Shown here piece after piece: positions 1 through 64,000 of a stretch of 64,000 nucleotides of DNA. The stretch comes from an uncultured Candidatus Binatia bacterium. Lineage in GTDB: Bacteria > Desulfobacterota > Binatia > UBA9968 > JAJDTQ01. Numbering within the stretch: position 1 is the stretch's first letter; each line of letters begins with the position of its first letter. The position numbers and the translations under genes were made by a program. Location of the stretch: positions 192,001 to 256,000 of the forward strand of contig OZ219754.1 in the NCBI GenBank assembly GCA_964291295.2, read 5' to 3'. Below the pieces are notes generated by a model, which was given only the letters and a program-made list of their open reading frames with translations, searched no databases and was not told the origin of the DNA.

Positions 1-1037
1 TTCACCGCCACCGTCCAACTCGCCGTCTCCCCTTCCTCCACACTCACCCGTCTCTCGCTGATCAACAACGCCGGACGGTCGCTGTTGACCACCGCCGTCT
101 TCGCCGTGTTCGACCACGGACTGCTCCCCGCCTCGTTGTACGACTGTACCTGGAACTCCAGCGTGATCCCCTCTAGAAACGCCGCAAACGACACGCTCCC
201 GCTTCGCGTCGAAGCCGTCGTCTTCCCCGGAAAGTCCGTCGCCGAATACCAGTAGTCGAACATCCGATACCGATACCGCCACCCCTGGATCGTCGCGTCC
301 GTCGCCGCCTTCCAACTCAGCCCCACCTCGTCTTCCACCGCCTTCGCACTCAAATCCGTCGGCTTCGCCGGCGCACGCAGCGGCACCGCCGCCGCCGTCA
401 CCGTCACCGCCACCCGATCCTTCGCACCCGAAGCCACCGGCACCGATGCTCCATCCACCCTGAAGGCGTGGCTCACCTCCGCCTCCCCCGCCGTCACTCC
501 CGTCACCGTCACCGTCTGCGGCGTCTGGGCCGTCGCGTGGGCAAAGTACAGCACCGACGGGCTCACCCGCGCCTTGCCGCTGTCGCTGCTCACCAGCGTC
601 ACACTCCCGTCAAACGTCCCGTTCACCGCCACCGTCCAACTCGCCGTCTCCCCTTCCTCCACACTCACCCGTCTCTCGCTGATCAACAACGCCGGACGGT
701 CGCTGTTGACCACCGCCGTCTTCGCCGTGTTCGACCACGGACTGCTCCCCGCCTCGTTGTACGACTGTACCTGGAACTCCAGCGTGATCCCCTCTAGAAA
801 CGCCGCAAACGACACGCTCCCGCTTCGCGTCGAAGCCGTCGTCTTCCCCGGAAAGTCCGTCGCCGAATACCAGTAGTCGAACATCCGGTACCGATACCGC
901 CACCCCTGGATCGTCGCGTCCGTCGCCGCCTTCCAACTCAGCCCCACCTCGTCTTCCACCGCCTTCGCACTCAAATCCGTCGGCTTCGCCGGCGCACGCA
1001 GCGGCACCGCCGCCGCCGTCACCGTCACCGCCACCCG
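1..1037 (-). repeat. 621-bp tandem repeat (one full unit 417-1037 plus a partial unit 1-416) encoding an FN3 + Ig-like module
   Basis: Sequence at 1-416 recurs at 622-1037 with at least one SNP (catccgatac vs catccggtac). Confidence 0.9.
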
Positions 1038-2684
1038 CCCCGCATCCGTCACCGCCGCCGCCGTCGCTCCCGGCAGCGTGAACGCATGCCTCACCTCCGC
1101 TTCCCCCGCCGTCACTCCCGTCACCCGCACCGTCTGCGGCACCCGCGCGTTCTCGCTCGTGAAGGTCAGCACCGCCGGACTCACCCGCGCCGTGCCACTG
1201 GCGCTGCTCGCCAGCGTCACACTCCCACCAACCCCGCCATTCAACGCCACCGTCCAACTCGCCGTCTCCCCTTCCTCCACACTCACCCGTCCCTTGCTGA
1301 TCACCAGCGCCGGACGGTCCCGGTTGACCGCCACCGCCACCGCCGTGTCCGACCACGGACTGCTGCCCCCGTCGTTGTACGATTGAACCTGGAACTCCGT
1401 CGCTATCCCATCCCACCAACTCGACCCGTCCACCGCGTGCGCCCGCGTCCCTGCCACGCTCCCCCTCATCTCCACCCCACTCCCCCAACTCCTCAATCCC
1501 TTCGCCCGCAGACGGTACCTCCAACCCTTGATCGTCCCGTCCGTCGCCGCCCTCCAACTCAAATTCACCCGATCCTCCACCGCCCCCGCCGTCAGACCCA
1601 AAGGCTTCGCCGGCGCCCCCGGCACCGGCGCGATCACTCCCACAGGCCCAAAAAAACTCCGGGTCAGACCCCACCGCCGCGCATCCGCCGCCGACTCGCA
1701 GTGCACCACCGGATACGGATGGTTCACTCGATCCCGATACTTGTAGTCCAACTCCATCCAGAAGTCCTCCGACTCCCGGTCCCCATCCGCCCTCGCCGAA
1801 CCCTCCACCACCGCCACCCCGCTCCTGAACGTCACCCGCGTCGGCAAATTGAAATCCCCCAAATTCGCCCCACGAAGATCCCCTCGCCCTCCGTCCCAAA
1901 CTCGCCACCCTACCTTCACCGTCCGCGAAAACGAACGGTCCCGCTCGAACGTACACGCATTCCCCGCTCCACTCGCCACCCCCGCCTCCAGCCTCAATAC
2001 GAATCTCCGCCCCGTCGTCCCGCCCCCCAATACCCCCAAATCCTGGTACCGCAACCGTATCCCCGCTCCCGCCTCCCCGATCTCGATGTCACGACGGTCC
2101 TTCCCCGCCTTCACCGTATACACCGACCCCTTCGGCCTCAGCCGCAGCGTCAACCGCTCGTTCCCCTCCAGCTTCTTGTCCTTCAATATCTGCACATAAT
2201 GACAATGCCGCGTCGGCGCCGTGATCACGCTCTCATAAAACAAGATCCCCACGTTCCGCAGGTTCCCCCCTGTCCCCAAATCCGCCCTCCCCGCCTGCGA
2301 TCCCCCCACTATCTCGAAATCCACCTCGATCCGCGCCGCCTCCCGCCGCGTCGCCGCTCGCTCCACTCGCAGCGCCAGCCATCCCCCTTCCCACACCTTG
2401 TCCGTGCTCGACTCCAACTCCTCCCCGCGCGGACACTCATTCGTGCCCGGATCCCCACTCACCGGAAACGCCCCCGTAAAACTCAACTCCGGAAGCACCT
2501 GCCCCCCAGCCGTCTCCCCCATCCCCCCCACCATCACCACTCCCGCCAACAACCCCAAAACCCCTCGCATCATCCCCCGCAATCCCTTCCCCAATCCCAT
2601 CCTACTCTCCTTGTTCCCCAATGCCGTATTCCTCGATGCCAAAGCGCCCGCGGCGGGAGCCAATCCTCTCAAACGTGCCATCAT
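1..2684 (-). CDS. Large FN3-domain surface protein, 5' part only (runs off the window edge); near-identical paralog of the autotransporter at 52479-59456
   Basis: Reverse complement of 1-2684 matches 52479-55162 almost base for base (position sum 55163). ATG-ATG start at 2684 after a GAGGAGG-like RBS. FN3-like motifs 'LSWKAA...GWRYRY...EFQVQSYNEAGSSPWS'. Confidence 0.85.
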   Translation of the reverse strand, partial: MMARLRGLAPAAGALASRNTALGNKESRMGLGKGLRGMMRGVLGLLAGVVMVGGMGETAGGQVLPELSFTGAFPVSGDPGTNECPRGEELESSTDKVWEGGWLALRVERAATRREAARIEVDFEIVGGSQAGRADLGTGGNLRNVGILFYESVITAPTRHCHYVQILKDKKLEGNERLTLRLRPKGSVYTVKAGKDRRDIEIGEAGAGIRLRYQDLGVLGGGTTGRRFVLRLEAGVASGAGNACTFERDRSFSRTVKVGWRVWDGGRGDLRGANLGDFNLPTRVTFRSGVAVVEGSARADGDRESEDFWMELDYKYRDRVNHPYPVVHCESAADARRWGLTRSFFGPVGVIAPVPGAPAKPLGLTAGAVEDRVNLSWRAATDGTIKGWRYRLRAKGLRSWGSGVEMRGSVAGTRAHAVDGSSWWDGIATEFQVQSYNDGGSSPWSDTAVAVAVNRDRPALVISKGRVSVEEGETASWTVALNGGVGGSVTLASSASGTARVSPAVLTFTSENARVPQTVRVTGVTAGEAEVRHAFTLPGATAAAVTDAGRVAVTVTAAAVPLRAPAKPTDLSAKAVEDEVGLSWKAATDATIQGWRYRYRMFDYWYSATDFPGKTTASTRSGSVSFAAFLEGITLEFQVQSYNEAGSSPWSNTAKTAVVNSDRPALLISERRVSVEEGETASWTVAVNGTFDGSVTLVSSDSGKARVSPSVLYFAHATAQTPQTVTVTGVTAGEAEVSHAFRVDGASVPVASGAKDRVAVTVTAAAVPLRAPAKPTDLSAKAVEDEVGLSWKAATDATIQGWRYRYRMFDYWYSATDFPGKTTASTRSGSVSFAAFLEGITLEFQVQSYNEAGSSPWSNTAKTAVVNSDRPALLISERRVSVEEGETASWTVAV

Positions 2685-2809
2685 CAATCCCTCCTCGAAT
2701 CCGTCCTGTCCCTTCCTGTCCTGTCCTTCCCGTCCGTCCCTCTCCTGCCGCCAGCCTCAAGACTCCAATGCCTACACGGCCTCCAATGCCCACACGCATT
2801 GGCTGCTCA

Positions 2810-2837
2810 AATCTATCGTTCCTGACCGTATTGTCAA
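2810..2837 (-). promoter_or_regulatory. Putative sigma70 promoter of the left autotransporter copy (TTGACA-16 bp-TAGATT) with upstream T-rich UP-like tract
   Basis: The -35 hexamer and most of the -10 are conserved with the paralogous promoter at 52324-52351 while the spacer has diverged. A-tracts lie at 2838-2866 on the + strand. Confidence 0.6.
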
Positions 2838-3021
2838 GAAAACAACCGAAAAAACAGAAAAAAAAATCGGGAACAGGGCGGCGGTGGCCATCCCGCGCAT
2901 GGAAGCCATCATGCCTGCCTGCAAAGGCCCTCACATGCAATCGGGCAACGCCTGTCACCCCGGAATTCCACCGCCATCGGCACCGCTTCCCGGCTGGATA
3001 TCTGCACCGCGGATGCGGCGA

Positions 3022-4308
3022 TTATCGGCGGGCGCCCCAGGCGCCGACAAGGTCGCGTCCGGCGTCGTTGACGATGCCGGCAGCAGCACCGGCGGGGTCG
3101 CCGGCGGTGGCATAGAACCGCGCATTGGCGCGCCGACCGGCATCAACCCAAGCGCCGTCGTGGCGGACGAGGTCGTAGCCGACCGCAGCGATGGGGTGGG
3201 TCGCGCCGGCGGAATCGGTGCGGGAGAGATCGGACAACATGAGATCGATCTCCGCGAGGTCGGCGAGGTCGGCGGTCAGGGTGGCGCGGCCCGTCACCGG
3301 CTGGAACAGTGCGGACTGTGCGCCGAGGAAGGTTCCGGACCAAGTGGCGGTGCCGAGGCCGGGATCAGGCCCGGGGCCGGGCGTGCCGGCGACGCCGGGC
3401 GTGATCGCGATGGTGTCGGTGATGCTGTCGGCGGCCGCCGTGCCTCGGCGTTCGGAGATGAGCGTGCGGGTCATGGTAACGCCGAAGCCGTCGAGGCCGC
3501 CGTCCTCCATCGGTTCCGCCCAGAGACCGAACTTCTGATGGTCCTCAACCGCTGGACCCAAGGTCCATCGATGAAGCCCGGCGAAGTCGGCTTCGGCGGG
3601 CACCAGTGACCGGAACGAGGATGCGGGACACATGAGTTGGGTGCCCTGGCACGCCGCATGTCCCGTACCGGTTTGCGGATCAAGGTAAGAGAGCGTGTGG
3701 CCGACTTCGTGGAGCAGGATACCGAAGTGCCAGTTCTCAAGCCGGTTGCCGGGCCGCTGGTCGTCGATGGCATCTTCAAGGAACCGGCCGGGCAGAACGA
3801 TCCTGCCGGTCCGGGCGCAGGCGTAGTCGCTGGCAGCGCACTCTCCCGTATCCCCGACCCTGAGTTCAATGGCGTGGATGCCGCCGTCGATGAGACGCCG
3901 GGTCCAGAGCAGCGCGGCGCGGGCGGTCATGGCGTCGAGGTCGGCGGGGATCTGTCCGGGATCGGTGCCGGGGTAATCGATTCGGCGGATGACGGGGACC
4001 GGGTGGTTGGGCGCGGTTCTCGTGACATTGAAACCGCTGGCAGCGGGCGGCAGCCGCACGGTGCGGAACGCCAGCGTGGGGTCGATGGCAGCGCGGTTGG
4101 CGGCGGTGAACTCGGAGGCGACCTGGGGAACGGACGGAGCAACCGGAGCAACCCGAGGCGCGGCTCCGCCGCCGCTCCCGCCGCCGCAGGCGGAGAGCAG
4201 GGTGCCGGCGAGCAGCGCTGCGAACAGGACAGCGGGGAAAGCTGCGGAACCCCCGGCGGGAACGATGCCACGGGAGATGCCACGGGAACTCGGAGTACGG
4301 GTGAACAT
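3022..4308 (-). CDS. Lipoprotein with zinc-metallopeptidase HExxH motif and a C-terminal TbpB-like beta-barrel
   Basis: Lipobox LLSA-C followed by GGGSGGG. Motif [10 protein letters not shown]-terminal '[11 protein letters not shown]...GRATLTADL...NARFYA...AAGIV...LVGAWGARR' resembles transferrin-binding-protein-like barrels. Confidence 0.7.
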
Positions 4309-4640
4309 GGCGAACCCTCGGTTGGAACGGTGGAAAGCCGGCGGCGCCCGTTTGCGCCGATGACGCGCCAGCAGCTTGCAGCCGGAACAGAATGGGCCCG
4401 AGCCGGCACCGGATCCGCGGGCAAGCCGTGCGGGGTCGTTCCGCCCGGTCAGCGCCCGCAAGCGCCCATCAGCACCCAATTCCTTGTGCCTGCCGCTCCC
4501 AGCCACTGTAGCGCGCCACCTTGCCGCACCGCAAGAGTCAGCCCTCCGGTCAGCCCTGCCGGCCGCGTGACGTCGTCACCGCCGGGCGGCTCGCCCGCAA
4601 AGGCGCGCGAACGGTGCACCTCCTTCCGCAAGACCATGCC

Positions 4641-4667
4641 GGATCCGCGCTTTCGCGGGCATGACGG
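4641..4667 (-). repeat. REP-like palindromic element (CCGTCATGCCCGCGAAAGCGCGGATCC)
   Basis: Resembles the widespread GTCAT(T/G)CCCGCGAAAGCGGGAATCC intergenic REP hairpin. Single copy seen in the window. Confidence 0.45.
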
Positions 4668-4806
4668 AGTGGTAGGGGACGCCGTGGCGGCGATTTGGCA
4701 AGCCGCACCGGTTGCGCTAGAAACAAGGACTTCCAGGCCTCGTGGCTTCCATCCGCCTGCGCCCTCCGGACCGCCTGAAACCGAAATCCATACCAAGGAG
4801 CCCGAC

Positions 4807-7500
4807 ATGGCATCACCGAGCATCGACACCTTCCACACCGCCTCCACTATCGAAGCGGGCGGCAACCGCTACCGGATCCACCGTCTCGACGCCTTGGCGC
4901 GGGAGACTTCCCTGCCGGTGGACCACCTGCCGTTCTCGCTCAAGATCCTGCTGGAGAACCTGCTCCGGTGCGAGGACGACCGGCACGTGTCGGCCGCCGA
5001 CATTCAGGCGCTGGCGGGATGGGACCCGGCAGCGAAGCCGAACAGGGAGATCGCCTTCATGCCGGCGCGGATCCTGCTGCAGGATCTCACCGGGGTTCCC
5101 GCCATCGTGGACCTGGCGGCCATGCGGGAGGGTATCCGGCGGCTCGGCGGCGACCCGAAACGCATCAACCCGCTGCAACCCGTGGACCTTGTCATCGACC
5201 ACTCCGTGCAGGTGGACCACTTCGGCTCCCGGCAAGCCTTCGCTTCCAACTCCGAACTGGAGTACGCGCGCAACCGGGAACGGTACGCATTCCTGCGCTG
5301 GGGCCAGAAGGCCTTCGACAACTTCAGCGTGGTGCCGCCGGACACCGGCATCGTCCACCAGGTCAATCTGGAGTTCCTCGGCAAGGTGGTCTTCACCGCG
5401 CCATCGAACGGTGACACCTTCGCCTACCCCGACACGCTGGTGGGAGCCGATTCCCACACGCCCATGATCAACGGACTGGGGGTTCTGGGCTGGGGCGTGG
5501 GCGGCATCGAGGCCGAGGCGGCCATGCTGGGCCAGCCGCTCATCATGCTGATCCCGGAGGTCATCGGGTTCAGGCTCCACGGCAGGCTGCCCGAGGGGGC
5601 CACGGCCACCGATCTGGTGCTGACCATCGTGCAGATGCTGCGCAGGAAGGGGGTGGTGGAGAAGTTCGTGGAGTTCTACGGTCCGGGGCTGTCGAGCCTG
5701 GCGCTGGCGGACCGGGCCACCATCGGCAACATGGCGCCCGAGTACGGCGCCACCGTGGGCTTCTTCCCGGTGGACGACGAGACCCTGGAGTACCTGAAGC
5801 TGTCGAACCGGAGCCCGGAACTCATCAGCCTGGTGGAGGCCTATTCCAAGGAGCAGGGCCTGTTCCGCACCGACGCGACGCCCGACCCGGTCTTCACCGA
5901 CACCCTGGAACTCGACCTGGGCGAGGTGGAGCCGAGTCTGGCGGGACCCCGCCGGCCCCAGGACCGGGTGCCGCTGGGCCGCGCCAGGCAAGCCTTCGCC
6001 GAGGTTCTGCCCGACATGAAGGGTGGCGATACCGCCAGCCGCGTGCCGGTCCGGCAGAACGGGGACTCCTTCGAGCTCACCCACGGATCGGTGGTGATCG
6101 CCGCCATCACCAGTTGCACCAACACATCCAACCCCTCGGTGATGGTGGGCGCCGGGCTGCTGGCGAAGAAGGCCGTGGAACGGGGCCTCAAGGCCAAGCC
6201 CTGGGTCAAGACCAGCTTGGCCCCGGGTTCCAAGGTGGTCACCGAGTACCTCAGACAGACGGGCTTGCTGGAGCCCCTGGGAGCGATGGGGTTCCACCTG
6301 GTCGGTTACGGCTGCACCACCTGCGTGGGCAACGGCGGACCACTGCCCGAGAACATCGGCAACGCGATCCGGGAAGGCAATCTGGTGACCACGGCCGTGC
6401 TTTCGGGCAACCGGAACTTCGAGGGCCGGATTCACCCCCACGTGCGGGCCAACTATCTGGCCTCGCCTCCCCTGGTGGTGGCCTACGCCATCGCCGGCAC
6501 CATGGACGTGGATCTCTACAACGACCCCGTCGGGCGGGACTCCGCCGGCCAGCCGGTGATGCTGAGGGAGATCTGGCCCACGCCGGAGGAAGTGCGCGCG
6601 GAAGTGGCCCGGGGCGTCACCGCCGACGCCTTCCGGAAAGAGTACGGCGACGTCTTCCAGGGCGACGCCATGTGGCGAAGCATGCCGGTCCCCGAGGGGG
6701 AGTTGTTCGCATGGGAACCGGACTCGACCTATGTCCGGCAGCTGCCGTTTTTCACGGACATGCCCGCGGAGCCGGCCGAGCCCGGCGACATCCGGGGCGG
6801 GCGGGTCCTGGCGTTGCTGGGGGACTCGGTGACCACCGACCACATCTCCCCGGCCGGGGCCATCGAACGGAACGGCCCGGCGGCGCGCTATCTCACGGAG
6901 CACGGCGTGGAGCCCGGCGATTTCAACCAGTACGGCGCCCGCCGGGGCAACCACGAGGTGATGATGCGCGGAACCTTCGCCAACGTGCGGCTGAGGAACC
7001 AGATCGCACCGGGAACCGAGGGCGGCTGGACCGTGCACCAACCCGACAACGAGCCCATGTCCATCTTCGACGCCGCCATGAAGTACCAGCGGGAAGGGAC
7101 GCCGCTGATCGTCATCGCCGGCAAGGAATACGGTACCGGATCGTCCCGGGACTGGGCGGCCAAGGGGCCGCGCCTGCTGGGCGTCAAGGCCGCCATCGTC
7201 GAGAGCTTCGAGCGCATCCACCGGAGCAATCTCATCGGCATGGGCATCCTGCCGCTGGAGTTCATGAAGGGCGAGTATGCCGCGTCATTGGGGCTCACAG
7301 GCTTCGAAACCTACGACATCGGCGGCGTGGGCGACGGCCTGAGCGTACGCAAGGAGCTTCAGGTCACGGCCACCAGCGCCGAGGGAAAGACGACCCCCTT
7401 CCGTGTCACCTGCCGCATCGACACGCCGGCGGAACTGGCGTACTACCGCCACGGCGGCATCCTGGAATACGTGCTCCGGCAACTGGCCGGAAAGGCATAG
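4807..7500 (+). CDS. acnA: Aconitate hydratase A
   Basis: AAGGAG RBS then ATG at 4807. Motifs [68 protein letters not shown]. Confidence 0.97.
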
Positions 7501-7689
7501 CTCGATCCGGCAGCGTCGGCCCGCCTCCCCATGCGGGCCGATTTGCTCCCCCGCCCCCCGAGGCCGCCCGGCGAGACCGGTGACTGACGGCCGGGCGTTC
7601 GCCCGGAATCGACACCGCCGGCCGGTGGACGCCGCCGCCGCGACGGACACCTGGACCTGATCCGGCCCTTCTGGCAAGAAGGTGAGGCC

Positions 7690-8853
7690 ATGGAGGAGGA
7701 ACGGCTCTCGGTCCGCATCGTCCGCGGCATCAACGAGGTGCCGCGGGAGGCGTGGGACTCGCTCCTGCGGGACGGTTCGCCGTTCATGCGCTGGGACTGG
7801 CTGGACTGCCTGGAGGCCACGGGCTGCGTCTGCGACCGGACGGGCTGGGCACCCCACCACCTGGTGGTCGAAAAGGGCGCGCACATCCTCGGCGCCTGCC
7901 CGATGTACCTCAAGTCCCACAGCATGGGGGAGTTCGTCTTCGACCACCATTGGGCTTCCCACGCCGTGCAGACGGGCATCCAGTACTATCCCAAGATGCT
8001 CGTCGGCGTACCCTTCACGCCGGTGGCGGGCTCGCGCTTCCTCACCGCTCCGGGAATCGACCGCCAGGAAATCCTCGCCGTACTGGGACGGGCGCTGGTG
8101 GAGATATGCCGCGGCAACGAGCTTTCGTCCATCCACATCAACTTCTGCAACCGGGAAGAGATGGACGCATTGGAGAAGCTGGACTTCATCCCCAGGATCG
8201 GGCTCCAGTTCCATTGGCAGAACCGCGGCTACGAGACCTTCGACGACTATCTGGGCGCTTTCCGGAGCGGCCGCCGCAACAAGATCCGGCGCGAGCGGCG
8301 CGAACTGGACCACCAGGGCATCCACGTCCGGGCACTTCCTCACGGCGAGATCACCGCGGATGTCCAGCGCACCCTGTTCGAACTCTACAAGCACCACATC
8401 GACCGCCTCTACTACGGCCGGCAGTACCTGAACCGCCGCTTCTTCGACGAGTTGCTGAAGCGGCCCTATCCGTTCCTCTGCCCCATCGTCGCCCGGCGCG
8501 GCGGCCGCATCATCGCCGGCACCTTCAACGTCCGCGGCCCCGACACCCTCTACGGCCGCTACTGGGGCGCCTTCGAGGACCATCGCTACCTGCACTTCAA
8601 CGTGTGCTACTACGCCGCCATCGAGCATTGCATCCACGAGTCGCTGGCCCGCTTCGAGGCCGGCGCCGGCGGCAGCTTCAAGAGCTTCCGCGGTCTCCAG
8701 GCCGCCAGAACCTACAGCGCCCACTACGTCCGCGACGGGCGTTTCCGCAACGCCCTGACCCGCCACCTGCGGGAAGAGCGTTCCGAGACGCTGGCCCGCC
8801 AGCAGTATCTGCGGGAAGAGAGCCCGTTGAAGGAGGGGGAGGGAGCGGACTAG
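7690..8853 (+). CDS. FemAB-like GNAT family N-acetyltransferase (DUF482/COG3146 type)
   Basis: Motifs YLKSHSMGEFVFDHHWA, YYPKMLVGVPFTPV, LYGRYWG, LHFNVCYYAAIE, FEAGAGG. Confidence 0.9.
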   Translation: MEEERLSVRIVRGINEVPREAWDSLLRDGSPFMRWDWLDCLEATGCVCDRTGWAPHHLVVEKGAHILGACPMYLKSHSMGEFVFDHHWASHAVQTGIQYYPKMLVGVPFTPVAGSRFLTAPGIDRQEILAVLGRALVEICRGNELSSIHINFCNREEMDALEKLDFIPRIGLQFHWQNRGYETFDDYLGAFRSGRRNKIRRERRELDHQGIHVRALPHGEITADVQRTLFELYKHHIDRLYYGRQYLNRRFFDELLKRPYPFLCPIVARRGGRIIAGTFNVRGPDTLYGRYWGAFEDHRYLHFNVCYYAAIEHCIHESLARFEAGAGGSFKSFRGLQAARTYSAHYVRDGRFRNALTRHLREERSETLARQQYLREESPLKEGEGAD

Positions 8854-8909
8854 CCGGCCCGCGTGGACGGAGAGCCCGCGCGTTGCCGAGGTGTCACGGG
8901 GGACTCCCG

Positions 8910-8993
8910 GCGGCGGGGAATCCGCCCGGACGTTTCCCGCCGCAGGCCGCCGCTCCGGGAGACGTGACCTCCGCTGGCGGGATTCCCCGCCGC
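8910..8993. terminator. Long stem-loop between the convergent GNAT gene and clpA (possible bidirectional terminator)
   Basis: Perfect 14-bp inverted repeat GCGGCGGGGAATCC (8910-8923) / GGATTCCCCGCCGC (8980-8993), with inner stem CGTTTCCCG/CGGGAGACG. Confidence 0.5.
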
Positions 8994-8994
8994 G

Positions 8995-11238
<2,244 letters not shown>

Positions 11239-11256
11239 CTCATCCCTCTTCGACGC

Positions 11257-11571
11257 TCACTCTTCTTCCATGCTGCACTTGAGCGGATACTCGTACTGCC
11301 GCGCCAGACTTTCCGTGGTCTTCACCTTGGTCTCCGCCACCTCGTAGGGATAGACCCCGGCGACGCCGATGCCGTTCTGGTGTACATGCATCATGATCTG
11401 CACGGCCTCGGTGTTGTCCTTGTTGAAGACGTACTCCAGAACCTGCACCACGAACTCCTTGGTGGTGTAGTCGTCGTTGTGCAGCAGCACCTTGAAGAGA
11501 GACGGCCGCTGGAGCTTTCTCTCGGTTTCGACGACGACGTCCTGATCCGGGTCGTGGTTGCGCTTGCTCAT
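11257..11571 (-). CDS. clpS: Clp protease adaptor ClpS
   Basis: KVLLHNDDYTTKEFVV, IMMHVHQNG, EVAETKV, YPLKCSME. Confidence 0.96.
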   Translation of the reverse strand: MSKRNHDPDQDVVVETERKLQRPSLFKVLLHNDDYTTKEFVVQVLEYVFNKDNTEAVQIMMHVHQNGIGVAGVYPYEVAETKVKTTESLARQYEYPLKCSMEEE

Positions 11572-11640
11572 CGCGGTGTTCCTGAACAGCCGACCGCGGC
11601 GTCCATTCTAGTACGGCGGGGCCGGGGGTTCAATGAAGCT

Positions 11641-12045
11641 CTATGCCTTCTTCCAGCGCGGCACCTTGTCCCGATGCGGGATGCCGTCACCGAACAGCGT
11701 CCGGCCGCCCAGCGGGAAATTCTTCGGCGGCACCCCTCCCATGCACAGGAACACGACGTCCCGCTTCGAGTCGTTGCCGATGGCCCGGTTGACCTCCGGG
11801 CTCACCCGCACGATGGTGCCCTCGGGCATGGGGATCCGGCGCCCGTCCAGGATGATGGTGCCGTCGCCCTTGAGGGTGAGGAACACCTCCTCCTGCACCT
11901 CGTGCTGATGGACGTACTCCGCACCCTGGCCCGGCTTGATGCGAATGATGCCGAAGCCGACCCCCTCGCACTTGAGCCGGCGCGCCAGAAATTCCTTGTC
12001 CTTCACATTTTTGATGGGCATGGACAGCTTGTTGTACTTGGCCAT
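11641..12045 (-). CDS. Cupin domain protein
   Basis: Cupin motif HQHEVQEEVFLTLKG...VRVSPEVNR. GGAGG RBS before the ATG at 12045. Confidence 0.85.
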   Translation of the reverse strand: MAKYNKLSMPIKNVKDKEFLARRLKCEGVGFGIIRIKPGQGAEYVHQHEVQEEVFLTLKGDGTIILDGRRIPMPEGTIVRVSPEVNRAIGNDSKRDVVFLCMGGVPPKNFPLGGRTLFGDGIPHRDKVPRWKKA

Positions 12046-12110
12046 GGCAACCTCCCGCAATGTTGATACGCAGCAATGTTGATACGCAGCCTTGGTACGC
12101 AGACCCTGGA

Positions 12111-13784
12111 TCATCTCGTGACCGCGCCTTCGGAAGCCGACGACACCAGCCGCGCGTACTTGGCCATGACGCCGGCGGCGTAGTGCGGCTCCGGCGCCCT
12201 CCACGCGCGCAGGCGTGCATCCAGCTCTTCCCTGGATATCTCCACGTCAAGGCGCCGGGCCTCGACGTCGAAGGTGATGCTGTCGCCGTCCCGCACCGCG
12301 GCGATAGGACCACCCTTGGCGGCTTCCGGAGCCACGTGGCCGGCCATGAGACCGTGGGTGGCACCGGAGAAGCGGCCGTCGGTGAGGAGCGCCACGGACT
12401 CGCCGAGCCCGGCGCCCACCAGGGCGGCGGTCACGCCCAGCATCTCGCGCATGCCCGGGCCGCCCACGGGACCCTCGTAACGGATCACCACCACGTCTCC
12501 CGCCTTGATCTCGCCGTCCCGCACCGCCCTGAAGGAGTCTTCCTCGCGATCGAACACCCGAGCCGGACCGCGGTGGCGCGTGCGCTCATGGCCGGCCACC
12601 TTCACCACGCAGCCCTCGGGCGCCAGATTGCCCCGGAGGATCACGAGCCCGCCGGTGGACTTCAGCGGCGCGGACACGGGCCGCACCACCTCCTGACCGG
12701 GCGTCTCGGCCGCGTCCCGGACCTCTTCACCGAGCGTCTTCCCCGTCACCGTCAGGCAATCGCCGTCGAGGCGGCCGGCTTCCAGCAGGCGGCGCGCCAC
12801 CAGCGGAATCCCGCCGGCCCGATAGAGGTCGTTGGCCACGAACCGGCCGCCGGGTTTCAGGTCCGCGATCAGCGGCGTGCGCGAACTGATGCGGTCGAAG
12901 TCATCGATGCGCAGCTCCACCTCCGCCTCACGCGCCACGCCCAGCAGGTGCAGCACGCCGTTGGTGGAACCGCCGGTGGCGGCAACCGAGGCCACCGCGT
13001 TCTCCAGCGCTTCACGGGTAATGATCTGCCGCGCCGTCAGGTTCCGGCGCACGAGGTCCATGACCATCCGGCCGACCCGGTAGGCGACGTCGTCCTTGCT
13101 GTCGTCCATGGCCGGCACGCTGGCGCTGCCGATGGGGGAGATGCCCAGGATCTCGAAGGCGGTGGCCATGGTATTGGCGGTGAACTGCCCGCCGCACGCC
13201 CCCGGCCCCGGACAGGCGTGGCTTTCCAGGTCCAGCAACTCGGCGTCGGTCATCTTGCGCGCGGCGTGGGCGCCCACCCCCTCGAACACGTCCTGAATGG
13301 TGACGTCCCGTCCCTGGAACCGTCCGGGCATGATGGAGCCGCCGTAGAGCATCAGTGACGGCAGATCCAGCCGCGCCAGCGCCATGACCGTGCCCGGGAT
13401 GGTCTTGTCGCACCCGGACAGCGCCACCACCGCGTCGAACAGGTGCCCGCGGGTCACCAACTCGATGGAGTCGGCGATGACCTCGCGGCTGACGAGCGAG
13501 GCCTTCATCCCCTCGGTGCCCATGGAGACGCCGTCGGAGACCGCCACGGTGTTGAATTCGATGGGCGTTCCGCCGGCTGCGCGAACCCCATCCTTCACCT
13601 TGGCCGAGAGCCGGCGCAGGTGGAAGTTGCACGGCATGACCTCGATCCAGGTGTTGGCGATACCCACCAGCGGCTTGCTCAGATCCTCGTCCGTCAGTCC
13701 CACCGCCTTGAGCATGGCGCGGGAGGGAGCCCGGTCCGGCCCCTGGGTGATGGTCCGGCTGTGCCGGTTCAGTGGTTCATCCAT
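12111..13784 (-). CDS. ilvD: Dihydroxy-acid dehydratase
   Basis: MPCNFHL, VSDGVSMGTEGMKASLVSRE, GCDKTIPG, GACGGQFTANTM, GGSTN, GPGMREML, TDGRFSGAT. Confidence 0.96.
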   Translation of the reverse strand: MDEPLNRHSRTITQGPDRAPSRAMLKAVGLTDEDLSKPLVGIANTWIEVMPCNFHLRRLSAKVKDGVRAAGGTPIEFNTVAVSDGVSMGTEGMKASLVSREVIADSIELVTRGHLFDAVVALSGCDKTIPGTVMALARLDLPSLMLYGGSIMPGRFQGRDVTIQDVFEGVGAHAARKMTDAELLDLESHACPGPGACGGQFTANTMATAFEILGISPIGSASVPAMDDSKDDVAYRVGRMVMDLVRRNLTARQIITREALENAVASVAATGGSTNGVLHLLGVAREAEVELRIDDFDRISSRTPLIADLKPGGRFVANDLYRAGGIPLVARRLLEAGRLDGDCLTVTGKTLGEEVRDAAETPGQEVVRPVSAPLKSTGGLVILRGNLAPEGCVVKVAGHERTRHRGPARVFDREEDSFRAVRDGEIKAGDVVVIRYEGPVGGPGMREMLGVTAALVGAGLGESVALLTDGRFSGATHGLMAGHVAPEAAKGGPIAAVRDGDSITFDVEARRLDVEISREELDARLRAWRAPEPHYAAGVMAKYARLVSSASEGAVTR

Positions 13785-13851
13785 TTCCCCTGCTCCTTGC
13801 CTGCGGGCGTCCACTCCGGCCGGAGGCGGACGCCGACCCAGGATGCGCACC

Positions 13852-14865
13852 TCAGTCGTCCAGCCACATGAGCCGGGCCGGATTGTCCTTGAGCATGATG
13901 GATATCTGCTCCTTGGTGATGCCGAAGCCCAGCAGCGCACGGATGAACACCCGCATGCCGTCGACGGCGTTCAGGTGCAGCACCTGGCCGAAGTCGCTGC
14001 CGATGATGCAGCGTTCGGGGCCGATCTCCGCGATGGTCCGGACCGTCTCCATGGGGTCGGCCACCGGCTGATAGAGGCTCGGGATCATGGGCTGGCAGTA
14101 GGTGCCCACGAACACGCCGAGGTCCGCCAGCTCCTTCATTTCGTCCAGCAGGAGCTTGTTGAGTTCCAGCAGCGGGTGGTCCAGAGTGGCGCGCACGCCC
14201 AGTTCCCGCGCCTTCTTCACCAGCGGCAACAGCTCCTGGAAATCGGTATGGCCGAAGCCGATGCCCGCCTTGTTGGCCACCGCCAGCTTCATGATCTCCA
14301 CCACCTCCGGCAGCACCTCACCCTCTTCACTCACCAGCCGCACGCCGCCCTTCTCCGGATGGCCCGCGCTGCGCCAGAAGCCCAGGGAGGTGAAGGTGGG
14401 GAACCAGATCATCCTGGCGTTGGGGTACTGGAGGGCGATCCGGACGTACTCGGGGTTCATGCCATGGCACATGCCCGCACCGCCGTAGACCTCTACCCGG
14501 TGCTCCATCTCTCCCTTTTCCACCAGATGGTCGATATGGCGCTGCACCAGGTAGCAGGCGTTGGCGCTGACGTTCCAGTGGTCCTTGAAGGCCAGCGCGC
14601 GCATGCCGGCCCTGGAGGCGTCCAGCGCGATCTGGATCATGTCCTGGGAGCGGTGAACGAAATCGGGATAGGCGTGTATGTGGCAGTCGATGGCGTTCTC
14701 AAGCAACTCGTCCTCGATGCCCGGATAGATCTTGAGCATCTCGGGGTTGTCCTTGAGCATCTGGTAGAAGTAGTCCTTGGCATTGAGTTGGCGGACGCGC
14801 TCCAGGGTCAGGGTCCGGCCCACCAGAATTCCCGCGGCTTCCGCGTCTGCTGCGAAATCACACAT
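13852..14865 (-). CDS. Amidohydrolase-fold protein (DUF6282-like)
   Basis: IDCHIHAYPD, FKDH, IWFPT, GFGH, LDHP, IIGSDFGQ, KDNPARL: a TIM-barrel metal-binding pattern. Confidence 0.75.
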   Translation of the reverse strand: MCDFAADAEAAGILVGRTLTLERVRQLNAKDYFYQMLKDNPEMLKIYPGIEDELLENAIDCHIHAYPDFVHRSQDMIQIALDASRAGMRALAFKDHWNVSANACYLVQRHIDHLVEKGEMEHRVEVYGGAGMCHGMNPEYVRIALQYPNARMIWFPTFTSLGFWRSAGHPEKGGVRLVSEEGEVLPEVVEIMKLAVANKAGIGFGHTDFQELLPLVKKARELGVRATLDHPLLELNKLLLDEMKELADLGVFVGTYCQPMIPSLYQPVADPMETVRTIAEIGPERCIIGSDFGQVLHLNAVDGMRVFIRALLGFGITKEQISIMLKDNPARLMWLDD

Positions 14866-14990
14866 TCGTTCCCCTCGCTTTCGTATGGTCTTCGTATGGC
14901 ATGTCCCGCCCGCCAGCCGGGTCCGGCGCCGCAAACGGGCACGGGCGGTTTTGCGAATCCGGCCCGGCCTCCCTGTCCGCGGAACCGGCG

Positions 14991-15995
14991 TCAGCAGACG
15001 GCAGCCTTTTCCCAAGCGGTGATGAAGCGCTCGGCGTCCTCGGCGGCGGGCTCGCCCACCGGGACGTACGGCACCACCATGCGCGTCACCCCAGCCGCCA
15101 CGTAGGGCGCCAGCCGGTCCTTGATCTCCGACACCGAGGTGGCCGGGATCACCGGCAGCCGGTCCATGTAGTCATCGGTCAGGGCCGTCATGGCGGCCTT
15201 GAAGCCGCCGGCCCCGAACGCATCCTGGATCGCGTCCACATCCGCGGCAAAGCCCTGTTCCCGCAGCATGCCGCTGTAGTGGTCGGCGATGTTGTAGAAC
15301 GTCAGCGCCTGCCGGAGCCTTGAACGAGCCACCGCGCGGTCCGGGTTGAGGGACACGCGCACCTTGGCGATCACCTCCAGCGGACCTCGTCCGGCGGTGC
15401 GGGCCGCCTCCTGGACCCGGCCGGCGATCTGGCGGATCTTGTCCGGGGTCGCCATGTTGATGAAGACACCGTCCGACACCCGTCCCGCCAGCCGCGTCAT
15501 CTGTGGCCCCAGCGCCGCCAGATGGATGGGTATCCTCGGATGGCGCGGCTTCCAGGAGAGTTGGAAGCGCTTGCCGGTTCCGTAGATTTCCCCTTCGTAC
15601 TCGACACGCTCACCCGCCGCCACCTTGCGCACGATCGCCATGTACTCCCGGGCACGCCGCAGCGGGCGGTCGAAGACGCCGCCGTGCCACGCGGCGATGG
15701 CCTCGTTGGCCACGCCCAGTCCCACCCGCACGCGCCCGCCCGAAAGGTCCTGGAGCGTCGCCGCCTGCAACCCCAGCGTCACCGGGCTGCGGCCGTAGAT
15801 ATGGTAGATGGCCGTCCCCAGCTCGATGGTGCGGGTGCGGCTGGCGGCGGCGGAGAGCAGCACCATCGGGTCGGTGCTGTTGGATTCGCCCTTCCAGAAC
15901 GCGCCGAAGCCCGCCTGTTCCGCCCGCTCCACCAGACCCACCACATCTGCCGCCGGATAGTGCGCCGCGGAATTGATCTCGATATCGTAGATCAC
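14991..15995 (-). CDS. LLM-class flavin-dependent oxidoreductase
   Basis: AEQAGFGAFWKGE, DPMVLLSAAASRTRTIELGTAI, LQDLSGGRVRVGLG, IHLAALGPQM. GTG start with GGAGG RBS. Confidence 0.88.
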   Translation of the reverse strand: MIYDIEINSAAHYPAADVVGLVERAEQAGFGAFWKGESNSTDPMVLLSAAASRTRTIELGTAIYHIYGRSPVTLGLQAATLQDLSGGRVRVGLGVANEAIAAWHGGVFDRPLRRAREYMAIVRKVAAGERVEYEGEIYGTGKRFQLSWKPRHPRIPIHLAALGPQMTRLAGRVSDGVFINMATPDKIRQIAGRVQEAARTAGRGPLEVIAKVRVSLNPDRAVARSRLRQALTFYNIADHYSGMLREQGFAADVDAIQDAFGAGGFKAAMTALTDDYMDRLPVIPATSVSEIKDRLAPYVAAGVTRMVVPYVPVGEPAAEDAERFITAWEKAAVC

Positions 15996-16042
15996 GCCTC
16001 CCCCGTTCCGGCCGGTCGCGCGGGAGCGAACCGACCGCGCCG

Positions 16043-16564
16043 TCATCGCTCCGGAAGAACGGCTGTCCGGATGCCCGCCGGGCGGTCATGAGCCTGCCGG
16101 GCGGTCATGAAGTTGATCAGTTTCATGCTCATGACCACGTCGCCGTCCTGGTTCAGGGCCTCGAGCAGCGAACGCACGATGCCGCGGCCGGGCTTCGAAG
16201 CGGACCGCCGGCTCTCCAGCACCGTGACCCGCACCGTCAACCCGTCGCCCGGACGCACCGGCTTGTGCCAGCGCAGCTCGTCCACGCCCGGCGAGCCGAG
16301 GTTGGCCACCGCCGAGAGATAGTTGTCGGAACAGACCCGCATCATGGCGGCGGCCGTGTGCCAGCCGCTGGCGATGAGACCCTTGTAGAGGGTCTCCTTC
16401 GCCAGTTCGGGATCGACATGATACGGCTGCGGCACGAAACGCTTGCCGAAGTCGATGATCTCGGCCTCGGCAAGGCTCACCGGGCCGAACTCGCATACCG
16501 AGCCGACCACGTAATCCTCGAAGTAACGTTCCTCTCTGGGGACGGTGAATCCGGGCTGTTGCAT
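16043..16564 (-). CDS. MaoC family dehydratase
   Basis: RYFEDYVVG, PQPYHVDPE, GLIASGWHT, LGSPGVDELRWHKPVRPGD. The usual 'DPQ' reads VPQ. Confidence 0.85.
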   Translation of the reverse strand: MQQPGFTVPREERYFEDYVVGSVCEFGPVSLAEAEIIDFGKRFVPQPYHVDPELAKETLYKGLIASGWHTAAAMMRVCSDNYLSAVANLGSPGVDELRWHKPVRPGDGLTVRVTVLESRRSASKPGRGIVRSLLEALNQDGDVVMSMKLINFMTARQAHDRPAGIRTAVLPER

Positions 16565-16759
16565 CGCCTTCACGAGTACAATGAACGCTCGTGCGCTGCA
16601 ACTTGTCGTCCGGTGCACTCTCCGTTGCCGGCACCGCCCTGGCAGCGAGCGTGTCCCGGCCAGCCCTGAACCACGATGCGGTCCGGAAGGTGCCGACAAC
16701 ACGAGGACCGATGGATGCCGTTGACGAGGATGAGGGGCCGCCGGCCCCACGAAACGGCT

Positions 16760-16925
16760 GGCGGTGGAGAGGTTCAGACGGATGTCACCACCACGGGATC
16801 GTCATCTTCGGCGACGTCAACCCCGAAACTTTGCTCGATGTCACCGCCCTGGAAACCGTGGGCGTGGAGATGTATCCCGTTATCCAGCGACTGAAACGGT
16901 CTCCAACCGTGCGGACAAGCGCCAG
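16760..16925 (+). pseudogene. C-terminal remnant of a clan AA aspartic-protease-like small protein
   Basis: Frame reads GIVIFGDVNPETLLDVTALETVGVEMYPVIQRLKRSP, close to the recalled family ending 'VIFG...EPLLGVTALE..G.EVDP..Q.LK'. No N-terminal half with the DTG motif is visible. Confidence 0.45.
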
Positions 16926-16993
16926 GGCAAATGTCGGGCTTCCGCCCGTTGAAGCAGAGCGCATGGAGAGGACACCTCACCGCGACTCAGGAC

Positions 16994-17537
16994 ATGACGA
17001 AACCTTACAACCCACTGGATTACCGGAATCTGGCACAAAACGTTGTGCGCGCTCTCCTGGAGAGAACGGACAGCGAGATCCCGCCACAGGAGCCGTTCGT
17101 CGGCTCTGGCGTTTATGCCCTTTACTATACGGGACCGCTTCCATACTACGCTTTCCTGGCTTCGGAGGATCTCGGCACTCCGATCTACGTGGGCAAGGCG
17201 GTACCGTCGGGCAGTAGAAAAGGAAGTTACACGGAGGTACCGAAGGTAGACGGTTCCTTGTACCGACGGCTATGTGAGCATGCCAAGTCCATCGACCAGG
17301 CAGAGAACTTGCGACTGGAAGAGTTTCGCTGTCGTTTCCTTGTTGTCGAAACCGTCTGGATCACACTTGCGGAGCGATTCCTGATCAATCACTTCAAGCC
17401 TGTGTGGAATACCGTGATCGACGGCTTTGGCAACCTCGTCCCGGGTCGTGGTGCATCCCGGACGACCGTGGGCAAATGCTCTCGACGCCGAGGAAAGCGA
17501 AGCCGAGATCATCGCGTCGCTCACTACAAGAGACTGA
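16994..17537 (+). pseudogene. Eco29kI-family GIY-YIG restriction endonuclease, frameshifted near the 3' end
   Basis: YNPLD, GSGVYALYYTG, PIYVGKAVP, LYRRLCEH, LAERFLI...PVWN..IDGFGN. The family C-terminus VVHPGRPWA continues in another frame (17448 to TGA at 17537). Confidence 0.8.
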
Positions 17538-17538
17538 G

Positions 17539-19113
17539 TCAAGCGACTCGGAGTTCCACCGCGGTTTCGTAGAGCCTCACCGTCTGCTTGACCTCACCGA
17601 CCCGCACCGATGAGTTGACGATACTGTTGCCCGTGCGTTTCTTGCGCACTTCGTGCAAGGCTACGACATCAAAACCTTCAAGTTCCGCGATCTCCGCGAA
17701 CACCCGGTCGGTCTGGAACTCGATACCCTGGAGAATGTTATTGCCGATAACGACCACGACCGTGCCGCCTGGGCGCATGAGCGGTCGAGTGATGGCACAG
17801 AATCTCTGGCAATCGTTGAAGTAGGCTGCGGCATAGTTGGCCCACCCCGGACCTCCATAGGCACCCTTTTCAGGATAGCGCGCCCTGAGGAGTTCAAGCT
17901 GTTCGGCCAGATCGGGAAGAGTGGGCTTCAGGACGATTTCAGGACCCGACCGTACGGTTTGCCAGAACTGGCCGAAACTCTGACGTTCGATGTTTTTGAG
18001 TTCGTTGGGCGCTTCCACCATTCCCAACCAGAACAAATGCGGCCGCGTGTTCCTGACGTAGTGGTAGTTGTTGAGGTAAGGCGGCGACGTGACCAGCACG
18101 TCAATGCTCTGTTCGTCGGTAAGAGCGGCGTGCTCCAGGTAGGAAAGGGGTTGGACCGTTGCCCGCGGCTTGACGCGGCGCTTGTCAAGACAAGCCTGGA
18201 ACTCTGCGACGTCCTGGTACATCTCCCACAACTTGCGCCGAACCGTTCCGAAGACGTCCGCATGCTTGATGTCTGGCTTGCCGGCACCGCTCCGCGTACC
18301 AAGGCTGGGTTCATAGGAGTAATTGGAGAAACCCACCATCACGGAACCCAACGCCACGCGGAGGAGGTCCCGGACCCAGTCGGTCGGTTCCCCGCCGATA
18401 AAGTCCAGACAAGCCAACGTCTGGCGTTCCACGGCTTCGCTGAAGAAAGGGACCCGGCTTCGAAAGCCCTTCGGTTGTACCGTGGCGGGTGCCTTGCGCA
18501 ACCAAGCTTCGGCGTCGCCGTACTCCTCGAAGCGCGCAATGGTCGTCTCCAGTGTGGAAAGATCGTACTCAGCGACACCCGCCTTTACTTTGCACGCCAG
18601 CGCCGGATACGGGTTGATTTCGTAACCGACGGCATCGTCGCCTTGCTTCAGCGCTTCGACCAGCGTCGTACCGACTCCTGCAAAGGGATCGAGCACGCGC
18701 ATCCTCCGGCTCTTCTTGCGGACAGCATCAAGTACGCCGGCCACGAAAGAGCCGGAAAAGCCGGCGACCCACGGCACCCAACGATGAAGCGCGCGGTGTT
18801 GGTTCTCCGAGAATCCAGTGTCGCGAAAGCCGGAGGAAGGGAGGAGTTCGAATTGTGCACCCGCTTCGGAGATGAAGCCGCTGCCGCAGACAGAGCCGTC
18901 GGCAACTTCGGTTGTCGGCGCATCGGAGTTCTCTCCGGCCAACCAAGTCTCCAGTCGAGCGCGCACGAAACGCCATTCGCGCCCAACTTTCCTGGATGGC
19001 ACCCGTCGCGCGCGGGCCATCTCTCCAAGGGTCTTCTCGCTTACTCGAATCAGCTTCGCCGCCTCTGCCAAGGTCAGAATCTCATGACTGCTCGCATGCG
19101 CGCTTGTCTTCAT
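17539..19113 (-). CDS. Amino (probably N4-cytosine) DNA methyltransferase with N-terminal excisionase-like HTH
   Basis: HTH LTLAEAAKLIRVSEKTL...KVGREWRF; HRW...AGFS; motif I DPFAGVGTT precedes motif IV TSPPY (alpha order). Convergent with the endonuclease. Confidence 0.88.
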   Translation of the reverse strand: MKTSAHASSHEILTLAEAAKLIRVSEKTLGEMARARRVPSRKVGREWRFVRARLETWLAGENSDAPTTEVADGSVCGSGFISEAGAQFELLPSSGFRDTGFSENQHRALHRWVPWVAGFSGSFVAGVLDAVRKKSRRMRVLDPFAGVGTTLVEALKQGDDAVGYEINPYPALACKVKAGVAEYDLSTLETTIARFEEYGDAEAWLRKAPATVQPKGFRSRVPFFSEAVERQTLACLDFIGGEPTDWVRDLLRVALGSVMVGFSNYSYEPSLGTRSGAGKPDIKHADVFGTVRRKLWEMYQDVAEFQACLDKRRVKPRATVQPLSYLEHAALTDEQSIDVLVTSPPYLNNYHYVRNTRPHLFWLGMVEAPNELKNIERQSFGQFWQTVRSGPEIVLKPTLPDLAEQLELLRARYPEKGAYGGPGWANYAAAYFNDCQRFCAITRPLMRPGGTVVVVIGNNILQGIEFQTDRVFAEIAELEGFDVVALHEVRKKRTGNSIVNSSVRVGEVKQTVRLYETAVELRVA

Positions 19114-19209
19114 GCAATTACCTGTAACTGCTTCCATATTCTCACAACAGGATACCATGTGGCTACCATGTTCCCGAGGGAACTTCTACATCCCCTGTGC
19201 AGGTGAGGC

Positions 19210-19400
19210 ATTCCCGGGCCGCGTTCGGACTGCCAAGCAGCGACTGCAAGCGAACAGGGCGGATGGACAGCGACCGCAAGCTGGTGGCATTGGCCACGGC
19301 GAACGGGATGATGGGGGTCTTGCCAATGCTCATACACTTGGCCGGTCTCCGGATCCACTCACACATCCGCCACACGGACGCTTGCGCCGGGCCGCCGCGG
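19210..19400 (-). pseudogene. Degraded fragment resembling the C-terminus of a xanthine-dehydrogenase-family molybdopterin subunit
   Basis: Broken frames give 'ASVRVADV*VDPETGQV' and 'IGKTPIIPFAVANATSLRSLSIRP', similar to EVEVDPETG.V and GE.PIIP..AIANA...R.LP..P. Confidence 0.35.
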
Positions 19401-19478
19401 TTTGACTTTCCGGACCGCTTCCGGGAGATTCGTCGGCTGGGCGGATATCCTGATCTCCGGAAACCACGAAAAGACGCC

Positions 19479-20231
19479 ATGAACCTCGACGACTTCGCCG
19501 CCAGGCTGCGGCGCGCCACCGACATCGTCTTCTTCACCGGCGCGGGGATCAGCACCGAATCCGGCATCCCCGATTTCAGGAGTCCGGGAGGCCAGTGGAC
19601 CCGCATGAGGCCGGTGTACTTCGACGAGTTCGTGAACAGCGAGGAAGCCAGGGTGCGGGCGTGGGAGCGCAAGAAGGAAAGCCACCGGCTCTACAGGGAG
19701 GTGCGGCCCAATATCGGACACACTTCCATCAGCGAATTCGAAAAGCGCGGACAGCTGCTGGGGCTCATCACCCAGAACATCGACGGCCTGCACGGCCGCG
19801 GAGGGGTATCGGACGACAAGATCGTGGAATTGCACGGCTCGGACCGCACCGTGCTCTGCCTGAACTGCGGCAAGAACTTCGACCCGGACCGGATTCTGGC
19901 CGGCCTGGGCACCAGCTTCACTTCGCCGCGCTGCGACGCCTGCGACGGCCTGCTCAAGTCCGGCACCATCTCCTTTGGCCAACCCATGCCCGAGGCCGCC
20001 ATGCGGCAGGCCCGGGCCTGGAGCGAGGACGCCGACGTCTTCATCGTGGTGGGCTCGTCACTGGCGGTGCAGCCCGCCGCCTCCTTCCCCGTCATCGCCA
20101 AGCAGGCCGGCGCCCTTCTGGCCATCGTCAACCGGGAAGCCACCCCCCTCCAGTCCTTGGCCGACTACAGCCACGAGGGTGAGATCGGCGAGTTCTTCCG
20201 CACGCTGAATCCGCTGCTGGCCGACGCCTGA
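19479..20231 (+). CDS. cobB: NAD-dependent protein deacylase (sirtuin, CobB-like)
   Basis: FTGAGISTESGIPDFRSP, TQNIDGLH, ELHGS, CxxC...CxxC zinc site, VVGSSLAVQPAA, IVNREAT. Confidence 0.9.
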   Translation: MNLDDFAARLRRATDIVFFTGAGISTESGIPDFRSPGGQWTRMRPVYFDEFVNSEEARVRAWERKKESHRLYREVRPNIGHTSISEFEKRGQLLGLITQNIDGLHGRGGVSDDKIVELHGSDRTVLCLNCGKNFDPDRILAGLGTSFTSPRCDACDGLLKSGTISFGQPMPEAAMRQARAWSEDADVFIVVGSSLAVQPAASFPVIAKQAGALLAIVNREATPLQSLADYSHEGEIGEFFRTLNPLLADA

Positions 20232-20341
20232 CGCAGACCCGCTCCGTGCACGGGCGGGCTCTACCCAGTCGATTCCACCCAATGTGGCCGTGCACGTGCC
20301 GTTTCGTCCCGACGACATGATCCAGGATTTTCCAATGTCCG

Positions 20342-20913
20342 TCACGCAACTCGATACAGGCGAAAGGCGGCCTGTTCCCTTCGCATGACATCGGTTACTT
20401 TCACGATTCGGAAGCGGCCCGCCACGACGACGGACACAGGTTTCTCCGAAAGCCGGGACACCCGGATCTCCCGCAGACGCCGCATTACTCTGGAAATTGA
20501 AGCAGGCGAAGATATCGGTCGTTTGCGTGTGTCTGAATGGAGAGGCCGTTTTCCCATCGATTCAGTGACGCTTCGCCAAGACCCGTCGAATGGGCAAAGG
20601 CGGCCCGTGTCAACCCGTGATCCTCTCTGATACGCCGAATCGCGTCGGGTGGCAGAACGCCCAGATGATTGCAGACTGCAGCATGCTTCAGTCGTTCCGC
20701 CGCGTCATCCAGATACTCGAACTCGCACGTGCCGCACCGATGCACTTGCACTTCCACCCGCAACGCCACCGAGGCATCCCCGGACCCGTAGTCGAATGCG
20801 TGAAGACTCCATCGGGTCGTGATACGCTCGTCACCGCACATCGGGCAGGAAGGCGCCGACTGCACGCCCTGCATCCGAGCCCGCGAGTGAGTGTTTGTGC
20901 CTCCAGGATCCAT
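20342..20913 (-). pseudogene. MqsA-like antitoxin (zinc ribbon + HTH), apparently truncated by a 1-nt frameshift
   Basis: CPMCG...CGTC, IRRIREDHGLTRAAFA...GEASLNRWENG. Stop at 20485 in CCA GAG TAA TGC GG; the shifted frame continues MRRLREI...FRLYRVA to 20342. Confidence 0.65.
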
Positions 20914-20924
20914 CTCCGGCTCCC

Positions 20925-21260
20925 TCAATCTTTCCGTTCGGAATAGTGAAAACTGCGCCCGATTGATCTTCCCCGAGCCCAGTTGCCGCTTGAAGTCGAG
21001 TGGTCTGGCTCAAGATCGATCTTCATCACATATCCAGCAGCTCCTCTCCGCTCTTGCAACTCCACTGTCTCCACCGGATGCACGTCTTCGAGTCATGCCG
21101 CGATACATTCCCAGCCGCTGCGTCCAGTTTCGTACCTGTGCCGGACGCCAGTCTATCGAACGCTCAGGGCTGAATGCGATCACGCGCGCATGGCTCCTTT
21201 GCGCGAGGATCGCCCATTGACTTCTTCTCGACTCGCTCGGCGCAGTCCGCAGTCATTGAG
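20925..21260 (-). pseudogene. Degraded cognate toxin gene (MqsR-like position, upstream of the antitoxin)
   Basis: Fragments across frames: DWRPAQVRN / GWECIAA*LEDVHPVETVEL...GYVMKIDL / KRQLGSGKI / IGRSFHYSE*. The SFH-type ending is as in MqsR-like RNases. Confidence 0.5.
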
Positions 21261-21457
21261 CAGACTTATCATCTTTTTCAATCACATGATTACCGAACTC
21301 CCGCAGACCCCGGAGCCCGGTTTCCGCCGAAGCCGGAGCGATGAACCGCAAGCCGGCCCTGAAAGCCGGCTTGACACCGCCGCGGCGGGATTGTTACAGG
21401 TCGGCCAGCAGTTCACGAACTTCCGCACGCAGGCCGACCCCGCCGGAGGAGACCACC

Positions 21458-22435
21458 ATGAGCGATACGAACGGCCACACGAAGGCGCTTCACGTCATGA
21501 CCCACTCCGGGTGGTACCGCTTCGAGAAGAACGGCGATTGCTGGGAACAGGTGGAACGCGACCTGACCTTCTGGAACCTGAGTTGCATCGCGGTCGATCC
21601 GGAGGATCCGCGCACCGTGTACGGCGGCACCGAGCACTCGGGGCTGTTCTGCACCCATGACGGCGGCGCGACCTGGACACGATCGCGCCCCAACGTGCCC
21701 AATCTCGACATCTTCTCGCTGTGGGCCCTGCCGGGCTCCCTGTTCGTCGGCACCCGCCCGGCGGCGCTCTTCCACGGCGCCCCCGGAGACGGATGGCGGG
21801 AACTCCCGGGCGTGCGCGAGGGCGGCGCCTGCGGCGTCTTTCCGCCGAATCCGGCCCAGGCACCGCGCACCCGCTATCTCACCACCGACCCTGCCTCCCC
21901 CTCGCGGCTCTACGCCGGCATCGAGGTGGGCGGGCTGCTGCTGAGCGACGACAACGGCGAGAGCTGGCGCACGGCCAACAAAGGCTTGTGGGACCGCGAT
22001 ATCCATCAACTGCACCACTCCGGACACGAGCCCGCACTGGTGGTGGCGGCCTGTGGCGAAGGGATCTTCCGGAGCCGCGACCGGGCCGGCCACTGGGAGG
22101 AGATCACCCCGTCGGACACTCGTACCTACGGCACCACCGTCACGGAGACGGATGACGGCAGCCTGTATCTCGGTGTCACGCTCGGGCGGCCCAACACCTG
22201 GGTACGCAAGGTGCGGGCCAGCGCGGCCATCCTGCGGAGCGAGCACGAGGCGGTCGGTTGGAAGTGTCTGGCCGAGGACCTCCGCGGCGGCATCATGGAC
22301 ACCGTGCCGGACCCCGACGGCCCCGGCGTCATCGCCGCCACCTCCGAAGGCGAGATCATGATCGTCGAGGAGTCGGGGTGGCGCACGGTGGCCAGCGGAC
22401 TGCCCTGCATCAACGAGATCGCCATCGGCGCCTGA
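21458..22435 (+). CDS. BNR/WD40-like beta-propeller protein
   Basis: Asp-box-like motifs THDGGATW, SDDNGESW, SRDRAGHW; LYAGIEVGG. GGAGGAG RBS. Confidence 0.8.
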   Translation: MSDTNGHTKALHVMTHSGWYRFEKNGDCWEQVERDLTFWNLSCIAVDPEDPRTVYGGTEHSGLFCTHDGGATWTRSRPNVPNLDIFSLWALPGSLFVGTRPAALFHGAPGDGWRELPGVREGGACGVFPPNPAQAPRTRYLTTDPASPSRLYAGIEVGGLLLSDDNGESWRTANKGLWDRDIHQLHHSGHEPALVVAACGEGIFRSRDRAGHWEEITPSDTRTYGTTVTETDDGSLYLGVTLGRPNTWVRKVRASAAILRSEHEAVGWKCLAEDLRGGIMDTVPDPDGPGVIAATSEGEIMIVEESGWRTVASGLPCINEIAIGA

Positions 22436-22515
22436 TTTTGACCTCTTTCTTCACCTACCCTTCGGCCCCGCCCCCGGCGGGTCGGTTCCCCGTGCCTTCC
22501 CGGGAACCCTGACCC

Positions 22516-23703
22516 GTGCCGGCGGCCGCGATTCCCGATTCCACCCGAACCGATTGGGGGGCCGTAGGGGTGGCGGCGCTCTCCGCCGTGAGCCCGGCCA
22601 TGGTGGTCGCCGTCCTCGGCATCGGCCTGCCGGAGATCGGCACCGGCGTGGGCCTCCCGGCCCGGTGGTGGGGTGCCCTCTTCTCCCCCGTCTTCGTTGC
22701 CGCGGCGTGCGCGAGCTGGTTCGCCGGGCGGCTTTCCGACAGGCTGGGGCGGCGCAACGTGCTGGTTGCCGCGGGCTTCGCCCTGGGCGCCGGGTTCGGG
22801 CTGGTATCGACGACCCACCGTTACGGAGCCGCGGCAGCACTGCTGGCTTTGGCCGGTGTGGGATACGGCGCCCTCACCGCCTCGGTCCTGTCACTGGTGT
22901 CGGACCTCCTGCCCTCGCGGCGGGGACTGGGCGCGGGCCTGCTCTCCGCCACCTACGGCCTGGGCGGCGTCAGCGGCCCCATCGCCGCCGCCGCCATCCT
23001 CCAGCGTTTCGGCTGGCGCGGGGCCACCGCCGCGGTGGGCTGCATCGCCGCCGGCATTGCCGCGATCCAATGGCTGCGCATCCGGGAACCGGCTCGGGCG
23101 TCCGTCTCCGCTCGCGCGGCGCGCGCCGACAAGCCGCCGATGATGATGAACCGCAACATGATCCTGCTGGCCGCGGCGCAGTTCTTCGGCGGCTCGGTGT
23201 TCTGGATCACCTCGTCCTGGACCCCGACGTTCCTGCGCGAAGCCGTGAAACTGACCCTCGACGAGGCGGGCGTGGTCATGGCGGCCTGGGGGGCCACGCC
23301 CATCATCGGGGCCATGGTGCTGGGGATCCTGTCCGACCGCCTGGGGCGGAGGCGCATCATTCTGATGGGCGCCTTTCCCGGCGTGTTGGTGGTGCTGGCC
23401 GTCTACGGCTGGCTGGCCCATCCGCTGGCCCTGGCCGCGGGCATCTGCCTCCTGGGCCTTTGCAAGTCACCGGTGCCGCCGCTGGTGGTGGCGCTGGCGC
23501 AGGACTCCGCCGCCAAGGGCCGGGTAGGCGAGGCGAGCGGACTCATCATGTCCATGCACTACGTGGCGGCCCAGACGACCCCGCTGGGCATGGGGCTGCT
23601 GGTCACCGGGCTGGACAGCCTGACGCTGGCCATGCTCCTGGGCTCAGGTGTGGCGTTCGCCGTGTTCGGAGTGCTCGTGGCCCGCGTCCGTGAACGCCAC
23701 TGA
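22516..23703 (+). CDS. MFS transporter
   Basis: Two MFS loop motifs, GRLSDRLGRR and GILSDRLGRR, with many hydrophobic segments. Confidence 0.9.
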   Translation: MPAAAIPDSTRTDWGAVGVAALSAVSPAMVVAVLGIGLPEIGTGVGLPARWWGALFSPVFVAAACASWFAGRLSDRLGRRNVLVAAGFALGAGFGLVSTTHRYGAAAALLALAGVGYGALTASVLSLVSDLLPSRRGLGAGLLSATYGLGGVSGPIAAAAILQRFGWRGATAAVGCIAAGIAAIQWLRIREPARASVSARAARADKPPMMMNRNMILLAAAQFFGGSVFWITSSWTPTFLREAVKLTLDEAGVVMAAWGATPIIGAMVLGILSDRLGRRRIILMGAFPGVLVVLAVYGWLAHPLALAAGICLLGLCKSPVPPLVVALAQDSAAKGRVGEASGLIMSMHYVAAQTTPLGMGLLVTGLDSLTLAMLLGSGVAFAVFGVLVARVRERH

Positions 23704-23799
23704 AACACATCGGGGATTCGGCACAACCCCCTCACGCGCAAGATACGAATTTCAATCCGGTGGGGGAAGAGGCCTCACAAGCGGGGCATGAGCACCGAA

Positions 23800-24100
23800 C
23801 GGCGCAAGCCGTGCCCGCAAACCCGGCCGTCTGCGGGGGCCGAGCGTGCCGCCGGGGCACCGCGGCGCCCATCAGGGGCGGCGGGTGGCCGGCGGCGAAC
23901 TTCTTCAGGGTCTCTTGAGCCAAGCATGGGGCTCGATGCTGTTCATCCTGCAGGTCTTGATGAGCGAGGCGATGCAGCGAAGCGAGACCGCGCTGGCGCC
24001 GTCGCCGCGGCCAGCGGGCAACGCGTTCTTCGCGGCGAACCGGGCGGGTCCGGTCCTCGAATCCGGTTCTCGAATCGAGGACACCCGTGCGTCACTGAAG
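23800..24100 (-). mobile_element. IS66-family transposase (TnpC) 3' remnant
   Basis: Minus frames read AKNALPAGRGDGA...IASLIKTCRMNSIEPHAWLK then (shifted) ETLKKFAAGHP, matching the recalled IS66 C-terminus RKNALFAG.D.G...IASLIETCKLN.VEP.AWL..L..IA.GHP. Confidence 0.65.
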
Positions 24101-24129
24101 CGACGAGGCCCTGCACCGGCGCTGAGGCC

Positions 24130-25881
24130 TTACACCAGCGCTCCTTGTGCCGTCCCGGCTCCGCGCTCCGGGTCGTTCACCGGCTCCAGCCAGACATCGA
24201 CAAGCGCCAGCCGTCCCTCCCGGACGGCCTGGAGCCCCCGTTCCAGCGCCGGTCTCACCATGGCCGGATCCCGCACACGCTCGCCATGGCCATCGAAAGC
24301 CCGGGCGATGCCCGCGTAGTCCGGTGCGGGCGCGATGGACGTGCCCACGAACCGGTTGGTGCGCACCGCCCACCCCTCGGGATAGTACGCCGGCACGCCC
24401 CGCTTCATGGACTTGTAGCCGTGGTTGTTCATGAGCACGATGAGGATCGGCATGCGGAATTCCTGGGCAAAGCCGAAACCCGCGATGCCGGGGTTGTAGT
24501 TGAAGGATCCATCGCCGATCACCAGCACCACGGGCTTCTCCGGATGCGCGGCCTTGACTCCGAGGGCCGTGCCGAGGCCGGTGCCGAGGCCGCCGATGCA
24601 GCCGCTGAAGAAGTTGCCGGGCTTGACCCGATCCAGGTACTGGTGCAGCGCCATGCGGTGCGTGATGGTCTCCTCCACCAGGCAGACGTCATCGGGAAGC
24701 ACCTGGTTGAGCTGGTACATCACCCAGATGGTGTCCATGGGTTCCCTGGACTCGAGACTCCGGGCCTGTTCGATCCACGCCGCCCGCCGCGCCGCGCCCC
24801 GCTCGCGCAGCTTCGCACGCCGTTCCCGCACCGTGGCGCCGCCCGCCGCGCCCTCCCTGCGGAGCCGCTCCAGCAATGCTTCCAGGGATGCCTCCAGCGC
24901 GCCGGGGATGCTGAGGTCTGCCTGCACGCCCCAGTAGGGAAGGTTCATGTGCAACGGCTCCTCATCCAGCACCACCACCTTGGCACCCTGCGCCACCGGC
25001 GCCGAAGCCGGATGCCACGGCTGGGTCGCGCCGATGAGACAGACGACGTCGGCGTCGGCCATGAACTCCCCGGGCTCGAAGCCGCCGTGCAACTCGTGGT
25101 CCCGCGGGAAGTTGAAACAGCCGCTGCTGCGGGTCTCCACCACCGGAGCGTCGAGCCGTTCGGCCAACTCCACCATGCGCTGGACGATGCCGGCGTTCCT
25201 GCCGGCGTTCTCGCTCACGATAACCGGATTCCGGGCGGCCCGGAGCAGGCTCGCCAACTCGTCGATGGCGCCGGCGTCAGGGCCGGGCGGAGAAGGCATG
25301 GACACCTTCAGCGGCGCCTCCCGCGCGACCTTGTCGAACAGGTACTCCATGGGCAGCGACACGAACACCGGCCCCCGGGGGGAACTCATGGCCATCTGGC
25401 AGGCGCGCTGAACGGTGGCAACCAGGATGTGCCGGTCATTGACCCCGAAGCTCCACTTGACGCACCGGTCCACCAGCCGGGCCGGGCCGCCCACGTCCGA
25501 GAGGAAACGCATCCACTGGCCGCCGGGATCGGGACCGTCGTCCTCGCCGTAGGCGACGGACTCGCCGGTGAAGACCACCATGGGCACCTGCTCGTGGAGC
25601 GCGCCGCGCAGGGCCATGGAGCCGTGCAGCGCTCCCACGGTGGTGTGTATCATGACTCCGGGCAGCTTGCCGGTGGCCTTGGCGTAGCCGCTGGCCATGG
25701 CCAGCGCCACCTCTTCGTGCCGCGAACTGAGATAGACCGGCACGCCCTCGTCCGGCTTGGCCAGCGCCTCCCAGACCGGCGACCACTCCGAGCCCGGCGA
25801 CGCGAAAACCCGCTCCACGCCCATGCCGGACAAGACGCGCAGGAAAGCCTCGGCACCCGTGAGTCCATTGACTTCAATCAT
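24130..25881 (-). CDS. Thiamine pyrophosphate-binding enzyme (acetolactate synthase/decarboxylase family)
   Basis: SRHEEVALAMASGYA, GGLGTGLGTALG, TPP motif GDGSFNYN...MNNHGY. Confidence 0.9.
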   Translation of the reverse strand: MIEVNGLTGAEAFLRVLSGMGVERVFASPGSEWSPVWEALAKPDEGVPVYLSSRHEEVALAMASGYAKATGKLPGVMIHTTVGALHGSMALRGALHEQVPMVVFTGESVAYGEDDGPDPGGQWMRFLSDVGGPARLVDRCVKWSFGVNDRHILVATVQRACQMAMSSPRGPVFVSLPMEYLFDKVAREAPLKVSMPSPPGPDAGAIDELASLLRAARNPVIVSENAGRNAGIVQRMVELAERLDAPVVETRSSGCFNFPRDHELHGGFEPGEFMADADVVCLIGATQPWHPASAPVAQGAKVVVLDEEPLHMNLPYWGVQADLSIPGALEASLEALLERLRREGAAGGATVRERRAKLRERGAARRAAWIEQARSLESREPMDTIWVMYQLNQVLPDDVCLVEETITHRMALHQYLDRVKPGNFFSGCIGGLGTGLGTALGVKAAHPEKPVVLVIGDGSFNYNPGIAGFGFAQEFRMPILIVLMNNHGYKSMKRGVPAYYPEGWAVRTNRFVGTSIAPAPDYAGIARAFDGHGERVRDPAMVRPALERGLQAVREGRLALVDVWLEPVNDPERGAGTAQGALV

Positions 25882-25966
25882 GTTCCGTTCCTCCATCCGA
25901 CCCTCGTCAAGTCCAAGATACGCCGCGGGGCCGGTCAACCCCCGCGCCGCCGCCTGCATGCACCGC

Positions 25967-27178
25967 TCAACCCGACCGGGCGGCGAAGGTGGGGAGCCAT
26001 CCCGCGGGGGCCGTCAGATCCAGCGAGTCGGCGTCGATGGAGGTGCGGCCGGACAGCAGGACACGCTGGCCCCGGTACGCCCACACGCGCAGGTCCGCCC
26101 ATACGGACACGTCCTCACCGAGCTGGATGCGCGCACGCCCCACCTTCCTTTGGGCGACATAGCCTTCGCCCTTCCGCAACAGCCGCCGCAGGCGCGAGCG
26201 CCCGACACGCGCGCTGGGCAGGAACCCCCGGCTGGCATGGCTGCGGATGGGCTTGAACACGAACTGATGCCGGTTCTCCACGACGGCGTCGATATTGTCG
26301 GCCCGAAGCAGCCGGGTCTCGGGGATGTGCCGGCTCAGGACTTCCCGCTCGCGGGCTCCGATGCCGAGGTCCCGGTCCCATGACGGCAGCGAAAGGAACT
26401 CCAGCAGCCGCTTGTCGCTGCGGGTGGCGTAAGTGAAGGGATTGGGGGCGACGTACACGCCGCCGTGCAGGAACGCGTCCCGCAACGGCCGCGTCGCCTC
26501 CTTCTCCAGAAAGAAGTCGGTGGAGCGGTTCACGATGAACGCAACCCGCGCGTCACCGTGCCAGAGCCGCTCGCCGTCCCAGCGAAGGCTCGCCGTCGAT
26601 CCCACGTCCGCCGGCCACCCCTGCTCCTGGAAGAGTTCCCGCAGCATCTCCATCTCGCCGCCGAACTTGCCCCGCTCCAGGGCTTCGGGCTCGTCCACGA
26701 TGAGAAAGAGCTCCTCGGGCATGTTACCGAAAAACCCTTCGGCCTCCCGGCGGACCATTCGCGTGATGTTCCGTCCGAGCTCGGCGGCCGACGGCGGCGC
26801 TTCGAGACCCGCCCGCCGGGCCGGTTCCAGCAGCGCATGGAAGCACTCGTTGATGAAGCCGGCATACAGAAGACCGGATCCGTTGTCGTTGAACTCGATG
26901 ACCTGCCAGGGGCCGCCGGGAGGCAGATGGAAGTCCCAGGCGCTGAAAAAGCACACCTCCGGCCGTCTCGCCGGAAGGCAGTGTCCGGACGAACCGATGA
27001 CGCATTCCTGCCACGCCGACCGTGTGGTCACCTCTTCGAAGACGCCGATGAATTCGTCGATCTCCGCCAATACTGCGGCCGGGATCGCCTGATGGGCGAA
27101 GGTCACCGAGAACTCGTCCGGAACACCGGGAATCCCCGCAGCCCGGAGCCGGTCCCACAACTGCTCACGCCGGCTCAT
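25967..27178 (-). CDS. Circularly permuted ATP-grasp / glutathionylspermidine-synthase-like ligase
   Basis: WDFHL...QVIEFNDNGSG, IVNRSTDF, SDKRLL, FVFKP...SRG, YVAQR, DLRVWAY. Confidence 0.65.
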   Translation of the reverse strand: MSRREQLWDRLRAAGIPGVPDEFSVTFAHQAIPAAVLAEIDEFIGVFEEVTTRSAWQECVIGSSGHCLPARRPEVCFFSAWDFHLPPGGPWQVIEFNDNGSGLLYAGFINECFHALLEPARRAGLEAPPSAAELGRNITRMVRREAEGFFGNMPEELFLIVDEPEALERGKFGGEMEMLRELFQEQGWPADVGSTASLRWDGERLWHGDARVAFIVNRSTDFFLEKEATRPLRDAFLHGGVYVAPNPFTYATRSDKRLLEFLSLPSWDRDLGIGAREREVLSRHIPETRLLRADNIDAVVENRHQFVFKPIRSHASRGFLPSARVGRSRLRRLLRKGEGYVAQRKVGRARIQLGEDVSVWADLRVWAYRGQRVLLSGRTSIDADSLDLTAPAGWLPTFAARSG

Positions 27179-27965
27179 GAAGGGTGCACGCGAGACGTTG
27201 GAGGAACCGTTCCACCTCCGCGTCGTCCTTCAGCCGATAAGCCGCCGCCGTGGGCCGGGGCGAGTCCGCCACGAGAATCCCCACGCCGCGGCCGGCCACG
27301 ACCCCGAAACCGTCCTCGTCGGTGGCGTCGTCGCCGACGTAGACGGGCACATGGTCCGCGCCCACGGTCCCGAGGATCCACTCCACCGCCTTGCCCTTGT
27401 TCCATTCGAACCGGGGCCTGATCTCGAACACCTTCTTTCCATGCGCCTTGCGGAGTCCGGGACAATCCTGCAGCAAGCCGTCGATCACGGCTTCGACACC
27501 GGCAACCGCCGCCTTGTCCACGAGGCGGTAATGGACCGCCAAGGAGCAACCCTTGTTCTCCAACAGCAGGCCGGAGACTTGCGCCAGGGCGCTGCCGAGC
27601 CGCCGGTGCAACATCTCCATGAGCGGGAGGAACTCCTGCCCCACCTGGTGGCGAATGTCTGTGCCCGCGGGACCGGCGATATCGTAACCATGCGTGCCGG
27701 CGTAGAAGAGATTGTCGAGCCCGACCCGCTCCCGCACCTCTTCGCGGGCGCGCCCGCTGACCACGGCGGTGATGCATCGGTCGCTCAGGCACCGGACGAT
27801 GTCGCGCATCTCCCGGGACAGCACCGCCTGCGCCGGGGTGTCCACGATGGGGGTCAAGGTGCCGTCGAAGTCGAGAAAGACTGCGGTCCGGCCGCCTTCC
27901 AATGCTCTTTCGATGTCATGAAAATCGGTCAGGGCGGACGGGAGTGTCCATTCAGCATTCACCAC
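27165..27965 (-). CDS. otsB: Trehalose-6-phosphate phosphatase (HAD family)
   Basis: FLDFDGTLTPI, VVSGR, YAGTHG, GKKVFEIRP, WNKGKAV, YVGDDATDEDGF. Confidence 0.9.
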   Translation of the reverse strand: MVNAEWTLPSALTDFHDIERALEGGRTAVFLDFDGTLTPIVDTPAQAVLSREMRDIVRCLSDRCITAVVSGRAREEVRERVGLDNLFYAGTHGYDIAGPAGTDIRHQVGQEFLPLMEMLHRRLGSALAQVSGLLLENKGCSLAVHYRLVDKAAVAGVEAVIDGLLQDCPGLRKAHGKKVFEIRPRFEWNKGKAVEWILGTVGADHVPVYVGDDATDEDGFGVVAGRGVGILVADSPRPTAAAYRLKDDAEVERFLQRLACTLHEPA

Positions 27966-28022
27966 GACGTCACCGGTCCCGCCACGACAACCCCGCGGTC
28001 CTCACTTCCCGGCGGACGGCCT

Positions 28023-28781
28023 TCATCCGCGAATCCCACCCCAACAGGGCACCTCGGCCCACTCCTCCGCCGGAATGGCATAGGAGTGGGTCCCGGCGAT
28101 CAGTCCCGCACGGTTCAGGTTGCTGGGGCATATCATGCGCTCGCCGATCTCCTTTTCAGCCAGCCTGGCATCCATGAGGTCGTGACTGCGCGTCGAATGG
28201 CCCAACCCCATGGCGTGCCCGATCTCGTGGGCGGTCATGTTCTGCGCCTCCACGGCACCCACGTCCCGGAGCCCGAGGTGGACGTAGGCCTTGCGGATGC
28301 CCTCCCGTCCGTTGCGGCATCGGATCCTGGTGGCGCCCACTACCCCCGGGAACACGTCGTCGAACAACTCGATGGTGATGTCGGCCCCTTCGTGGGCCGT
28401 CTCCCACAGGGCGTAGAACGGCTGTACCCGGTTCCACTGCAACACGCCGCGGCGAACCGCGAGGGCCAGGTCCAGGGACACGCCGGCCCAGTTGTTGACC
28501 TTGAACGTCACCACCTCGCGGTCCACGGCATTCCAACGGGCCACGGCGCCGTCTTCGCACTCCATCCGCCGAATGCGCGCCATGGGCCGGGTGTCGTCGT
28601 GGCCGCGGTGGGCATCGTCATGGATGGACCGGGGATCGTCTGCCCGCCGGCAGGCGGCCGGGCCGCGCGCACCGCCATCGGACGTGCAGCTTTCGCCGTC
28701 GGAGTGAACCAGGGTCAAGGAGAAGGCGAGGGCGACAACGGAAGGAAATGCGCAAGGGAATGCTTGTCGGGGCTTGATCAT
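28023..28781 (-). CDS. Secreted matrixin-family (metzincin) metalloprotease
   Basis: HEIGHAMGLGHS followed by a Met-turn (DLM). Hydrophobic N-terminal segment. Start is uncertain. Confidence 0.7.
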   Translation of the reverse strand: MIKPRQAFPCAFPSVVALAFSLTLVHSDGESCTSDGGARGPAACRRADDPRSIHDDAHRGHDDTRPMARIRRMECEDGAVARWNAVDREVVTFKVNNWAGVSLDLALAVRRGVLQWNRVQPFYALWETAHEGADITIELFDDVFPGVVGATRIRCRNGREGIRKAYVHLGLRDVGAVEAQNMTAHEIGHAMGLGHSTRSHDLMDARLAEKEIGERMICPSNLNRAGLIAGTHSYAIPAEEWAEVPCWGGIRG

Positions 28782-29064
28782 GCTGACGTCGGCGGTCTCG
28801 TCGTCTGCCGGAGGCCCTCGGGCGCAGTCACCGCGAACCGTCCCCTTATACAACGCCGCGTCCCCGTTCGGCAACCTTTCGGGATTCCACCGCGTTCCGG
28901 ACACCCGCCGCATGCCGCTTCGCCCACCGGGCGGCGGCCCGCGCCGGCGGGAGCCTTCCCTTGTTTCCCGGCGCGGCCCGTGCGATTCTTTCCGCACAGG
29001 GCATCTACCAGCGGGGGTTCCGCCGGACTGCATGTCGCGGACACCCACACCTGCGAGGCGAAAC

Positions 29065-30261
29065 ATGGCATTCGAGCGACTGCGGCAACGCATGGGCGGG
29101 GAGGAGGGCGAAGCAACCGGGGCTCAAGGGGACGCCGCCATCACCTTCGGCGTCGAGGAGGAGTTCTGGCTCGTCGATCCGCACAGCCGTGACATCATCG
29201 CCGACCCGGCACCGGGAATCTTCGAATGGTGCGAGCGCAACCGCGGACCTCATGGATTCGTGCACGAGTTCCTCCGTTCCCAGATCGAGACCAATACCCG
29301 CGTGTGCGGGTCCGTGGCCGACCTGCGCCGTGCGCTCAAGGAGACCCGGCGGGTGGTGGTGGAGGCGGCGGCACGGCACGGCGCCGTGGTGATGGCCGCC
29401 TCGACGCATCCCTTCGCGGCATGGGAGTCGCAGAGGAGCACTCCCAAGGAACGATACGAACGGCTGGAAACCATCCTCCAGGAGAGCGTTCGGCGGCTGC
29501 TGGTGAGCGGCATGCACATCCATGCCGGTTTCGGAGACGCCGATTCCCGAATCCGCGTCATGACCGCCATGAGGCGCTACCTGCCCCTTCTGCACGCCCT
29601 CTCCACGTCGTCGCCCTTCAACGCCGGCCATGAGACCGGCTTCAAATCCTATCGGCTGAGCATCCTGGGGGCGCTTCCGCGCACCGGCCTGCCCGGCCCG
29701 ATGTGGTCCCGGGCGGAATTCGACCAGCTCGTGGCCGACTACCGGAGAATGAAGCTCATCGGCGACGGCAGCGAACTGTGGTGGGACATCCGCCCGTCCA
29801 TGCGCTTTCCCACCATGGAGCTTCGCATCTGCGACCTGTGTCCGCGGATCGACGACGCCATGTGCATTGCCGCCATGTACGCCTGCCTCATCCGGCGGCT
29901 GTCCCGGCTCGACCGCGGCCACGAACTGCCAGCCGAGCCCCCGACGGAGATCATCGCCGAGAACCGCTGGCTGGCCCAGCGCTACGGCGTGCTGGGATTT
30001 CACGGCGACACCAGCCAGGGCGGCCGCAAGGACATCGCCGACTTCGTCGCCGAACTGCTGGAGCAGCTGGCCGGCGACGCCGCCGCCCTGGACTGCGGGA
30101 AGGAGCTGCAACACGCCCTCACCATCATCCGCCAGGGCACCAGCGCCGACCGGCAGACCGACCTGTTCCGTCTTCGCCAGCTGGAGGGCGACACCTCCGC
30201 CGAGGCGCTGCGCGCGGTGGTGGACCTGGTGGTCGAGGAGACCCGGGACGGCATCGAGTGA
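29065..30261 (+). CDS. ybdK: Carboxylate-amine ligase (glutamate-cysteine ligase 2, YbdK family)
   Basis: TFGVEEEF, SQIETNT, ASTHPF, GMHIH, STSSPF, LWWDIRPS, ELRICD, ENRWLAQRYG. Confidence 0.92.
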   Translation: MAFERLRQRMGGEEGEATGAQGDAAITFGVEEEFWLVDPHSRDIIADPAPGIFEWCERNRGPHGFVHEFLRSQIETNTRVCGSVADLRRALKETRRVVVEAAARHGAVVMAASTHPFAAWESQRSTPKERYERLETILQESVRRLLVSGMHIHAGFGDADSRIRVMTAMRRYLPLLHALSTSSPFNAGHETGFKSYRLSILGALPRTGLPGPMWSRAEFDQLVADYRRMKLIGDGSELWWDIRPSMRFPTMELRICDLCPRIDDAMCIAAMYACLIRRLSRLDRGHELPAEPPTEIIAENRWLAQRYGVLGFHGDTSQGGRKDIADFVAELLEQLAGDAAALDCGKELQHALTIIRQGTSADRQTDLFRLRQLEGDTSAEALRAVVDLVVEETRDGIE

Positions 30262-30393
30262 TGCGTCTCGAGTTCGGGAAGCCCCGGGAAATTGCCGCAA
30301 ACGGCGTTTGCTGGTAGGCTACGTGGAATTTTGCGCCAGCCCGAAAGCGCCGGCTCGTCAAGACTCGGCGCTGACCGTTGCAGGAGGTTCGCC

Positions 30394-31458
30394 ATGTCCG
30401 TGATTGATGCCGATACCCATGTCGACGAGTCCGAATCCACCTGGGCCGCCCTGGAAGGGACTCCGTACGACAAATATATTCCCGTGACCGTCACCATCTC
30501 GGACCAGGAGGCGGCGCGGGCGGGCTTCAACACCACCACCCGGCGCAGTTGGGTGGTGGAGGGCCGGCTTCAGAACCGCGCGGTGCGGGACGAGGTCAAC
30601 CATCCGCCGCGGGTGTACCGGGAACTTGACGACGTCGAAGGCCGCCTGGCTCACATGGACGAGATGGGGGTCGACATCCAGGTCATCTTCCCGACCTTCT
30701 TCATCCGTCACAACACCCGGAATATCGAGGCGGAATGGGCGCTGGCCACCACCTACAACCGCTGGCTGGCCGGCAAGTGCGAGCCCACCGGCGGACGCCT
30801 GCAGTGGGCCGCGGTGCTGCCTTGGCTGAATCAGGATGCGGCCGTGAAGGAGCTGCGCTGGGCCAGGGAGCACGGCGCCTGCGGCGTCTTCAAGCGCGGG
30901 TTCGACATCGACCGCAAGGTCACCGACCCGCATTTCTTTCCGGTGTACGAGGAGGCCCATCGCCTGGGCATGCCCCTGTGCATCCATACCGGCCACCCGC
31001 TGCCGGCTCGCGAGTGGGATCGGGGCTTTCCCATCATGTACGCCTTCGCCGAACTGGTGACCTCCGGGGTGCCCGAGATGTTCCCGAATCTTCGGTTTGG
31101 CTTCATCGAGTCCGGGGCCTCGTGGATCCCCTACGTGATGTCGCAGCTTGGAGCCACGAAGCGCGCCGGGTTGCGCGGCAAACAGGCCACGGTCCCCCAC
31201 CTGTTCGACCTCGACCCGGAGATCTTCCACAGGAACCGGGCCTTCATCACCATCGACCCCATCGACGACGTGGAGTCGATCCTTAAGTTTCACACCGAAG
31301 ACAATCTTATGATCGGTACCGACTACAGCCATACCGACATCTCCGCGAACCTGAGCGGGATCAACGAGGTGCGCAACTGGGTGGACGAAGGCCGCATCGA
31401 CCACGCACAGGGCGAGAAGATCCTCAACAGCAATTCCCGGGAATTCTACGGACTGTAG
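30394..31458 (+). CDS. Amidohydrolase_2 family protein
   Basis: IDADTHVDE, MDEMGVDIQVIFPT, YNRWLA, CIHTG, FIESGASW, IGTDYSHTD. GGAGG RBS. Confidence 0.88.
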   Translation: MSVIDADTHVDESESTWAALEGTPYDKYIPVTVTISDQEAARAGFNTTTRRSWVVEGRLQNRAVRDEVNHPPRVYRELDDVEGRLAHMDEMGVDIQVIFPTFFIRHNTRNIEAEWALATTYNRWLAGKCEPTGGRLQWAAVLPWLNQDAAVKELRWAREHGACGVFKRGFDIDRKVTDPHFFPVYEEAHRLGMPLCIHTGHPLPAREWDRGFPIMYAFAELVTSGVPEMFPNLRFGFIESGASWIPYVMSQLGATKRAGLRGKQATVPHLFDLDPEIFHRNRAFITIDPIDDVESILKFHTEDNLMIGTDYSHTDISANLSGINEVRNWVDEGRIDHAQGEKILNSNSREFYGL

Positions 31459-31501
31459 CGCCGCTGTCACGCGCACCACCGGCGGTGCATGGAAACCAGG
31501 T

Positions 31502-34055
31502 TTGCCAAGTTTGGATACGGCTACCCTTTGGCGCACCGCATTCGCGGATGAAAGACGCCCCGACCCCTGGCAGGAAACACTCGCCACCCGCGCATGGCCG
31601 CGGGTTCTCACAGCGCCGACGGGGTCGGGCAAGACGGCCGCGGTGACGCTCGGCTGGGCGGCGCACCGTCTGCGGAGTCCCGAGACCACGCCGCGCCGGC
31701 TCGTCTGGTGCCTGCCGATGCGAACCTTGGTGGAGCAGATCGCGGAGGCCGCCAGGGATTGGTTCACGAGGCTCGCCGAAGTCGACGCCAGCGGCCATCT
31801 CCCCCGGCCGGAGCATGTCCACGTGCTCATGGGCGGCGCGGATGCCAGCGACTGGCTGGACCGGCCGGAGCGTCCAGCGGTGCTCGTCGGTACCCAGGAC
31901 ATGCTGCTGAGCCGTGCGCTCATGCGGGGCTATGCCTCTTCGCGCGCTATCTGGCCAATGGAGTTCGCGCTCTTGCACGAGGACGTGCAGTGGGTGTTCG
32001 ACGAAGTACAACTCATGGGCGCGGGCCGTGCCACCTCGGTCCAGCTCGAAGCGTTCCGACAGGCGGCGGCAGACCGGGCGCGCGACCAGAGGCGCCCGAG
32101 CGAGCGTCCTTCCCGCAGCCTCTGGATCTCCGCCACCCTTGATCCGCGGTGGCTCGTCACCGTGGACCACCCCGCGCCGTCCGGGGAAGCGGTGGTCAGG
32201 GTCGATGCCGATGCGGTGCCGGACGGCAGGCTCACCCGCCTGGCGCATGCCGCCAAGCGGCTCACCCGATCGCCCGTGGCCCCGGCGTCCTCGAAGAAGT
32301 CGCACGTCGACGACTACGTCCGCAAGTTGGCCGAGGCGATTCTCGACGCCCACCGCCGCGGACGGATGACCTTGGCAATCGTCAACCGCGTGGATCGGGC
32401 ACAGGCGCTCAGGGATGCGCTCGAGAAGAAGCTGTCGAAGCGAAAGACGGCGGCGCCGACGCTGGCCCTGGTCCACTCACGCTTCCGTCCCTGCGACCGC
32501 GCGCGGGAGATGGCGATAGTCCGGGGCACAGACCGCGCATGTCCGCACGGCCGTATCGTCATCGCCACGCAGGCGGTGGAGGCGGGGGTGGACATCTCCG
32601 CTGCGGTCCTGTTCACCGAGCTCGCGCCGTGGTCCTCGCTGGTCCAGCGCTTCGGCCGCGCCAACCGTTACGCCGAGCTTGACGGCGGCGCGAACGTGCA
32701 CTGGATAGACCTGTTGTCGCCGCCCACGGACGACACGCCATCGGACAAGCTGGCGCAACCCTACGAGACCGCGGAGCTCCAGGCCGCCCGGGACCGCTTG
32801 AACCGCCTGAGCGACGTTGCGCCGGTTCATCTTTCTCCGCCTGACGCAGTCGCACCGCCGCGCCGGGTCATCCGCCGCAAGGACCTCGACGACATCTTTG
32901 ACACGGACCCGGACCTGACCGGTTTCGACGTCGACGTCTCGCCTTACGTGCGTGACCCCGACGACACGGACATCCAGGTCTTCTGGCGGGATCTGTCCGC
33001 AGCGGGAGACGATCCGCCGCGTCCCGGACGAGAGGAGTTGTGCGCGGTGTCCATCGGCACCGCAAGAACGTGGGTTTCCAAGCTGCCGGACAAGGGACGG
33101 AACCTCCTGTTTCAGCGGGACCCGCAGTGGCGGCGCCAGGACGGACGAACCGGAGCGGCCCCGCCGGGGTGGATGCGGCTGCAGGGTCCACCTTGGCCGG
33201 GCCTGGTTCTGCTTGCAGACCCGAAGGCTGGCGGCTACCGCTGCGCATCCGGATTCACCGGCGATCCGAAGCACAAGCCCGAGCCCGTCCTGAATCCGGT
33301 TCCGCCCGATGCACCCGTGGATGGTTTCGATGCTTCCATGCCCCGGGAGACCGAGGGACACGACGAAGACCCGCTGAGCGGGATCAATGCGGTCGTGCCG
33401 CTGGCCGATCATCTCCGGCATGTCGCCGCCGAGGCCGACGCGTTGTGCCGTGCCCTTGATGTGGAACCGGACACGCGCGGGACCATCGTGCGTGCGGCGC
33501 GCTGGCACGATCTCGGCAAGGCGCACGAGGTTTTTCAGGACACCATGCGCCGGGGCCTGGATCACCACCCGGCTGCGGCGACCGACGCGCTGCTCGCCAA
33601 GACCGTCAGACAGGTTCGTCATGGCAGGGCCTACTTCCGCCACGAACTGGCATCGGCCTTGGCGTTCCTGGCCCACGAGGGCTGGACACGCGAGGCCGAT
33701 CTCGTCGCCTACCTGGTTGCCGCGCACCACGGCAAGGTGCGGATGAACCTGCGCGCCCTGCCCCGCGAACGGGAGCCATCGGGCGAACGAGCGGGTTCTC
33801 GCTTTGCCCGCGGGGTATGGGAAGGCGACGCGCTTCCGAGCGTCGATCTGGGCGCGGGCGAACGCTGGGCCGGCGGCCCCCTCACCCTGTCGATCATGGA
33901 ACTTGGCTGGGACGAAGCGACGCGAGAGAGCTGGACCGAGCGTACCCGCGATCTGCTGGAGCGGTTCGGCCCTTTCCGGCTCGCCTGGATGGAGACCATT
34001 GTCCGGATCGCCGACTGGCGAGCATCGGCGAAAGAACGAAGGGGCAGCTATGGCG

Positions 34056-34063
<8 letters not shown>
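31502..34063 (+). CDS. cas3: Type I-G (I-U) CRISPR helicase-nuclease Cas3 with C-terminal HD domain
   Basis: Helicase motifs PTGSGKT, DEVQL, SAT, HSRF, TQAVEAGVDIS, QRFGRANR, then HD motifs LADHL, WHDLGKAH, HELAS, AHHG. A C-terminal HD domain is typical of subtype I-G. Confidence 0.92.
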
Positions 34064-37413
<3,350 letters not shown>

Positions 37414-37417
37414 AGGG

Positions 37418-39070
37418 ATGTTCGCCCTCACCTTCCACTTTCCCGCCGGTCGCTACCATGCGACGCCGTGGGGCCGCAATGTCAACGAGGCGGACGTGGC
37501 TTGGCCGCCGGAGCCTTGGCGGCTGTTGCGCGCGGTCATCGCCGCCTGGTGGCGCAAGGGTGATCGAGAGCGCTGGTCGAAGGACGCTCTCGCCGCCCTC
37601 ATCGACGCGCTGGCCGAAGCGCCGCCCGTCTACCATCTGCCCGAGGGGGCGATCCACGCCCACACCCGCCACTACATGCCGCAAGGGAAGCTCGACAAGG
37701 GGAGGGAGAAGACGGCGCTCGTCTTCGACGGGTTCATCCACCTGCCGGAAGGGGCGGAAATCGTCGTCGCCTGGCCCGCTCTCACCCTGAACGGGGAGAT
37801 GTTCGGGCTGGCGGCCGACCTTGCCGAGTCGATGGGCTATCTCGGCCGCGCGGAGAGCTGGACGGAATGCCGGGCCGTGGACGACTGGAACGGCACAGTG
37901 AACTGCCGGCTCGCCGGAGCCGAGGGGGCCGGAACTCCGGTGCGCGTGTTGGCGCCTCGCTCCCCCGCGGCATACGCGGCCGAACGACAGCGTCTGATCG
38001 CGGACGCCGGGCGGGAGGCGGCGGGCGTGGCGCCTCAACCGAGGCGTCGGTCAAAGAACCGTAACGATCCGACCACCACGGCGTTTCGGAGCAAGGCAAC
38101 CGGTGCGGACACGCTGCCGGAACGACTCGTCGATGCGCTGGCACTCGACACCGCGGATTATCAGGACCGCGGCTGGAGCCGTCCGCCAGCGGCGTACGAA
38201 GTCGTCTACAGGCGTGACGCCGGCGCGGGCCCCGGCGTCATTCCCCGCAGCGTCGCCCGGCGTCGCCGCGCCCCTCGGAGTGAAGACGGCCCCACCATTG
38301 CCCGCTTTCTGGTGGCAGGTCGGCCCCTTCCCCGCATCGAAGACGCCGTCAGGATTGGCGAACTCATGCGCCGCGCCGCACTCGCGCAGTTCGGCTGGAG
38401 GAAGGACCCGGCGTCGGGGCGCTCGATTCCACGTGCACCGTGGCAGATTTCGGGGCGGAACACCGACGGCCGACCCTTGACCGCCCCATCCCACCAACAT
38501 GCTTTCTGGCTCCCGGAAGATGCGGATTCCGACGGTTGGATCGACCATGTCTCGGTCTATATCGAGAGCGGCATCGACCATGAGCTCCGCGCCCGGCTCG
38601 ACCGAATCACCCGCCTCTGGCTTGCTCCGAGGCAGCGGCCGGGCACTGACGAGCCCGAGCCTCCGGCGGTGAAGGAGTGGCGCCTTGCATTGGAGGGCCT
38701 CGGCCGTCCGGCCGACTTTGCCGGGAGCGCGCGGATCTTCGGCGTCTCGACCCGGTGGCGAAGCGTCACCCCGTTTCTGGCGTCCGGGCATCTCAAGGCG
38801 TCCGGCTACCCGGGCGAGGTTCGCCGTCTGCTCAAACGCCGCGGCATGGTTGCTGATGGAGTGAGGGTCGAAGAGTTGAAAAGCACATCCATCGGGGGAA
38901 CCGAGCGCCGCGCCCTCCATTTTCATCGATTCCGTTCGCGTGCAGGCGAGAAGCAACCCGACACCACCGGCACCCTGCTGCGCATTGCCTTTCCGCGGCC
39001 GATCACCGGGCCGCTCGCCATGGGGTTCGGCAGCCACTTCGGTCTCGGCCTCTTCGAAACGGACGATTGA
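37418..39070 (+). CDS. csb2: Type I-G Cas5/Cas6 fusion Csb2
   Basis: GRYHATPWG...WPPEPWRLLRA, YLGRAESW, HQHAFWLP, C-terminal G-rich loop GPLAMGFGSHFGLGLF. Confidence 0.92.
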   Translation: MFALTFHFPAGRYHATPWGRNVNEADVAWPPEPWRLLRAVIAAWWRKGDRERWSKDALAALIDALAEAPPVYHLPEGAIHAHTRHYMPQGKLDKGREKTALVFDGFIHLPEGAEIVVAWPALTLNGEMFGLAADLAESMGYLGRAESWTECRAVDDWNGTVNCRLAGAEGAGTPVRVLAPRSPAAYAAERQRLIADAGREAAGVAPQPRRRSKNRNDPTTTAFRSKATGADTLPERLVDALALDTADYQDRGWSRPPAAYEVVYRRDAGAGPGVIPRSVARRRRAPRSEDGPTIARFLVAGRPLPRIEDAVRIGELMRRAALAQFGWRKDPASGRSIPRAPWQISGRNTDGRPLTAPSHQHAFWLPEDADSDGWIDHVSVYIESGIDHELRARLDRITRLWLAPRQRPGTDEPEPPAVKEWRLALEGLGRPADFAGSARIFGVSTRWRSVTPFLASGHLKASGYPGEVRRLLKRRGMVADGVRVEELKSTSIGGTERRALHFHRFRSRAGEKQPDTTGTLLRIAFPRPITGPLAMGFGSHFGLGLFETDD

Positions 39071-39300
39071 GAGGCCGGGCGCACGAACGAGTGCCGGCGT
39101 TCGCAGATGCGGGCGGTCTTGATCCGGGGCGCTCGCACACGATCTGCCAAGGGCCGTCCAGATGGGTGCGGTGCGTGCCCGGGGAATGGCTGAACAACGC
39201 GGCGGGGCGAAAGGGAGCGGGTCGCGACCTGTGGATGCCATGGATTCAGCCCCAGCGAATTCGGAATTGTTCAGACTGTCCCCGGAACTTCGGACCGTCC

Positions 39301-40197
39301 CTAAAACTCCATCAGATCCTCGGCGACGACCACCTCGCCCGAGTAGTGTTTCCGCACTTCCGCCGCCCAGGGTTCGTAGTCGGTGGTGCCGACGCGGCGC
39401 GTGAGGTGGGACAGCACGACCTTCCTGACCCCGGCCTCCGTGGCCAGCGCGGCGATGCGGTCGAGCCCCATGTGCCCCTGGGTCGCCTGGCGCAGGATGC
39501 CTTCCTGCTCGGCCGTGCTCATGGCCTGCCAGCGGCCGTCCCGGATCATGGCGTTCTTGCGTTCGTCGCACGAGGAGGTCTCGGTGACCAGCACATCCGC
39601 GTCCCTGGCCAGCGCGGTGACGGCGGCACTGAAGCCGGTGTCGCCGGTGAAGACGATGACCCGATCCGGGGTCTCGAAGCGGTAGGAGTAGGACTTGTAA
39701 CGGCCGGCGTTGCCGCCCTGGTGGAAGCTGAAGTGGGTGTTCTCCACCGCGGTCACACGGATGTTGTCGTCCTGGTAGACTTGGCCGATACCCACATCGT
39801 GGCCGAAGAACACCTTGTCCAGCGGCACGCTGCGGCCGCCGTCGGCGATGCGGATGTCGGCGCTGATGCTGCACAGCCTTGTCGTGGCATCCACCAGTTC
39901 CCGAGTCCGGGGCGGGCCGTAGACGTGGATGGGCTCGGTGCGCTGACCGTCCCAGGCCAGGGCCATGAGGGTGCCCAAGCCCGCGGTGTGGTCGTCGTGG
40001 TGGTGCGTGAGGAAGATGGTGCCGACCTTGCGCACGTCGGCGCCCGCCCTGGCCATGCGCCGGGCCGCGCCGTCCCCGGCATCCACCACGTAGCAGGTGC
40101 CGTTGACGGTGAGCAGATGGGAAGTCTGCGCACGATGGGGTGTCAGCGACGGCCCGCCCCCGGTGCCCAGAATGATCAGTGAGGATGGCGTCTTCAT
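39301..40197 (-). CDS. MBL-fold metallo-hydrolase (RNase Z / sulfatase-like)
   Basis: LGTGGGP, VDAGDG, THHHDDH, FTGDT, GH, LSHL. Confidence 0.88.
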   Translation of the reverse strand: MKTPSSLIILGTGGGPSLTPHRAQTSHLLTVNGTCYVVDAGDGAARRMARAGADVRKVGTIFLTHHHDDHTAGLGTLMALAWDGQRTEPIHVYGPPRTRELVDATTRLCSISADIRIADGGRSVPLDKVFFGHDVGIGQVYQDDNIRVTAVENTHFSFHQGGNAGRYKSYSYRFETPDRVIVFTGDTGFSAAVTALARDADVLVTETSSCDERKNAMIRDGRWQAMSTAEQEGILRQATQGHMGLDRIAALATEAGVRKVVLSHLTRRVGTTDYEPWAAEVRKHYSGEVVVAEDLMEF

Positions 40198-40244
40198 GTT
40201 CTCCCCCGTTCAACGGCAACGTTGGAGGCCGGGCGCGGGAAGCG

Positions 40245-41060
40245 TCAACCGCCGGCGTCCGGCCGCTTCTCTCCGGCGATCAGGCCGTAGTGGAAGCCAC
40301 CGCTGATGCGGAGCCGGTCGCCGACCCCTTCATGGCGAAAATACCGCTCGGCGAAACGCCTCCGGAATTCCGGCGGACGGTGCTTGAGCGCGTCCGCCAC
40401 CTCGACCCAGTGGCGGCCGGCAGGAATGCCTGCGGTGCCGTCCTGGTCCACGGTGCAGGTGTGGTGGTCGGCCCGCACGACCTCCAGCCCCCCGTCCACC
40501 ATCAGCCGCCGCACCTCTTCCACCGTATACAATCGGAAACCAGCGCCGTGGGAGCGCTGGAAGGTCTCGTTGATGAGGCTGTTGACCGCCGTATCCAGCG
40601 CATCGTCCGCCGCCAGGATCACCGGATCGAGGATGAGCAGCCGGCCGCCGGGCTTGATCACGCGCCCGGCCTCCCGCACCATGTCCCGGGCACTCGCGAA
40701 GTGGTGGAGGCTGAAGGCCACCCATGCCCGGTCAAAGGCGTCATTGCGCAGCGGCATGCGCTCCGCGGTCGCGACCACCCGTTCGTAACGGGCAATGGGC
40801 TCCGCATCCGCGTCCTGCGACACCCGCAGCATGGCCAGCGCCGCGTCGATGCCGATGATGCTTCCGGCCGCCAGACGCCGGGAAACCGGACGCGCGAACC
40901 GGCCCGTGCCCGTGGCCACGTCCAGCACGGTCTCGTTGCCACGCAGTTCCATGGCCGCGATCAACCGGTCCGCCAACTGCCCGCGAATGTCCGACATGGC
41001 CGCCTGCCGGTCGAACTCCGCGGCGTGCGCATGGTCGTGAAAGTGCGCGTTCCCGCTCAT
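40245..41060 (-). CDS. Class I SAM-dependent methyltransferase (UbiE-like)
   Basis: VLDVATGTG, GID...AML, AERMPL..DAFD, RVIKPGG. Confidence 0.85.
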   Translation of the reverse strand: MSGNAHFHDHAHAAEFDRQAAMSDIRGQLADRLIAAMELRGNETVLDVATGTGRFARPVSRRLAAGSIIGIDAALAMLRVSQDADAEPIARYERVVATAERMPLRNDAFDRAWVAFSLHHFASARDMVREAGRVIKPGGRLLILDPVILAADDALDTAVNSLINETFQRSHGAGFRLYTVEEVRRLMVDGGLEVVRADHHTCTVDQDGTAGIPAGRHWVEVADALKHRPPEFRRRFAERYFRHEGVGDRLRISGGFHYGLIAGEKRPDAGG

Positions 41061-41478
41061 GATCCCCCCTCAAGGCTCACTTGTTGTCCGACGAGGGGCG
41101 ACGCAGCCTGGGCCAGCCGTCCACCGGGGAGCCGGCTGCGTCGTCGGTGTGCAGTTCGGCATCAGGGACAGCAACGCCGCAGCGGTCGCCAAGTACCGGT
41201 GGCGGCAAGTATGTCATATGATGCTCCCGACATGGGCCGCGACGCCGAGCACCCGTCATGCCTGCGTCCGGCCCGGCACGGACGGCGGCGATGGAGAGCC
41301 GGGCCAGAGGTCTCCATCGCCTGCCGTTTCTCCGGAGGGTCCATGACCATGGCCACCACGACTCTTCGCACCATTGACTGTACCGGCTTGGCGGTCCGCC
41401 GGGTCCATGATCGTGGACACCGCCACCGGCGCCTGAAGACGAAACACGCCGCGACAAGCGGGCACCCCACCCCTGCCG

Positions 41479-42492
41479 TTACGGCAGCCGGCACTCCGGC
41501 GTCAACCGCTTCAACTCAGGGATGACCTCTTCACCGAAACGCTGGATGGTTTCGAGGGTAAAGCCGGAGTCCATTCCGGGCCAATCGACCATGAACCACA
41601 TGATCTCGGCGCCGAACTCCTGGCGGTAGCTCAGCACTTGCTCGGTAACCTCTGCCGGGCTGCCAAGGACCAGGCGGTCCTGCTGCAACTGCTCGAAGGG
41701 CAGGTCGTAGCGCTCTCCCGGCTGGCCCCAGCGCTGGTAGCGTTCGTAGCGGCGTTCGTAACCCTCGCGGATACGTGCCTCCGCCTGCTTCCGAGTGTCG
41801 GCGATGCACAAGTCACGGAAGATGAACAGCCCCTCGAAGGGCCTGCCCTGCCGCTCCAGGGCTTGCCGGTACGCCGGCACGGCTTCGCGCAGGAACGTCC
41901 GGGTATGGCGCCGGCTGGCGATCCAGTGGTCCGCCACCTCCGGCACCCGCGCCACCGTTCGCACCGTGTCGGCCCCCAGCAGGATCGGCGGGCGGGGCTT
42001 GCGTATCGGCTTGGGCTCGATGGTGACGCCGTCGATCCGGTAGAACCGGCCCTGGTGGCGCACCTCGTTCTCCGTCCACAGCCGTTTCACTACCTCGATG
42101 CTCTCCTCCAGCCGCGGACGCTTCTCGTGAATGGGCACGCTCATGGAATTGAACTCGACGTCGCGATAGCCCTGGCCAACGCCAAAAAGGAACCGGCCGC
42201 CGCACAGGTTGTCCACAGTGGCGGTGCACTCGGCCACCATCAGGGGTTCGTGCATGGGCAGCAGGAAAATCGCCGTACCCAGGTACATCCCCGGGGTCAG
42301 ACCCGCAAAGTACGATAGCAGCGGCAGGGATTGCAGCATTGCCGCGTCGGGCCCGGTGGCGTAGTGCTGTGCCACGAACAGGGCCTCGTAGTTGCTGGCA
42401 TGCGCCACCCGTGCCCGTTCCGTGAAGTCGCGGCAGACATCGGCCCTGTTCAGATCCGAAGGATAGCTGCCGAACGCGATGCCGAAACGCAT
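41479..42492 (-). CDS. LLM-class flavin-dependent oxidoreductase
   Basis: FVAQHY, LGTAIFLLP, GGRFLFGVGQGYR..EF, KPRPPILLG, GSPAEV, FGEEVIP. Confidence 0.88.
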   Translation of the reverse strand: MRFGIAFGSYPSDLNRADVCRDFTERARVAHASNYEALFVAQHYATGPDAAMLQSLPLLSYFAGLTPGMYLGTAIFLLPMHEPLMVAECTATVDNLCGGRFLFGVGQGYRDVEFNSMSVPIHEKRPRLEESIEVVKRLWTENEVRHQGRFYRIDGVTIEPKPIRKPRPPILLGADTVRTVARVPEVADHWIASRRHTRTFLREAVPAYRQALERQGRPFEGLFIFRDLCIADTRKQAEARIREGYERRYERYQRWGQPGERYDLPFEQLQQDRLVLGSPAEVTEQVLSYRQEFGAEIMWFMVDWPGMDSGFTLETIQRFGEEVIPELKRLTPECRLP

Positions 42493-42774
42493 GACGAAAT
42501 CTCCGGCCCCTGCTCTCCGATCCCTTCTTCACGCGCACACGAGGTCAAGGAGACTCGGCGCGCCCCCTTGTCCCCGGCAAGATCCACCGGCACGTGGCGG
42601 CGGACTCCGGCGTGAGGAGGATCGGCCACCCTGCCGGCGCCGAAAGGACGAGGCAGAAAGGCACACCGGGGTTCAGGGTACGGGATGTCCGCGGAGGCTC
42701 TCCTCCGCCAAGCCGAACGCAAGATCGGCACCACCGGAACAGGGGCCCTGCCGGAGACACGGCCCGCTCGTTCG

Positions 42775-45700
42775 TTACCAACTCATGGACGCGCGCAGCA
42801 TCAGTTCGTATTCGGCGTTGTCGTCGTCGTACACCTGCCGGTGCGCACCTTCCAGACTCAGTGCAGCCGACGATCCGAGGAGTTGCAGACGACTTCCCGC
42901 CCGGTAGCTCCGCCCACCGTCCTCCGAAAGCGTAACCGCGGCATAGGGCGTCACCAGACCTCGCCCGCTCAGCGCCGACAGCCCATAGCCTGCCTCGGTC
43001 ACGAGATGTCCCCCCACCTCATCCTGACCACCGTCCGCCACCGCCAAGGACCCCTTCCGCAGAGACGATCCAGCCCCGCCATGGACAGCACCCAGTCCCG
43101 GCGCGATGCTCAGAGACAGGCCGAGCCCGTCCCCGCCCGAATCCTTCCGAATCAGGCCGCCAATGCCCCATTCTTTCGTGTCGCCGCCGTGACCCGTCAA
43201 CGCCCGCCCCCGGACTTCCAGGGTCAGACCCAACGCCGTGTCCCGGTAGCTCAACGCGCTTCCGATCTCCACTCCGGTTCCGGTCGCACCGTCGCCACCG
43301 TCGCTGCGGAGACCCACCTCCACCGAAGGCGTCAGGATGGCGCTCTCCGCCATTGCATGTGCATGGCGCGCTTCGAGAGAGGCTCGCAGCCGACGGACAT
43401 CGACACTGATGGACGCGAGCGTGTCCGAGCCATCCATCTTGGCGCGAGCGAACGAACCGTCGGCCCTGATATGAACAGTTGTCCTGCCGCCCTCAACTAC
43501 GTCGTCGCTCGAAAACACCTCTCCCTCGACGCCTGCCGCCCCGGAAGTCTGCGTCAGATCGCCGGTCTGCAGACCTTTCTGGTCATCCTTGATGTCGACG
43601 TCGCCACGGCCATACCCTGCCAGTGCCCACAGTTCGACCCCGGGCGACAGGATCAGGCCCGCATACGGGTGAACGGAGGTCAGAGTCGTCTCGTAGGTTC
43701 CCGTATTCGCCGAGCCTTTCCCTTCCTTGTAGTCGAAACGGCCGCGCGACAGCGACATCGACAACCCCGCGAGCAGGTTGCGGCTCAGCCGCATGTCGGC
43801 GCCGAGATGGCCACTCGTCATCCTGCCATCCCAGGAGACGCCGCTGTCCGCGCCGGACAAATCGCGCCAGTCGCCACTGCCCCAGAACACCGCGCCGCCC
43901 GGCACGGTTGAAGAACCGCCGTCCGCCGCGTTGAGTGGAAGCACGAAGGAAGAGCCCGCAAGCAGGCGGGCCGCTTCGAACCCATCTTCCTCCAGTTGAG
44001 GGCCGTGTGTCTCGAACGCCTGGAGCCACCCGCCCGCGCCACCGATGTTGAGCGCCTTCGTCTCCGGCGACCCGTCCAGACCGGTGCCGACCCGAGCGCG
44101 CACCGCATCCACCGTACTCGCCAGACGTGCCCTCGTGGTTTCCGGCAACAGCACCTTGACGATCTTGTCCACACTGAACGGCGGGTACACCCCTGGGTCG
44201 CTGCGCCCCAGCAACGCCTGACCCACCTCGTCCACCTGCGCCTTCTCCGCCGCACCCAGTATCTTCGCCGCACCCGAACCCGGATAGTGCGCGCAGTACG
44301 CACTCGACGCATCCGCCGTGTCGCCGTCCCCCGCAGCCACACGCATCAGCCGGCAGTCCAGAGACTCCCACCACGCACCCACGCTCGCAAAGCCCCCTTC
44401 CCCGTATATCGCCGCCGCCGCCGCGTTCACCAGCCGCTTCGTCTCAGCATCCAGACCCGCGTACATTTTCTTCGCCGCCGCCGCCTCCGCCGGCGTCGCA
44501 TCATCCCCATGCAGCGCCGCCACCATCTCCTCCGGCGTCAGCACGTTCCACCAGCGCTTCGCCATGGCATTGTCCGCCGGGTACACCCCTGGGTCGCTGC
44601 GCCCCAGCAACGCCTGACCCACCTCGTCCACCTGCGCCTTCTCCGCCGCACCCAGTATCTTCGCCGCGCCCGAACCCGGATAGTGCGTGCAGTACGCACT
44701 CGACGCATCCGCCGTGTCGCCGTCCCCCGCAGCCACACGCATCAGCCGGCAGTCCAGAGACTCCCACCACGCACCCACGCTCGCAAAGCCCCCTTCCCCG
44801 TATATCGCCGCCGCCGCCGCGTTCACCAGCCGCTTCGTCTCAGCATCCAGACCCGCGTACATTTTCTTCGCCGCCGCCGCCTCCGCCGGCGTCGCATCAT
44901 CCCCATGCAGCGCCGCCACCATCTCCTCCGGCGTCAGCACGTTCCACCAGCGCTTCGCCATGGCATTGTCCGCCGGGTACACCCCTGGGTCGCTGCGCCC
45001 CAGCAACGCCTGACCCACCTCGTCCACCTGCGCCTTCTCCGCCGCACCCAGTATCTTCGCCGCGCCCGAACCCGGATAGTGCGTGCAGTACGCACTCGAC
45101 GCATCCGCCGTGTCGCCGTCCCCCGCAGCCACACGCATCAGCCGGCAGTCCAGAGACTCCCACCACGCACCCACGCTCGCAAAGCCCCCTTCCCCGTATA
45201 TCGCCGCCGCCGCCGCGTTCACCAGCCGCTTCGTCTCACCGTCCAGACCCGCGTACATTTTCTTCGCCGCCGCCGCCTCCGCCGGCGTCGCATCATCCCC
45301 ATGCAGCGCCGCCACCATCTCCTCCGGCGTCAGCACGTTCCACCAGCGCTTCGCCATCGCATTGTCCGCCGGGTACACCCCTGGGTCGCTGCGCCCCAGC
45401 AGCGCCTGACCCACCTCGTCCACCTGCGCCTTCTCCGCCGCACCCAGTATCTTCGCCGCGCCCGAACCCGGATAGTGCGTGCAGTACGCACTCGACGCAT
45501 CCGCCGTGTCGCCGTCCCCCGCAGCCACACGCATCAGCCGGCAGTCCAGAGACTCCCACCACGCACCCACGCTCGCAAAGCCCCCTTCCCCGTATATCGC
45601 CGCCGCCGCCGCGTTCACCAGCCGCTTCGTCTCACCGTCCAGACCCGCGTACATTTTCTTCGCCGCCGCCGCCTCCGCCGGCGTCGCATCATCCCCATGC

Positions 45701-45954
45701 AGCGCCGCCACCATCTCCTCCGGCGTCAGCACGTTCCACCAGCGCTTCGCCATGGCATTGTCGGGAGTCTGCGCCCCCGCCGTAGCCGCAAGAGTCATGA
45801 CAACGGTGAAAACGAACACGACAGGCGCCGCAAAGGCCCGCAGCCCGAACCGGGGAAACCACGCGGGCGGTCGTGCAACCCATTCGTGATGGTTGTCGTG
45901 AAGGTTCAAACCTTTCCGTACTGAAGCAACATCCATTGAAACCAACCCCCACAT
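42775..45954 (-). CDS. Autotransporter with four 132-aa tandem passenger repeats
   Basis: Signal peptide ending ATAGA. C-terminal beta-barrel (FWGSGDWRDLSG, SVHPYAG, PSVEVGLRSDGGD, terminal W). AGGAG RBS before ATG 45954; alternative start at 45978. Confidence 0.88.
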   Translation of the reverse strand: MWGLVSMDVASVRKGLNLHDNHHEWVARPPAWFPRFGLRAFAAPVVFVFTVVMTLAATAGAQTPDNAMAKRWWNVLTPEEMVAALHGDDATPAEAAAAKKMYAGLDGETKRLVNAAAAAIYGEGGFASVGAWWESLDCRLMRVAAGDGDTADASSAYCTHYPGSGAAKILGAAEKAQVDEVGQALLGRSDPGVYPADNAMAKRWWNVLTPEEMVAALHGDDATPAEAAAAKKMYAGLDGETKRLVNAAAAAIYGEGGFASVGAWWESLDCRLMRVAAGDGDTADASSAYCTHYPGSGAAKILGAAEKAQVDEVGQALLGRSDPGVYPADNAMAKRWWNVLTPEEMVAALHGDDATPAEAAAAKKMYAGLDAETKRLVNAAAAAIYGEGGFASVGAWWESLDCRLMRVAAGDGDTADASSAYCTHYPGSGAAKILGAAEKAQVDEVGQALLGRSDPGVYPADNAMAKRWWNVLTPEEMVAALHGDDATPAEAAAAKKMYAGLDAETKRLVNAAAAAIYGEGGFASVGAWWESLDCRLMRVAAGDGDTADASSAYCAHYPGSGAAKILGAAEKAQVDEVGQALLGRSDPGVYPPFSVDKIVKVLLPETTRARLASTVDAVRARVGTGLDGSPETKALNIGGAGGWLQAFETHGPQLEEDGFEAARLLAGSSFVLPLNAADGGSSTVPGGAVFWGSGDWRDLSGADSGVSWDGRMTSGHLGADMRLSRNLLAGLSMSLSRGRFDYKEGKGSANTGTYETTLTSVHPYAGLILSPGVELWALAGYGRGDVDIKDDQKGLQTGDLTQTSGAAGVEGEVFSSDDVVEGGRTTVHIRADGSFARAKMDGSDTLASISVDVRRLRASLEARHAHAMAESAILTPSVEVGLRSDGGDGATGTGVEIGSALSYRDTALGLTLEVRGRALTGHGGDTKEWGIGGLIRKDSGGDGLGLSLSIAPGLGAVHGGAGSSLRKGSLAVADGGQDEVGGHLVTEAGYGLSALSGRGLVTPYAAVTLSEDGGRSYRAGSRLQLLGSSAALSLEGAHRQVYDDDNAEYELMLRASMSW
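44179..45762 (-). repeat. Four tandem 396-bp near-identical repeats
   Basis: Unit DNAMAKRWW...RSDPGVYP(A/P). Few differences: DGET in units 1-2 vs DAET in units 3-4, and CAH in unit 4 vs CTH. Confidence 0.97.
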
Positions 45955-46254
45955 CGTATGCTCCTGGTCACTGTTCATTGTCCGTTTCCGCCGTCATCCG
46001 CTTTCAGAGACGTTCAAGTATCGTCATTGTGGTCATGTATAGCGGCGGCAAACCTACAATGAAGCGGTCTCCGCGTCAATGGAGCTTTCGAGCGGGGCCG
46101 TGTCGCGGGGCACCCGGACCGTGCGCTGGTGGCGGACCGCGTCAGGATCACACGGTTCGCATGTGCCTGCCCGCGGTCAGGCTTCGCCTGGCCCGAGCCA
46201 TCGTGAAAGAGGGTCCGTCCGCAACACCGGAAACGACACGGCCCAAAACGACAC

Positions 46255-46283
46255 GGCCCCGATGGGTTCTCGCCGTCGGGGCC
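46255..46283 (-). terminator. GC-rich hairpin downstream of tRNA-Asn
   Basis: GGCCCCGATGG...CCGTCGGGGCC stem, followed on the minus strand by GTGTCGTTTT. Confidence 0.45.
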
Positions 46284-46312
46284 TCGCGTCGAAAGTTCGC
46301 GGTGCGAGAGAT

Positions 46313-46388
<76 letters not shown>

Positions 46389-46432
46389 ACGACTCGTTGA
46401 AGCCAGAGCACTGAAGCTACCACACGACGGCT

Positions 46433-46927
46433 TCAATTTCCAGGAGCGGCGAAGCCGAGGCGCCTCAGTTCTTCGACCATGAGTTGTTGGTGCGTGGCGG
46501 GCCAGAAGATCCGGCGGCAGCCCGGGCAGGCCGAGAAGACATCCCGGGTCTCGAAGACGTGGGGAGGCACCTTGTCCCGGACCTCATCCCTGGCCACAGG
46601 CTGAAGCCGCTCGTTGCACTCGACGCACCGAGTCAGCAGACTCTTGAACGGATCCAGTCCGCAGGCTTTCACCACCTGATTCAGCTGTCCCCGGAAATGG
46701 TCGTCGTGGATGAAGAGACATCGGTCCGCATTCCGGCTGTACATCTTGCGGTCCCGGGTCAGGACGACGCGGTGCTCCCGCGTCGCCATGCGCACAAGGC
46801 CCCGCCCGGACAGGTGCTGGCCGTGGATGGCATCCTGGCCGATGATCCGCAGCCACCGGGCGAGCCGTCCCAACATCCGGTCCGCCGCGAACTTCAACTC
46901 GTCCTCCGGGCGTCTCACCGTGACCAT
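46433..46927 (-). CDS. Mut7-C RNase domain (PIN + zinc ribbon, DUF82-like) protein
   Basis: FAADRMLGRLARWLRIIG, VLTRD, RCVECN, CPGCRRIFW..TH. Confidence 0.88.
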   Translation of the reverse strand: MVTVRRPEDELKFAADRMLGRLARWLRIIGQDAIHGQHLSGRGLVRMATREHRVVLTRDRKMYSRNADRCLFIHDDHFRGQLNQVVKACGLDPFKSLLTRCVECNERLQPVARDEVRDKVPPHVFETRDVFSACPGCRRIFWPATHQQLMVEELRRLGFAAPGN

Positions 46928-46952
46928 GGACAGTCCCTTCGTTACCTGTCTC

Positions 46953-47285
46953 CTATCTTGGATCGATCAACTGATCGAGATGGATCCAGAGCACCCGGGA
47001 GTAGCGGAACAGGAACGGGGCGGACGCCAGGAGGATCAGGCACGACGCCAGATAGATGGCGGCGGCACCGAAGCCCGACAGCAGCATGGCGACGATGATG
47101 GGCAGGACCACGACAAGGGCGAGAGCGTAGCTGAAATACATGGCGCCGACAAAGTAACCCTGCTCGCGCTCGAACTCAAGGCCGCAGACCGGGCACTGGC
47201 GGTTCATCCGGAAGAGACTGGCAAAGACGGGGCCGGCGGTGCAACGGGGGCAGCGGAGTCGCATGATGGCCAGAAATTTTCTCAC
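46953..47285 (-). CDS. DUF983-like zinc-finger membrane protein
   Basis: RCPRC...CPVCGLEFEREQGYFVGAMY followed by two transmembrane segments. Confidence 0.8.
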   Translation of the reverse strand: MRKFLAIMRLRCPRCTAGPVFASLFRMNRQCPVCGLEFEREQGYFVGAMYFSYALALVVVLPIIVAMLLSGFGAAAIYLASCLILLASAPFLFRYSRVLWIHLDQLIDPR

Positions 47286-48382
47286 GGCGCCTCACAGAGT
47301 TGGTAGGCGGCGGCGTTTCCCCCGGGCCCGTTGGCGGAGCCGGCCACACGCGGCAACGCATCGAACGGGTCGTCCATGTCCCGGACGGCGGCGCGGATGG
47401 CCGCCACGGTCCTTGGGAGATGCCGGCGCTGCCGCTGGTAGAACTCTTCGAACCGCGCCAGGTCGGTGACGTAGAACAGACTCTGCAAAATCACGGCGTT
47501 GTCGAGCGGGCGCCGGCTGAAGGCGGCGCGGCGGTGACCCGGTCTGCCCTCCAGCGCCTTCGCCCACGCCTGCCGGGTTCGGGCGAACACGTGGTCACGG
47601 CGGCGAAGCTTCTCGGCCTCGGGAATCGTCCCGGCATAAAGCCTGCGCAGGCACCCCACCAGTTCCATCATGAGACCGGAGAACTCCAACTCATCCCGCC
47701 ATGCGCGCCGGGCCGCCACCGCCTCGGGGCGCCGGGCGCCATGGCGCCAAGTGAAGAAATCGATGGCGCCGCGCTTGCCGACAAAGTTGGCCAGGCTTTC
47801 ATTGAAGGCCACGGAGCCTTTCACGAACAACGTGCCGTGCAGCAACTCGTGCAGGACGATGTCGGCCAGGCGCACGCGGTTCAGCTTCAGCAGACGCCCG
47901 AGCAAAGGGTCGTCGAACCAACCCAGGGTGCTGAAGGCGCCGGCGGGCCGAATATGGGTGTCGTACCCCCGGGCGGCCAGGGCCCGGGCCTCCTTCCTGG
48001 CATCTTCCGGGTCGAAGTAGCCCTTGTAGGGCACATGGCCCACGAAAGGAAACCACCAGCTGTAGGGCTTCAGGGCGGTCTTGGGAGCGGCGGTGAGCAC
48101 GTGCACGAGCACCGGGCGATCGACGTAGGAATAGGTGGCGTAGCTGCCGCCAACGTCGAGACGCAACTGGTTCTCTGCGTATTCCCGGAGCTCCAGCACC
48201 ATCTCGAGCTTGCGGCGGACTTCCGGCTCGACCTCGTCCCCGGCCAGCATCGTCGTGATGGGCGTGCGGCGCCACAGGATGCGGCCCTCCTCGTAGGCGG
48301 CGCGGATGACGTATTCCGGAGAGCAGCCGCACAGGGCCAGCAGCAGGCACAGCCATGACAATCTCTTGAAGGTCGCCAGCAC
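47282..48382 (-). CDS. Predicted zinc aminopeptidase lipoprotein (DUF2265-like)
   Basis: Lipobox LCGC, WWFPFVGHVPYKGYF, AFSTLGWFDDPL, HELLH...FNESLANFVG. Confidence 0.85.
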   Translation of the reverse strand: MLATFKRLSWLCLLLALCGCSPEYVIRAAYEEGRILWRRTPITTMLAGDEVEPEVRRKLEMVLELREYAENQLRLDVGGSYATYSYVDRPVLVHVLTAAPKTALKPYSWWFPFVGHVPYKGYFDPEDARKEARALAARGYDTHIRPAGAFSTLGWFDDPLLGRLLKLNRVRLADIVLHELLHGTLFVKGSVAFNESLANFVGKRGAIDFFTWRHGARRPEAVAARRAWRDELEFSGLMMELVGCLRRLYAGTIPEAEKLRRRDHVFARTRQAWAKALEGRPGHRRAAFSRRPLDNAVILQSLFYVTDLARFEEFYQRQRRHLPRTVAAIRAAVRDMDDPFDALPRVAGSANGPGGNAAAYQLCEAP

Positions 48383-48431
48383 GTTGGTTTCCCCCGGCGC
48401 GACACGGACGGCGGGCTATGGACACCCGTCC

Positions 48432-50285
48432 CTACACGCGTGACGCCATGTCCGGCGTCCCGGGGGCGTCCGCACCGTCGTCCGCCCCCTGGAACTGCAA
48501 CTGGCGCAGCCGATAATAGACCCCGCGCCGGTCCATCAACTCCGCATGCGAGCCCATCTCGCGTATCACCCCTCGGTGGAAGACCACAATGCGGTCGGCA
48601 TTGCGAATGGTGGACAGGCGGTGGGCTATCACCAGGCAGGTACGGTTGGCCATGATCTTCTCGAAGGCGCCCTGCACCAGCAATTCGGTCTCGGTGTCGA
48701 CGCTGGACGTGGCTTCGTCCAGCACCAGGATCTCCGGGTCGACCACGAACATCCGCACCAGCGCCAGGAGTTGCCGTTGCCCGGCCGAGAGGTTGTTGCC
48801 CCGCTCGCGTACCGGAGCGCGCAGCCCGCCGGGCAGGCGCCGGACAAAACCCTCGGCGCTGGCGGCGCGCAACGCCGCACGGACCCGGTCTTCGGAAACA
48901 TCCGGATTGCCCAGCTTGAGGTTCGAAAGGATGTCCCCCGAGAACAGGAAAACGTCCTGGAGCACCACTCCCATGTGGCGCCGCAGGTCATCGAGCTTCC
49001 ATTCCCGGACGTCCCGACCGCCCACGCGCACCACGCCGCTGTCGACATCGTAGAAACGGCTCATGAGCTTGATGGTGGTGGTCTTGCCGGAACCGGTGGC
49101 GCCGATGACCGCCACCCGCTCGCCCGGCTCGATCCTGAAGGACACGCCCTTGAGCACGGGATCGCCGGGCCGGTAGCTGAACCAGACGTTGTCGAACTCC
49201 ACCGCGCCCCGGGACGGCCGGATCATCCCGGCGGCGGACGGCGGACCCGGGGACGATGCGGCCAGGGAAAGTGCCCGGCCAGGCGTCTCCACCGGCGTGT
49301 CCAGCAGAGCGAAGATTCGCTCGGCCGCGGTCATGGCCGCCTGGATGACGGCGTACTTGTTGCTGAAGTCGCGCAACGGCACGAACAGCCGGCGAATGTA
49401 CTCGCTGAAGGCCACGAACGTGCCGATGCCCACCACACCCTGCAGCACCTCGCCGCCGCCGTACCAGAGCAGCAACGCGATGCTCAACGACCCGGCGGCC
49501 TCCACCATGGAGAACAGCGACGCCTCGTAGACGTTGGATCGCTGGATGGCGTCGCGGTGGTCCCGGTTGAGGCCGTCGAACTCCTCGAAGCTCCGGGCTT
49601 GCCGGTTGAAGAGCTGGATCACGGCCATGCCGGGAATGGCTTCGCCGAGGTACGCGTTGACCCGCGCGATGCGCGTCCGGATCAGGCGGTAGGTCTGCCG
49701 CGCCTTGATGCGGAAAACATTGATGCCCAGCAGCAGCAAGGGAATCAGCGCCAGCGACACCAGGGCCAGTTCGAAGTGCAGCGACATCATGATGGCGACG
49801 ATGGCCACGATGAGAACCAGATCGGCCACCAGGTTCATGGCGCCGGCGGCGAACATTTCCTGCAGCACCTCCACGTCCGTGGTCATGCGGGTCATGAGCC
49901 GGCCCACCGGGTTGCGGTCGAAGTAGCGCATGGGCAGGCGCTGCACGTGGGAGAACAACGCGATGCGCAGGTCCGCGAGGCAGCGCTGCGCCACCTTCAT
50001 GGAAAGGTAGTACTGGAAGAAATAGGCCGTGGCCTCCGCTGCCAGCGCGCCGGCGAACAGCAGGCCGGTGCTCAGGAGGGTGAGGCGGTCGCCGGCGCCG
50101 ACCGCGTCGATGCCGGCCTTGAGGAGGAGCGGCTGGGCCAGGTTGAAGAATTCGTACACCGGCAGCAGCAGCAGCGACAGGAAGAAAAGCTTCCGGTGCG
50201 GCCGCAGGAACTGCCAGAGGCGCCGGGCCAAGACCAGATCATAGGCCTTGCCGGAAACGTCCTCCTGCTCTTTCGATGCATCCAT
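48432..50285 (-). CDS. ABC exporter, fused permease/ATPase (heterodimer subunit B)
   Basis: TMD plus GATGSGKTT, LSAGQRQ, LDEATSSVD, IAHRLST. Confidence 0.92.
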   Translation of the reverse strand: MDASKEQEDVSGKAYDLVLARRLWQFLRPHRKLFFLSLLLLPVYEFFNLAQPLLLKAGIDAVGAGDRLTLLSTGLLFAGALAAEATAYFFQYYLSMKVAQRCLADLRIALFSHVQRLPMRYFDRNPVGRLMTRMTTDVEVLQEMFAAGAMNLVADLVLIVAIVAIMMSLHFELALVSLALIPLLLLGINVFRIKARQTYRLIRTRIARVNAYLGEAIPGMAVIQLFNRQARSFEEFDGLNRDHRDAIQRSNVYEASLFSMVEAAGSLSIALLLWYGGGEVLQGVVGIGTFVAFSEYIRRLFVPLRDFSNKYAVIQAAMTAAERIFALLDTPVETPGRALSLAASSPGPPSAAGMIRPSRGAVEFDNVWFSYRPGDPVLKGVSFRIEPGERVAVIGATGSGKTTTIKLMSRFYDVDSGVVRVGGRDVREWKLDDLRRHMGVVLQDVFLFSGDILSNLKLGNPDVSEDRVRAALRAASAEGFVRRLPGGLRAPVRERGNNLSAGQRQLLALVRMFVVDPEILVLDEATSSVDTETELLVQGAFEKIMANRTCLVIAHRLSTIRNADRIVVFHRGVIREMGSHAELMDRRGVYYRLRQLQFQGADDGADAPGTPDMASRV

Positions 50286-50325
50286 TGCCACGCTGTTCCC
50301 GGACTGGCGACCGCCGCGCCGGTCC

Positions 50326-52074
50326 TCAGAGCTCGTCCAGCTCGTCCGACACCTGCTGGCGGCGGTACATCTGCGCGTACAGCCCGCCGGCCCGCAGCAG
50401 CGACTCGTGGTCGCCGCGTTCGACGATCCGGCCCTCATCCAGCACCAGGATCTCGTCGGCTTCCTTGATGACCGCCATGCGATGGGAGATGAGGATACAG
50501 GTCCTGCCCTTGAGCACACTCTCGAAGCCGTGGAGGATGCGCCGCTCGGTCTGCGAGTCCACGCTCGACAGACAGTCGTCCAGGATCAGGCATTCCGGGT
50601 CGGCCAGGATGGCGCGGGCCAGGGTCGCCCGCTGCTTCTGGCCGCCGGAGAGGGCGATGCCGCGCTCCCCCACGCGGGTGTCGAGGCCGTCCGGAAAGAC
50701 CTCCACCTCGCTTTCGAGATCGGCCGCGTCCAGGACCCGGCGCACCTCCCGCTCGCTGGCGCCGGCGTCGCCGAACTTCAGGTTTTCCTGGATGGAGGTG
50801 GAGAACAGGAACGGGTCCTGCGGCGCGTAGCCGATGGCGCCGCGCAACTCTTCCAGGGACAGCGCCCGGATATCGACGCCGCCCATGCGGATGGTGCCCG
50901 CGGTCACGTCGTGGAGCCGCGGGATCAGATGCGTCAACGTGCTCTTGCCCGCACCCGTACGTCCGACGATGGCCACCTTGCGGCCCGGCGGCACCTCGAA
51001 GCTCACCTCCTTCAGCACCGCCTCCCCATGGTCGGCGCCGTTGTAGGCGAACGACACCCTGTCGAACGCGATGCCCCGCTCCTTGTCACGCAGCGGCACG
51101 GGATGCTCGGGGTCGGCGATGGCCGGCTCCACCACAAAGATCTCCTCGAGCCGCTCCATGGCGGCGCGACCGCGCTCGAGCAGCGAGATCATCCAGCCAA
51201 AGGCGGCCATGGGCCAGGCGAGCACGTTCAGATACAGGATGAACGCCACCAGGTCGGCAACGCCGCTCTGCTCATGGATGATGAGCCAGCCGCCATACCA
51301 CAGCACCACCAGCACGGTGAGACCGTGCAACGCCACCATGATGGGGTTGATCATCCCACGGCAGCGGGCCAGGTCCAGGTTGCGCACCTGGTACTCGTCG
51401 TTCATCCCGGTGAACCCGGCGGTCTGGGGCACCGCCTGCACGTACGCCTTGACCACATGCATGCCGCTCAGGTTCTCCTGCACATGGGCGCTCATGCGCG
51501 ACATCTGCCGCTGGACCCGCAGCGACGCCCGCTGGATCCGCCCGCGGAACTGCAGGAACACCAGTGCCAGGAGCGTCAGGCACGCGCCCACCGCCAGCGT
51601 CAGACTCGGGTTCATGGCGAACATGAACACCGCCGCGTAGACGAAGTAGAGGGGCGTGTTCACCAGGTTGAGAACACCGGGACCCAGCAGCATGCGCACG
51701 GCATTGATGTCGTTGACGGCCCGGGACATGAGGTCGCCGGTCTTCTGTGACTGGTAATAGGCGAGAGGCAACTTCTCCAGGTGGGCGAAAAGGTCATTGC
51801 GCAGGTCGTACTCGACGTTCCGGCCGGCGTTGAAGATGATGGACCGGGAGAACGCGCGCAGCAGCCCGCCGCCCACCGCAGCCACCGCGATCCGCAGGAT
51901 GTAGCCGCCCAACTCGGACCCGGGGTCGCCGCGCTCGATGACATCAATGGCGCCCCGGACCCACCACGGCACCACCATGAGCAGGCTCGTGGTGCCGATC
52001 AGGCACACCCCGCCTGCCAGATAACGCCGCCGGTAGCGCCAGAGATAATCGGTCAACCGTGCAATGCCGGCCAT
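50326..52074 (-). CDS. ABC exporter, fused permease/ATPase (heterodimer subunit A)
   Basis: TMD plus GRTGAGKST, LSGGQKQR, degenerate Walker B LDDCLSSVD, ISHR. Confidence 0.92.
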   Translation of the reverse strand: MAGIARLTDYLWRYRRRYLAGGVCLIGTTSLLMVVPWWVRGAIDVIERGDPGSELGGYILRIAVAAVGGGLLRAFSRSIIFNAGRNVEYDLRNDLFAHLEKLPLAYYQSQKTGDLMSRAVNDINAVRMLLGPGVLNLVNTPLYFVYAAVFMFAMNPSLTLAVGACLTLLALVFLQFRGRIQRASLRVQRQMSRMSAHVQENLSGMHVVKAYVQAVPQTAGFTGMNDEYQVRNLDLARCRGMINPIMVALHGLTVLVVLWYGGWLIIHEQSGVADLVAFILYLNVLAWPMAAFGWMISLLERGRAAMERLEEIFVVEPAIADPEHPVPLRDKERGIAFDRVSFAYNGADHGEAVLKEVSFEVPPGRKVAIVGRTGAGKSTLTHLIPRLHDVTAGTIRMGGVDIRALSLEELRGAIGYAPQDPFLFSTSIQENLKFGDAGASEREVRRVLDAADLESEVEVFPDGLDTRVGERGIALSGGQKQRATLARAILADPECLILDDCLSSVDSQTERRILHGFESVLKGRTCILISHRMAVIKEADEILVLDEGRIVERGDHESLLRAGGLYAQMYRRQQVSDELDEL

Positions 52075-52323
52075 GACGTGAAGGAACGCGATGCTCCAGG
52101 TGTTTCAGGGAGTTGAACGGCCTTGGGGAGGCGGACAAACCCGAAGGCGCTTCCATTCAATTTAACCAGGAACCCGGCGAATTTCCAACGGCGTGGCAGG
52201 TGCGGGATCACAAGACGCGGGACTGAAGGGGGAAGTGGTTGCTTGCCACCCTCTTTCAGTTCTGAACGGGAATTTTCTGCTGTTTCGGGCCACCTCTTTT
52301 CGGTCATTTTTTCGGTTATTTTC

Positions 52324-52351
52324 TTGACAAACCGGTGGGAAAGGATAGTCT
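52324..52351 (+). promoter_or_regulatory. Putative sigma70 promoter (TTGACA-16 bp-TAGTCT) with T-rich UP-like tract
   Basis: Conserved in position with the paralogous promoter at 2810-2837. T-tracts at 52296-52322. Confidence 0.6.
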
Positions 52352-52478
52352 TGGGAACCCAATGCGTGTGAGCATTGGAGGCCGTGTAGGCATTGGAGTC
52401 TTGAGGCCGGGGGTTGGAGAGGGACGGAGGGGGAAGGACAGGCTGGGGAAGGGACAGGACGGATTCGAGGAGGGATTG

Positions 52479-55400
52479 ATGATGGCACGTTTGAGAGGGA
52501 TTGCTCCCGCCGCGGGCGCTTTGGCATCGAGGAACAAGGCATCGGGGAACAAGGAGGGTTGGATGGGATTGGGGAAGGGATTGCGAGGGATCATGCGGGG
52601 GTTTCTGGGGTTGTTGGCGGGAGTGGTGATGGTGGGGGGGATGGGGGAGACGGCTGGGGGGCAGGTGCTTCCGGAGTTGAGTTTTACGGGGGCGTTTCCG
52701 GTGAGTGGGGATCCGGGCACGAATGAGTGTCCGCGCGGGGAGGAGTTGGAGTCGAGCACGGACAAGGTGTGGGAAGGGGGATGGCTGGCGCTGCGAGTGG
52801 AGCGAGCGGCGACGCGGCGGGAGGCGGCGCGGATCGAGGTGGATTTCGAGATAGTGGGGGGATCGCAGGCGGGGAGGGCGGATTTGGGGACAGGGGGGAA
52901 CCTGCGGAACGTGGGGATCTTGTTTTATGAGAGCGTGATCACGGCGCCGACGCGGCATTGTCATTATGTGCAGATATTGAAGGACAAGAAGCTGGAGGGG
53001 AACGAGCGGTTGACGCTGCGGCTGAGGCCGAAGGGGTCGGTGTATACGGTGAAGGCGGGGAAGGACCGTCGTGACATCGAGATCGGGGAGGCGGGAGCGG
53101 GGATACGGTTGCGGTACCAGGATTTGGGGGTATTGGGAGGCGGGACGACGGGGCGTGGGTTCGTATTGAGGCTGGAGGCGGGGGTGGCGAGTGGAGCGGG
53201 GAACGCGTGTACGTTCGAGCGGGACCGTTCGTTTTCGCGGACGGTGAAGGTAGGGTGGCGAGTTTGGGACGGAGGGCGAGGGGATCTTCGTGGGGCGAGT
53301 TTGGGGGATTTCAATTTGCCGACGCGGGTGACGTTCAGGAGCGGGGTGGCGGTGGTGGAGGGTTCGGCGAGGGCGGATGGGGACCGGGAGTCGGAGGACT
53401 TCTGGATGGAGTTGGACTACAAGTATCGGGATCGAGTGAACCATCCGTATCCGGTGGTGCACTGCGAGTCGGCGGCGGATGCGCGGCGGTGGGGTCTGAC
53501 CCGGAGTTTTTTTGGGCCTGTGGGAGTGATCGCGCCGGTGCCGGGGGCGCCGGCGAAGCCTTTGGGTCTGACGGCGGGGGCGGTGGAGGATCGGGTGAAT
53601 TTGAGTTGGAGGGCGGCGACGGACGGGACGATCAAGGGTTGGAGGTACCGTCTGCGGGCGAAGGGATTGAGGAGTTGGGGGAGTGGGGTGGAGATGAGGG
53701 GGAGCGTGGCAGGGACGCGGGCGCACGCGGTGGACGGGTCGAGTTGGTGGGATGGGATAGCGACGGAGTTCCAGGTTCAATCGTACAACGACGGGGGCAG
53801 CAGTCCGTGGTCGGACACGGCGGTGGCGGTGGCGGTCAACCGGGACCGTCCGGCGCTGGTGATCAGCAAGGGACGGGTGAGTGTGGAGGAAGGGGAGACG
53901 GCGAGTTGGACGGTGGCGTTGAATGGCGGGGTTGGTGGGAGTGTGACGCTGGCGAGCAGCGCCAGTGGCACGGCGCGGGTGAGTCCGGCGGTGCTGACCT
54001 TCACGAGCGAGAACGCGCGGGTGCCGCAGACGGTGCGGGTGACGGGAGTGACGGCGGGGGAAGCGGAGGTGAGGCATGCGTTCACGCTGCCGGGAGCGAC
54101 GGCGGCGGCGGTGACGGATGCGGGGCGGGTGGCGGTGACGGTGACGGCGGCGGCGGTGCCGCTGCGTGCGCCGGCGAAGCCGACGGATTTGAGTGCGAAG
54201 GCGGTGGAAGACGAGGTGGGGCTGAGTTGGAAGGCGGCGACGGACGCGACGATCCAGGGGTGGCGGTATCGGTACCGGATGTTCGACTACTGGTATTCGG
54301 CGACGGACTTTCCGGGGAAGACGACGGCTTCGACGCGAAGCGGGAGCGTGTCGTTTGCGGCGTTTCTAGAGGGGATCACGCTGGAGTTCCAGGTACAGTC
54401 GTACAACGAGGCGGGGAGCAGTCCGTGGTCGAACACGGCGAAGACGGCGGTGGTCAACAGCGACCGTCCGGCGTTGTTGATCAGCGAGAGACGGGTGAGT
54501 GTGGAGGAAGGGGAGACGGCGAGTTGGACGGTGGCGGTGAACGGGACGTTTGACGGGAGTGTGACGCTGGTGAGCAGCGACAGCGGCAAGGCGCGGGTGA
54601 GCCCGTCGGTGCTGTACTTTGCCCACGCGACGGCCCAGACGCCGCAGACGGTGACGGTGACGGGAGTGACGGCGGGGGAGGCGGAGGTGAGCCACGCCTT
54701 CAGGGTGGATGGAGCATCGGTGCCGGTGGCTTCGGGTGCGAAGGATCGGGTGGCGGTGACGGTGACGGCGGCGGCGGTGCCGCTGCGTGCGCCGGCGAAG
54801 CCGACGGATTTGAGTGCGAAGGCGGTGGAAGACGAGGTGGGGCTGAGTTGGAAGGCGGCGACGGACGCGACGATCCAGGGGTGGCGGTATCGGTACCGGA
54901 TGTTCGACTACTGGTATTCGGCGACGGACTTTCCGGGGAAGACGACGGCTTCGACGCGAAGCGGGAGCGTGTCGTTTGCGGCGTTTCTAGAGGGGATCAC
55001 GCTGGAGTTCCAGGTACAGTCGTACAACGAGGCGGGGAGCAGTCCGTGGTCGAACACGGCGAAGACGGCGGTGGTCAACAGCGACCGTCCGGCGTTGTTG
55101 ATCAGCGAGAGACGGGTGAGTGTGGAGGAAGGGGAGACGGCGAGTTGGACGGTGGCGGTGAACGGGACGTTTGACGGGAGTGTGACGCTGGTGAGCAGCG
55201 ACAGCGGCAAGGCGCGGGTAAGCCCGTCGGTGCTGTACTTTGCCCACGCGACGGCCCAGACGCCGCAGACGGTGACGGTGACGGGAGTGACGGCGGGGGA
55301 GGCGGAGGTGAGCCACGCCTTCAGGGTGGATGGAGCATCGGTGCCGGTGGCTTCGGGTGCGAAGGATCGGGTGGCGGTGACGGTGACGGCGGCTCCGGTG

Positions 55401-58400
55401 CCGGAAACGCCTTCGGCGCCGAAGGGGTTTCGAGCGCGGCCCGGGGATGAGGCGGTGACGCTGTCGTGGGCGGCATCGGGGGATGGGTCGATCCGCAAGT
55501 ACGAGGTGAAATGGCGTCTTGCGGGTCCGGGGCAGGGTTGGGGGTCGTGGGCGGCGATAGCGGGTTCGGGGGCGAATACGACGTCTCATACGGTAACGGG
55601 GCTGACCAACGGCCAGAAGTACATTTTCCGGGTTCGGGCGGTGAATGCGGGAGGGGAGGGGAAGTCTTCGCGAGCCCGCGGGGCGACGCCGATGGGCGGG
55701 GTGACGGTGGCGGTGGAGGACGCCATCGTGGTGGAGGGAGACGCGGGGCGGCGGGTGATGGAGTTTGATGTGACCCTGAGCGGGGAGCCGGTGGCGGAGG
55801 TGAAGGTGCGGGTGGCGGCGGTGGCCGGAGCGGGGAGCACGGCGGGAGCGGGGCGGGACTTTGTGCCGTTGAGCAAGACGCTGTTTTTCGATGCGTACGG
55901 GCGCGGGAGCGCGCTGATGCAGACGGTGCGTGTGGAGGTGATGGGGGACGAGGTGGCGGAGGGGGAGGAGACCTTTCTGCTGCGGCTGGACAATCTGGTG
56001 ACGGGGGACAGCCGCGTGGCGCTGGCCGGGGGCGGGGAGAAGGTCACGGCCACGGGCACCATCACGGACGATGACGCGGCGCCGGTGCTGGCGGCGTTGG
56101 CGGATGTGACGGCGAAGGTGGGTCAGGAGGTGTCGGTCACGGCCACGGCCACCGATGCGGACGGGGACACGCTCCGCTACGTCTGGAGCCGCAAGACGGG
56201 GGAGACGACGCCGGCGTTGCCGGAAGGCACGGACCTGAACGCGGCCCGGCTGGTCTTCACGCCGACCCGGGCCGGCACGATGACGATGACGGTAACCGCG
56301 GATGACGGCCACGGCAATACGGACACCGAAGAGGTGGTGGTCACGGTGGCGGCGCCCGCTCCCACGAGAATCCCGATCACCCTGAGGGTGGAGCGACGGA
56401 ACGACAAGCTGCATCTGTTCTGGACCGCGCCGGAGGATCCGGAGCGCACCGGCTGGCAGCTCCGGTACCGGTCGTTCAATGGTTGGGCACACGAGTATTT
56501 CAGGGAATGGCACGATTGGGTGACCATCGCGGATCCGTCCGCCAGAAGCCACACCCTGTCATCGGACCGATGTCACGAAGGTCAGGAATTCGAACTCCGC
56601 GCCACGACGGATGCCGGCCCCAAGAAAGAAGTAGCGAGCGCCCGGCTGTCACCGTCGGCGGACTGGCTCGTATTCCCTATCGGGGGAGGCGGTGTTCGGA
56701 GTACCCAGGAGGGAGCCCAACTCTGGTTTACAGTCATACTCAGGTCAAGCGTAATCAGGCGCATGTCGGGTCCGGTAAGAGTGATTCCCGTGCCCTACGA
56801 AGTGCTGCCAAAGGATCATCAAAGGGCTTCTTACTTCCGCGACCCGGGCCATTTTGAAAGACCTACCGACAAGGTGACCGTTCATCCGTATGGACCGAAT
56901 TATCTCGAGTTCACCCCTAAATCGGACTGGGTCAGGGCGGACGGGTCTTTTCGTTACCGTGGTCAGGTATATCGTATAAAGATGGAAGCGGATGAGGACA
57001 CTCGGGACGACTTGATAGGCATTGGGTATCGACTGGAGGGGGAGGGCCTCAATGCGTGCGATACGAAATACGGGCTTATCAGGGAAAGATTCCTGGTCCG
57101 CGACATGACGCCTACCCTGACGCTCGAAGCGAATCCCGCCGAGGTTGACAAGCACCACCATCATCACAAGCATCACAAGCACTATCGTTCTCACGGTCAC
57201 CACATTTATCACTACCACCATCATCGCGGTCACCACCATCATCGTACTGCCCATCATGGCAGTGTGGCGCACCCTGACGGTGTGAGCGAGGGGACACCGA
57301 TCACCCTGACCGTCCGTTCGGACAAGCCGGTATCGGGCGTTCTTTCGGTGAGCCTGACGCTGTCCGATCGGGATTCGAGCGGCTTCTCGGCGGCGGACAT
57401 CCCGGGGGCGCTGACGCAGACATTCAACGTGAATTTCGGCGGCGGCAAGACCGGCATCATCACGATTCCCACCAGCGTGGACGCCGACGCATCGGAAGGC
57501 GTCGAGAAGTACACGGTCACGCTGAACGATGCCACCGGCTACGCCATCGGCGAGGACGTGACGGTCCAGGGCAAGTTGCTGGATGGTCCTCCGGGCACGG
57601 GCTACCAGGGTTTCACCGGCGACACCGGTACGACGGTCGGTCTGACGCTGACGCCGACCGCGCTGACGATATCCGAAGGGGGGAGCGGCACCTACACGGT
57701 GGTGTTGAACGAGGCGCCGGCGGATACGGTCATGGTGGTGCCGGCGAGCGACAACACGGCGATTGCGACGGTTTCGGGACCGCTGACCTTCACCACCGCC
57801 AACTGGAACACCCCGCAGCCGGTGACGGTGACGGGTGTGCTGGACGATGACACGGAGGACGACACAGTGACGCTGAGCCACTCGGCCACGATGGGCAGCA
57901 ACATGAACGTGGATGTGACGGGCGGGAGCGTGACCGTGACGGTGGAGGACACGACGGGCATGCATACCAACAAGGTCCACCGAGCGGTGCTGCCGCAGGT
58001 GGCGGCGGCAATGGCGTCGCAGTCGCTGGGTGCGGTGGCGGGTCGCATCCAGGCGGTGGCGTCGGGGAAGGCGGGCCGGTCGCTGCGTTTCGGTGTGGCC
58101 CAGGCGGCGCCCGGTGCGAAGGAGGGGGCGGACGGCGTGTGGCTGGAGGAGCAGCGGAGAGCGTGGCTGCGCGGGATGCTGGAGGATGAGTGGGGTTCGG
58201 GCCGGGGTTCGAGCCTGCGCGGGATGTTGGAGAAGGAGGCGGAGAATCCGGACCTGCGGGACATGCTGGACGGGGCGGCGTTCGCGCTGCCGATGGGCGC
58301 ATCCGGGATGAGCGGGGGGAGCGTTCCGAGGGTGGCGGTGTGGGGTCGGGGTGACCTGGACTCGCTGTCGGGTTCGGAGGAGGACGTTTCGTGGGACGGG

Positions 58401-59456
58401 GAGGTGTGGTCGGCGCATCTGGGAACGGACGTGCGGCTGCGTGCGGACGTGCTGGCGGGGGTGGCGTTGTCGCATTCCCGCGGGGAGTTGGACACGGAGG
58501 TGGACGACGCGGGGGGCAACCGTGTGAAGGGAGTGTACAAGACGGAGTTGACGGCGGTGCATCCCTATGCGGCGTGGCTGAGCGGAGACGGATCGAACCT
58601 GTGGGCGAGCGCGGGGTACGGCGAGGGCGAGGTGGGCGTGGAGGAGGCGGAGCGGGCGGACCGTGAAGTGGAGATGAAGCTGACGAGTGCGGCGGCGGGC
58701 GGGCGCGGCGTGCTGAGCGAGGATGGGGAGTGGATTGCGGGCGGGGTGACGCGGGTGGCGGTACGTGGGGAGGGGTCGATGGTGCGGGTGAAGACGGAAG
58801 CGGGATCGGGTCTGGAGGCGCTTTCGGTGGATGCGAGCCGGCTGCGCCTGGCGCTGGAGGGATCGTATGAGCGTGCGCTGGAGGGGGGCGGGACGGTGAC
58901 GCCGGCGCTGGAGGTGGGGATGCGGCACGACAGCGGGGATGTGGAAAAAGGGGTGGGAGCGGAAGTGGGGGCGAGCGTGAGTTGGCGCGAGCCGGGGATG
59001 GGGCTGACGGTGGAGTTGCGCACGCGGGCGCTGGTGGCGCACGAGCGGGACCGGGAGGAATGGGGAGTGGGCGGCATGGTGCAACTGGATCCGGGATCGG
59101 ACGGGAGCGGGCTGTTCCTGACATTGACGCCGGCATACGGGGTCACCGCGACGGATCTGGATGGGCTGTTCGACCGCACGCCGGGCACGTCCTTTCTGAC
59201 GGGGAGCGGAGCAGAGGCGGAGAGTCAGCTGGATGCGGAGGTGGGCTACGGCTTCGGGGTGTTGGGGTCGGGGCCGATGGCGTTGCTGAGCCCGTATGTC
59301 GGGTTCACGCTGGCGGAGCGGGGTGAAGGGAGCGTGCGCGTGGGCACGCGCTACACCATCGCTCCGGCATTCGAGCTTTCGTTTGAGGGCGAGCGCAGCC
59401 AGGACGGCGGCTCCGCCGATAACAGCCTGGAGGTGCGGGTCTCGCTGCGCTGGTGA
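52479..59456 (+). CDS. Giant modular autotransporter adhesin (FN3, Ig/Calx-beta-like, PKD-like domains, His-rich insert, C-terminal beta-barrel)
   Basis: RBS then ATG at 52479, long signal peptide. FN3 'VTLSWAA...YIFRVRAVNAGGEG', Calx-beta-like 'VEGDAG...GDEVAEGEETF...GTITDDD', barrel ending VSLRW. Confidence 0.9.
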   Translation: MMARLRGIAPAAGALASRNKASGNKEGWMGLGKGLRGIMRGFLGLLAGVVMVGGMGETAGGQVLPELSFTGAFPVSGDPGTNECPRGEELESSTDKVWEGGWLALRVERAATRREAARIEVDFEIVGGSQAGRADLGTGGNLRNVGILFYESVITAPTRHCHYVQILKDKKLEGNERLTLRLRPKGSVYTVKAGKDRRDIEIGEAGAGIRLRYQDLGVLGGGTTGRGFVLRLEAGVASGAGNACTFERDRSFSRTVKVGWRVWDGGRGDLRGASLGDFNLPTRVTFRSGVAVVEGSARADGDRESEDFWMELDYKYRDRVNHPYPVVHCESAADARRWGLTRSFFGPVGVIAPVPGAPAKPLGLTAGAVEDRVNLSWRAATDGTIKGWRYRLRAKGLRSWGSGVEMRGSVAGTRAHAVDGSSWWDGIATEFQVQSYNDGGSSPWSDTAVAVAVNRDRPALVISKGRVSVEEGETASWTVALNGGVGGSVTLASSASGTARVSPAVLTFTSENARVPQTVRVTGVTAGEAEVRHAFTLPGATAAAVTDAGRVAVTVTAAAVPLRAPAKPTDLSAKAVEDEVGLSWKAATDATIQGWRYRYRMFDYWYSATDFPGKTTASTRSGSVSFAAFLEGITLEFQVQSYNEAGSSPWSNTAKTAVVNSDRPALLISERRVSVEEGETASWTVAVNGTFDGSVTLVSSDSGKARVSPSVLYFAHATAQTPQTVTVTGVTAGEAEVSHAFRVDGASVPVASGAKDRVAVTVTAAAVPLRAPAKPTDLSAKAVEDEVGLSWKAATDATIQGWRYRYRMFDYWYSATDFPGKTTASTRSGSVSFAAFLEGITLEFQVQSYNEAGSSPWSNTAKTAVVNSDRPALLISERRVSVEEGETASWTVAVNGTFDGSVTLVSSDSGKARVSPSVLYFAHATAQTPQTVTVTGVTAGEAEVSHAFRVDGASVPVASGAKDRVAVTVTAAPVPETPSAPKGFRARPGDEAVTLSWAASGDGSIRKYEVKWRLAGPGQGWGSWAAIAGSGANTTSHTVTGLTNGQKYIFRVRAVNAGGEGKSSRARGATPMGGVTVAVEDAIVVEGDAGRRVMEFDVTLSGEPVAEVKVRVAAVAGAGSTAGAGRDFVPLSKTLFFDAYGRGSALMQTVRVEVMGDEVAEGEETFLLRLDNLVTGDSRVALAGGGEKVTATGTITDDDAAPVLAALADVTAKVGQEVSVTATATDADGDTLRYVWSRKTGETTPALPEGTDLNAARLVFTPTRAGTMTMTVTADDGHGNTDTEEVVVTVAAPAPTRIPITLRVERRNDKLHLFWTAPEDPERTGWQLRYRSFNGWAHEYFREWHDWVTIADPSARSHTLSSDRCHEGQEFELRATTDAGPKKEVASARLSPSADWLVFPIGGGGVRSTQEGAQLWFTVILRSSVIRRMSGPVRVIPVPYEVLPKDHQRASYFRDPGHFERPTDKVTVHPYGPNYLEFTPKSDWVRADGSFRYRGQVYRIKMEADEDTRDDLIGIGYRLEGEGLNACDTKYGLIRERFLVRDMTPTLTLEANPAEVDKHHHHHKHHKHYRSHGHHIYHYHHHRGHHHHRTAHHGSVAHPDGVSEGTPITLTVRSDKPVSGVLSVSLTLSDRDSSGFSAADIPGALTQTFNVNFGGGKTGIITIPTSVDADASEGVEKYTVTLNDATGYAIGEDVTVQGKLLDGPPGTGYQGFTGDTGTTVGLTLTPTALTISEGGSGTYTVVLNEAPADTVMVVPASDNTAIATVSGPLTFTTANWNTPQPVTVTGVLDDDTEDDTVTLSHSATMGSNMNVDVTGGSVTVTVEDTTGMHTNKVHRAVLPQVAAAMASQSLGAVAGRIQAVASGKAGRSLRFGVAQAAPGAKEGADGVWLEEQRRAWLRGMLEDEWGSGRGSSLRGMLEKEAENPDLRDMLDGAAFALPMGASGMSGGSVPRVAVWGRGDLDSLSGSEEDVSWDGEVWSAHLGTDVRLRADVLAGVALSHSRGELDTEVDDAGGNRVKGVYKTELTAVHPYAAWLSGDGSNLWASAGYGEGEVGVEEAERADREVEMKLTSAAAGGRGVLSEDGEWIAGGVTRVAVRGEGSMVRVKTEAGSGLEALSVDASRLRLALEGSYERALEGGGTVTPALEVGMRHDSGDVEKGVGAEVGASVSWREPGMGLTVELRTRALVAHERDREEWGVGGMVQLDPGSDGSGLFLTLTPAYGVTATDLDGLFDRTPGTSFLTGSGAEAESQLDAEVGYGFGVLGSGPMALLSPYVGFTLAERGEGSVRVGTRYTIAPAFELSFEGERSQDGGSADNSLEVRVSLRW
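54126..55393 (+). repeat. Two tandem 621-bp (207-aa) near-identical repeats, preceded by a diverged copy (~53540-54125)
   Basis: CGGGTGGCGGTGACG recurs at 54126, 54747 and 55368. One synonymous difference seen (GTG/GTA near 55219). Confidence 0.95.
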
Positions 59457-59907
59457 CGCCCGCACCAGGGAAAGGCTTCGGGGGGAGGGCTTCGGGGATG
59501 GTTCCTCCGCGGGACCGTCCCCTGTCTCCGAAGTGCCGCATGCGCGCACCGGGAGACGACGAGACCGGCAACCCTCCGTTGTCGGCCTCGAATGGCCAGG
59601 ATCGGACGCGCCGGCTCCTGCGTCGGCCGCCGTACCTGCCATCCCCCGCCACACCTCCCCGGATCTCGTGTGCCGGCTGTCCTGCGGTGCTCGTGTCCGG
59701 TCATGGACCATCCCCTCGGTGACCGTCAACCTGGACCCCCTGTCCGCTGCCACATCTCGCTCCCCGACACCGGGGCCGCCTTGACAGGAGAACTGCGGAT
59801 TGGTACCTGTTCCTGCTGCCCGGGTTTCCTCGAACAAGGATCGTTACTCGGTTTTCCGGCGACGTCACCGGACGGTCTGCATGCCGCGAAAGGACTCACG
59901 CAAGAAC

Positions 59908-60534
59908 ATGGCAGGGGCGGAAGCACACCAGAGCAAGCTCTATTCGGACTTGGCGCCCCTGTACGACAAGACATTCGCGAAGTTCTTCTACTCTCGCGAA
60001 CGGTCGGTGATCCATGACCTGAACCTGCCGTCCGACACCCAGATCCTCGAAGTCGGCGTCGGCACCGGCACGTCGTTCCCGGCCTACCCGCGGGACTGCC
60101 ATGTCATCGGCATCGACCAGGCCCCCCTGATGCTCGCCCGTGCTCGCGAGAAGATCGCGGAGAACAACTGGCACCACCTCGAGGTCCGGGAGATGGACGC
60201 CCTGGATCTCGCCTTCTCCGACAACGCCTTCGACTGTGTGACAGCATTCCACGTGGTTTCCGTGGTGCCCGACCCTGTCCGCATGATGGCCGAGATGAAG
60301 CGCGTCTGCCGTCCCGGCGGAACCGTCGCCATCGTCAACCACTTCACCACCGAGTCCCCCTTCTGGGGCGCGCTCACGAGATCCCTTGATCCCGTCACCC
60401 GGCGGCTTGGCTGGAGCACCAACCTGAAGCTCAGACCGTTTCTTGAAGCGACCGGGTTCACCCGGTGCAGGCATTACCGGTATTCCCGCTTCTCGCTGTA
60501 TACCGTGGTGGTGGGGACCAACGACCAGGAATAG
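59908..60534 (+). CDS. Phosphatidylethanolamine N-methyltransferase-like (PmtA-type) SAM methyltransferase
   Basis: LAPLYDKTF, ILEVGVGTG, MDALDLAF.DNAFD, VVSVVPDP, RVCRPGG...VNHF. Alternative start at 59881. Confidence 0.82.
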   Translation: MAGAEAHQSKLYSDLAPLYDKTFAKFFYSRERSVIHDLNLPSDTQILEVGVGTGTSFPAYPRDCHVIGIDQAPLMLARAREKIAENNWHHLEVREMDALDLAFSDNAFDCVTAFHVVSVVPDPVRMMAEMKRVCRPGGTVAIVNHFTTESPFWGALTRSLDPVTRRLGWSTNLKLRPFLEATGFTRCRHYRYSRFSLYTVVVGTNDQE

Positions 60535-60629
60535 CCGGCGGCGCGTGTCGGAGACAGGGTGTCGGGGACAGGATGGCCAGGCGCGGCTTCCCCGGGAGTC
60601 CCCATCCGCTGCGTGATCTTCGAAGCCGA

Positions 60630-61316
60630 TCAGCGCGTGCCCGATGATGCCGGCAGGGGCGGATTCACGAGCACGCTCTCTTCACCGACGCCCGCGCCAT
60701 CCTCCCTCGTCACGCGCACCTTCCGGCCCTCAATGGCCAGTCGGCCCTCGCTGTAGAGCTGAATGGCGCGCGGGTAGATGCGGTGCTCCTGGACCAGAAT
60801 CCGTTGCGCCAGGGTCTCCCCGGTGTCATCGGGCAGCACCGGGACCACCGCCTGGATGATGATCGGGCCTTCATCACAGCCTTCGGTGACGAAGTGAACC
60901 GTGCAGCCGGAGAAGCGCACTCCGCATTCGACCGCCTGCTGCTGGCCGTGGAGACCGGCGAAGGACGGCGACAGCGCGGGGTGAACGTTCATGATGCGGT
61001 CGGGGAAGCTCTTGATGAAGAATGGCGACAGGAGCCGCATGAATCCGGCCAGCACCACGAGATCCACGCCCTGCCCGTTCAGATGCTCCACCACGACACG
61101 GTCGTAGGCCTCCCTGGAGGGATGGCCGCGATGGTCCATGACCGTGGCGCGGATATCGTGGGCGCGGGCGCGGACAAGCCCGTGGGCGTTATCGCGGTTG
61201 CTGACGACGGTGCGGATTTCCGCGTCCAGGCGACCCTCCTCGATGGCGTCGATGATGGCCTGGAGGTTGCTGCCTTCGCCCGAGAGCAGCACGCCGATGG
61301 GGAGCCTGCGGTTCAT
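60630..61316 (-). CDS. purN: Phosphoribosylglycinamide formyltransferase
   Basis: SGEGSNLQAI, LAGFMRLL, NVHPAL, SGCTVHFV, DEGPII. Confidence 0.96.
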   Translation of the reverse strand: MNRRLPIGVLLSGEGSNLQAIIDAIEEGRLDAEIRTVVSNRDNAHGLVRARAHDIRATVMDHRGHPSREAYDRVVVEHLNGQGVDLVVLAGFMRLLSPFFIKSFPDRIMNVHPALSPSFAGLHGQQQAVECGVRFSGCTVHFVTEGCDEGPIIIQAVVPVLPDDTGETLAQRILVQEHRIYPRAIQLYSEGRLAIEGRKVRVTREDGAGVGEESVLVNPPLPASSGTR

Positions 61317-62347
61317 GAGATGAAGGAGACGCCGCGCCGGCCCTTGCGCACCTCGCCAATGACAGCGCAGGATTCGCGGCGCCGGCGCAACGCCCGCTCG
61401 ACGCCAGGCGCGTCAGCCGCGCCCACCACGAGCGCCATGCCGATGCCGTTGTTGAAGGTGCGGTCCATCTCGGCCTGGGCCACCCCTCCCAGCCGCGCGA
61501 CAAGATCGAATATCGGGGGAGCCGACCAGCTTCCCCGCCGGATCCACGCGCGCAACCCGGGCGGCATCACCCGGGGCAGGTTCTCCACCAGGCCGCCGCC
61601 GGTGATGTGGGCAATGCCCTTGATGCCGTGCCGCGCGGTCAGGCTGCGGATCAATCCGGCATAGATCCGGGTGGGCTCCAACAACTCGTCCGCCAGCGGA
61701 CGACCCAACTCCGCCACCCGGGACTTCAGCTTGAGCTTCGCGGTTTCCAGCAGAACCTTCAAGGCCAGCGCATAGCCGTTGCTGTGGAGCCCGCTGGACG
61801 CCAGGCCGATGATCACGTCCCCGGCGCACACCGCGCGAGGGTCGGGTATGCGATCCTTCTCGACGATGCCGACGCTGAACCCCGCCAGGTCGTACTCGCC
61901 GTCCTGGTAGAAGAACGGCATTTCCGCGGTCTCTCCGCCCAGCAGCGCGCAGCCCGCCCGCCGGCAGCCCTCCGCGACTCCGGCCACCACCGCCCTGAAG
62001 GTGGCGGGTTCCAGCTTGCCGGCGGCAAAGTAGTCCAGGAAGAAAAGCGGCTCCGCCGCCTGAGTGACAACGTCGTTGACGCCCATGGCCACGAGATCGA
62101 TGCCCACGGTGTCATGGCGACCGGCCATGAAGGCGACCTTGAGCTTGGTGCCGACTCCATCGGTGGACGACACCAGCACGGGCCGGCGGCGGCGGACACG
62201 CGTGAGGTCGAAGAGCCCGCCGAACCCGCCCAGGCCTCCCATGACCCCGGGCCGGGCGGTCGTGTGCGCCCGGGATGCGATGGAGCGGACCAGCCGGTTG
62301 GCCGCTTCCACGTCCACACCGGCGTCCTTGTAGGTGAGTTGCGCCAT
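61313..62347 (-). CDS. purM: Phosphoribosylformylglycinamidine cyclo-ligase
   Basis: TYKDAGVD, STDGVGTK, GGETAEMP, SSGLHSNGY, HITGGG, RTFNNGIG. Confidence 0.97.
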   Translation of the reverse strand: MAQLTYKDAGVDVEAANRLVRSIASRAHTTARPGVMGGLGGFGGLFDLTRVRRRRPVLVSSTDGVGTKLKVAFMAGRHDTVGIDLVAMGVNDVVTQAAEPLFFLDYFAAGKLEPATFRAVVAGVAEGCRRAGCALLGGETAEMPFFYQDGEYDLAGFSVGIVEKDRIPDPRAVCAGDVIIGLASSGLHSNGYALALKVLLETAKLKLKSRVAELGRPLADELLEPTRIYAGLIRSLTARHGIKGIAHITGGGLVENLPRVMPPGLRAWIRRGSWSAPPIFDLVARLGGVAQAEMDRTFNNGIGMALVVGAADAPGVERALRRRRESCAVIGEVRKGRRGVSFIS

Positions 62348-62369
62348 GGGTGACCGGCTGGACCGGGAT

Positions 62370-63068
62370 CTATTGCGACCCTTGCCCCAGGAGCATCTCC
62401 AGGGCGCACTGGGCGGCCTCCTGCTCCGACTGTTTCTTGCTCCGGCCCCTTCCCCGGCCTGCCAGACTGCCGGCGACGCGGATCTCCGTCTCGAAGTAGC
62501 GCTCGTGGCTGGGACCGGATTCCTGCACCAGGCGGTAGGTGGGCGGGACGCGGTAGAGACGTTGCGTCAGTTCCTGAAGACGGGTCTTGTAATCGTCCAG
62601 GCCGAGGCCGCTCTGTTCCAGGTCGGCGATGAAATGGCCCTTCACCACCGGCCTCACGGCGTCATATCCGGCCTCCCAGTAGATGCCGCCCAGAAGCGCC
62701 TCGAAGGATGCGGCCAGGATCGACTCCTTGTGACGGCCACCGGTGCGCTCCTCCCCCTTCCCCACCCGCAGCAACGAGCCGACACGCATCTGGCGCGCCT
62801 TTTCCGCCAGCACCCGCCGGTTCACCAGCGAGGCGCGCATACGCGAGAGATCGCCCTCGTTCCGTTCCGGGAACCGGCGCATGAGCAGGTCGCTGATGGC
62901 CAGGTTCAGCACCGCGTCGCCCAGGAACTCGAGGGATTCGTTGTGCACGTCCATGCCGCCGCCGCAGGAGACGTGCGTCAGGCAGCGGTTCAGGAGCAAC
63001 GGATCCCTGAAGCGGTAGCCGAGAGCATCCTGGAGGTGCTCGATCCCGGAGGCATCCGCCGTCAGCAT
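62370..63068 (-). CDS. rnc: Ribonuclease III
   Basis: NESLEFLGDAVL, EGDLSRMRA, FEALLGGIY, dsRBD DYKTRLQE...GRSKKQSEQ. Confidence 0.95.
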   Translation of the reverse strand: MLTADASGIEHLQDALGYRFRDPLLLNRCLTHVSCGGGMDVHNESLEFLGDAVLNLAISDLLMRRFPERNEGDLSRMRASLVNRRVLAEKARQMRVGSLLRVGKGEERTGGRHKESILAASFEALLGGIYWEAGYDAVRPVVKGHFIADLEQSGLGLDDYKTRLQELTQRLYRVPPTYRLVQESGPSHERYFETEIRVAGSLAGRGRGRSKKQSEQEAAQCALEMLLGQGSQ

Positions 63069-64000
63069 TCGACTTCTCCCCAGAGGCGCCCACCGGACCA
63101 CTCCCGGACCCTGGCGCGGACTTCGCGGCGGACCAGATCGCCGCCGCCTGCCAGGGCCACCGGCAGATAGTTGCGGCTGTAGCCCTTGAACACACCCGCT
63201 TCACCGGCCACGGGCTCTTCCACCAGCACCGACACCCGGCGTCCGATCTCGCTCCGGTAGAAGTCGAGCTTCTTCCGGATGCCGAGATCCCGCACCCGGT
63301 GCGAGCGTTCCTTCTTCTCGGCCGGCGGAACCGGGTCGGGCATGTCCGCCGCCAGGGTCCCCCGGCGGGAGGAGTAGGGGAACACGTGGAAGTAGCTCAG
63401 CGGCAATCCCGCAAGGTAATCCAGGGAAGAGCCGAAGGCGGCCTCCGTCTCCCCCGGGAACCCCACGATGACATCCGTTCCCAACGCCGCCCGGGGCAGT
63501 CTTTCCCGCGCCCGCGCCATCAGCCGGGCGAAGAAGGCGGTGTCGTAGTTGCGGCGCATCTTCCTGAGGATGCCGTCCTCACCCGACTGGATGCACACGT
63601 GCAGGTGCGGGCAGACCACCTCCGAGTCGGCCATCACCGCCAGCAGTTCGCCGGTCACCTCCCGCGGGTCCAGGGAACTCAGGCGCAGGCGGCGAATCAA
63701 CCCGCTCTCGGCAATCGTCCGCACCAGCGCGCTCAGGGAGACCCGGGGCGCGAGATCGTGGCCGTAGCCCCCCAGGTGGATGCCGGTGACGACCACCTCG
63801 GAGAAGCCGGCCTCCGCAAGGTCGCGCACCTGCTCAAGGACACGCTCCGGCGGCACGCTGCGGCTGCGCCCCCGGGCGGTGGGGATGATGCAGTAACTGC
63901 AGGCGAAGTTGCACCCTTCCTGGACCTTGAGGAACGCCCGGGTGCGGCCGAGGAAACGCCGCGCCCCGAGAACGCCCACGCCGCGCTCCTCCCGCGGGTT
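63062..64000 (-). CDS. mtaB: tRNA methylthiotransferase MtaB (radical SAM), 3' part; start lies outside the window
   Basis: RTRAFLKVQEGCNFACSYCIIP, VTGIHLGGYG, RLRLSSLDP, DVIVGFPGET, HVFPYSSR. Confidence 0.9.
   Translation of the reverse strand, partial: NPREERGVGVLGARRFLGRTRAFLKVQEGCNFACSYCIIPTARGRSRSVPPERVLEQVRDLAEAGFSEVVVTGIHLGGYGHDLAPRVSLSALVRTIAESGLIRRLRLSSLDPREVTGELLAVMADSEVVCPHLHVCIQSGEDGILRKMRRNYDTAFFARLMARARERLPRAALGTDVIVGFPGETEAAFGSSLDYLAGLPLSYFHVFPYSSRRGTLAADMPDPVPPAEKKERSHRVRDLGIRKKLDFYRSEIGRRVSVLVEEPVAGEAGVFKGYSRNYLPVALAGGGDLVRREVRARVREWSGGRLWGEVEC

Follow-up and report, generated by a model that had tools for sequence, protein, structure and literature searches.

The question raised by this locus is whether a long chromosomal segment, bracketed by two near-identical autotransporter-type 5' regions in inverted orientation, flips and in doing so switches the protein at the cell surface. 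It is well established that DNA between inverted repeats can be inverted via homologous recombination, and an earlier reading, made from the sequence only, proposed that a crossover in the shared region would exchange promoter and N-terminus between two different distal passenger/barrel halves. The DNA analysed here, referred to as the window, is a stretch of 64,000 nt (positions 192,001-256,000 of its contig); coordinates preceded by C1 are those of the whole contig.

Within the window, the inverted arms were found at 1-2716 and 52447-55162 (2,716 nt, 99% complementary), with a weaker extension pairing 2729-2854 with 52307-52432 (86%) and 49,452 nt separating the two arms. These positions agree with the repeat first described (1-2684 against 52479-55162, with about 170 bp of further promoter homology), and the two genes do point outward, the left open reading frame lying on the minus strand and leaving the window at its start, and the right one (52335-59456) lying on the plus strand. 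Comparison across the whole genome revealed that the repeat only seems to stop at base 1, where the window edge cuts it; the inverted repeat is larger than the sequence-only reading could show. The two copies are comprised of three shared parts: a 4.05 kb promoter and 5' block (block A), a diverged central cassette, and a 2.2 kb barrel end (block B). Block A corresponds to C1 194854-190809 in the left copy, with 98.94% identity over 4,050 aligned columns (37 mismatches and six gap openings), and block B to C1 188447-186246, with 96.7% identity over 2,206 columns; a repeat of such length and identity is far beyond what chance could plausibly yield. The frames of both autotransporter-type genes are intact and complete. 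Recovery and alignment of the left 3' end contradicted the proposal of two different distal halves, as near identity continues for a further 1.2 kb, only the central cassette has diverged, and the barrels are again alike. The genome contains several gene-length inverted repeats.

Table 1. Positions of the two autotransporter-type genes, their shared parts and the DNA between them (window coordinates unless marked C1)
Feature	Position	Strand	Remarks
Left gene, 5' part	1..2684	-	Open frame, no stop; ATG at 2684
Left gene, stop	C1 186273-186275	-	2,803 aa overall
Left promoter and 5' leader	2685..2854	-	In duplicated unit; ~86% identity to right copy
Inner part of left 14.1 kb species-specific insert	2855..4660		From DNA comparison with relatives
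ORF with lipoprotein-like signal and HExxH motif (by eye)	3025-4575	-	No Pfam family
Chromosomal block, both ends collinear with relatives	4661..52192		Ancestral orientation
Right promoter and 5' leader	52307..52478	+	In duplicated unit
Block A	52307..56354	+	Core 52606-56354
Right autotransporter-type gene	52479..59456	+	2,325 aa plus stop
Right central cassette	56355..57277	+	923 bp; left counterpart 2,361 bp (C1 188448-190808)
Block B	57278..59483	+	Pre-barrel Ig domains, linker, PF03797 beta-domain, 27 bp past stop

The right protein starts with a unique N-terminal domain, followed by FN3+Ig repeats of 621 bp, an FN3-Calx-beta-PKD region, the central cassette and the beta-domain; Pfam identified three fn3 stretches in this protein and four in the left one. 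The left central cassette contains extra FN3/Calx-beta/PKD modules relative to the right, which is closed by a His-rich insert of 138 bp (about 57141-57277) that is absent from the left copy. The C-terminal 448 aa match PF03797 (30.2 bits, cut-off 26, E = 4.9e-7), a family not listed in the scan of the entire 2,373-aa protein. In the translations, a basic and then a hydrophobic stretch can be recognized by eye at the N-terminus, and, together with Pfam, these place FN3, Calx-beta and PKD domains in the passenger and a W at the last position. With a predicted beta-domain, signal peptide, large passenger and terminal aromatic residue, the protein would belong with the classical (type V) autotransporters. 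The AlphaFold model of the barrel region, built from 11 sequences, is of middling confidence (mean pLDDT 59.9, pTM 0.57) and consists of an N-terminal helix followed by 18 predicted strands, with the final 120 residues at pLDDT < 50. Its Foldseek matches are non-specific, being outer-membrane barrels from different classes, none above TM 0.39, including AIDA-I (4mee, target TM 0.39) and EstA (3kvn). Neither the N-terminal domain (aa 76-432) nor the right central cassette has a Pfam family, NCBIfam produced sub-threshold domain matches only, and a query with the N-terminal domain gave no match in 40 relatives, 24 of them from the same genus. A collection scan with the whole protein returned distant relatives only (31-41% identical), from Longimicrobiales, Gemmatimonadota and one gammaproteobacterial MAG, and at this distance they provide no comparison of orientation.

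The differences between the copies are strongly clustered. Only 9 differences separate the copies over the 3,749 bp of the block A core (99.8-99.9% identical), whereas the first 127 coding bases hold 13 of the 22 coding differences of block A (P = 1.9e-14). Synonymous divergence follows the same pattern, with a dS of 0.18 in the first 43 codons, 0.006 in the block A core (0.0025 in codons 274-1291), 0.73 in the central cassette (dN 0.48), 0.084 in the first half of block B (dN 0.054) and 0.024 in the barrel; six synonymous differences in the 1,248 codons of the block A core compare with 27 in 723 codons of block B (P = 1e-7). A very recent duplication without later conversion, in which diverged edges and centre reflect fast, selection-driven change, would fit the near identity of the core and the high dN of the central cassette and of the first half of block B. 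It is, however, most improbable, as dS varies more than hundredfold between segments, which positive selection on the protein cannot explain, and the non-coding leader is only ~86% identical next to coding DNA at > 99%. The dS mosaic instead supports repeated gene conversion between the copies, the process already put forward to account for their homogeneity, and conversion would be the mechanism behind both the clustering and the range of dS from 0.0025 to 0.73. Because dS in the central cassette reaches 0.73, this part could derive from another member of the family rather than from divergence in place. A recA gene is present at C1 1200067-1200855 (463.7 bits).

The alternative that a mis-assembled repeat produced one copy, or its placement, draws on a chromosome in three contigs, with C1 ending within another tandem repeat, and on a repeat-rich genome in which short-read contigs break at repeat edges. 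Public data in the form of contigs from four runs (X1-X4) were compared with window 46000-64000. None of these contigs spans the 4 kb block A and those from three runs end at repeat edges, so the runs are silent on orientation; they do bear on the existence of two copies. A 2,142-nt contig of X2, which may be the source sample, covers 55364-56354 and then continues for 1,151 nt that depart from the right locus, which is what the left copy should give, while other X2 contigs (46342-52401 and 59443-64000) tie the right copy to its flanking DNA on either side. The right-copy flank junctions were found again in X3, and that of the right flank also in X4, and left-type contigs, which jump from 57140/57143 to 57282, occur in X2, X3 and X4. 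Word depth in the X2 contigs is ~250 in block A compared with 121-134 in the flanks, which fits two copies, although depth is not copy number. Run X1 (share 0.05) contributed short pieces of 90-95% identity on the ABC genes only. Since each copy also has its own unique flanks, diverged leader and central cassette, an assembly artefact is scarcely credible.

Both genes are insertions specific to one species, located at intergenic sites that are conserved in the relatives (10/10 for the left site and 5/5 for the right, with one genome per species). At the left site, the CoA-transferase gene adjoins aconitase in all ten same-genus genomes; in the five that were aligned at the DNA level, homology ends at C1 182556 and restarts at about 196660-196695. 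At the right site, the ABC exporter adjoins a methyltransferase gene in five of five, with homology ending at window 52189-52192 and restarting at 59855-59869. Gene calls in the flanks are our own, GC3-based and distinct from curated annotation. The order aconitase(+), aminopeptidase(-), purM(-) is identical in all five relatives, and the interior has a negative GC skew, matching flanks and replichore. The 49.5 kb segment is, in the assembled chromosome, in its ancestral orientation. Its collinear block runs from aconitase through FemAB-like, ClpA/ClpS, ilvD/edd and other genes up to two ABC exporters and also contains species-specific islands; in total, the bracketed segment holds ~35 ordinary genes. 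No direct repeats of a CRISPR array beside cas genes were detected in 27000-42000. Elsewhere in the genome, at 3.07 and 3.34 Mb, another inverted pair of autotransporter genes likewise retains the ancestral adjacency in 5/5 relatives.

Alignment of the two leaders revealed a common T-run and TTGACA -35 box, followed by -10 boxes that differ at two bases (TAGTCT right, TAGATT left; left -35/-10 at 2837-2810), the right one being the weaker. A consensus promoter scan returned two sites in the left leader and no site in the right, such sites being consensus matches and hence candidates, not functional proof. The leader sequence occurs nowhere else in the genome. Beyond the -35 box, the upstream DNA of the two copies is unrelated, the left copy having the HExxH-lipoprotein gene as its neighbor and the right copy a divergent ABC-exporter operon. 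Because of the different -10 boxes and this unrelated upstream DNA, it is possible that the two copies are regulated somewhat differently.

The proposed exchange of promoter and N-terminus is correct in that both promoters lie inside the segment, but the parts to be exchanged are near-identical in the two copies. With the promoter inside the duplicated unit on both sides, a crossover in block A would swap near-identical parts, here the promoter and first 1,290 codons, and leave the genes essentially unchanged, an almost silent event. It could still be argued that block A crossovers invert the 49.5 kb usefully often without a recombinase, re-pairing the upstream DNA with the two cassette variants: the inverted repeats are gene-length, with outward genes and promoters within the segment, past recombination between the copies is clear, the -10 boxes and the DNA upstream of -35 differ, the central cassettes are unlike, one with a His-rich insert, and inversions between inverted paralogs are documented for S. 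aureus hsdMS (PMC6778178). Set against the near-silence of the exchange, barrel ends that are 96.7% identical, the ancestral orientation in 10/10 and 5/5 comparisons with a concurring GC skew, a segment of ordinary genes with no dedicated cassette, and a second inverted pair that is equally unflipped, this appears very unlikely.

No site-specific recombinase was found by Pfam among 34 ORFs of the window and 12 ORFs of the left island. Serine recombinases (PF00239) have zero matches genome-wide, and of 13 genome-wide matches to tyrosine recombinases (PF00589), the nearest, ~49 kb away at C1 136.7-137.2 kb, is fragmentary; the earlier remark that no invertase is visible in the window thus holds well beyond it, and the locus is without the recombinase that characterizes programmed DNA inversion.

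Taken together, these data make it likely that the pair are ordinary recombining paralogs of the tufA/tufB kind rather than a demonstrated switch; nothing shows that the block flips, nor that flipping would alter the cell surface. Each copy appears to be a whole transcription unit, with its own promoter, gene and 27 bp past the stop, that was inserted, in one species only, into a conserved intergenic site, the two sites being 49.5 kb apart. The copies are probably old in places, as indicated by dS at the 5' end (0.18) and in the central cassette (0.73), and their shared blocks would have been repeatedly overwritten by interlocus gene conversion, in which RecA-type homologous recombination proceeds without reciprocal exchange, leaving the copies 99.8% identical over a 3.7 kb core. 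Now and then, the same process of recombination could end in a crossover and so invert the 49.5 kb block, an outcome that would place near-identical promoters and N-termini on the two central cassettes and produce no on/off or antigenic switch. Because the DNA upstream of -35 is unrelated at the two sites, flipping at a measurable rate in natural populations via block A might rewire each cassette variant to a different condition, a recombinase-free regulatory swap that is a long shot; if true, a flip would decide under which condition the long FN3/Calx-beta/PKD or the short His-rich adhesin variant is made.

Ordinary recombination between paralogs opens no new mechanism. The locus does provide a clean case in which very large surface-adhesin genes, from a lineage that is poorly known, show segmental concerted evolution, and it illustrates how a window edge can disguise a whole-gene inverted duplication as a special 5'-only repeat. 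Short-read assemblies also break at gene-length inverted repeats, which are potential sites of inversion as well.

In the sap system of Campylobacter fetus, opposed surface-protein homologs share a conserved 5' region, and recombination re-pairs a promoter with different gene bodies; the single promoter lies on a small invertible element, and only one homolog is expressed at any given time. The present pair resembles sap in its opposed surface-protein homologs with a common 5' region. It differs in having a promoter within the repeat for each gene, and in a segment made up of 49.5 kb of core genes. A single shared promoter of the sap type is not what the leaders suggest, as both copies carry a T-run/TTGACA promoter-like site.

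In the recombinase-driven, programmed gene-altering inversions described by Milman et al. (2023, PMC9881135), surface or specificity genes carry inverted repeats within their coding sequence. The repeats here are similarly inside coding sequence, but they are gene-length and no recombinase accompanies them. Guerillot et al. (2019, PMC6778178) describe a 1.42 Mb stretch in S. aureus that inverts reversibly through inverted hsdMS copies. Both loci consist of inverted paralogs with conserved regions split by non-conserved ones, in both the copies are marked by scattered SNPs, and in both short reads cannot reveal the arrangement. For hsdMS, both orientations, a phenotype and independence from recA are reported (PMC6778178), whereas a single orientation is on record here and no phenotype is expected.

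The closest counterpart is tufA/tufB of Salmonella enterica, inverted duplicates for which Paulsson et al. (2017, PMC5485169) describe concerted evolution by RecA-type gene conversion and link it to chromosomal inversion. Compared with that account, conversion is deduced here from the mosaic of divergence, no conversion or inversion event having been directly observed; the genes encode surface proteins, measure 7-8.4 kb and are confined to one species, instead of being essential genes of 1.2 kb, and a non-homologous central cassette divides the homology into two blocks. Like tufA/tufB, the two autotransporter-type genes are near-identical, inverted on one chromosome and served by no dedicated recombinase, with homology ending at about the gene bounds. 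Conversion in tufA/tufB is described as bounded by the ends of homology, which fits the more diverged edges of the copies described here.

The two oppositely oriented giant adhesin genes of the autotransporter type carry an inverted repeat, seen in a repeat search of the window as arms at 1-2716 and 52447-55162 (99% complementary, 49,452 nt apart), with a weaker continuation at 2729-2854 against 52307-52432 (86% identity) and further internal repetition in units of 618-621 bp. In the ORF list the left ORF lies on the minus strand and is open past the window start, and the right frame occupies 52335-59456 on the plus strand, so that the sequence-only reading had described both repeat and gene orientation correctly. 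Most of the structure of the pair is concealed by the window edge, and the repeat is larger than that reading described. Its full extent, obtained by a genome-wide BLAST search with the right gene, comprises block A (promoter and 5′ part) and block B (barrel end) on either side of a diverged centre (table). A recombinase-free surface-protein switch between different distal halves had been proposed, with identical 3′ halves named as evidence against it; the copies come near to that, with block A running 1.2 kb further at ∼99% and the barrels 96.7% identical, and the centre alone differs.

Features of the adhesin pair, its surroundings, and other inverted pairs (C1, contig containing the window, which spans C1 192001-256000)
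Feature	Coordinates	Details
Block A	window 52307-56354 = C1 194854-190809	4,050 columns, 98.94% identity, 37 mismatches, 6 gap openings
Centre, right	window 56355-57277	923 bp; no DNA-level alignment to left centre
Centre, left	C1 188448-190808	2,361 bp; no DNA-level alignment to right centre
Block B	window 57278-59483 = C1 188447-186246	2,206 columns, 96.7% identity
His-rich insert, right centre	window 57141-57277	46 residues
CoA-transferase gene	C1 181306-182556	
Left insert: weak IS1595 zinc-ribbon remnant		23.4 bits, under cut-off
Left insert: D12 adenine methylase and winged-helix ORF		
Left insert: left autotransporter gene		
Left insert: HExxH lipoprotein-like ORF	window 3025-4575 (-)	∼500 aa
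ABC exporter	window 50326-52074	
Methyltransferase gene	window 59800-60534	
Defence-like islet	window 16931-20928	Eco29kI-type restriction endonuclease, HTH_17 DNA methylase, SIR2-family protein, MqsA-like HTH protein
cas module	window 31502-39070	cas3 (helicase and HD domain), GSU0053-type gene, two large family-less ORFs
Third autotransporter-like gene	window 42775-45978 (-)	PF03797 E = 1.4e-7; four 396-bp tandem repeats, 97-100% identity
tRNA gene	window 46316-46388 (-)	
Inverted pair	C1 3,065,456-3,073,368 vs 3,342,029-3,349,977	97.4%, ∼8 kb; genes 3,066,070-3,071,676 (-), 3,343,831-3,349,347 (+)
Inverted pair	2,374,608-2,382,440 vs 3,616,614-3,624,447	99.8%
Inverted pair	C1 663,184-667,799 vs 699,175-703,791	99.2%, 4.6 kb
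Inverted pair	C1 349348-351123 / 353679-355454	1,776 bp, 100%

Both genes are intact and begin at a shared ATG (MMARLRG; window 2684 on the left and 52479 on the right), encoding proteins of 2,803 aa (left, in a frame open over 2,827 codons) and 2,325 aa (right). The Pfam domains found in both are fn3 (four stretches left, three right), Calx-beta, and PKD/Ig-type, with additional FN3/Calx-beta/PKD modules in the left centre. The right centre ends, exactly at its junction with block B, in a very His-rich insert that is absent from the left copy and may reflect metal binding or simple-sequence expansion. The C-terminal 448 aa of the right protein matched the autotransporter beta-domain (PF03797) at 30.2 bits (curated cut-off 26), and a model of the C-terminal part (mean pLDDT 59.9) consists of a helix and then 18 predicted strands, loosely matching outer-membrane barrels (AIDA-I 4mee, target TM 0.39), which does not confirm the 12-strand fold. 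At least 10 other genes in the genome have a related C-terminal part (∼54% identity). The nearest adhesin relatives outside the genome (L043-L051, from a wider collection) are 31-41% identical and belong to Longimicrobiales/Gemmatimonadota MAGs and one gammaproteobacterial MAG; none were found in the 24 same-genus genomes searched, a distribution that hints at horizontal spread of the adhesin family.

Upstream, homology between the copies begins at a T-run immediately 5′ of a common TTGACA (farther upstream the left and right regions are unrelated) and continues through a candidate -10 (TAGTCT right, TAGATT left) into a conserved leader present at these two places only in a genome-wide search. 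A consensus promoter scan listed the left site and none on the right at its threshold. Since promoter and leader lie inside the homology of both copies, what was duplicated is, by alignment, an entire transcription unit. Crossing over within block A would yield P(right)+A+V(left)+B(left) and P(left)+A+V(right)+B(right), where P is the promoter and V the centre; because P and A are nearly alike in both copies, this would change almost nothing, and a crossover in block B would exchange near-identical barrels alone.

Differences between the copies are strongly clustered. The first 127 bp of the coding part of block A hold 13 of its 22 differences (P = 1.9e-14), with nine in window 52606-56354 and only three in 53300-56354. 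Nei-Gojobori estimates of dS were 0.18 for the first 43 codons, 0.006 for the A core (0.0025 in codons 274-1291), 0.73 for the centre, 0.084 for the first half of block B, and 0.024 for the barrel; the A core has six synonymous differences in 1,248 codons versus 27 in 723 for block B (P = 1e-7). This hundredfold range at silent sites indicates that the segments differ in age, and segments of unequal age are, to judge from sequence, the signature of repeated non-reciprocal exchange. Gene conversion, which had been offered as the cause of the homogeneity, is thus supported by both the clustering and the dS range; recA is present in the genome. The account of tufA/tufB in PMC5485169 was taken as favouring edges that remain more diverged, as in the adhesin pair.

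Of the 27 other genomes of the genus, 24 have an aconitase of 88-92% identity. In 10 of these, each assembled into 1-4 contigs, 101 heuristically called proteins of the source genome were aligned to the aconitase neighbourhood, taken as 20 kb to either side. In 10/10 the gene immediately before aconitase is that for the CoA-transferase, with relative orientation conserved. At the DNA level (five genomes aligned), homology at the left site ends at C1 182556 and restarts at 196658-196695, which implies a 14.1-kb insert; its HExxH ORF, divergent from the left adhesin gene, is species-specific with a lipoprotein-like signal and had no family in Pfam or NCBIfam. At the right site the ABC exporter adjoins the methyltransferase gene in 5/5 genomes, and homology ends at 52189-52192 and restarts at 59855-59869, the right adhesin gene being the sole content of this 7.66-kb insert. 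Aconitase, aminopeptidase, and purM match the source genome in order and strands in 5/5. Given the conserved neighbours at both ends and these markers, the bracketed block is, on gene order, core chromosome in its ancestral orientation. Its interior has negative GC skew, as do its flanks (on cumulative skew, replication starts near 0.84 Mb and terminates near 2.72 Mb). Taken together, these data confirm the repeat and support conversion but lend no support to the switch, with promoters, block A, and barrels near-identical and the block in ancestral orientation in the assembly.

The block also holds a third autotransporter-like gene, adjoined by a tRNA gene, and a defence-like islet. In the same-genus relative G002 the genes of window 39301-40197 and 46433-46927 are adjacent, so that window 40200-46300 looks like a further species-specific island. 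The genes flanking the cas module likewise abut in G002; a search of window 27000-42000 gave no direct repeats, and neither cas1 nor cas2 came up by Pfam on window ORFs. The module is possibly of an array-less, type I-U-like kind.

Four public sequencing runs (X1-X4), aligned as Logan contigs to window 46000-64000, were uninformative on block orientation. Contigs of X2, which may be the source sample, cover 46342-52401 and 59443-64000, ending at the repeat, and a 2,142-nt contig matches 55364-56354, its remaining 1,151 nt differing from the right locus as expected of the left copy. Contigs that pass directly from 57140/57143 to 57282, lacking the His-rich insert as the left copy does, occur in X2, X3, and X4. 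X3 also has the junctions of the right copy with its flanks, and in X4 one contig reaches 52334 and another begins at 59556. In X2 and X3 the word depth of block A, which is not a copy number, is ∼2x that of the flanks.

Genome self-BLAST, with minima of 1 kb and 90% identity, gave 113 repeat pairs. The 3.07/3.34 Mb pair is a second inverted autotransporter pair, both genes of which are insertions between otherwise neighbouring genes and whose outer and inner flanking markers (four in all) are adjacent at both ends in 5/5 relatives, so that it is likewise without a fixed inversion. Open frames of 10,794 and 10,112 codons (C1 ∼2.35-2.38 Mb (+) and 3.617-3.648 Mb (-)), with FN3/Calx-beta/PKD modules as in the adhesins, have 7.8 kb in common at 99.77%, inverted and 1.24 Mb apart; C1 terminates within tandem repeats of the second.

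The sap system of C. fetus is a single-promoter switch, a kind that does not fit the adhesin pair, where a promoter-like site and leader are present in both copies. Recombinase-driven programmed inversion, as defined in PMC9881135, also fails: PF00239 had no match genome-wide (the search control was positive in 12 of 14 known genomes), and the stretch C1 138-511 kb contains none of the 13 PF00589 matches, in agreement with the earlier absence of a visible invertase. The closest match is the concerted evolution of inverted paralogs, in which gene conversion predominates and inversion arises occasionally as a by-product. Its models are tufA/tufB (PMC5485169) and the hsdMS copies of S. aureus, whose 1,748-bp inverted repeat is responsible for an inversion of 1.42 Mb (PMC6778178).

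Follow-up and report, generated by a model that had tools for sequence, protein, structure and literature searches.

The three surface-protein genes of the window (the whole 64,000-nucleotide stretch of DNA analyzed) contain tracts in which G strongly exceeds C on the coding strand. These tracts probably represent GRINS-type repeats in a G-only form, kept near-identical between paralogous surface-protein genes by gene conversion, a reading held with somewhat better than even confidence. The preliminary description of this DNA regarded the phenomenon as undescribed for autotransporters; it was published as GRINS in 2021 (PMC8256042). In the literature searched, which took in the main text of the GRINS paper, no example from autotransporter genes turned up. 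Skew of this kind was already known, and autotransporter genes are not its only setting.

Layout of the locus and extent of the skew

The encoded proteins are ordinary modular autotransporter adhesins (Table 1). In the gene 3 product, an FN3-type tandem repeat is joined by one more FN3 domain and by Calx-beta and PKD/He_PIG domains, and the C-terminus is a beta-domain of autotransporter type. Pfam matches comprise fn3 (E 1.1e-33), Calx-beta, K319L-like PKD and He_PIG; there is no direct Pfam beta-domain match in gene 3 at E<=0.01, and an NCBIfam search returned no family for the beta-domain of gene 2 or gene 3. Residues 1977–2373 of gene 3 align with the PF03797 beta-domain of gene 2 (38% identity, E 5e-66), and one homolog (P0008) carries a precomputed PF03797 label. 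The FN3 repeat matches itself at an offset of ~620 bp with 87% and 75% identity (blastn), and the repeated peptide is visible in the translation. The open frame of gene 3 starts upstream at GTG 52335; a GGAGG lies 8 nt upstream of the ATG, and the surface-protein translations show a basic N-terminus followed by a hydrophobic stretch, both read by eye; the latter is a candidate for the N-terminal Sec signal peptide of type Va autotransporters.

Genes 1 and 3 are both full-length and have a common upstream leader. Gene 1 codes for 2804 aa (genome C1:186273-194687), and blastn aligns arm 1, which takes in the promoter-proximal leader, to C1:194854-190809. The central cassette of gene 3 has no copy in the genome by blastn; only 46 end bases recur, in gene 1. 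Contigs of four short-read assemblies break at module boundaries and are uninformative on exchange between copies, while the pieces match with 0–2 differences, confirming the sequence. One well-supported joint in the short-read data (57140 to 57282) is the junction belonging to gene 1.

Table 1. Features of the skewed locus, in window coordinates
Feature	Position	Strand	Description and basis
Gene 1, in-window part	1..2854	-	Holds second copy of arm 1; ORF and translation
Gene 2	42775..45978	-	1067-aa autotransporter; PF03797, E 1.4e-7, 31.9 bits vs cut-off 26
Gene 2 beta-domain	42775-44178	-	Single-copy, weakly skewed
Gene 2 tandem array	44182..45762	-	Period 396 bp, 4.0 copies, 99% matches (Tandem Repeats Finder)
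Gene 3	52479..59456	+	2325-aa surface protein from ATG 52479; ORF and translation
Arm 1	52307..56354	+	4048-bp block, 98.9% identical to gene 1 (blastn)
FN3-containing tandem repeat	53532..55403	+	Three units of ~620 bp, inside arm 1
Central cassette of gene 3	56355..57281	+	Unique, unskewed; His-rich run 57150-57245
Arm 2	57282..59483	+	2202-bp block, 96.8% identical to gene 1 (blastn)

The base counts by which the skew was originally noticed are exact in all five lines: 53641-53700 contains G34/C5, 58921-58980 G32/C8 and the minus strand of 44221-44280 G32/C9, compared with G16/C19 at 57421-57480 and G14/C24 at 5161-5220. In 1-kb windows, GC skew is +0.34 to +0.45 over 52001-56000, +0.44 over 58001-59000, -0.31/-0.32 over 44001-46000 and -0.34 to -0.45 over 1-3000; all remaining 1-kb windows of the 64-kb stretch fall within +/-0.18. 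The highest coding-strand skew in 600-bp windows is 0.53. As had been proposed, the skew tracks gene direction, gene 3 lying on the plus strand and genes 1 and 2 on the minus strand. Replichore bias (~+/-0.03–0.05 per 100 kb of chromosome) is too small an explanation, and the sign follows the genes.

The skew is distributed as a mosaic. Arm 1 is skewed from ~52335 to ~56000, leaving its last ~350 bp unskewed (mean GC skew 0.39 in 150-nt windows; third-position counts G809/C188/A67/T143), and arm 2 has an unskewed margin from 57282 to ~58000 followed by a skewed core at ~58000-59300 (mean 0.30). The intervening cassette has a third-codon-position skew (sk3) of ~0 and a mean GC skew of 0.03; its GC3 is 0.62–0.78, and in GC3 the arms match the genome. 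The sk3 profile of gene 1 is the same mosaic (whole-gene sk3 0.41). In gene 2 the tandem array is strongly G-skewed on the coding strand (sk3 0.5–0.6, mean GC skew 0.36), with an sk3 of 0.58 for the repeated part versus 0.12 for the remainder and ~0 over the C-terminal ~400 codons; the beta-domain has a skew of 0.18, versus 0.09 expected from its amino-acid sequence. Every strong stretch in the window lies in shared or repeated modules, as originally claimed, but ~1.1 kb of shared DNA is unskewed (~56000-56354 and 57282-58000). The whole-gene sk3 values of the three genes, 0.46, 0.41 and 0.36, rank 1, 3 and 7 among the 1912 ORFs that are 250 aa or longer (mean -0.071, sd 0.111), which were called by a GC-frame heuristic, not a gene finder.

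Amino-acid composition alone does not produce this pattern, since the skew is present at synonymous sites. Skewed parts have ~4–5 G per C at third positions (sk3 0.5–0.7), with sk2 ~0 and sk1 0.4–0.5. In the four-fold families Ala, Thr, Val and Pro, NNG makes up 84–91% of codons and NNC 4–8%, against a background NNC of 36–56%. Were the same proteins encoded with genome-average codon usage, skews of 0.08, 0.17 and 0.10 would be expected; those observed are 0.40, 0.375 and 0.35, so that composition accounts for one fifth to under half of the skew. The suggestion that codons end in G or T instead of C is borne out chiefly for G, which strongly replaces C; T gains only modestly, the C:T ratio at Y-ending sites moving from ~80:20 to ~60:40. 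In the putative untranslated leader (52345-52478) the counts are G63/C18, and thus the skew is not at the codon level only.

Duplication and gene conversion

Genome-wide, strong skew coincides with multi-copy modules, as the preliminary description had anticipated. Among 50 segments with |skew|>0.25, 37 are at least 50% duplicated, compared with 7.9% of the chromosome. Mean|GC skew| exceeds 0.15 in 45 of 104 duplicated regions (>500 bp), versus 2.2 expected (maximum 8 in 200 length-matched trials), and exceeds 0.30 in six, versus 0.0 expected. Within genes, repeated and unique parts have sk3 values of 0.58/0.12, 0.53/0.11, 0.51/-0.03 and 0.57/0.20. Several observations count against a strict link: 13 of the 50 skewed segments are single-copy, all <=1 kb; 56057-56354 has 0 differences from gene 1, yet its skew is just 0.13–0.27; and in genome G029 the upstream 300 codons of a shared block are not G-skewed (sk3 -0.18 to -0.53). 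The skew also occurs beyond autotransporter genes, to which it had been thought restricted, and duplicated RTX-repeat and transposase genes have the opposite, C-rich third-position skew.

The proposed connection with gene conversion is backed by the divergence profile and by comparison of cassette and arms. Genes 1 and 3 differ at only 3 positions over 52807-56354, and this 3.5-kb tract adjoins margins of 5–12% divergence. In arm 2, divergence from gene 1 is 4.8–9.6% in the margin and 0–2.4% in the core, and the most-alike parts are the most skewed (Spearman rho -0.92, 9 bins). From these profiles we infer that the copies have been homogenized by gene conversion. The best protein match of the gene 3 cassette is a paralog in OZ241844.1 (L065, 58% over 269 aa), while gene 1 matches over only 79 aa. 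Near-identical arms within the genome, together with a cassette whose nearest relative is in another genome, indicate concerted evolution; the cassette appears to predate the split from the other genome, and the arms appear to have been homogenized within each.

Another genome carries the same arrangement. In OZ241844.1, three of four paralogs are laid out as arm (98.7–99%), variable middle and arm (93–94%), with sk3 of 0.4–0.6 in the arms and ~0 in the middle; the fourth (L067) has an 878-aa frame only. This family is 54–65% identical in protein sequence to the modules studied here. Background sk3 is -0.09 in OZ241844.1 and -0.07 to -0.09 in four sampled related genomes. All seven beta-domain loci of other genomes that have a paralog ~90% or more identical show sk3 of 0.32–0.48, and 20 compared loci without such a partner show -0.07 to 0.30; this comparison took at most three loci per genome, left out L008, L012 and L023, and draws on related genomes, so that the loci are not independent. 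The window itself offers a natural control, as the beta-domain of gene 3 is duplicated and skewed and its gene 2 homolog is single-copy with sk3 ~0. A search for related loci with a single protein found nothing, and an alignment-based query found them. A search of 60 other genomes of the order, including 27 of the same genus, gave no match to the first ~350 residues of arm 1; the first 540 residues, compared with 61 genomes of the order, have only weak FN3-part matches outside their own genome.

Recent substitutions wear the skew down. Polarized third-position changes give G gains/losses of 13/31 in a six-member paralog family and 12/29 in G029; combined, G shows 25 gains versus 60 losses (p=2e-4) and C 35 versus 36. 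OZ241844.1 paralogs have too few arm differences and were left out of the polarizing. The net loss of G could also reflect plain decay of the skew.

Candidate causes of the skew

Point changes erode G, yet the diverged family keeps the pattern, which suggests that the skew is renewed, in the face of mutational erosion, by some force linked to conversion. On this reading, silent sites of the coding strand have been recoded in favor of G at the expense of C, as has the duplicated leader. The preferred version, offered tentatively and at somewhat less than even confidence, is that conversion is biased in a strand-specific way. Were invasion always by the same strand, G/C differences between copies would give G.G mispairs in one direction and C.C in the other; unequal repair of the two could then allow G-bearing variants to spread among copies and G-losing ones to be erased. 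The conserved arms could also let cassettes be exchanged. Singletons show no visible G-ward mutagenesis, so that conversion bias is something we infer rather than observe. A bolder extension, which is doubtful, is that the G-only skew is an active recombination device, in which arms whose non-template strand is G-rich and C-poor would steer both one-strand invasion and a biased repair. The locus would then be a free-living counterpart of vls-type antigenic variation and one of a distinct "purine/G-type" GRINS class in surface-protein genes of several phyla; if true, adhesin families of environmental bacteria would keep common arms while swapping cassettes.

Cause and effect may also be reversed, as in vls, with the G-rich non-template strand selected as recombinogenic (R-loops, G-clusters, low complexity). 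Skew would then promote cassette exchange and repeat-number change, and homogenization would be its consequence. The vls authors hold GC skew to be important for gene conversion (PMC11499132), and the GRINS authors put forward the idea that conversion is favored in skewed regions (PMC8256042). The two arms flanking a cassette in gene 3, the skewed core of arm 2 as its most recently homogenized part, and the pattern kept between diverged families are consistent with such an order of events. It is nevertheless rather unlikely. Homology between genes 1 and 3 ends in unskewed DNA, 350–700 bp outside the skew, and blastn with the gene 3 cassette found no silent-cassette array in the genome. G4 motifs are not above synonymous shuffles (arm 1, 4 observed versus 5.1 expected; 300 synonymous-codon shuffles per region) and runs of >=5 G are depleted (z -2.9 in both arms), so that the G4-favoring selection suggested in the preliminary description is not supported, although runs of >=3 G are slightly above the shuffles (z 2.1 and 2.8). 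Skew that causes breaks also meets the hotspot paradox, whereby the skewed copy becomes the overwritten recipient. Transcription-associated mutation, in which the exposed non-template strand loses C by deamination and GC pressure refills it with G, is less probable still. The skew does begin no more than ~30 bp from the TTGACA hexamer at 52325 and extends over the leader, and third positions have T > A. In the six-paralog family, C>T changes affect 13 of 280 C sites versus G>A at 5 of 599 G sites (Fisher p 5e-4), and C/T differences between genes 1 and 3 in arm 2 exceed A/G differences (24 versus 19), though C is rarer than G. However, G029 has no C>T excess (6/164 versus 13/342), and recent substitutions reduce the skew rather than build it. 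Nor is the skew transcript-wide: it is missing from the cassette, from the opening ~200 nt of gene 2 as well as that gene's beta-domain, and from the N-terminal half of each of the six paralogs. The tuf/rpoB/rpoC/ribosomal-protein cluster has sk3 of just -0.09 to +0.21, on which ground a high transcription level was rejected as a cause. NNG, not NNT, takes the place of NNC with GC3 unchanged, so that plain loss of cytosine from single-stranded DNA, another early suggestion, is not supported as the sole cause, and the third-position TA skew of the cassette (0.27) equals that of the arms (0.26–0.36).

Selection on mRNA or translation, favoring G-ending codons or C-poor mRNA (hence Rho-resistant and weakly folded) in conserved parts of long secreted proteins, appears very improbable. 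One parameter, G favored and C disfavored, would fit the G>A, T>C and four-fold G>>C shifts, the leader is C-poor too, and the pattern is conserved in the diverged family. Such selection does not explain why homologous beta-domains of one genome differ, why homologs in other genomes are near sk3 0 unless duplicated, why the same mRNAs contain unskewed stretches of >=1.5 kb, or why the duplicated RTX-repeat and transposase genes are skewed oppositely. tRNA supply was also rejected as a cause, since aragorn identifies just a single tRNA gene of each type, CNN, GNN and TNN, for every four-fold family. Equally improbable is a foreign origin, with modules recently imported from a donor of such composition, duplicated and now ameliorating. 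Recent substitutions net-lose G, the start of arm 1 has no match in the 60 other genomes of the order searched, and the more identical, and thus younger, copies are more skewed, all of which would fit. However, the modules are skewed in a family at 54–65% protein identity, where silent sites should be saturated; the four sampled relatives have an ordinary background sk3; and by GC3 it is the cassette, not the arms, that looks more foreign. We know of no donor with such codon usage. Contig C3, the sole strongly skewed contig of the assembly, was rejected as donor or parallel: its skew is strand-wide rather than following gene direction, and it lacks adhesin modules. It is probably mis-binned, as judged from its own divergent AlaRS, UvrA, NadE and MutS2 genes (31–55% identity to C1 matches, MutS2 without a match).

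A skew that is eroded by point mutation yet survives deep divergence narrows the cause to something coupled to conversion. The locus adds a clean G-only case of GRINS outside secondary-metabolite genes, and brings an internal control in its duplicated skewed and single-copy unskewed beta-domains within one genome. Should the coupling be causal, it would have consequences for our view of how bacteria maintain giant adhesin families that are uniform and variable at once, and for the reading of codon-usage outliers, for which horizontal transfer is the usual interpretation.

Comparison with known systems

Replication and transcription asymmetries, in which G exceeds C and T exceeds A on one strand, are attributed to deamination of cytosine in single-stranded DNA. 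The same excesses on one strand are seen here. Unlike replication asymmetry, the present skew is about ten times the chromosome's replichore skew; it follows modules, not replichores or whole transcripts, and, unlike transcription asymmetry, it leaves the most highly expressed cluster unskewed.

In the Borrelia vls cassettes, coding-strand GC skew averages 0.52, versus 0.18 for the leading strand (PMC11499132). In both systems a coding-strand skew of ~0.5 occurs in surface-protein DNA under gene conversion (0.34–0.45 per kb here, against a vls level of about 0.5), the skew follows the direction of the coding strand, and there is no conserved G4 arrangement. Unlike vls, the present locus lacks a single expression site, as well as promoterless silent cassettes in a contiguous array; the skew is in the conserved arms and not the variable part, and in GC content the arms do not differ from the genome. 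The source, too, is uncultured and metagenome-assembled, known from sequence alone, and not a cultured host-associated pathogen. Protochlamydia lgr was rejected as a parallel, as sk3 there is about -0.05 to -0.08 (PMC2216083).

GRINS are defined as regions of >500 bp whose DNA is >80% identical to a second region in the same genome or cluster and with mean|GC| and mean|TA| skew >0.15 in 150-nt windows with a step of 30; GC and TA skew are correlated (r = 0.70), the regions are described as recent in each PKS, and their cause is unexplained (PMC8256042). Arm 1, arm 2 and the gene 2 array are likewise coding regions of this kind, with lengths of 4048, 2202 and 1581 bp, identities of 98.9% and 96.8% (gene 1 versus gene 3) and 99% (gene 2 396-bp units), and mean|GC skew| of 0.39, 0.30 and 0.36, compared with 0.09 in ordinary DNA. 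Both have intense GC skew that is strongest at third codon positions, near-identical copies within the genome with modest similarity to homologous genes of other genomes, ties to gene conversion, and some duplicated regions that are unskewed. Of the eight amino acids named in the GRINS paper, six shift the same way (gains of Gly, Val and Trp, losses of Pro, His and Gln); the other two change in the direction opposite to GRINS, Thr being enriched here and Cys depleted. Mean|TA| skew is 0.11, 0.14 and 0.12, not above that of ordinary DNA (0.12–0.14), mean signed TA skew is -0.04 to -0.02, and the GC-TA correlation is weak (r 0.36 in arm 1, 0.30 in arm 2 and 0.02 in the gene 2 array); it is for this departure from the published TA threshold that the present form is named a G-only variant. 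Unlike GRINS, moreover, the adhesin modules of this genome have one polarity, with a G-rich coding strand, and their hosts are autotransporter and giant adhesin genes instead of PKS/NRPS genes or transposases. Whereas GRINS are recent in each PKS, the skew here persists between families at 54–65% protein identity.

Coding-strand skew in three autotransporter genes

Within the window (C1:192001-256000 of the chromosome contig, in a 66% GC assembly of 3.70 Mb and three contigs), the hand counts of 60-nt lines in the preliminary description were exact in all five cases recounted. In 1-kb windows, GC skew is +0.34 to +0.45 at 52001-56000 and +0.44 at 58001-59000, -0.31/-0.32 at 44001-46000 and -0.34 to -0.45 at 1-3000; all remaining windows lie inside ±0.18. 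The carriers are three surface-protein genes. Gene 2 contains a PF03797 autotransporter beta-domain, to which the gene 3 C-terminus is 38% identical, and the gene 3 passenger has FN3, Calx-beta and PKD/He_PIG domains.

Features of the window and of other parts of the assembly (window positions unless a contig is named)
Feature	Position	Strand	Remarks
Gene 1	3-2687 (in-window part)	minus	full length 2804 aa
Gene 2	42775-45978	minus	
Gene 2 tandem array	44182-45762		period 396 bp, 4.0 copies, 99% matches
tRNA-Asn(GTT) gene	46313-46388	minus	about 335 bp upstream of gene 2 start
Gene 3	52335/52479-59456	plus	
Arm 1, common to genes 1 and 3	52307-56354		98.9% identity
Putative untranslated leader	52345-52478		
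Gene 3 cassette	56355-57281		927 bp
His-rich stretch	57150-57245		
Arm 2, common to genes 1 and 3	57282-59483		96.8% identity
RTX-repeat (HemolysinCabind) genes	C1:497573-502186, 663695-667105, 699708-703280		duplicated
Coiled-coil protein gene (L035)	C1:1515017-1517263		748 aa
Giant gene, ~10,700 codons	C1:2349243-2381378	plus	
Giant gene, ~10,100 codons	C1:3617677-3648015	minus	reaches contig end
Skewed stretch (L033)	C2:14801-18500		3.7 kb

Third-position coding-strand GC skew (sk3) was judged against a heuristic gene set, picked greedily among ORFs that reach 100 aa and have GC3-GC2 > 0.12 (2590 ORFs, 86% of the assembly); the 1912 in it that reach 250 aa have a mean of -0.071 (sd 0.111). 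Among these, genes 3, 1 and 2 rank 1, 3 and 7, with whole-gene values of 0.46, 0.41 and 0.36, and sk3 is 0.5-0.7 within their skewed parts; arm 1 has 809 G, 188 C, 67 A and 143 T at third positions. Codon fractions in the skewed parts are 0.84/0.07 for GCG/GCC (genome background 0.38/0.49), 0.91/0.08 for ACG/ACC (0.34/0.56) and 0.88/0.04 for GTG/GTC (0.51/0.36), CTC serves none of 120 Leu codons (0.28), and TTG and AGY codons are also commoner. Under genome-average codon usage, the protein sequences alone would give skews of 0.08 in arm 1, 0.17 in arm 2 and 0.10 in the gene 2 array, whereas 0.40, 0.375 and 0.35 are observed. Amino-acid composition, the explanation that the preliminary description had itself named as one that would refute its reading, therefore does not by itself account for the skew, and the excess lies at synonymous sites.

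The two arms are separated by the cassette in gene 3 and by about 2.36 kb of unlike sequence in gene 1. The skew begins at ~52300-52350, at the start of arm 1 and just past a TTGACA hexamer, includes the leader, fades at ~56000, returns at ~58000 and stops at ~59300; ~1.1 kb of common DNA is without skew. Comparing these limits with those of the common blocks, all strongly skewed DNA is thus shared DNA. The gene 2 skew is restricted to the tandem array, and the leader, first ~200 nt and beta-domain of that gene are unskewed. The leader of genes 1 and 3 is purine-rich (63 G, 30 A, 18 C, 23 T), with many GGA motifs ahead of a GGAGG ribosome-binding site; it may be a post-transcriptional control site, e.g. 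for a CsrA-type binder. The unskewed gene 3 cassette encodes a 32-residue, mostly-His stretch with more His on its flanks, which could be a metal-binding segment.

Skew and duplication in this and related genomes

By self-megablast (hits of at least 80% identity and at least 200 bp), duplicated DNA makes up 7.9% of the chromosome. In 600-bp windows, |skew| exceeds 0.25 in 50 segments; 37 of these are duplicated over half their length or more, and the other 13 are all at most 1 kb. Duplicated regions above 500 bp number 104, and mean |GC skew| exceeds 0.15 in 45 and 0.30 in six of them, as against 2.2 (maximum 8) and 0.0 for length-matched single-copy placements in 200 trials. The proposed coincidence of skewed segments with multi-copy DNA is borne out by these counts. 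The sign of the skew varies in duplicated DNA, with a mean sk3 of 0.00 in the repeated parts of 141 ORFs. The contrary case, many unrelated single-copy genes equally skewed, has weak and partial instances in an ABC transporter, an SMC and a histidine-kinase-type gene (sk3 0.33-0.39 along parts of their length), but no single-copy gene of the heuristic ORF set comes near 0.6.

In six more genes of this genome, encoding proteins of 1777-1948 aa, a common C-terminal part is 89-97% identical and reaches sk3 of 0.67, and the N-terminal halves, at 37-63% identity, have sk3 of about -0.1. The two giant genes consist of tandem Ig-like repeats and have a skewed 4.4-kb 3' end in common (sk3 0.41); the assembly probably broke at the minus-strand copy. 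The coiled-coil gene has about 5.5 copies of a perfect internal repeat, with sk3 of 0.57 in the repeats versus 0.20 outside. The RTX-repeat genes have sk3 of -0.34 to -0.39 and first-position skew of about +0.6, and two DDE transposase copies have C-rich third positions (-0.31, -0.32).

Contig C3 (32,130 bp; L031/L032) shows strand-wide GC skew, with a mean of -0.19 across the whole contig; sk3 is -0.31 to -0.73 in plus-strand ORFs, save one short ORF at +0.08, and -0.22 to +0.47 in minus-strand ORFs, the five most G-rich having +0.25 to +0.47. Its housekeeping genes (MutS2, XerC/D-type integrase, UvrA, NadE, AlaRS) are just 31-55% identical to C1 genes where matched, MutS2 being without a match, and C3 probably comes, through mis-binning, from another organism whose replication skew is very strong. 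In the C2 stretch, GC skew falls to -0.44, and sk3 ranges from -0.62 to +0.84 in small ORFs that lie on alternating strands.

Matches to the beta-domain turned up in 12 of the 151 class genomes searched. All 30 loci fetched have a first-position skew of 0.24-0.47, which is a property of the protein; sk3 varies. Twenty-seven loci (all except L008, L012 and L023) were each set against the others fetched from the same genome, at most three per genome and the genomes being relatives: sk3 is 0.32-0.48 in all seven with a partner at least about 90% identical, which come from the genome under study and from G029 and G073, and -0.07 to 0.30 in the other 20. The shared block of G029 qualifies this pattern, its upstream part having an excess of C at third positions (sk3 -0.18 to -0.53). 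Background sk3 is -0.07 to -0.09 in G029, G073 and G137; in three arbitrary 20-kb regions of G137 (L059-L061), one of 43 heuristic ORFs has sk3 of 0.51.

Probable gene conversion and possible forces behind the skew

A large protein search and a pattern scan showed that one other genome, OZ241844.1, has four paralogs. Three are built alike: the N-terminal arm is 98.7-99% identical and the C-terminal arm 93-94%, a variable middle lies between them, and sk3 is 0.4-0.6 in both arms and about 0 in that middle part; the fourth (L067) is an 878-aa frame only, with sk3 of 0.08, and flanking genes average -0.09. The gene 3 cassette is 58% identical to paralog L065 over 269 residues, whereas gene 1 matches it over only 79 residues. 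Arm identity is 95-99% inside the genome under study versus just 56-65% between genomes. With the cassette nearer to L065 than to gene 1 and the arms alike within a genome, the cassette types are older than the divergence of these two genomes, inside each of which the arms have since been homogenised. Genes 1 and 3 have three differences over 52807-56354 and 11.6% divergence in the first 250 bp; in arm 2, divergence is 4.8-9.6% in the unskewed margin and 0-2.4% in the skewed core (rho -0.92 between skew and divergence, nine bins). The cassette/arm contrast and this uneven divergence uphold, at the level of sequence, the suggested tie to gene conversion. No conversion event was observed, and we infer a bias coupled to conversion.

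Several forces may be weighed. tRNA supply finds no support, the tRNA set being symmetric, and high expression is a poor candidate, as sk3 is only -0.09 to +0.21 in the most expressed cluster (tuf, rpoB, rpoC, fusA and ribosomal proteins). G4-favouring selection, raised in the preliminary description, is not supported: motifs are as numerous as codon usage predicts, and runs of at least five G are depleted. Cytosine loss, also raised there, finds a hint in the six paralogs of this genome, where coding-strand C>T versus G>A changes affect 13/280 versus 5/599 sites, but no C>T excess appears in the G029 family (6/164 versus 13/342); in its pure form it does not hold, since the T gain is modest (C:T at pyrimidine-ending sites from roughly 80:20 to 60:40) and GC3 stays at 0.80-0.86. 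Polarised third-position G gains/losses number 13/31 in the six paralogs (68 events) and 12/29 in G029 (58 events, L009 as outgroup), or 25 versus 60 combined (p = 2e-4); for C they are 35 versus 36. G losses exceed gains, and thus point substitution erodes G, but skew in these modules is also present in families with silent sites that must be saturated. The best fit is a restoring force that acts like selection among copies, which would keep the skew despite erosion.

Comparison with known systems

Our literature search found no report of this skew in autotransporters, and the GRINS papers found all concern PKS or NRPS. The phenomenon itself is not undescribed: duplicated, skewed coding repeats are already published as GRINS (PMC8256042). 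Of the earlier interpretation, the link to repeats and conversion stands, while G4 structures and pure cytosine loss do not. GRINS are duplicated regions >500 bp with >80% identity and mean absolute skews >0.15 for GC and TA alike; the skews peak at third positions, Gly, Val, Cys and Trp are raised and Pro, Thr, His and Gln lowered, and GRINS, tied there to gene conversion and found in many phyla and gene families, are left without an explained cause (PMC8256042). Classic GRINS strand switching, as described there, is matched in G029: in a ~90%-identical duplicated block (L009/L018/L026, first 300 codons), sk3 starts at -0.53 and reaches +0.5 within a few hundred codons. The coiled-coil gene, which has no relation to adhesins, is GRINS-like.

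The Borrelia vls antigenic-variation cassettes, with a coding-strand GC skew averaging 0.52 (PMC11499132), have such skew in common with the present modules, but their arrangement of an expression site with a silent array is missing here. The modules agree with GRINS in length, identity and GC skew (0.30-0.39), but their TA skew of 0.11-0.14 equals background and the GC-TA correlation is weak; they are therefore classed as a G-only variant of GRINS rather than members.
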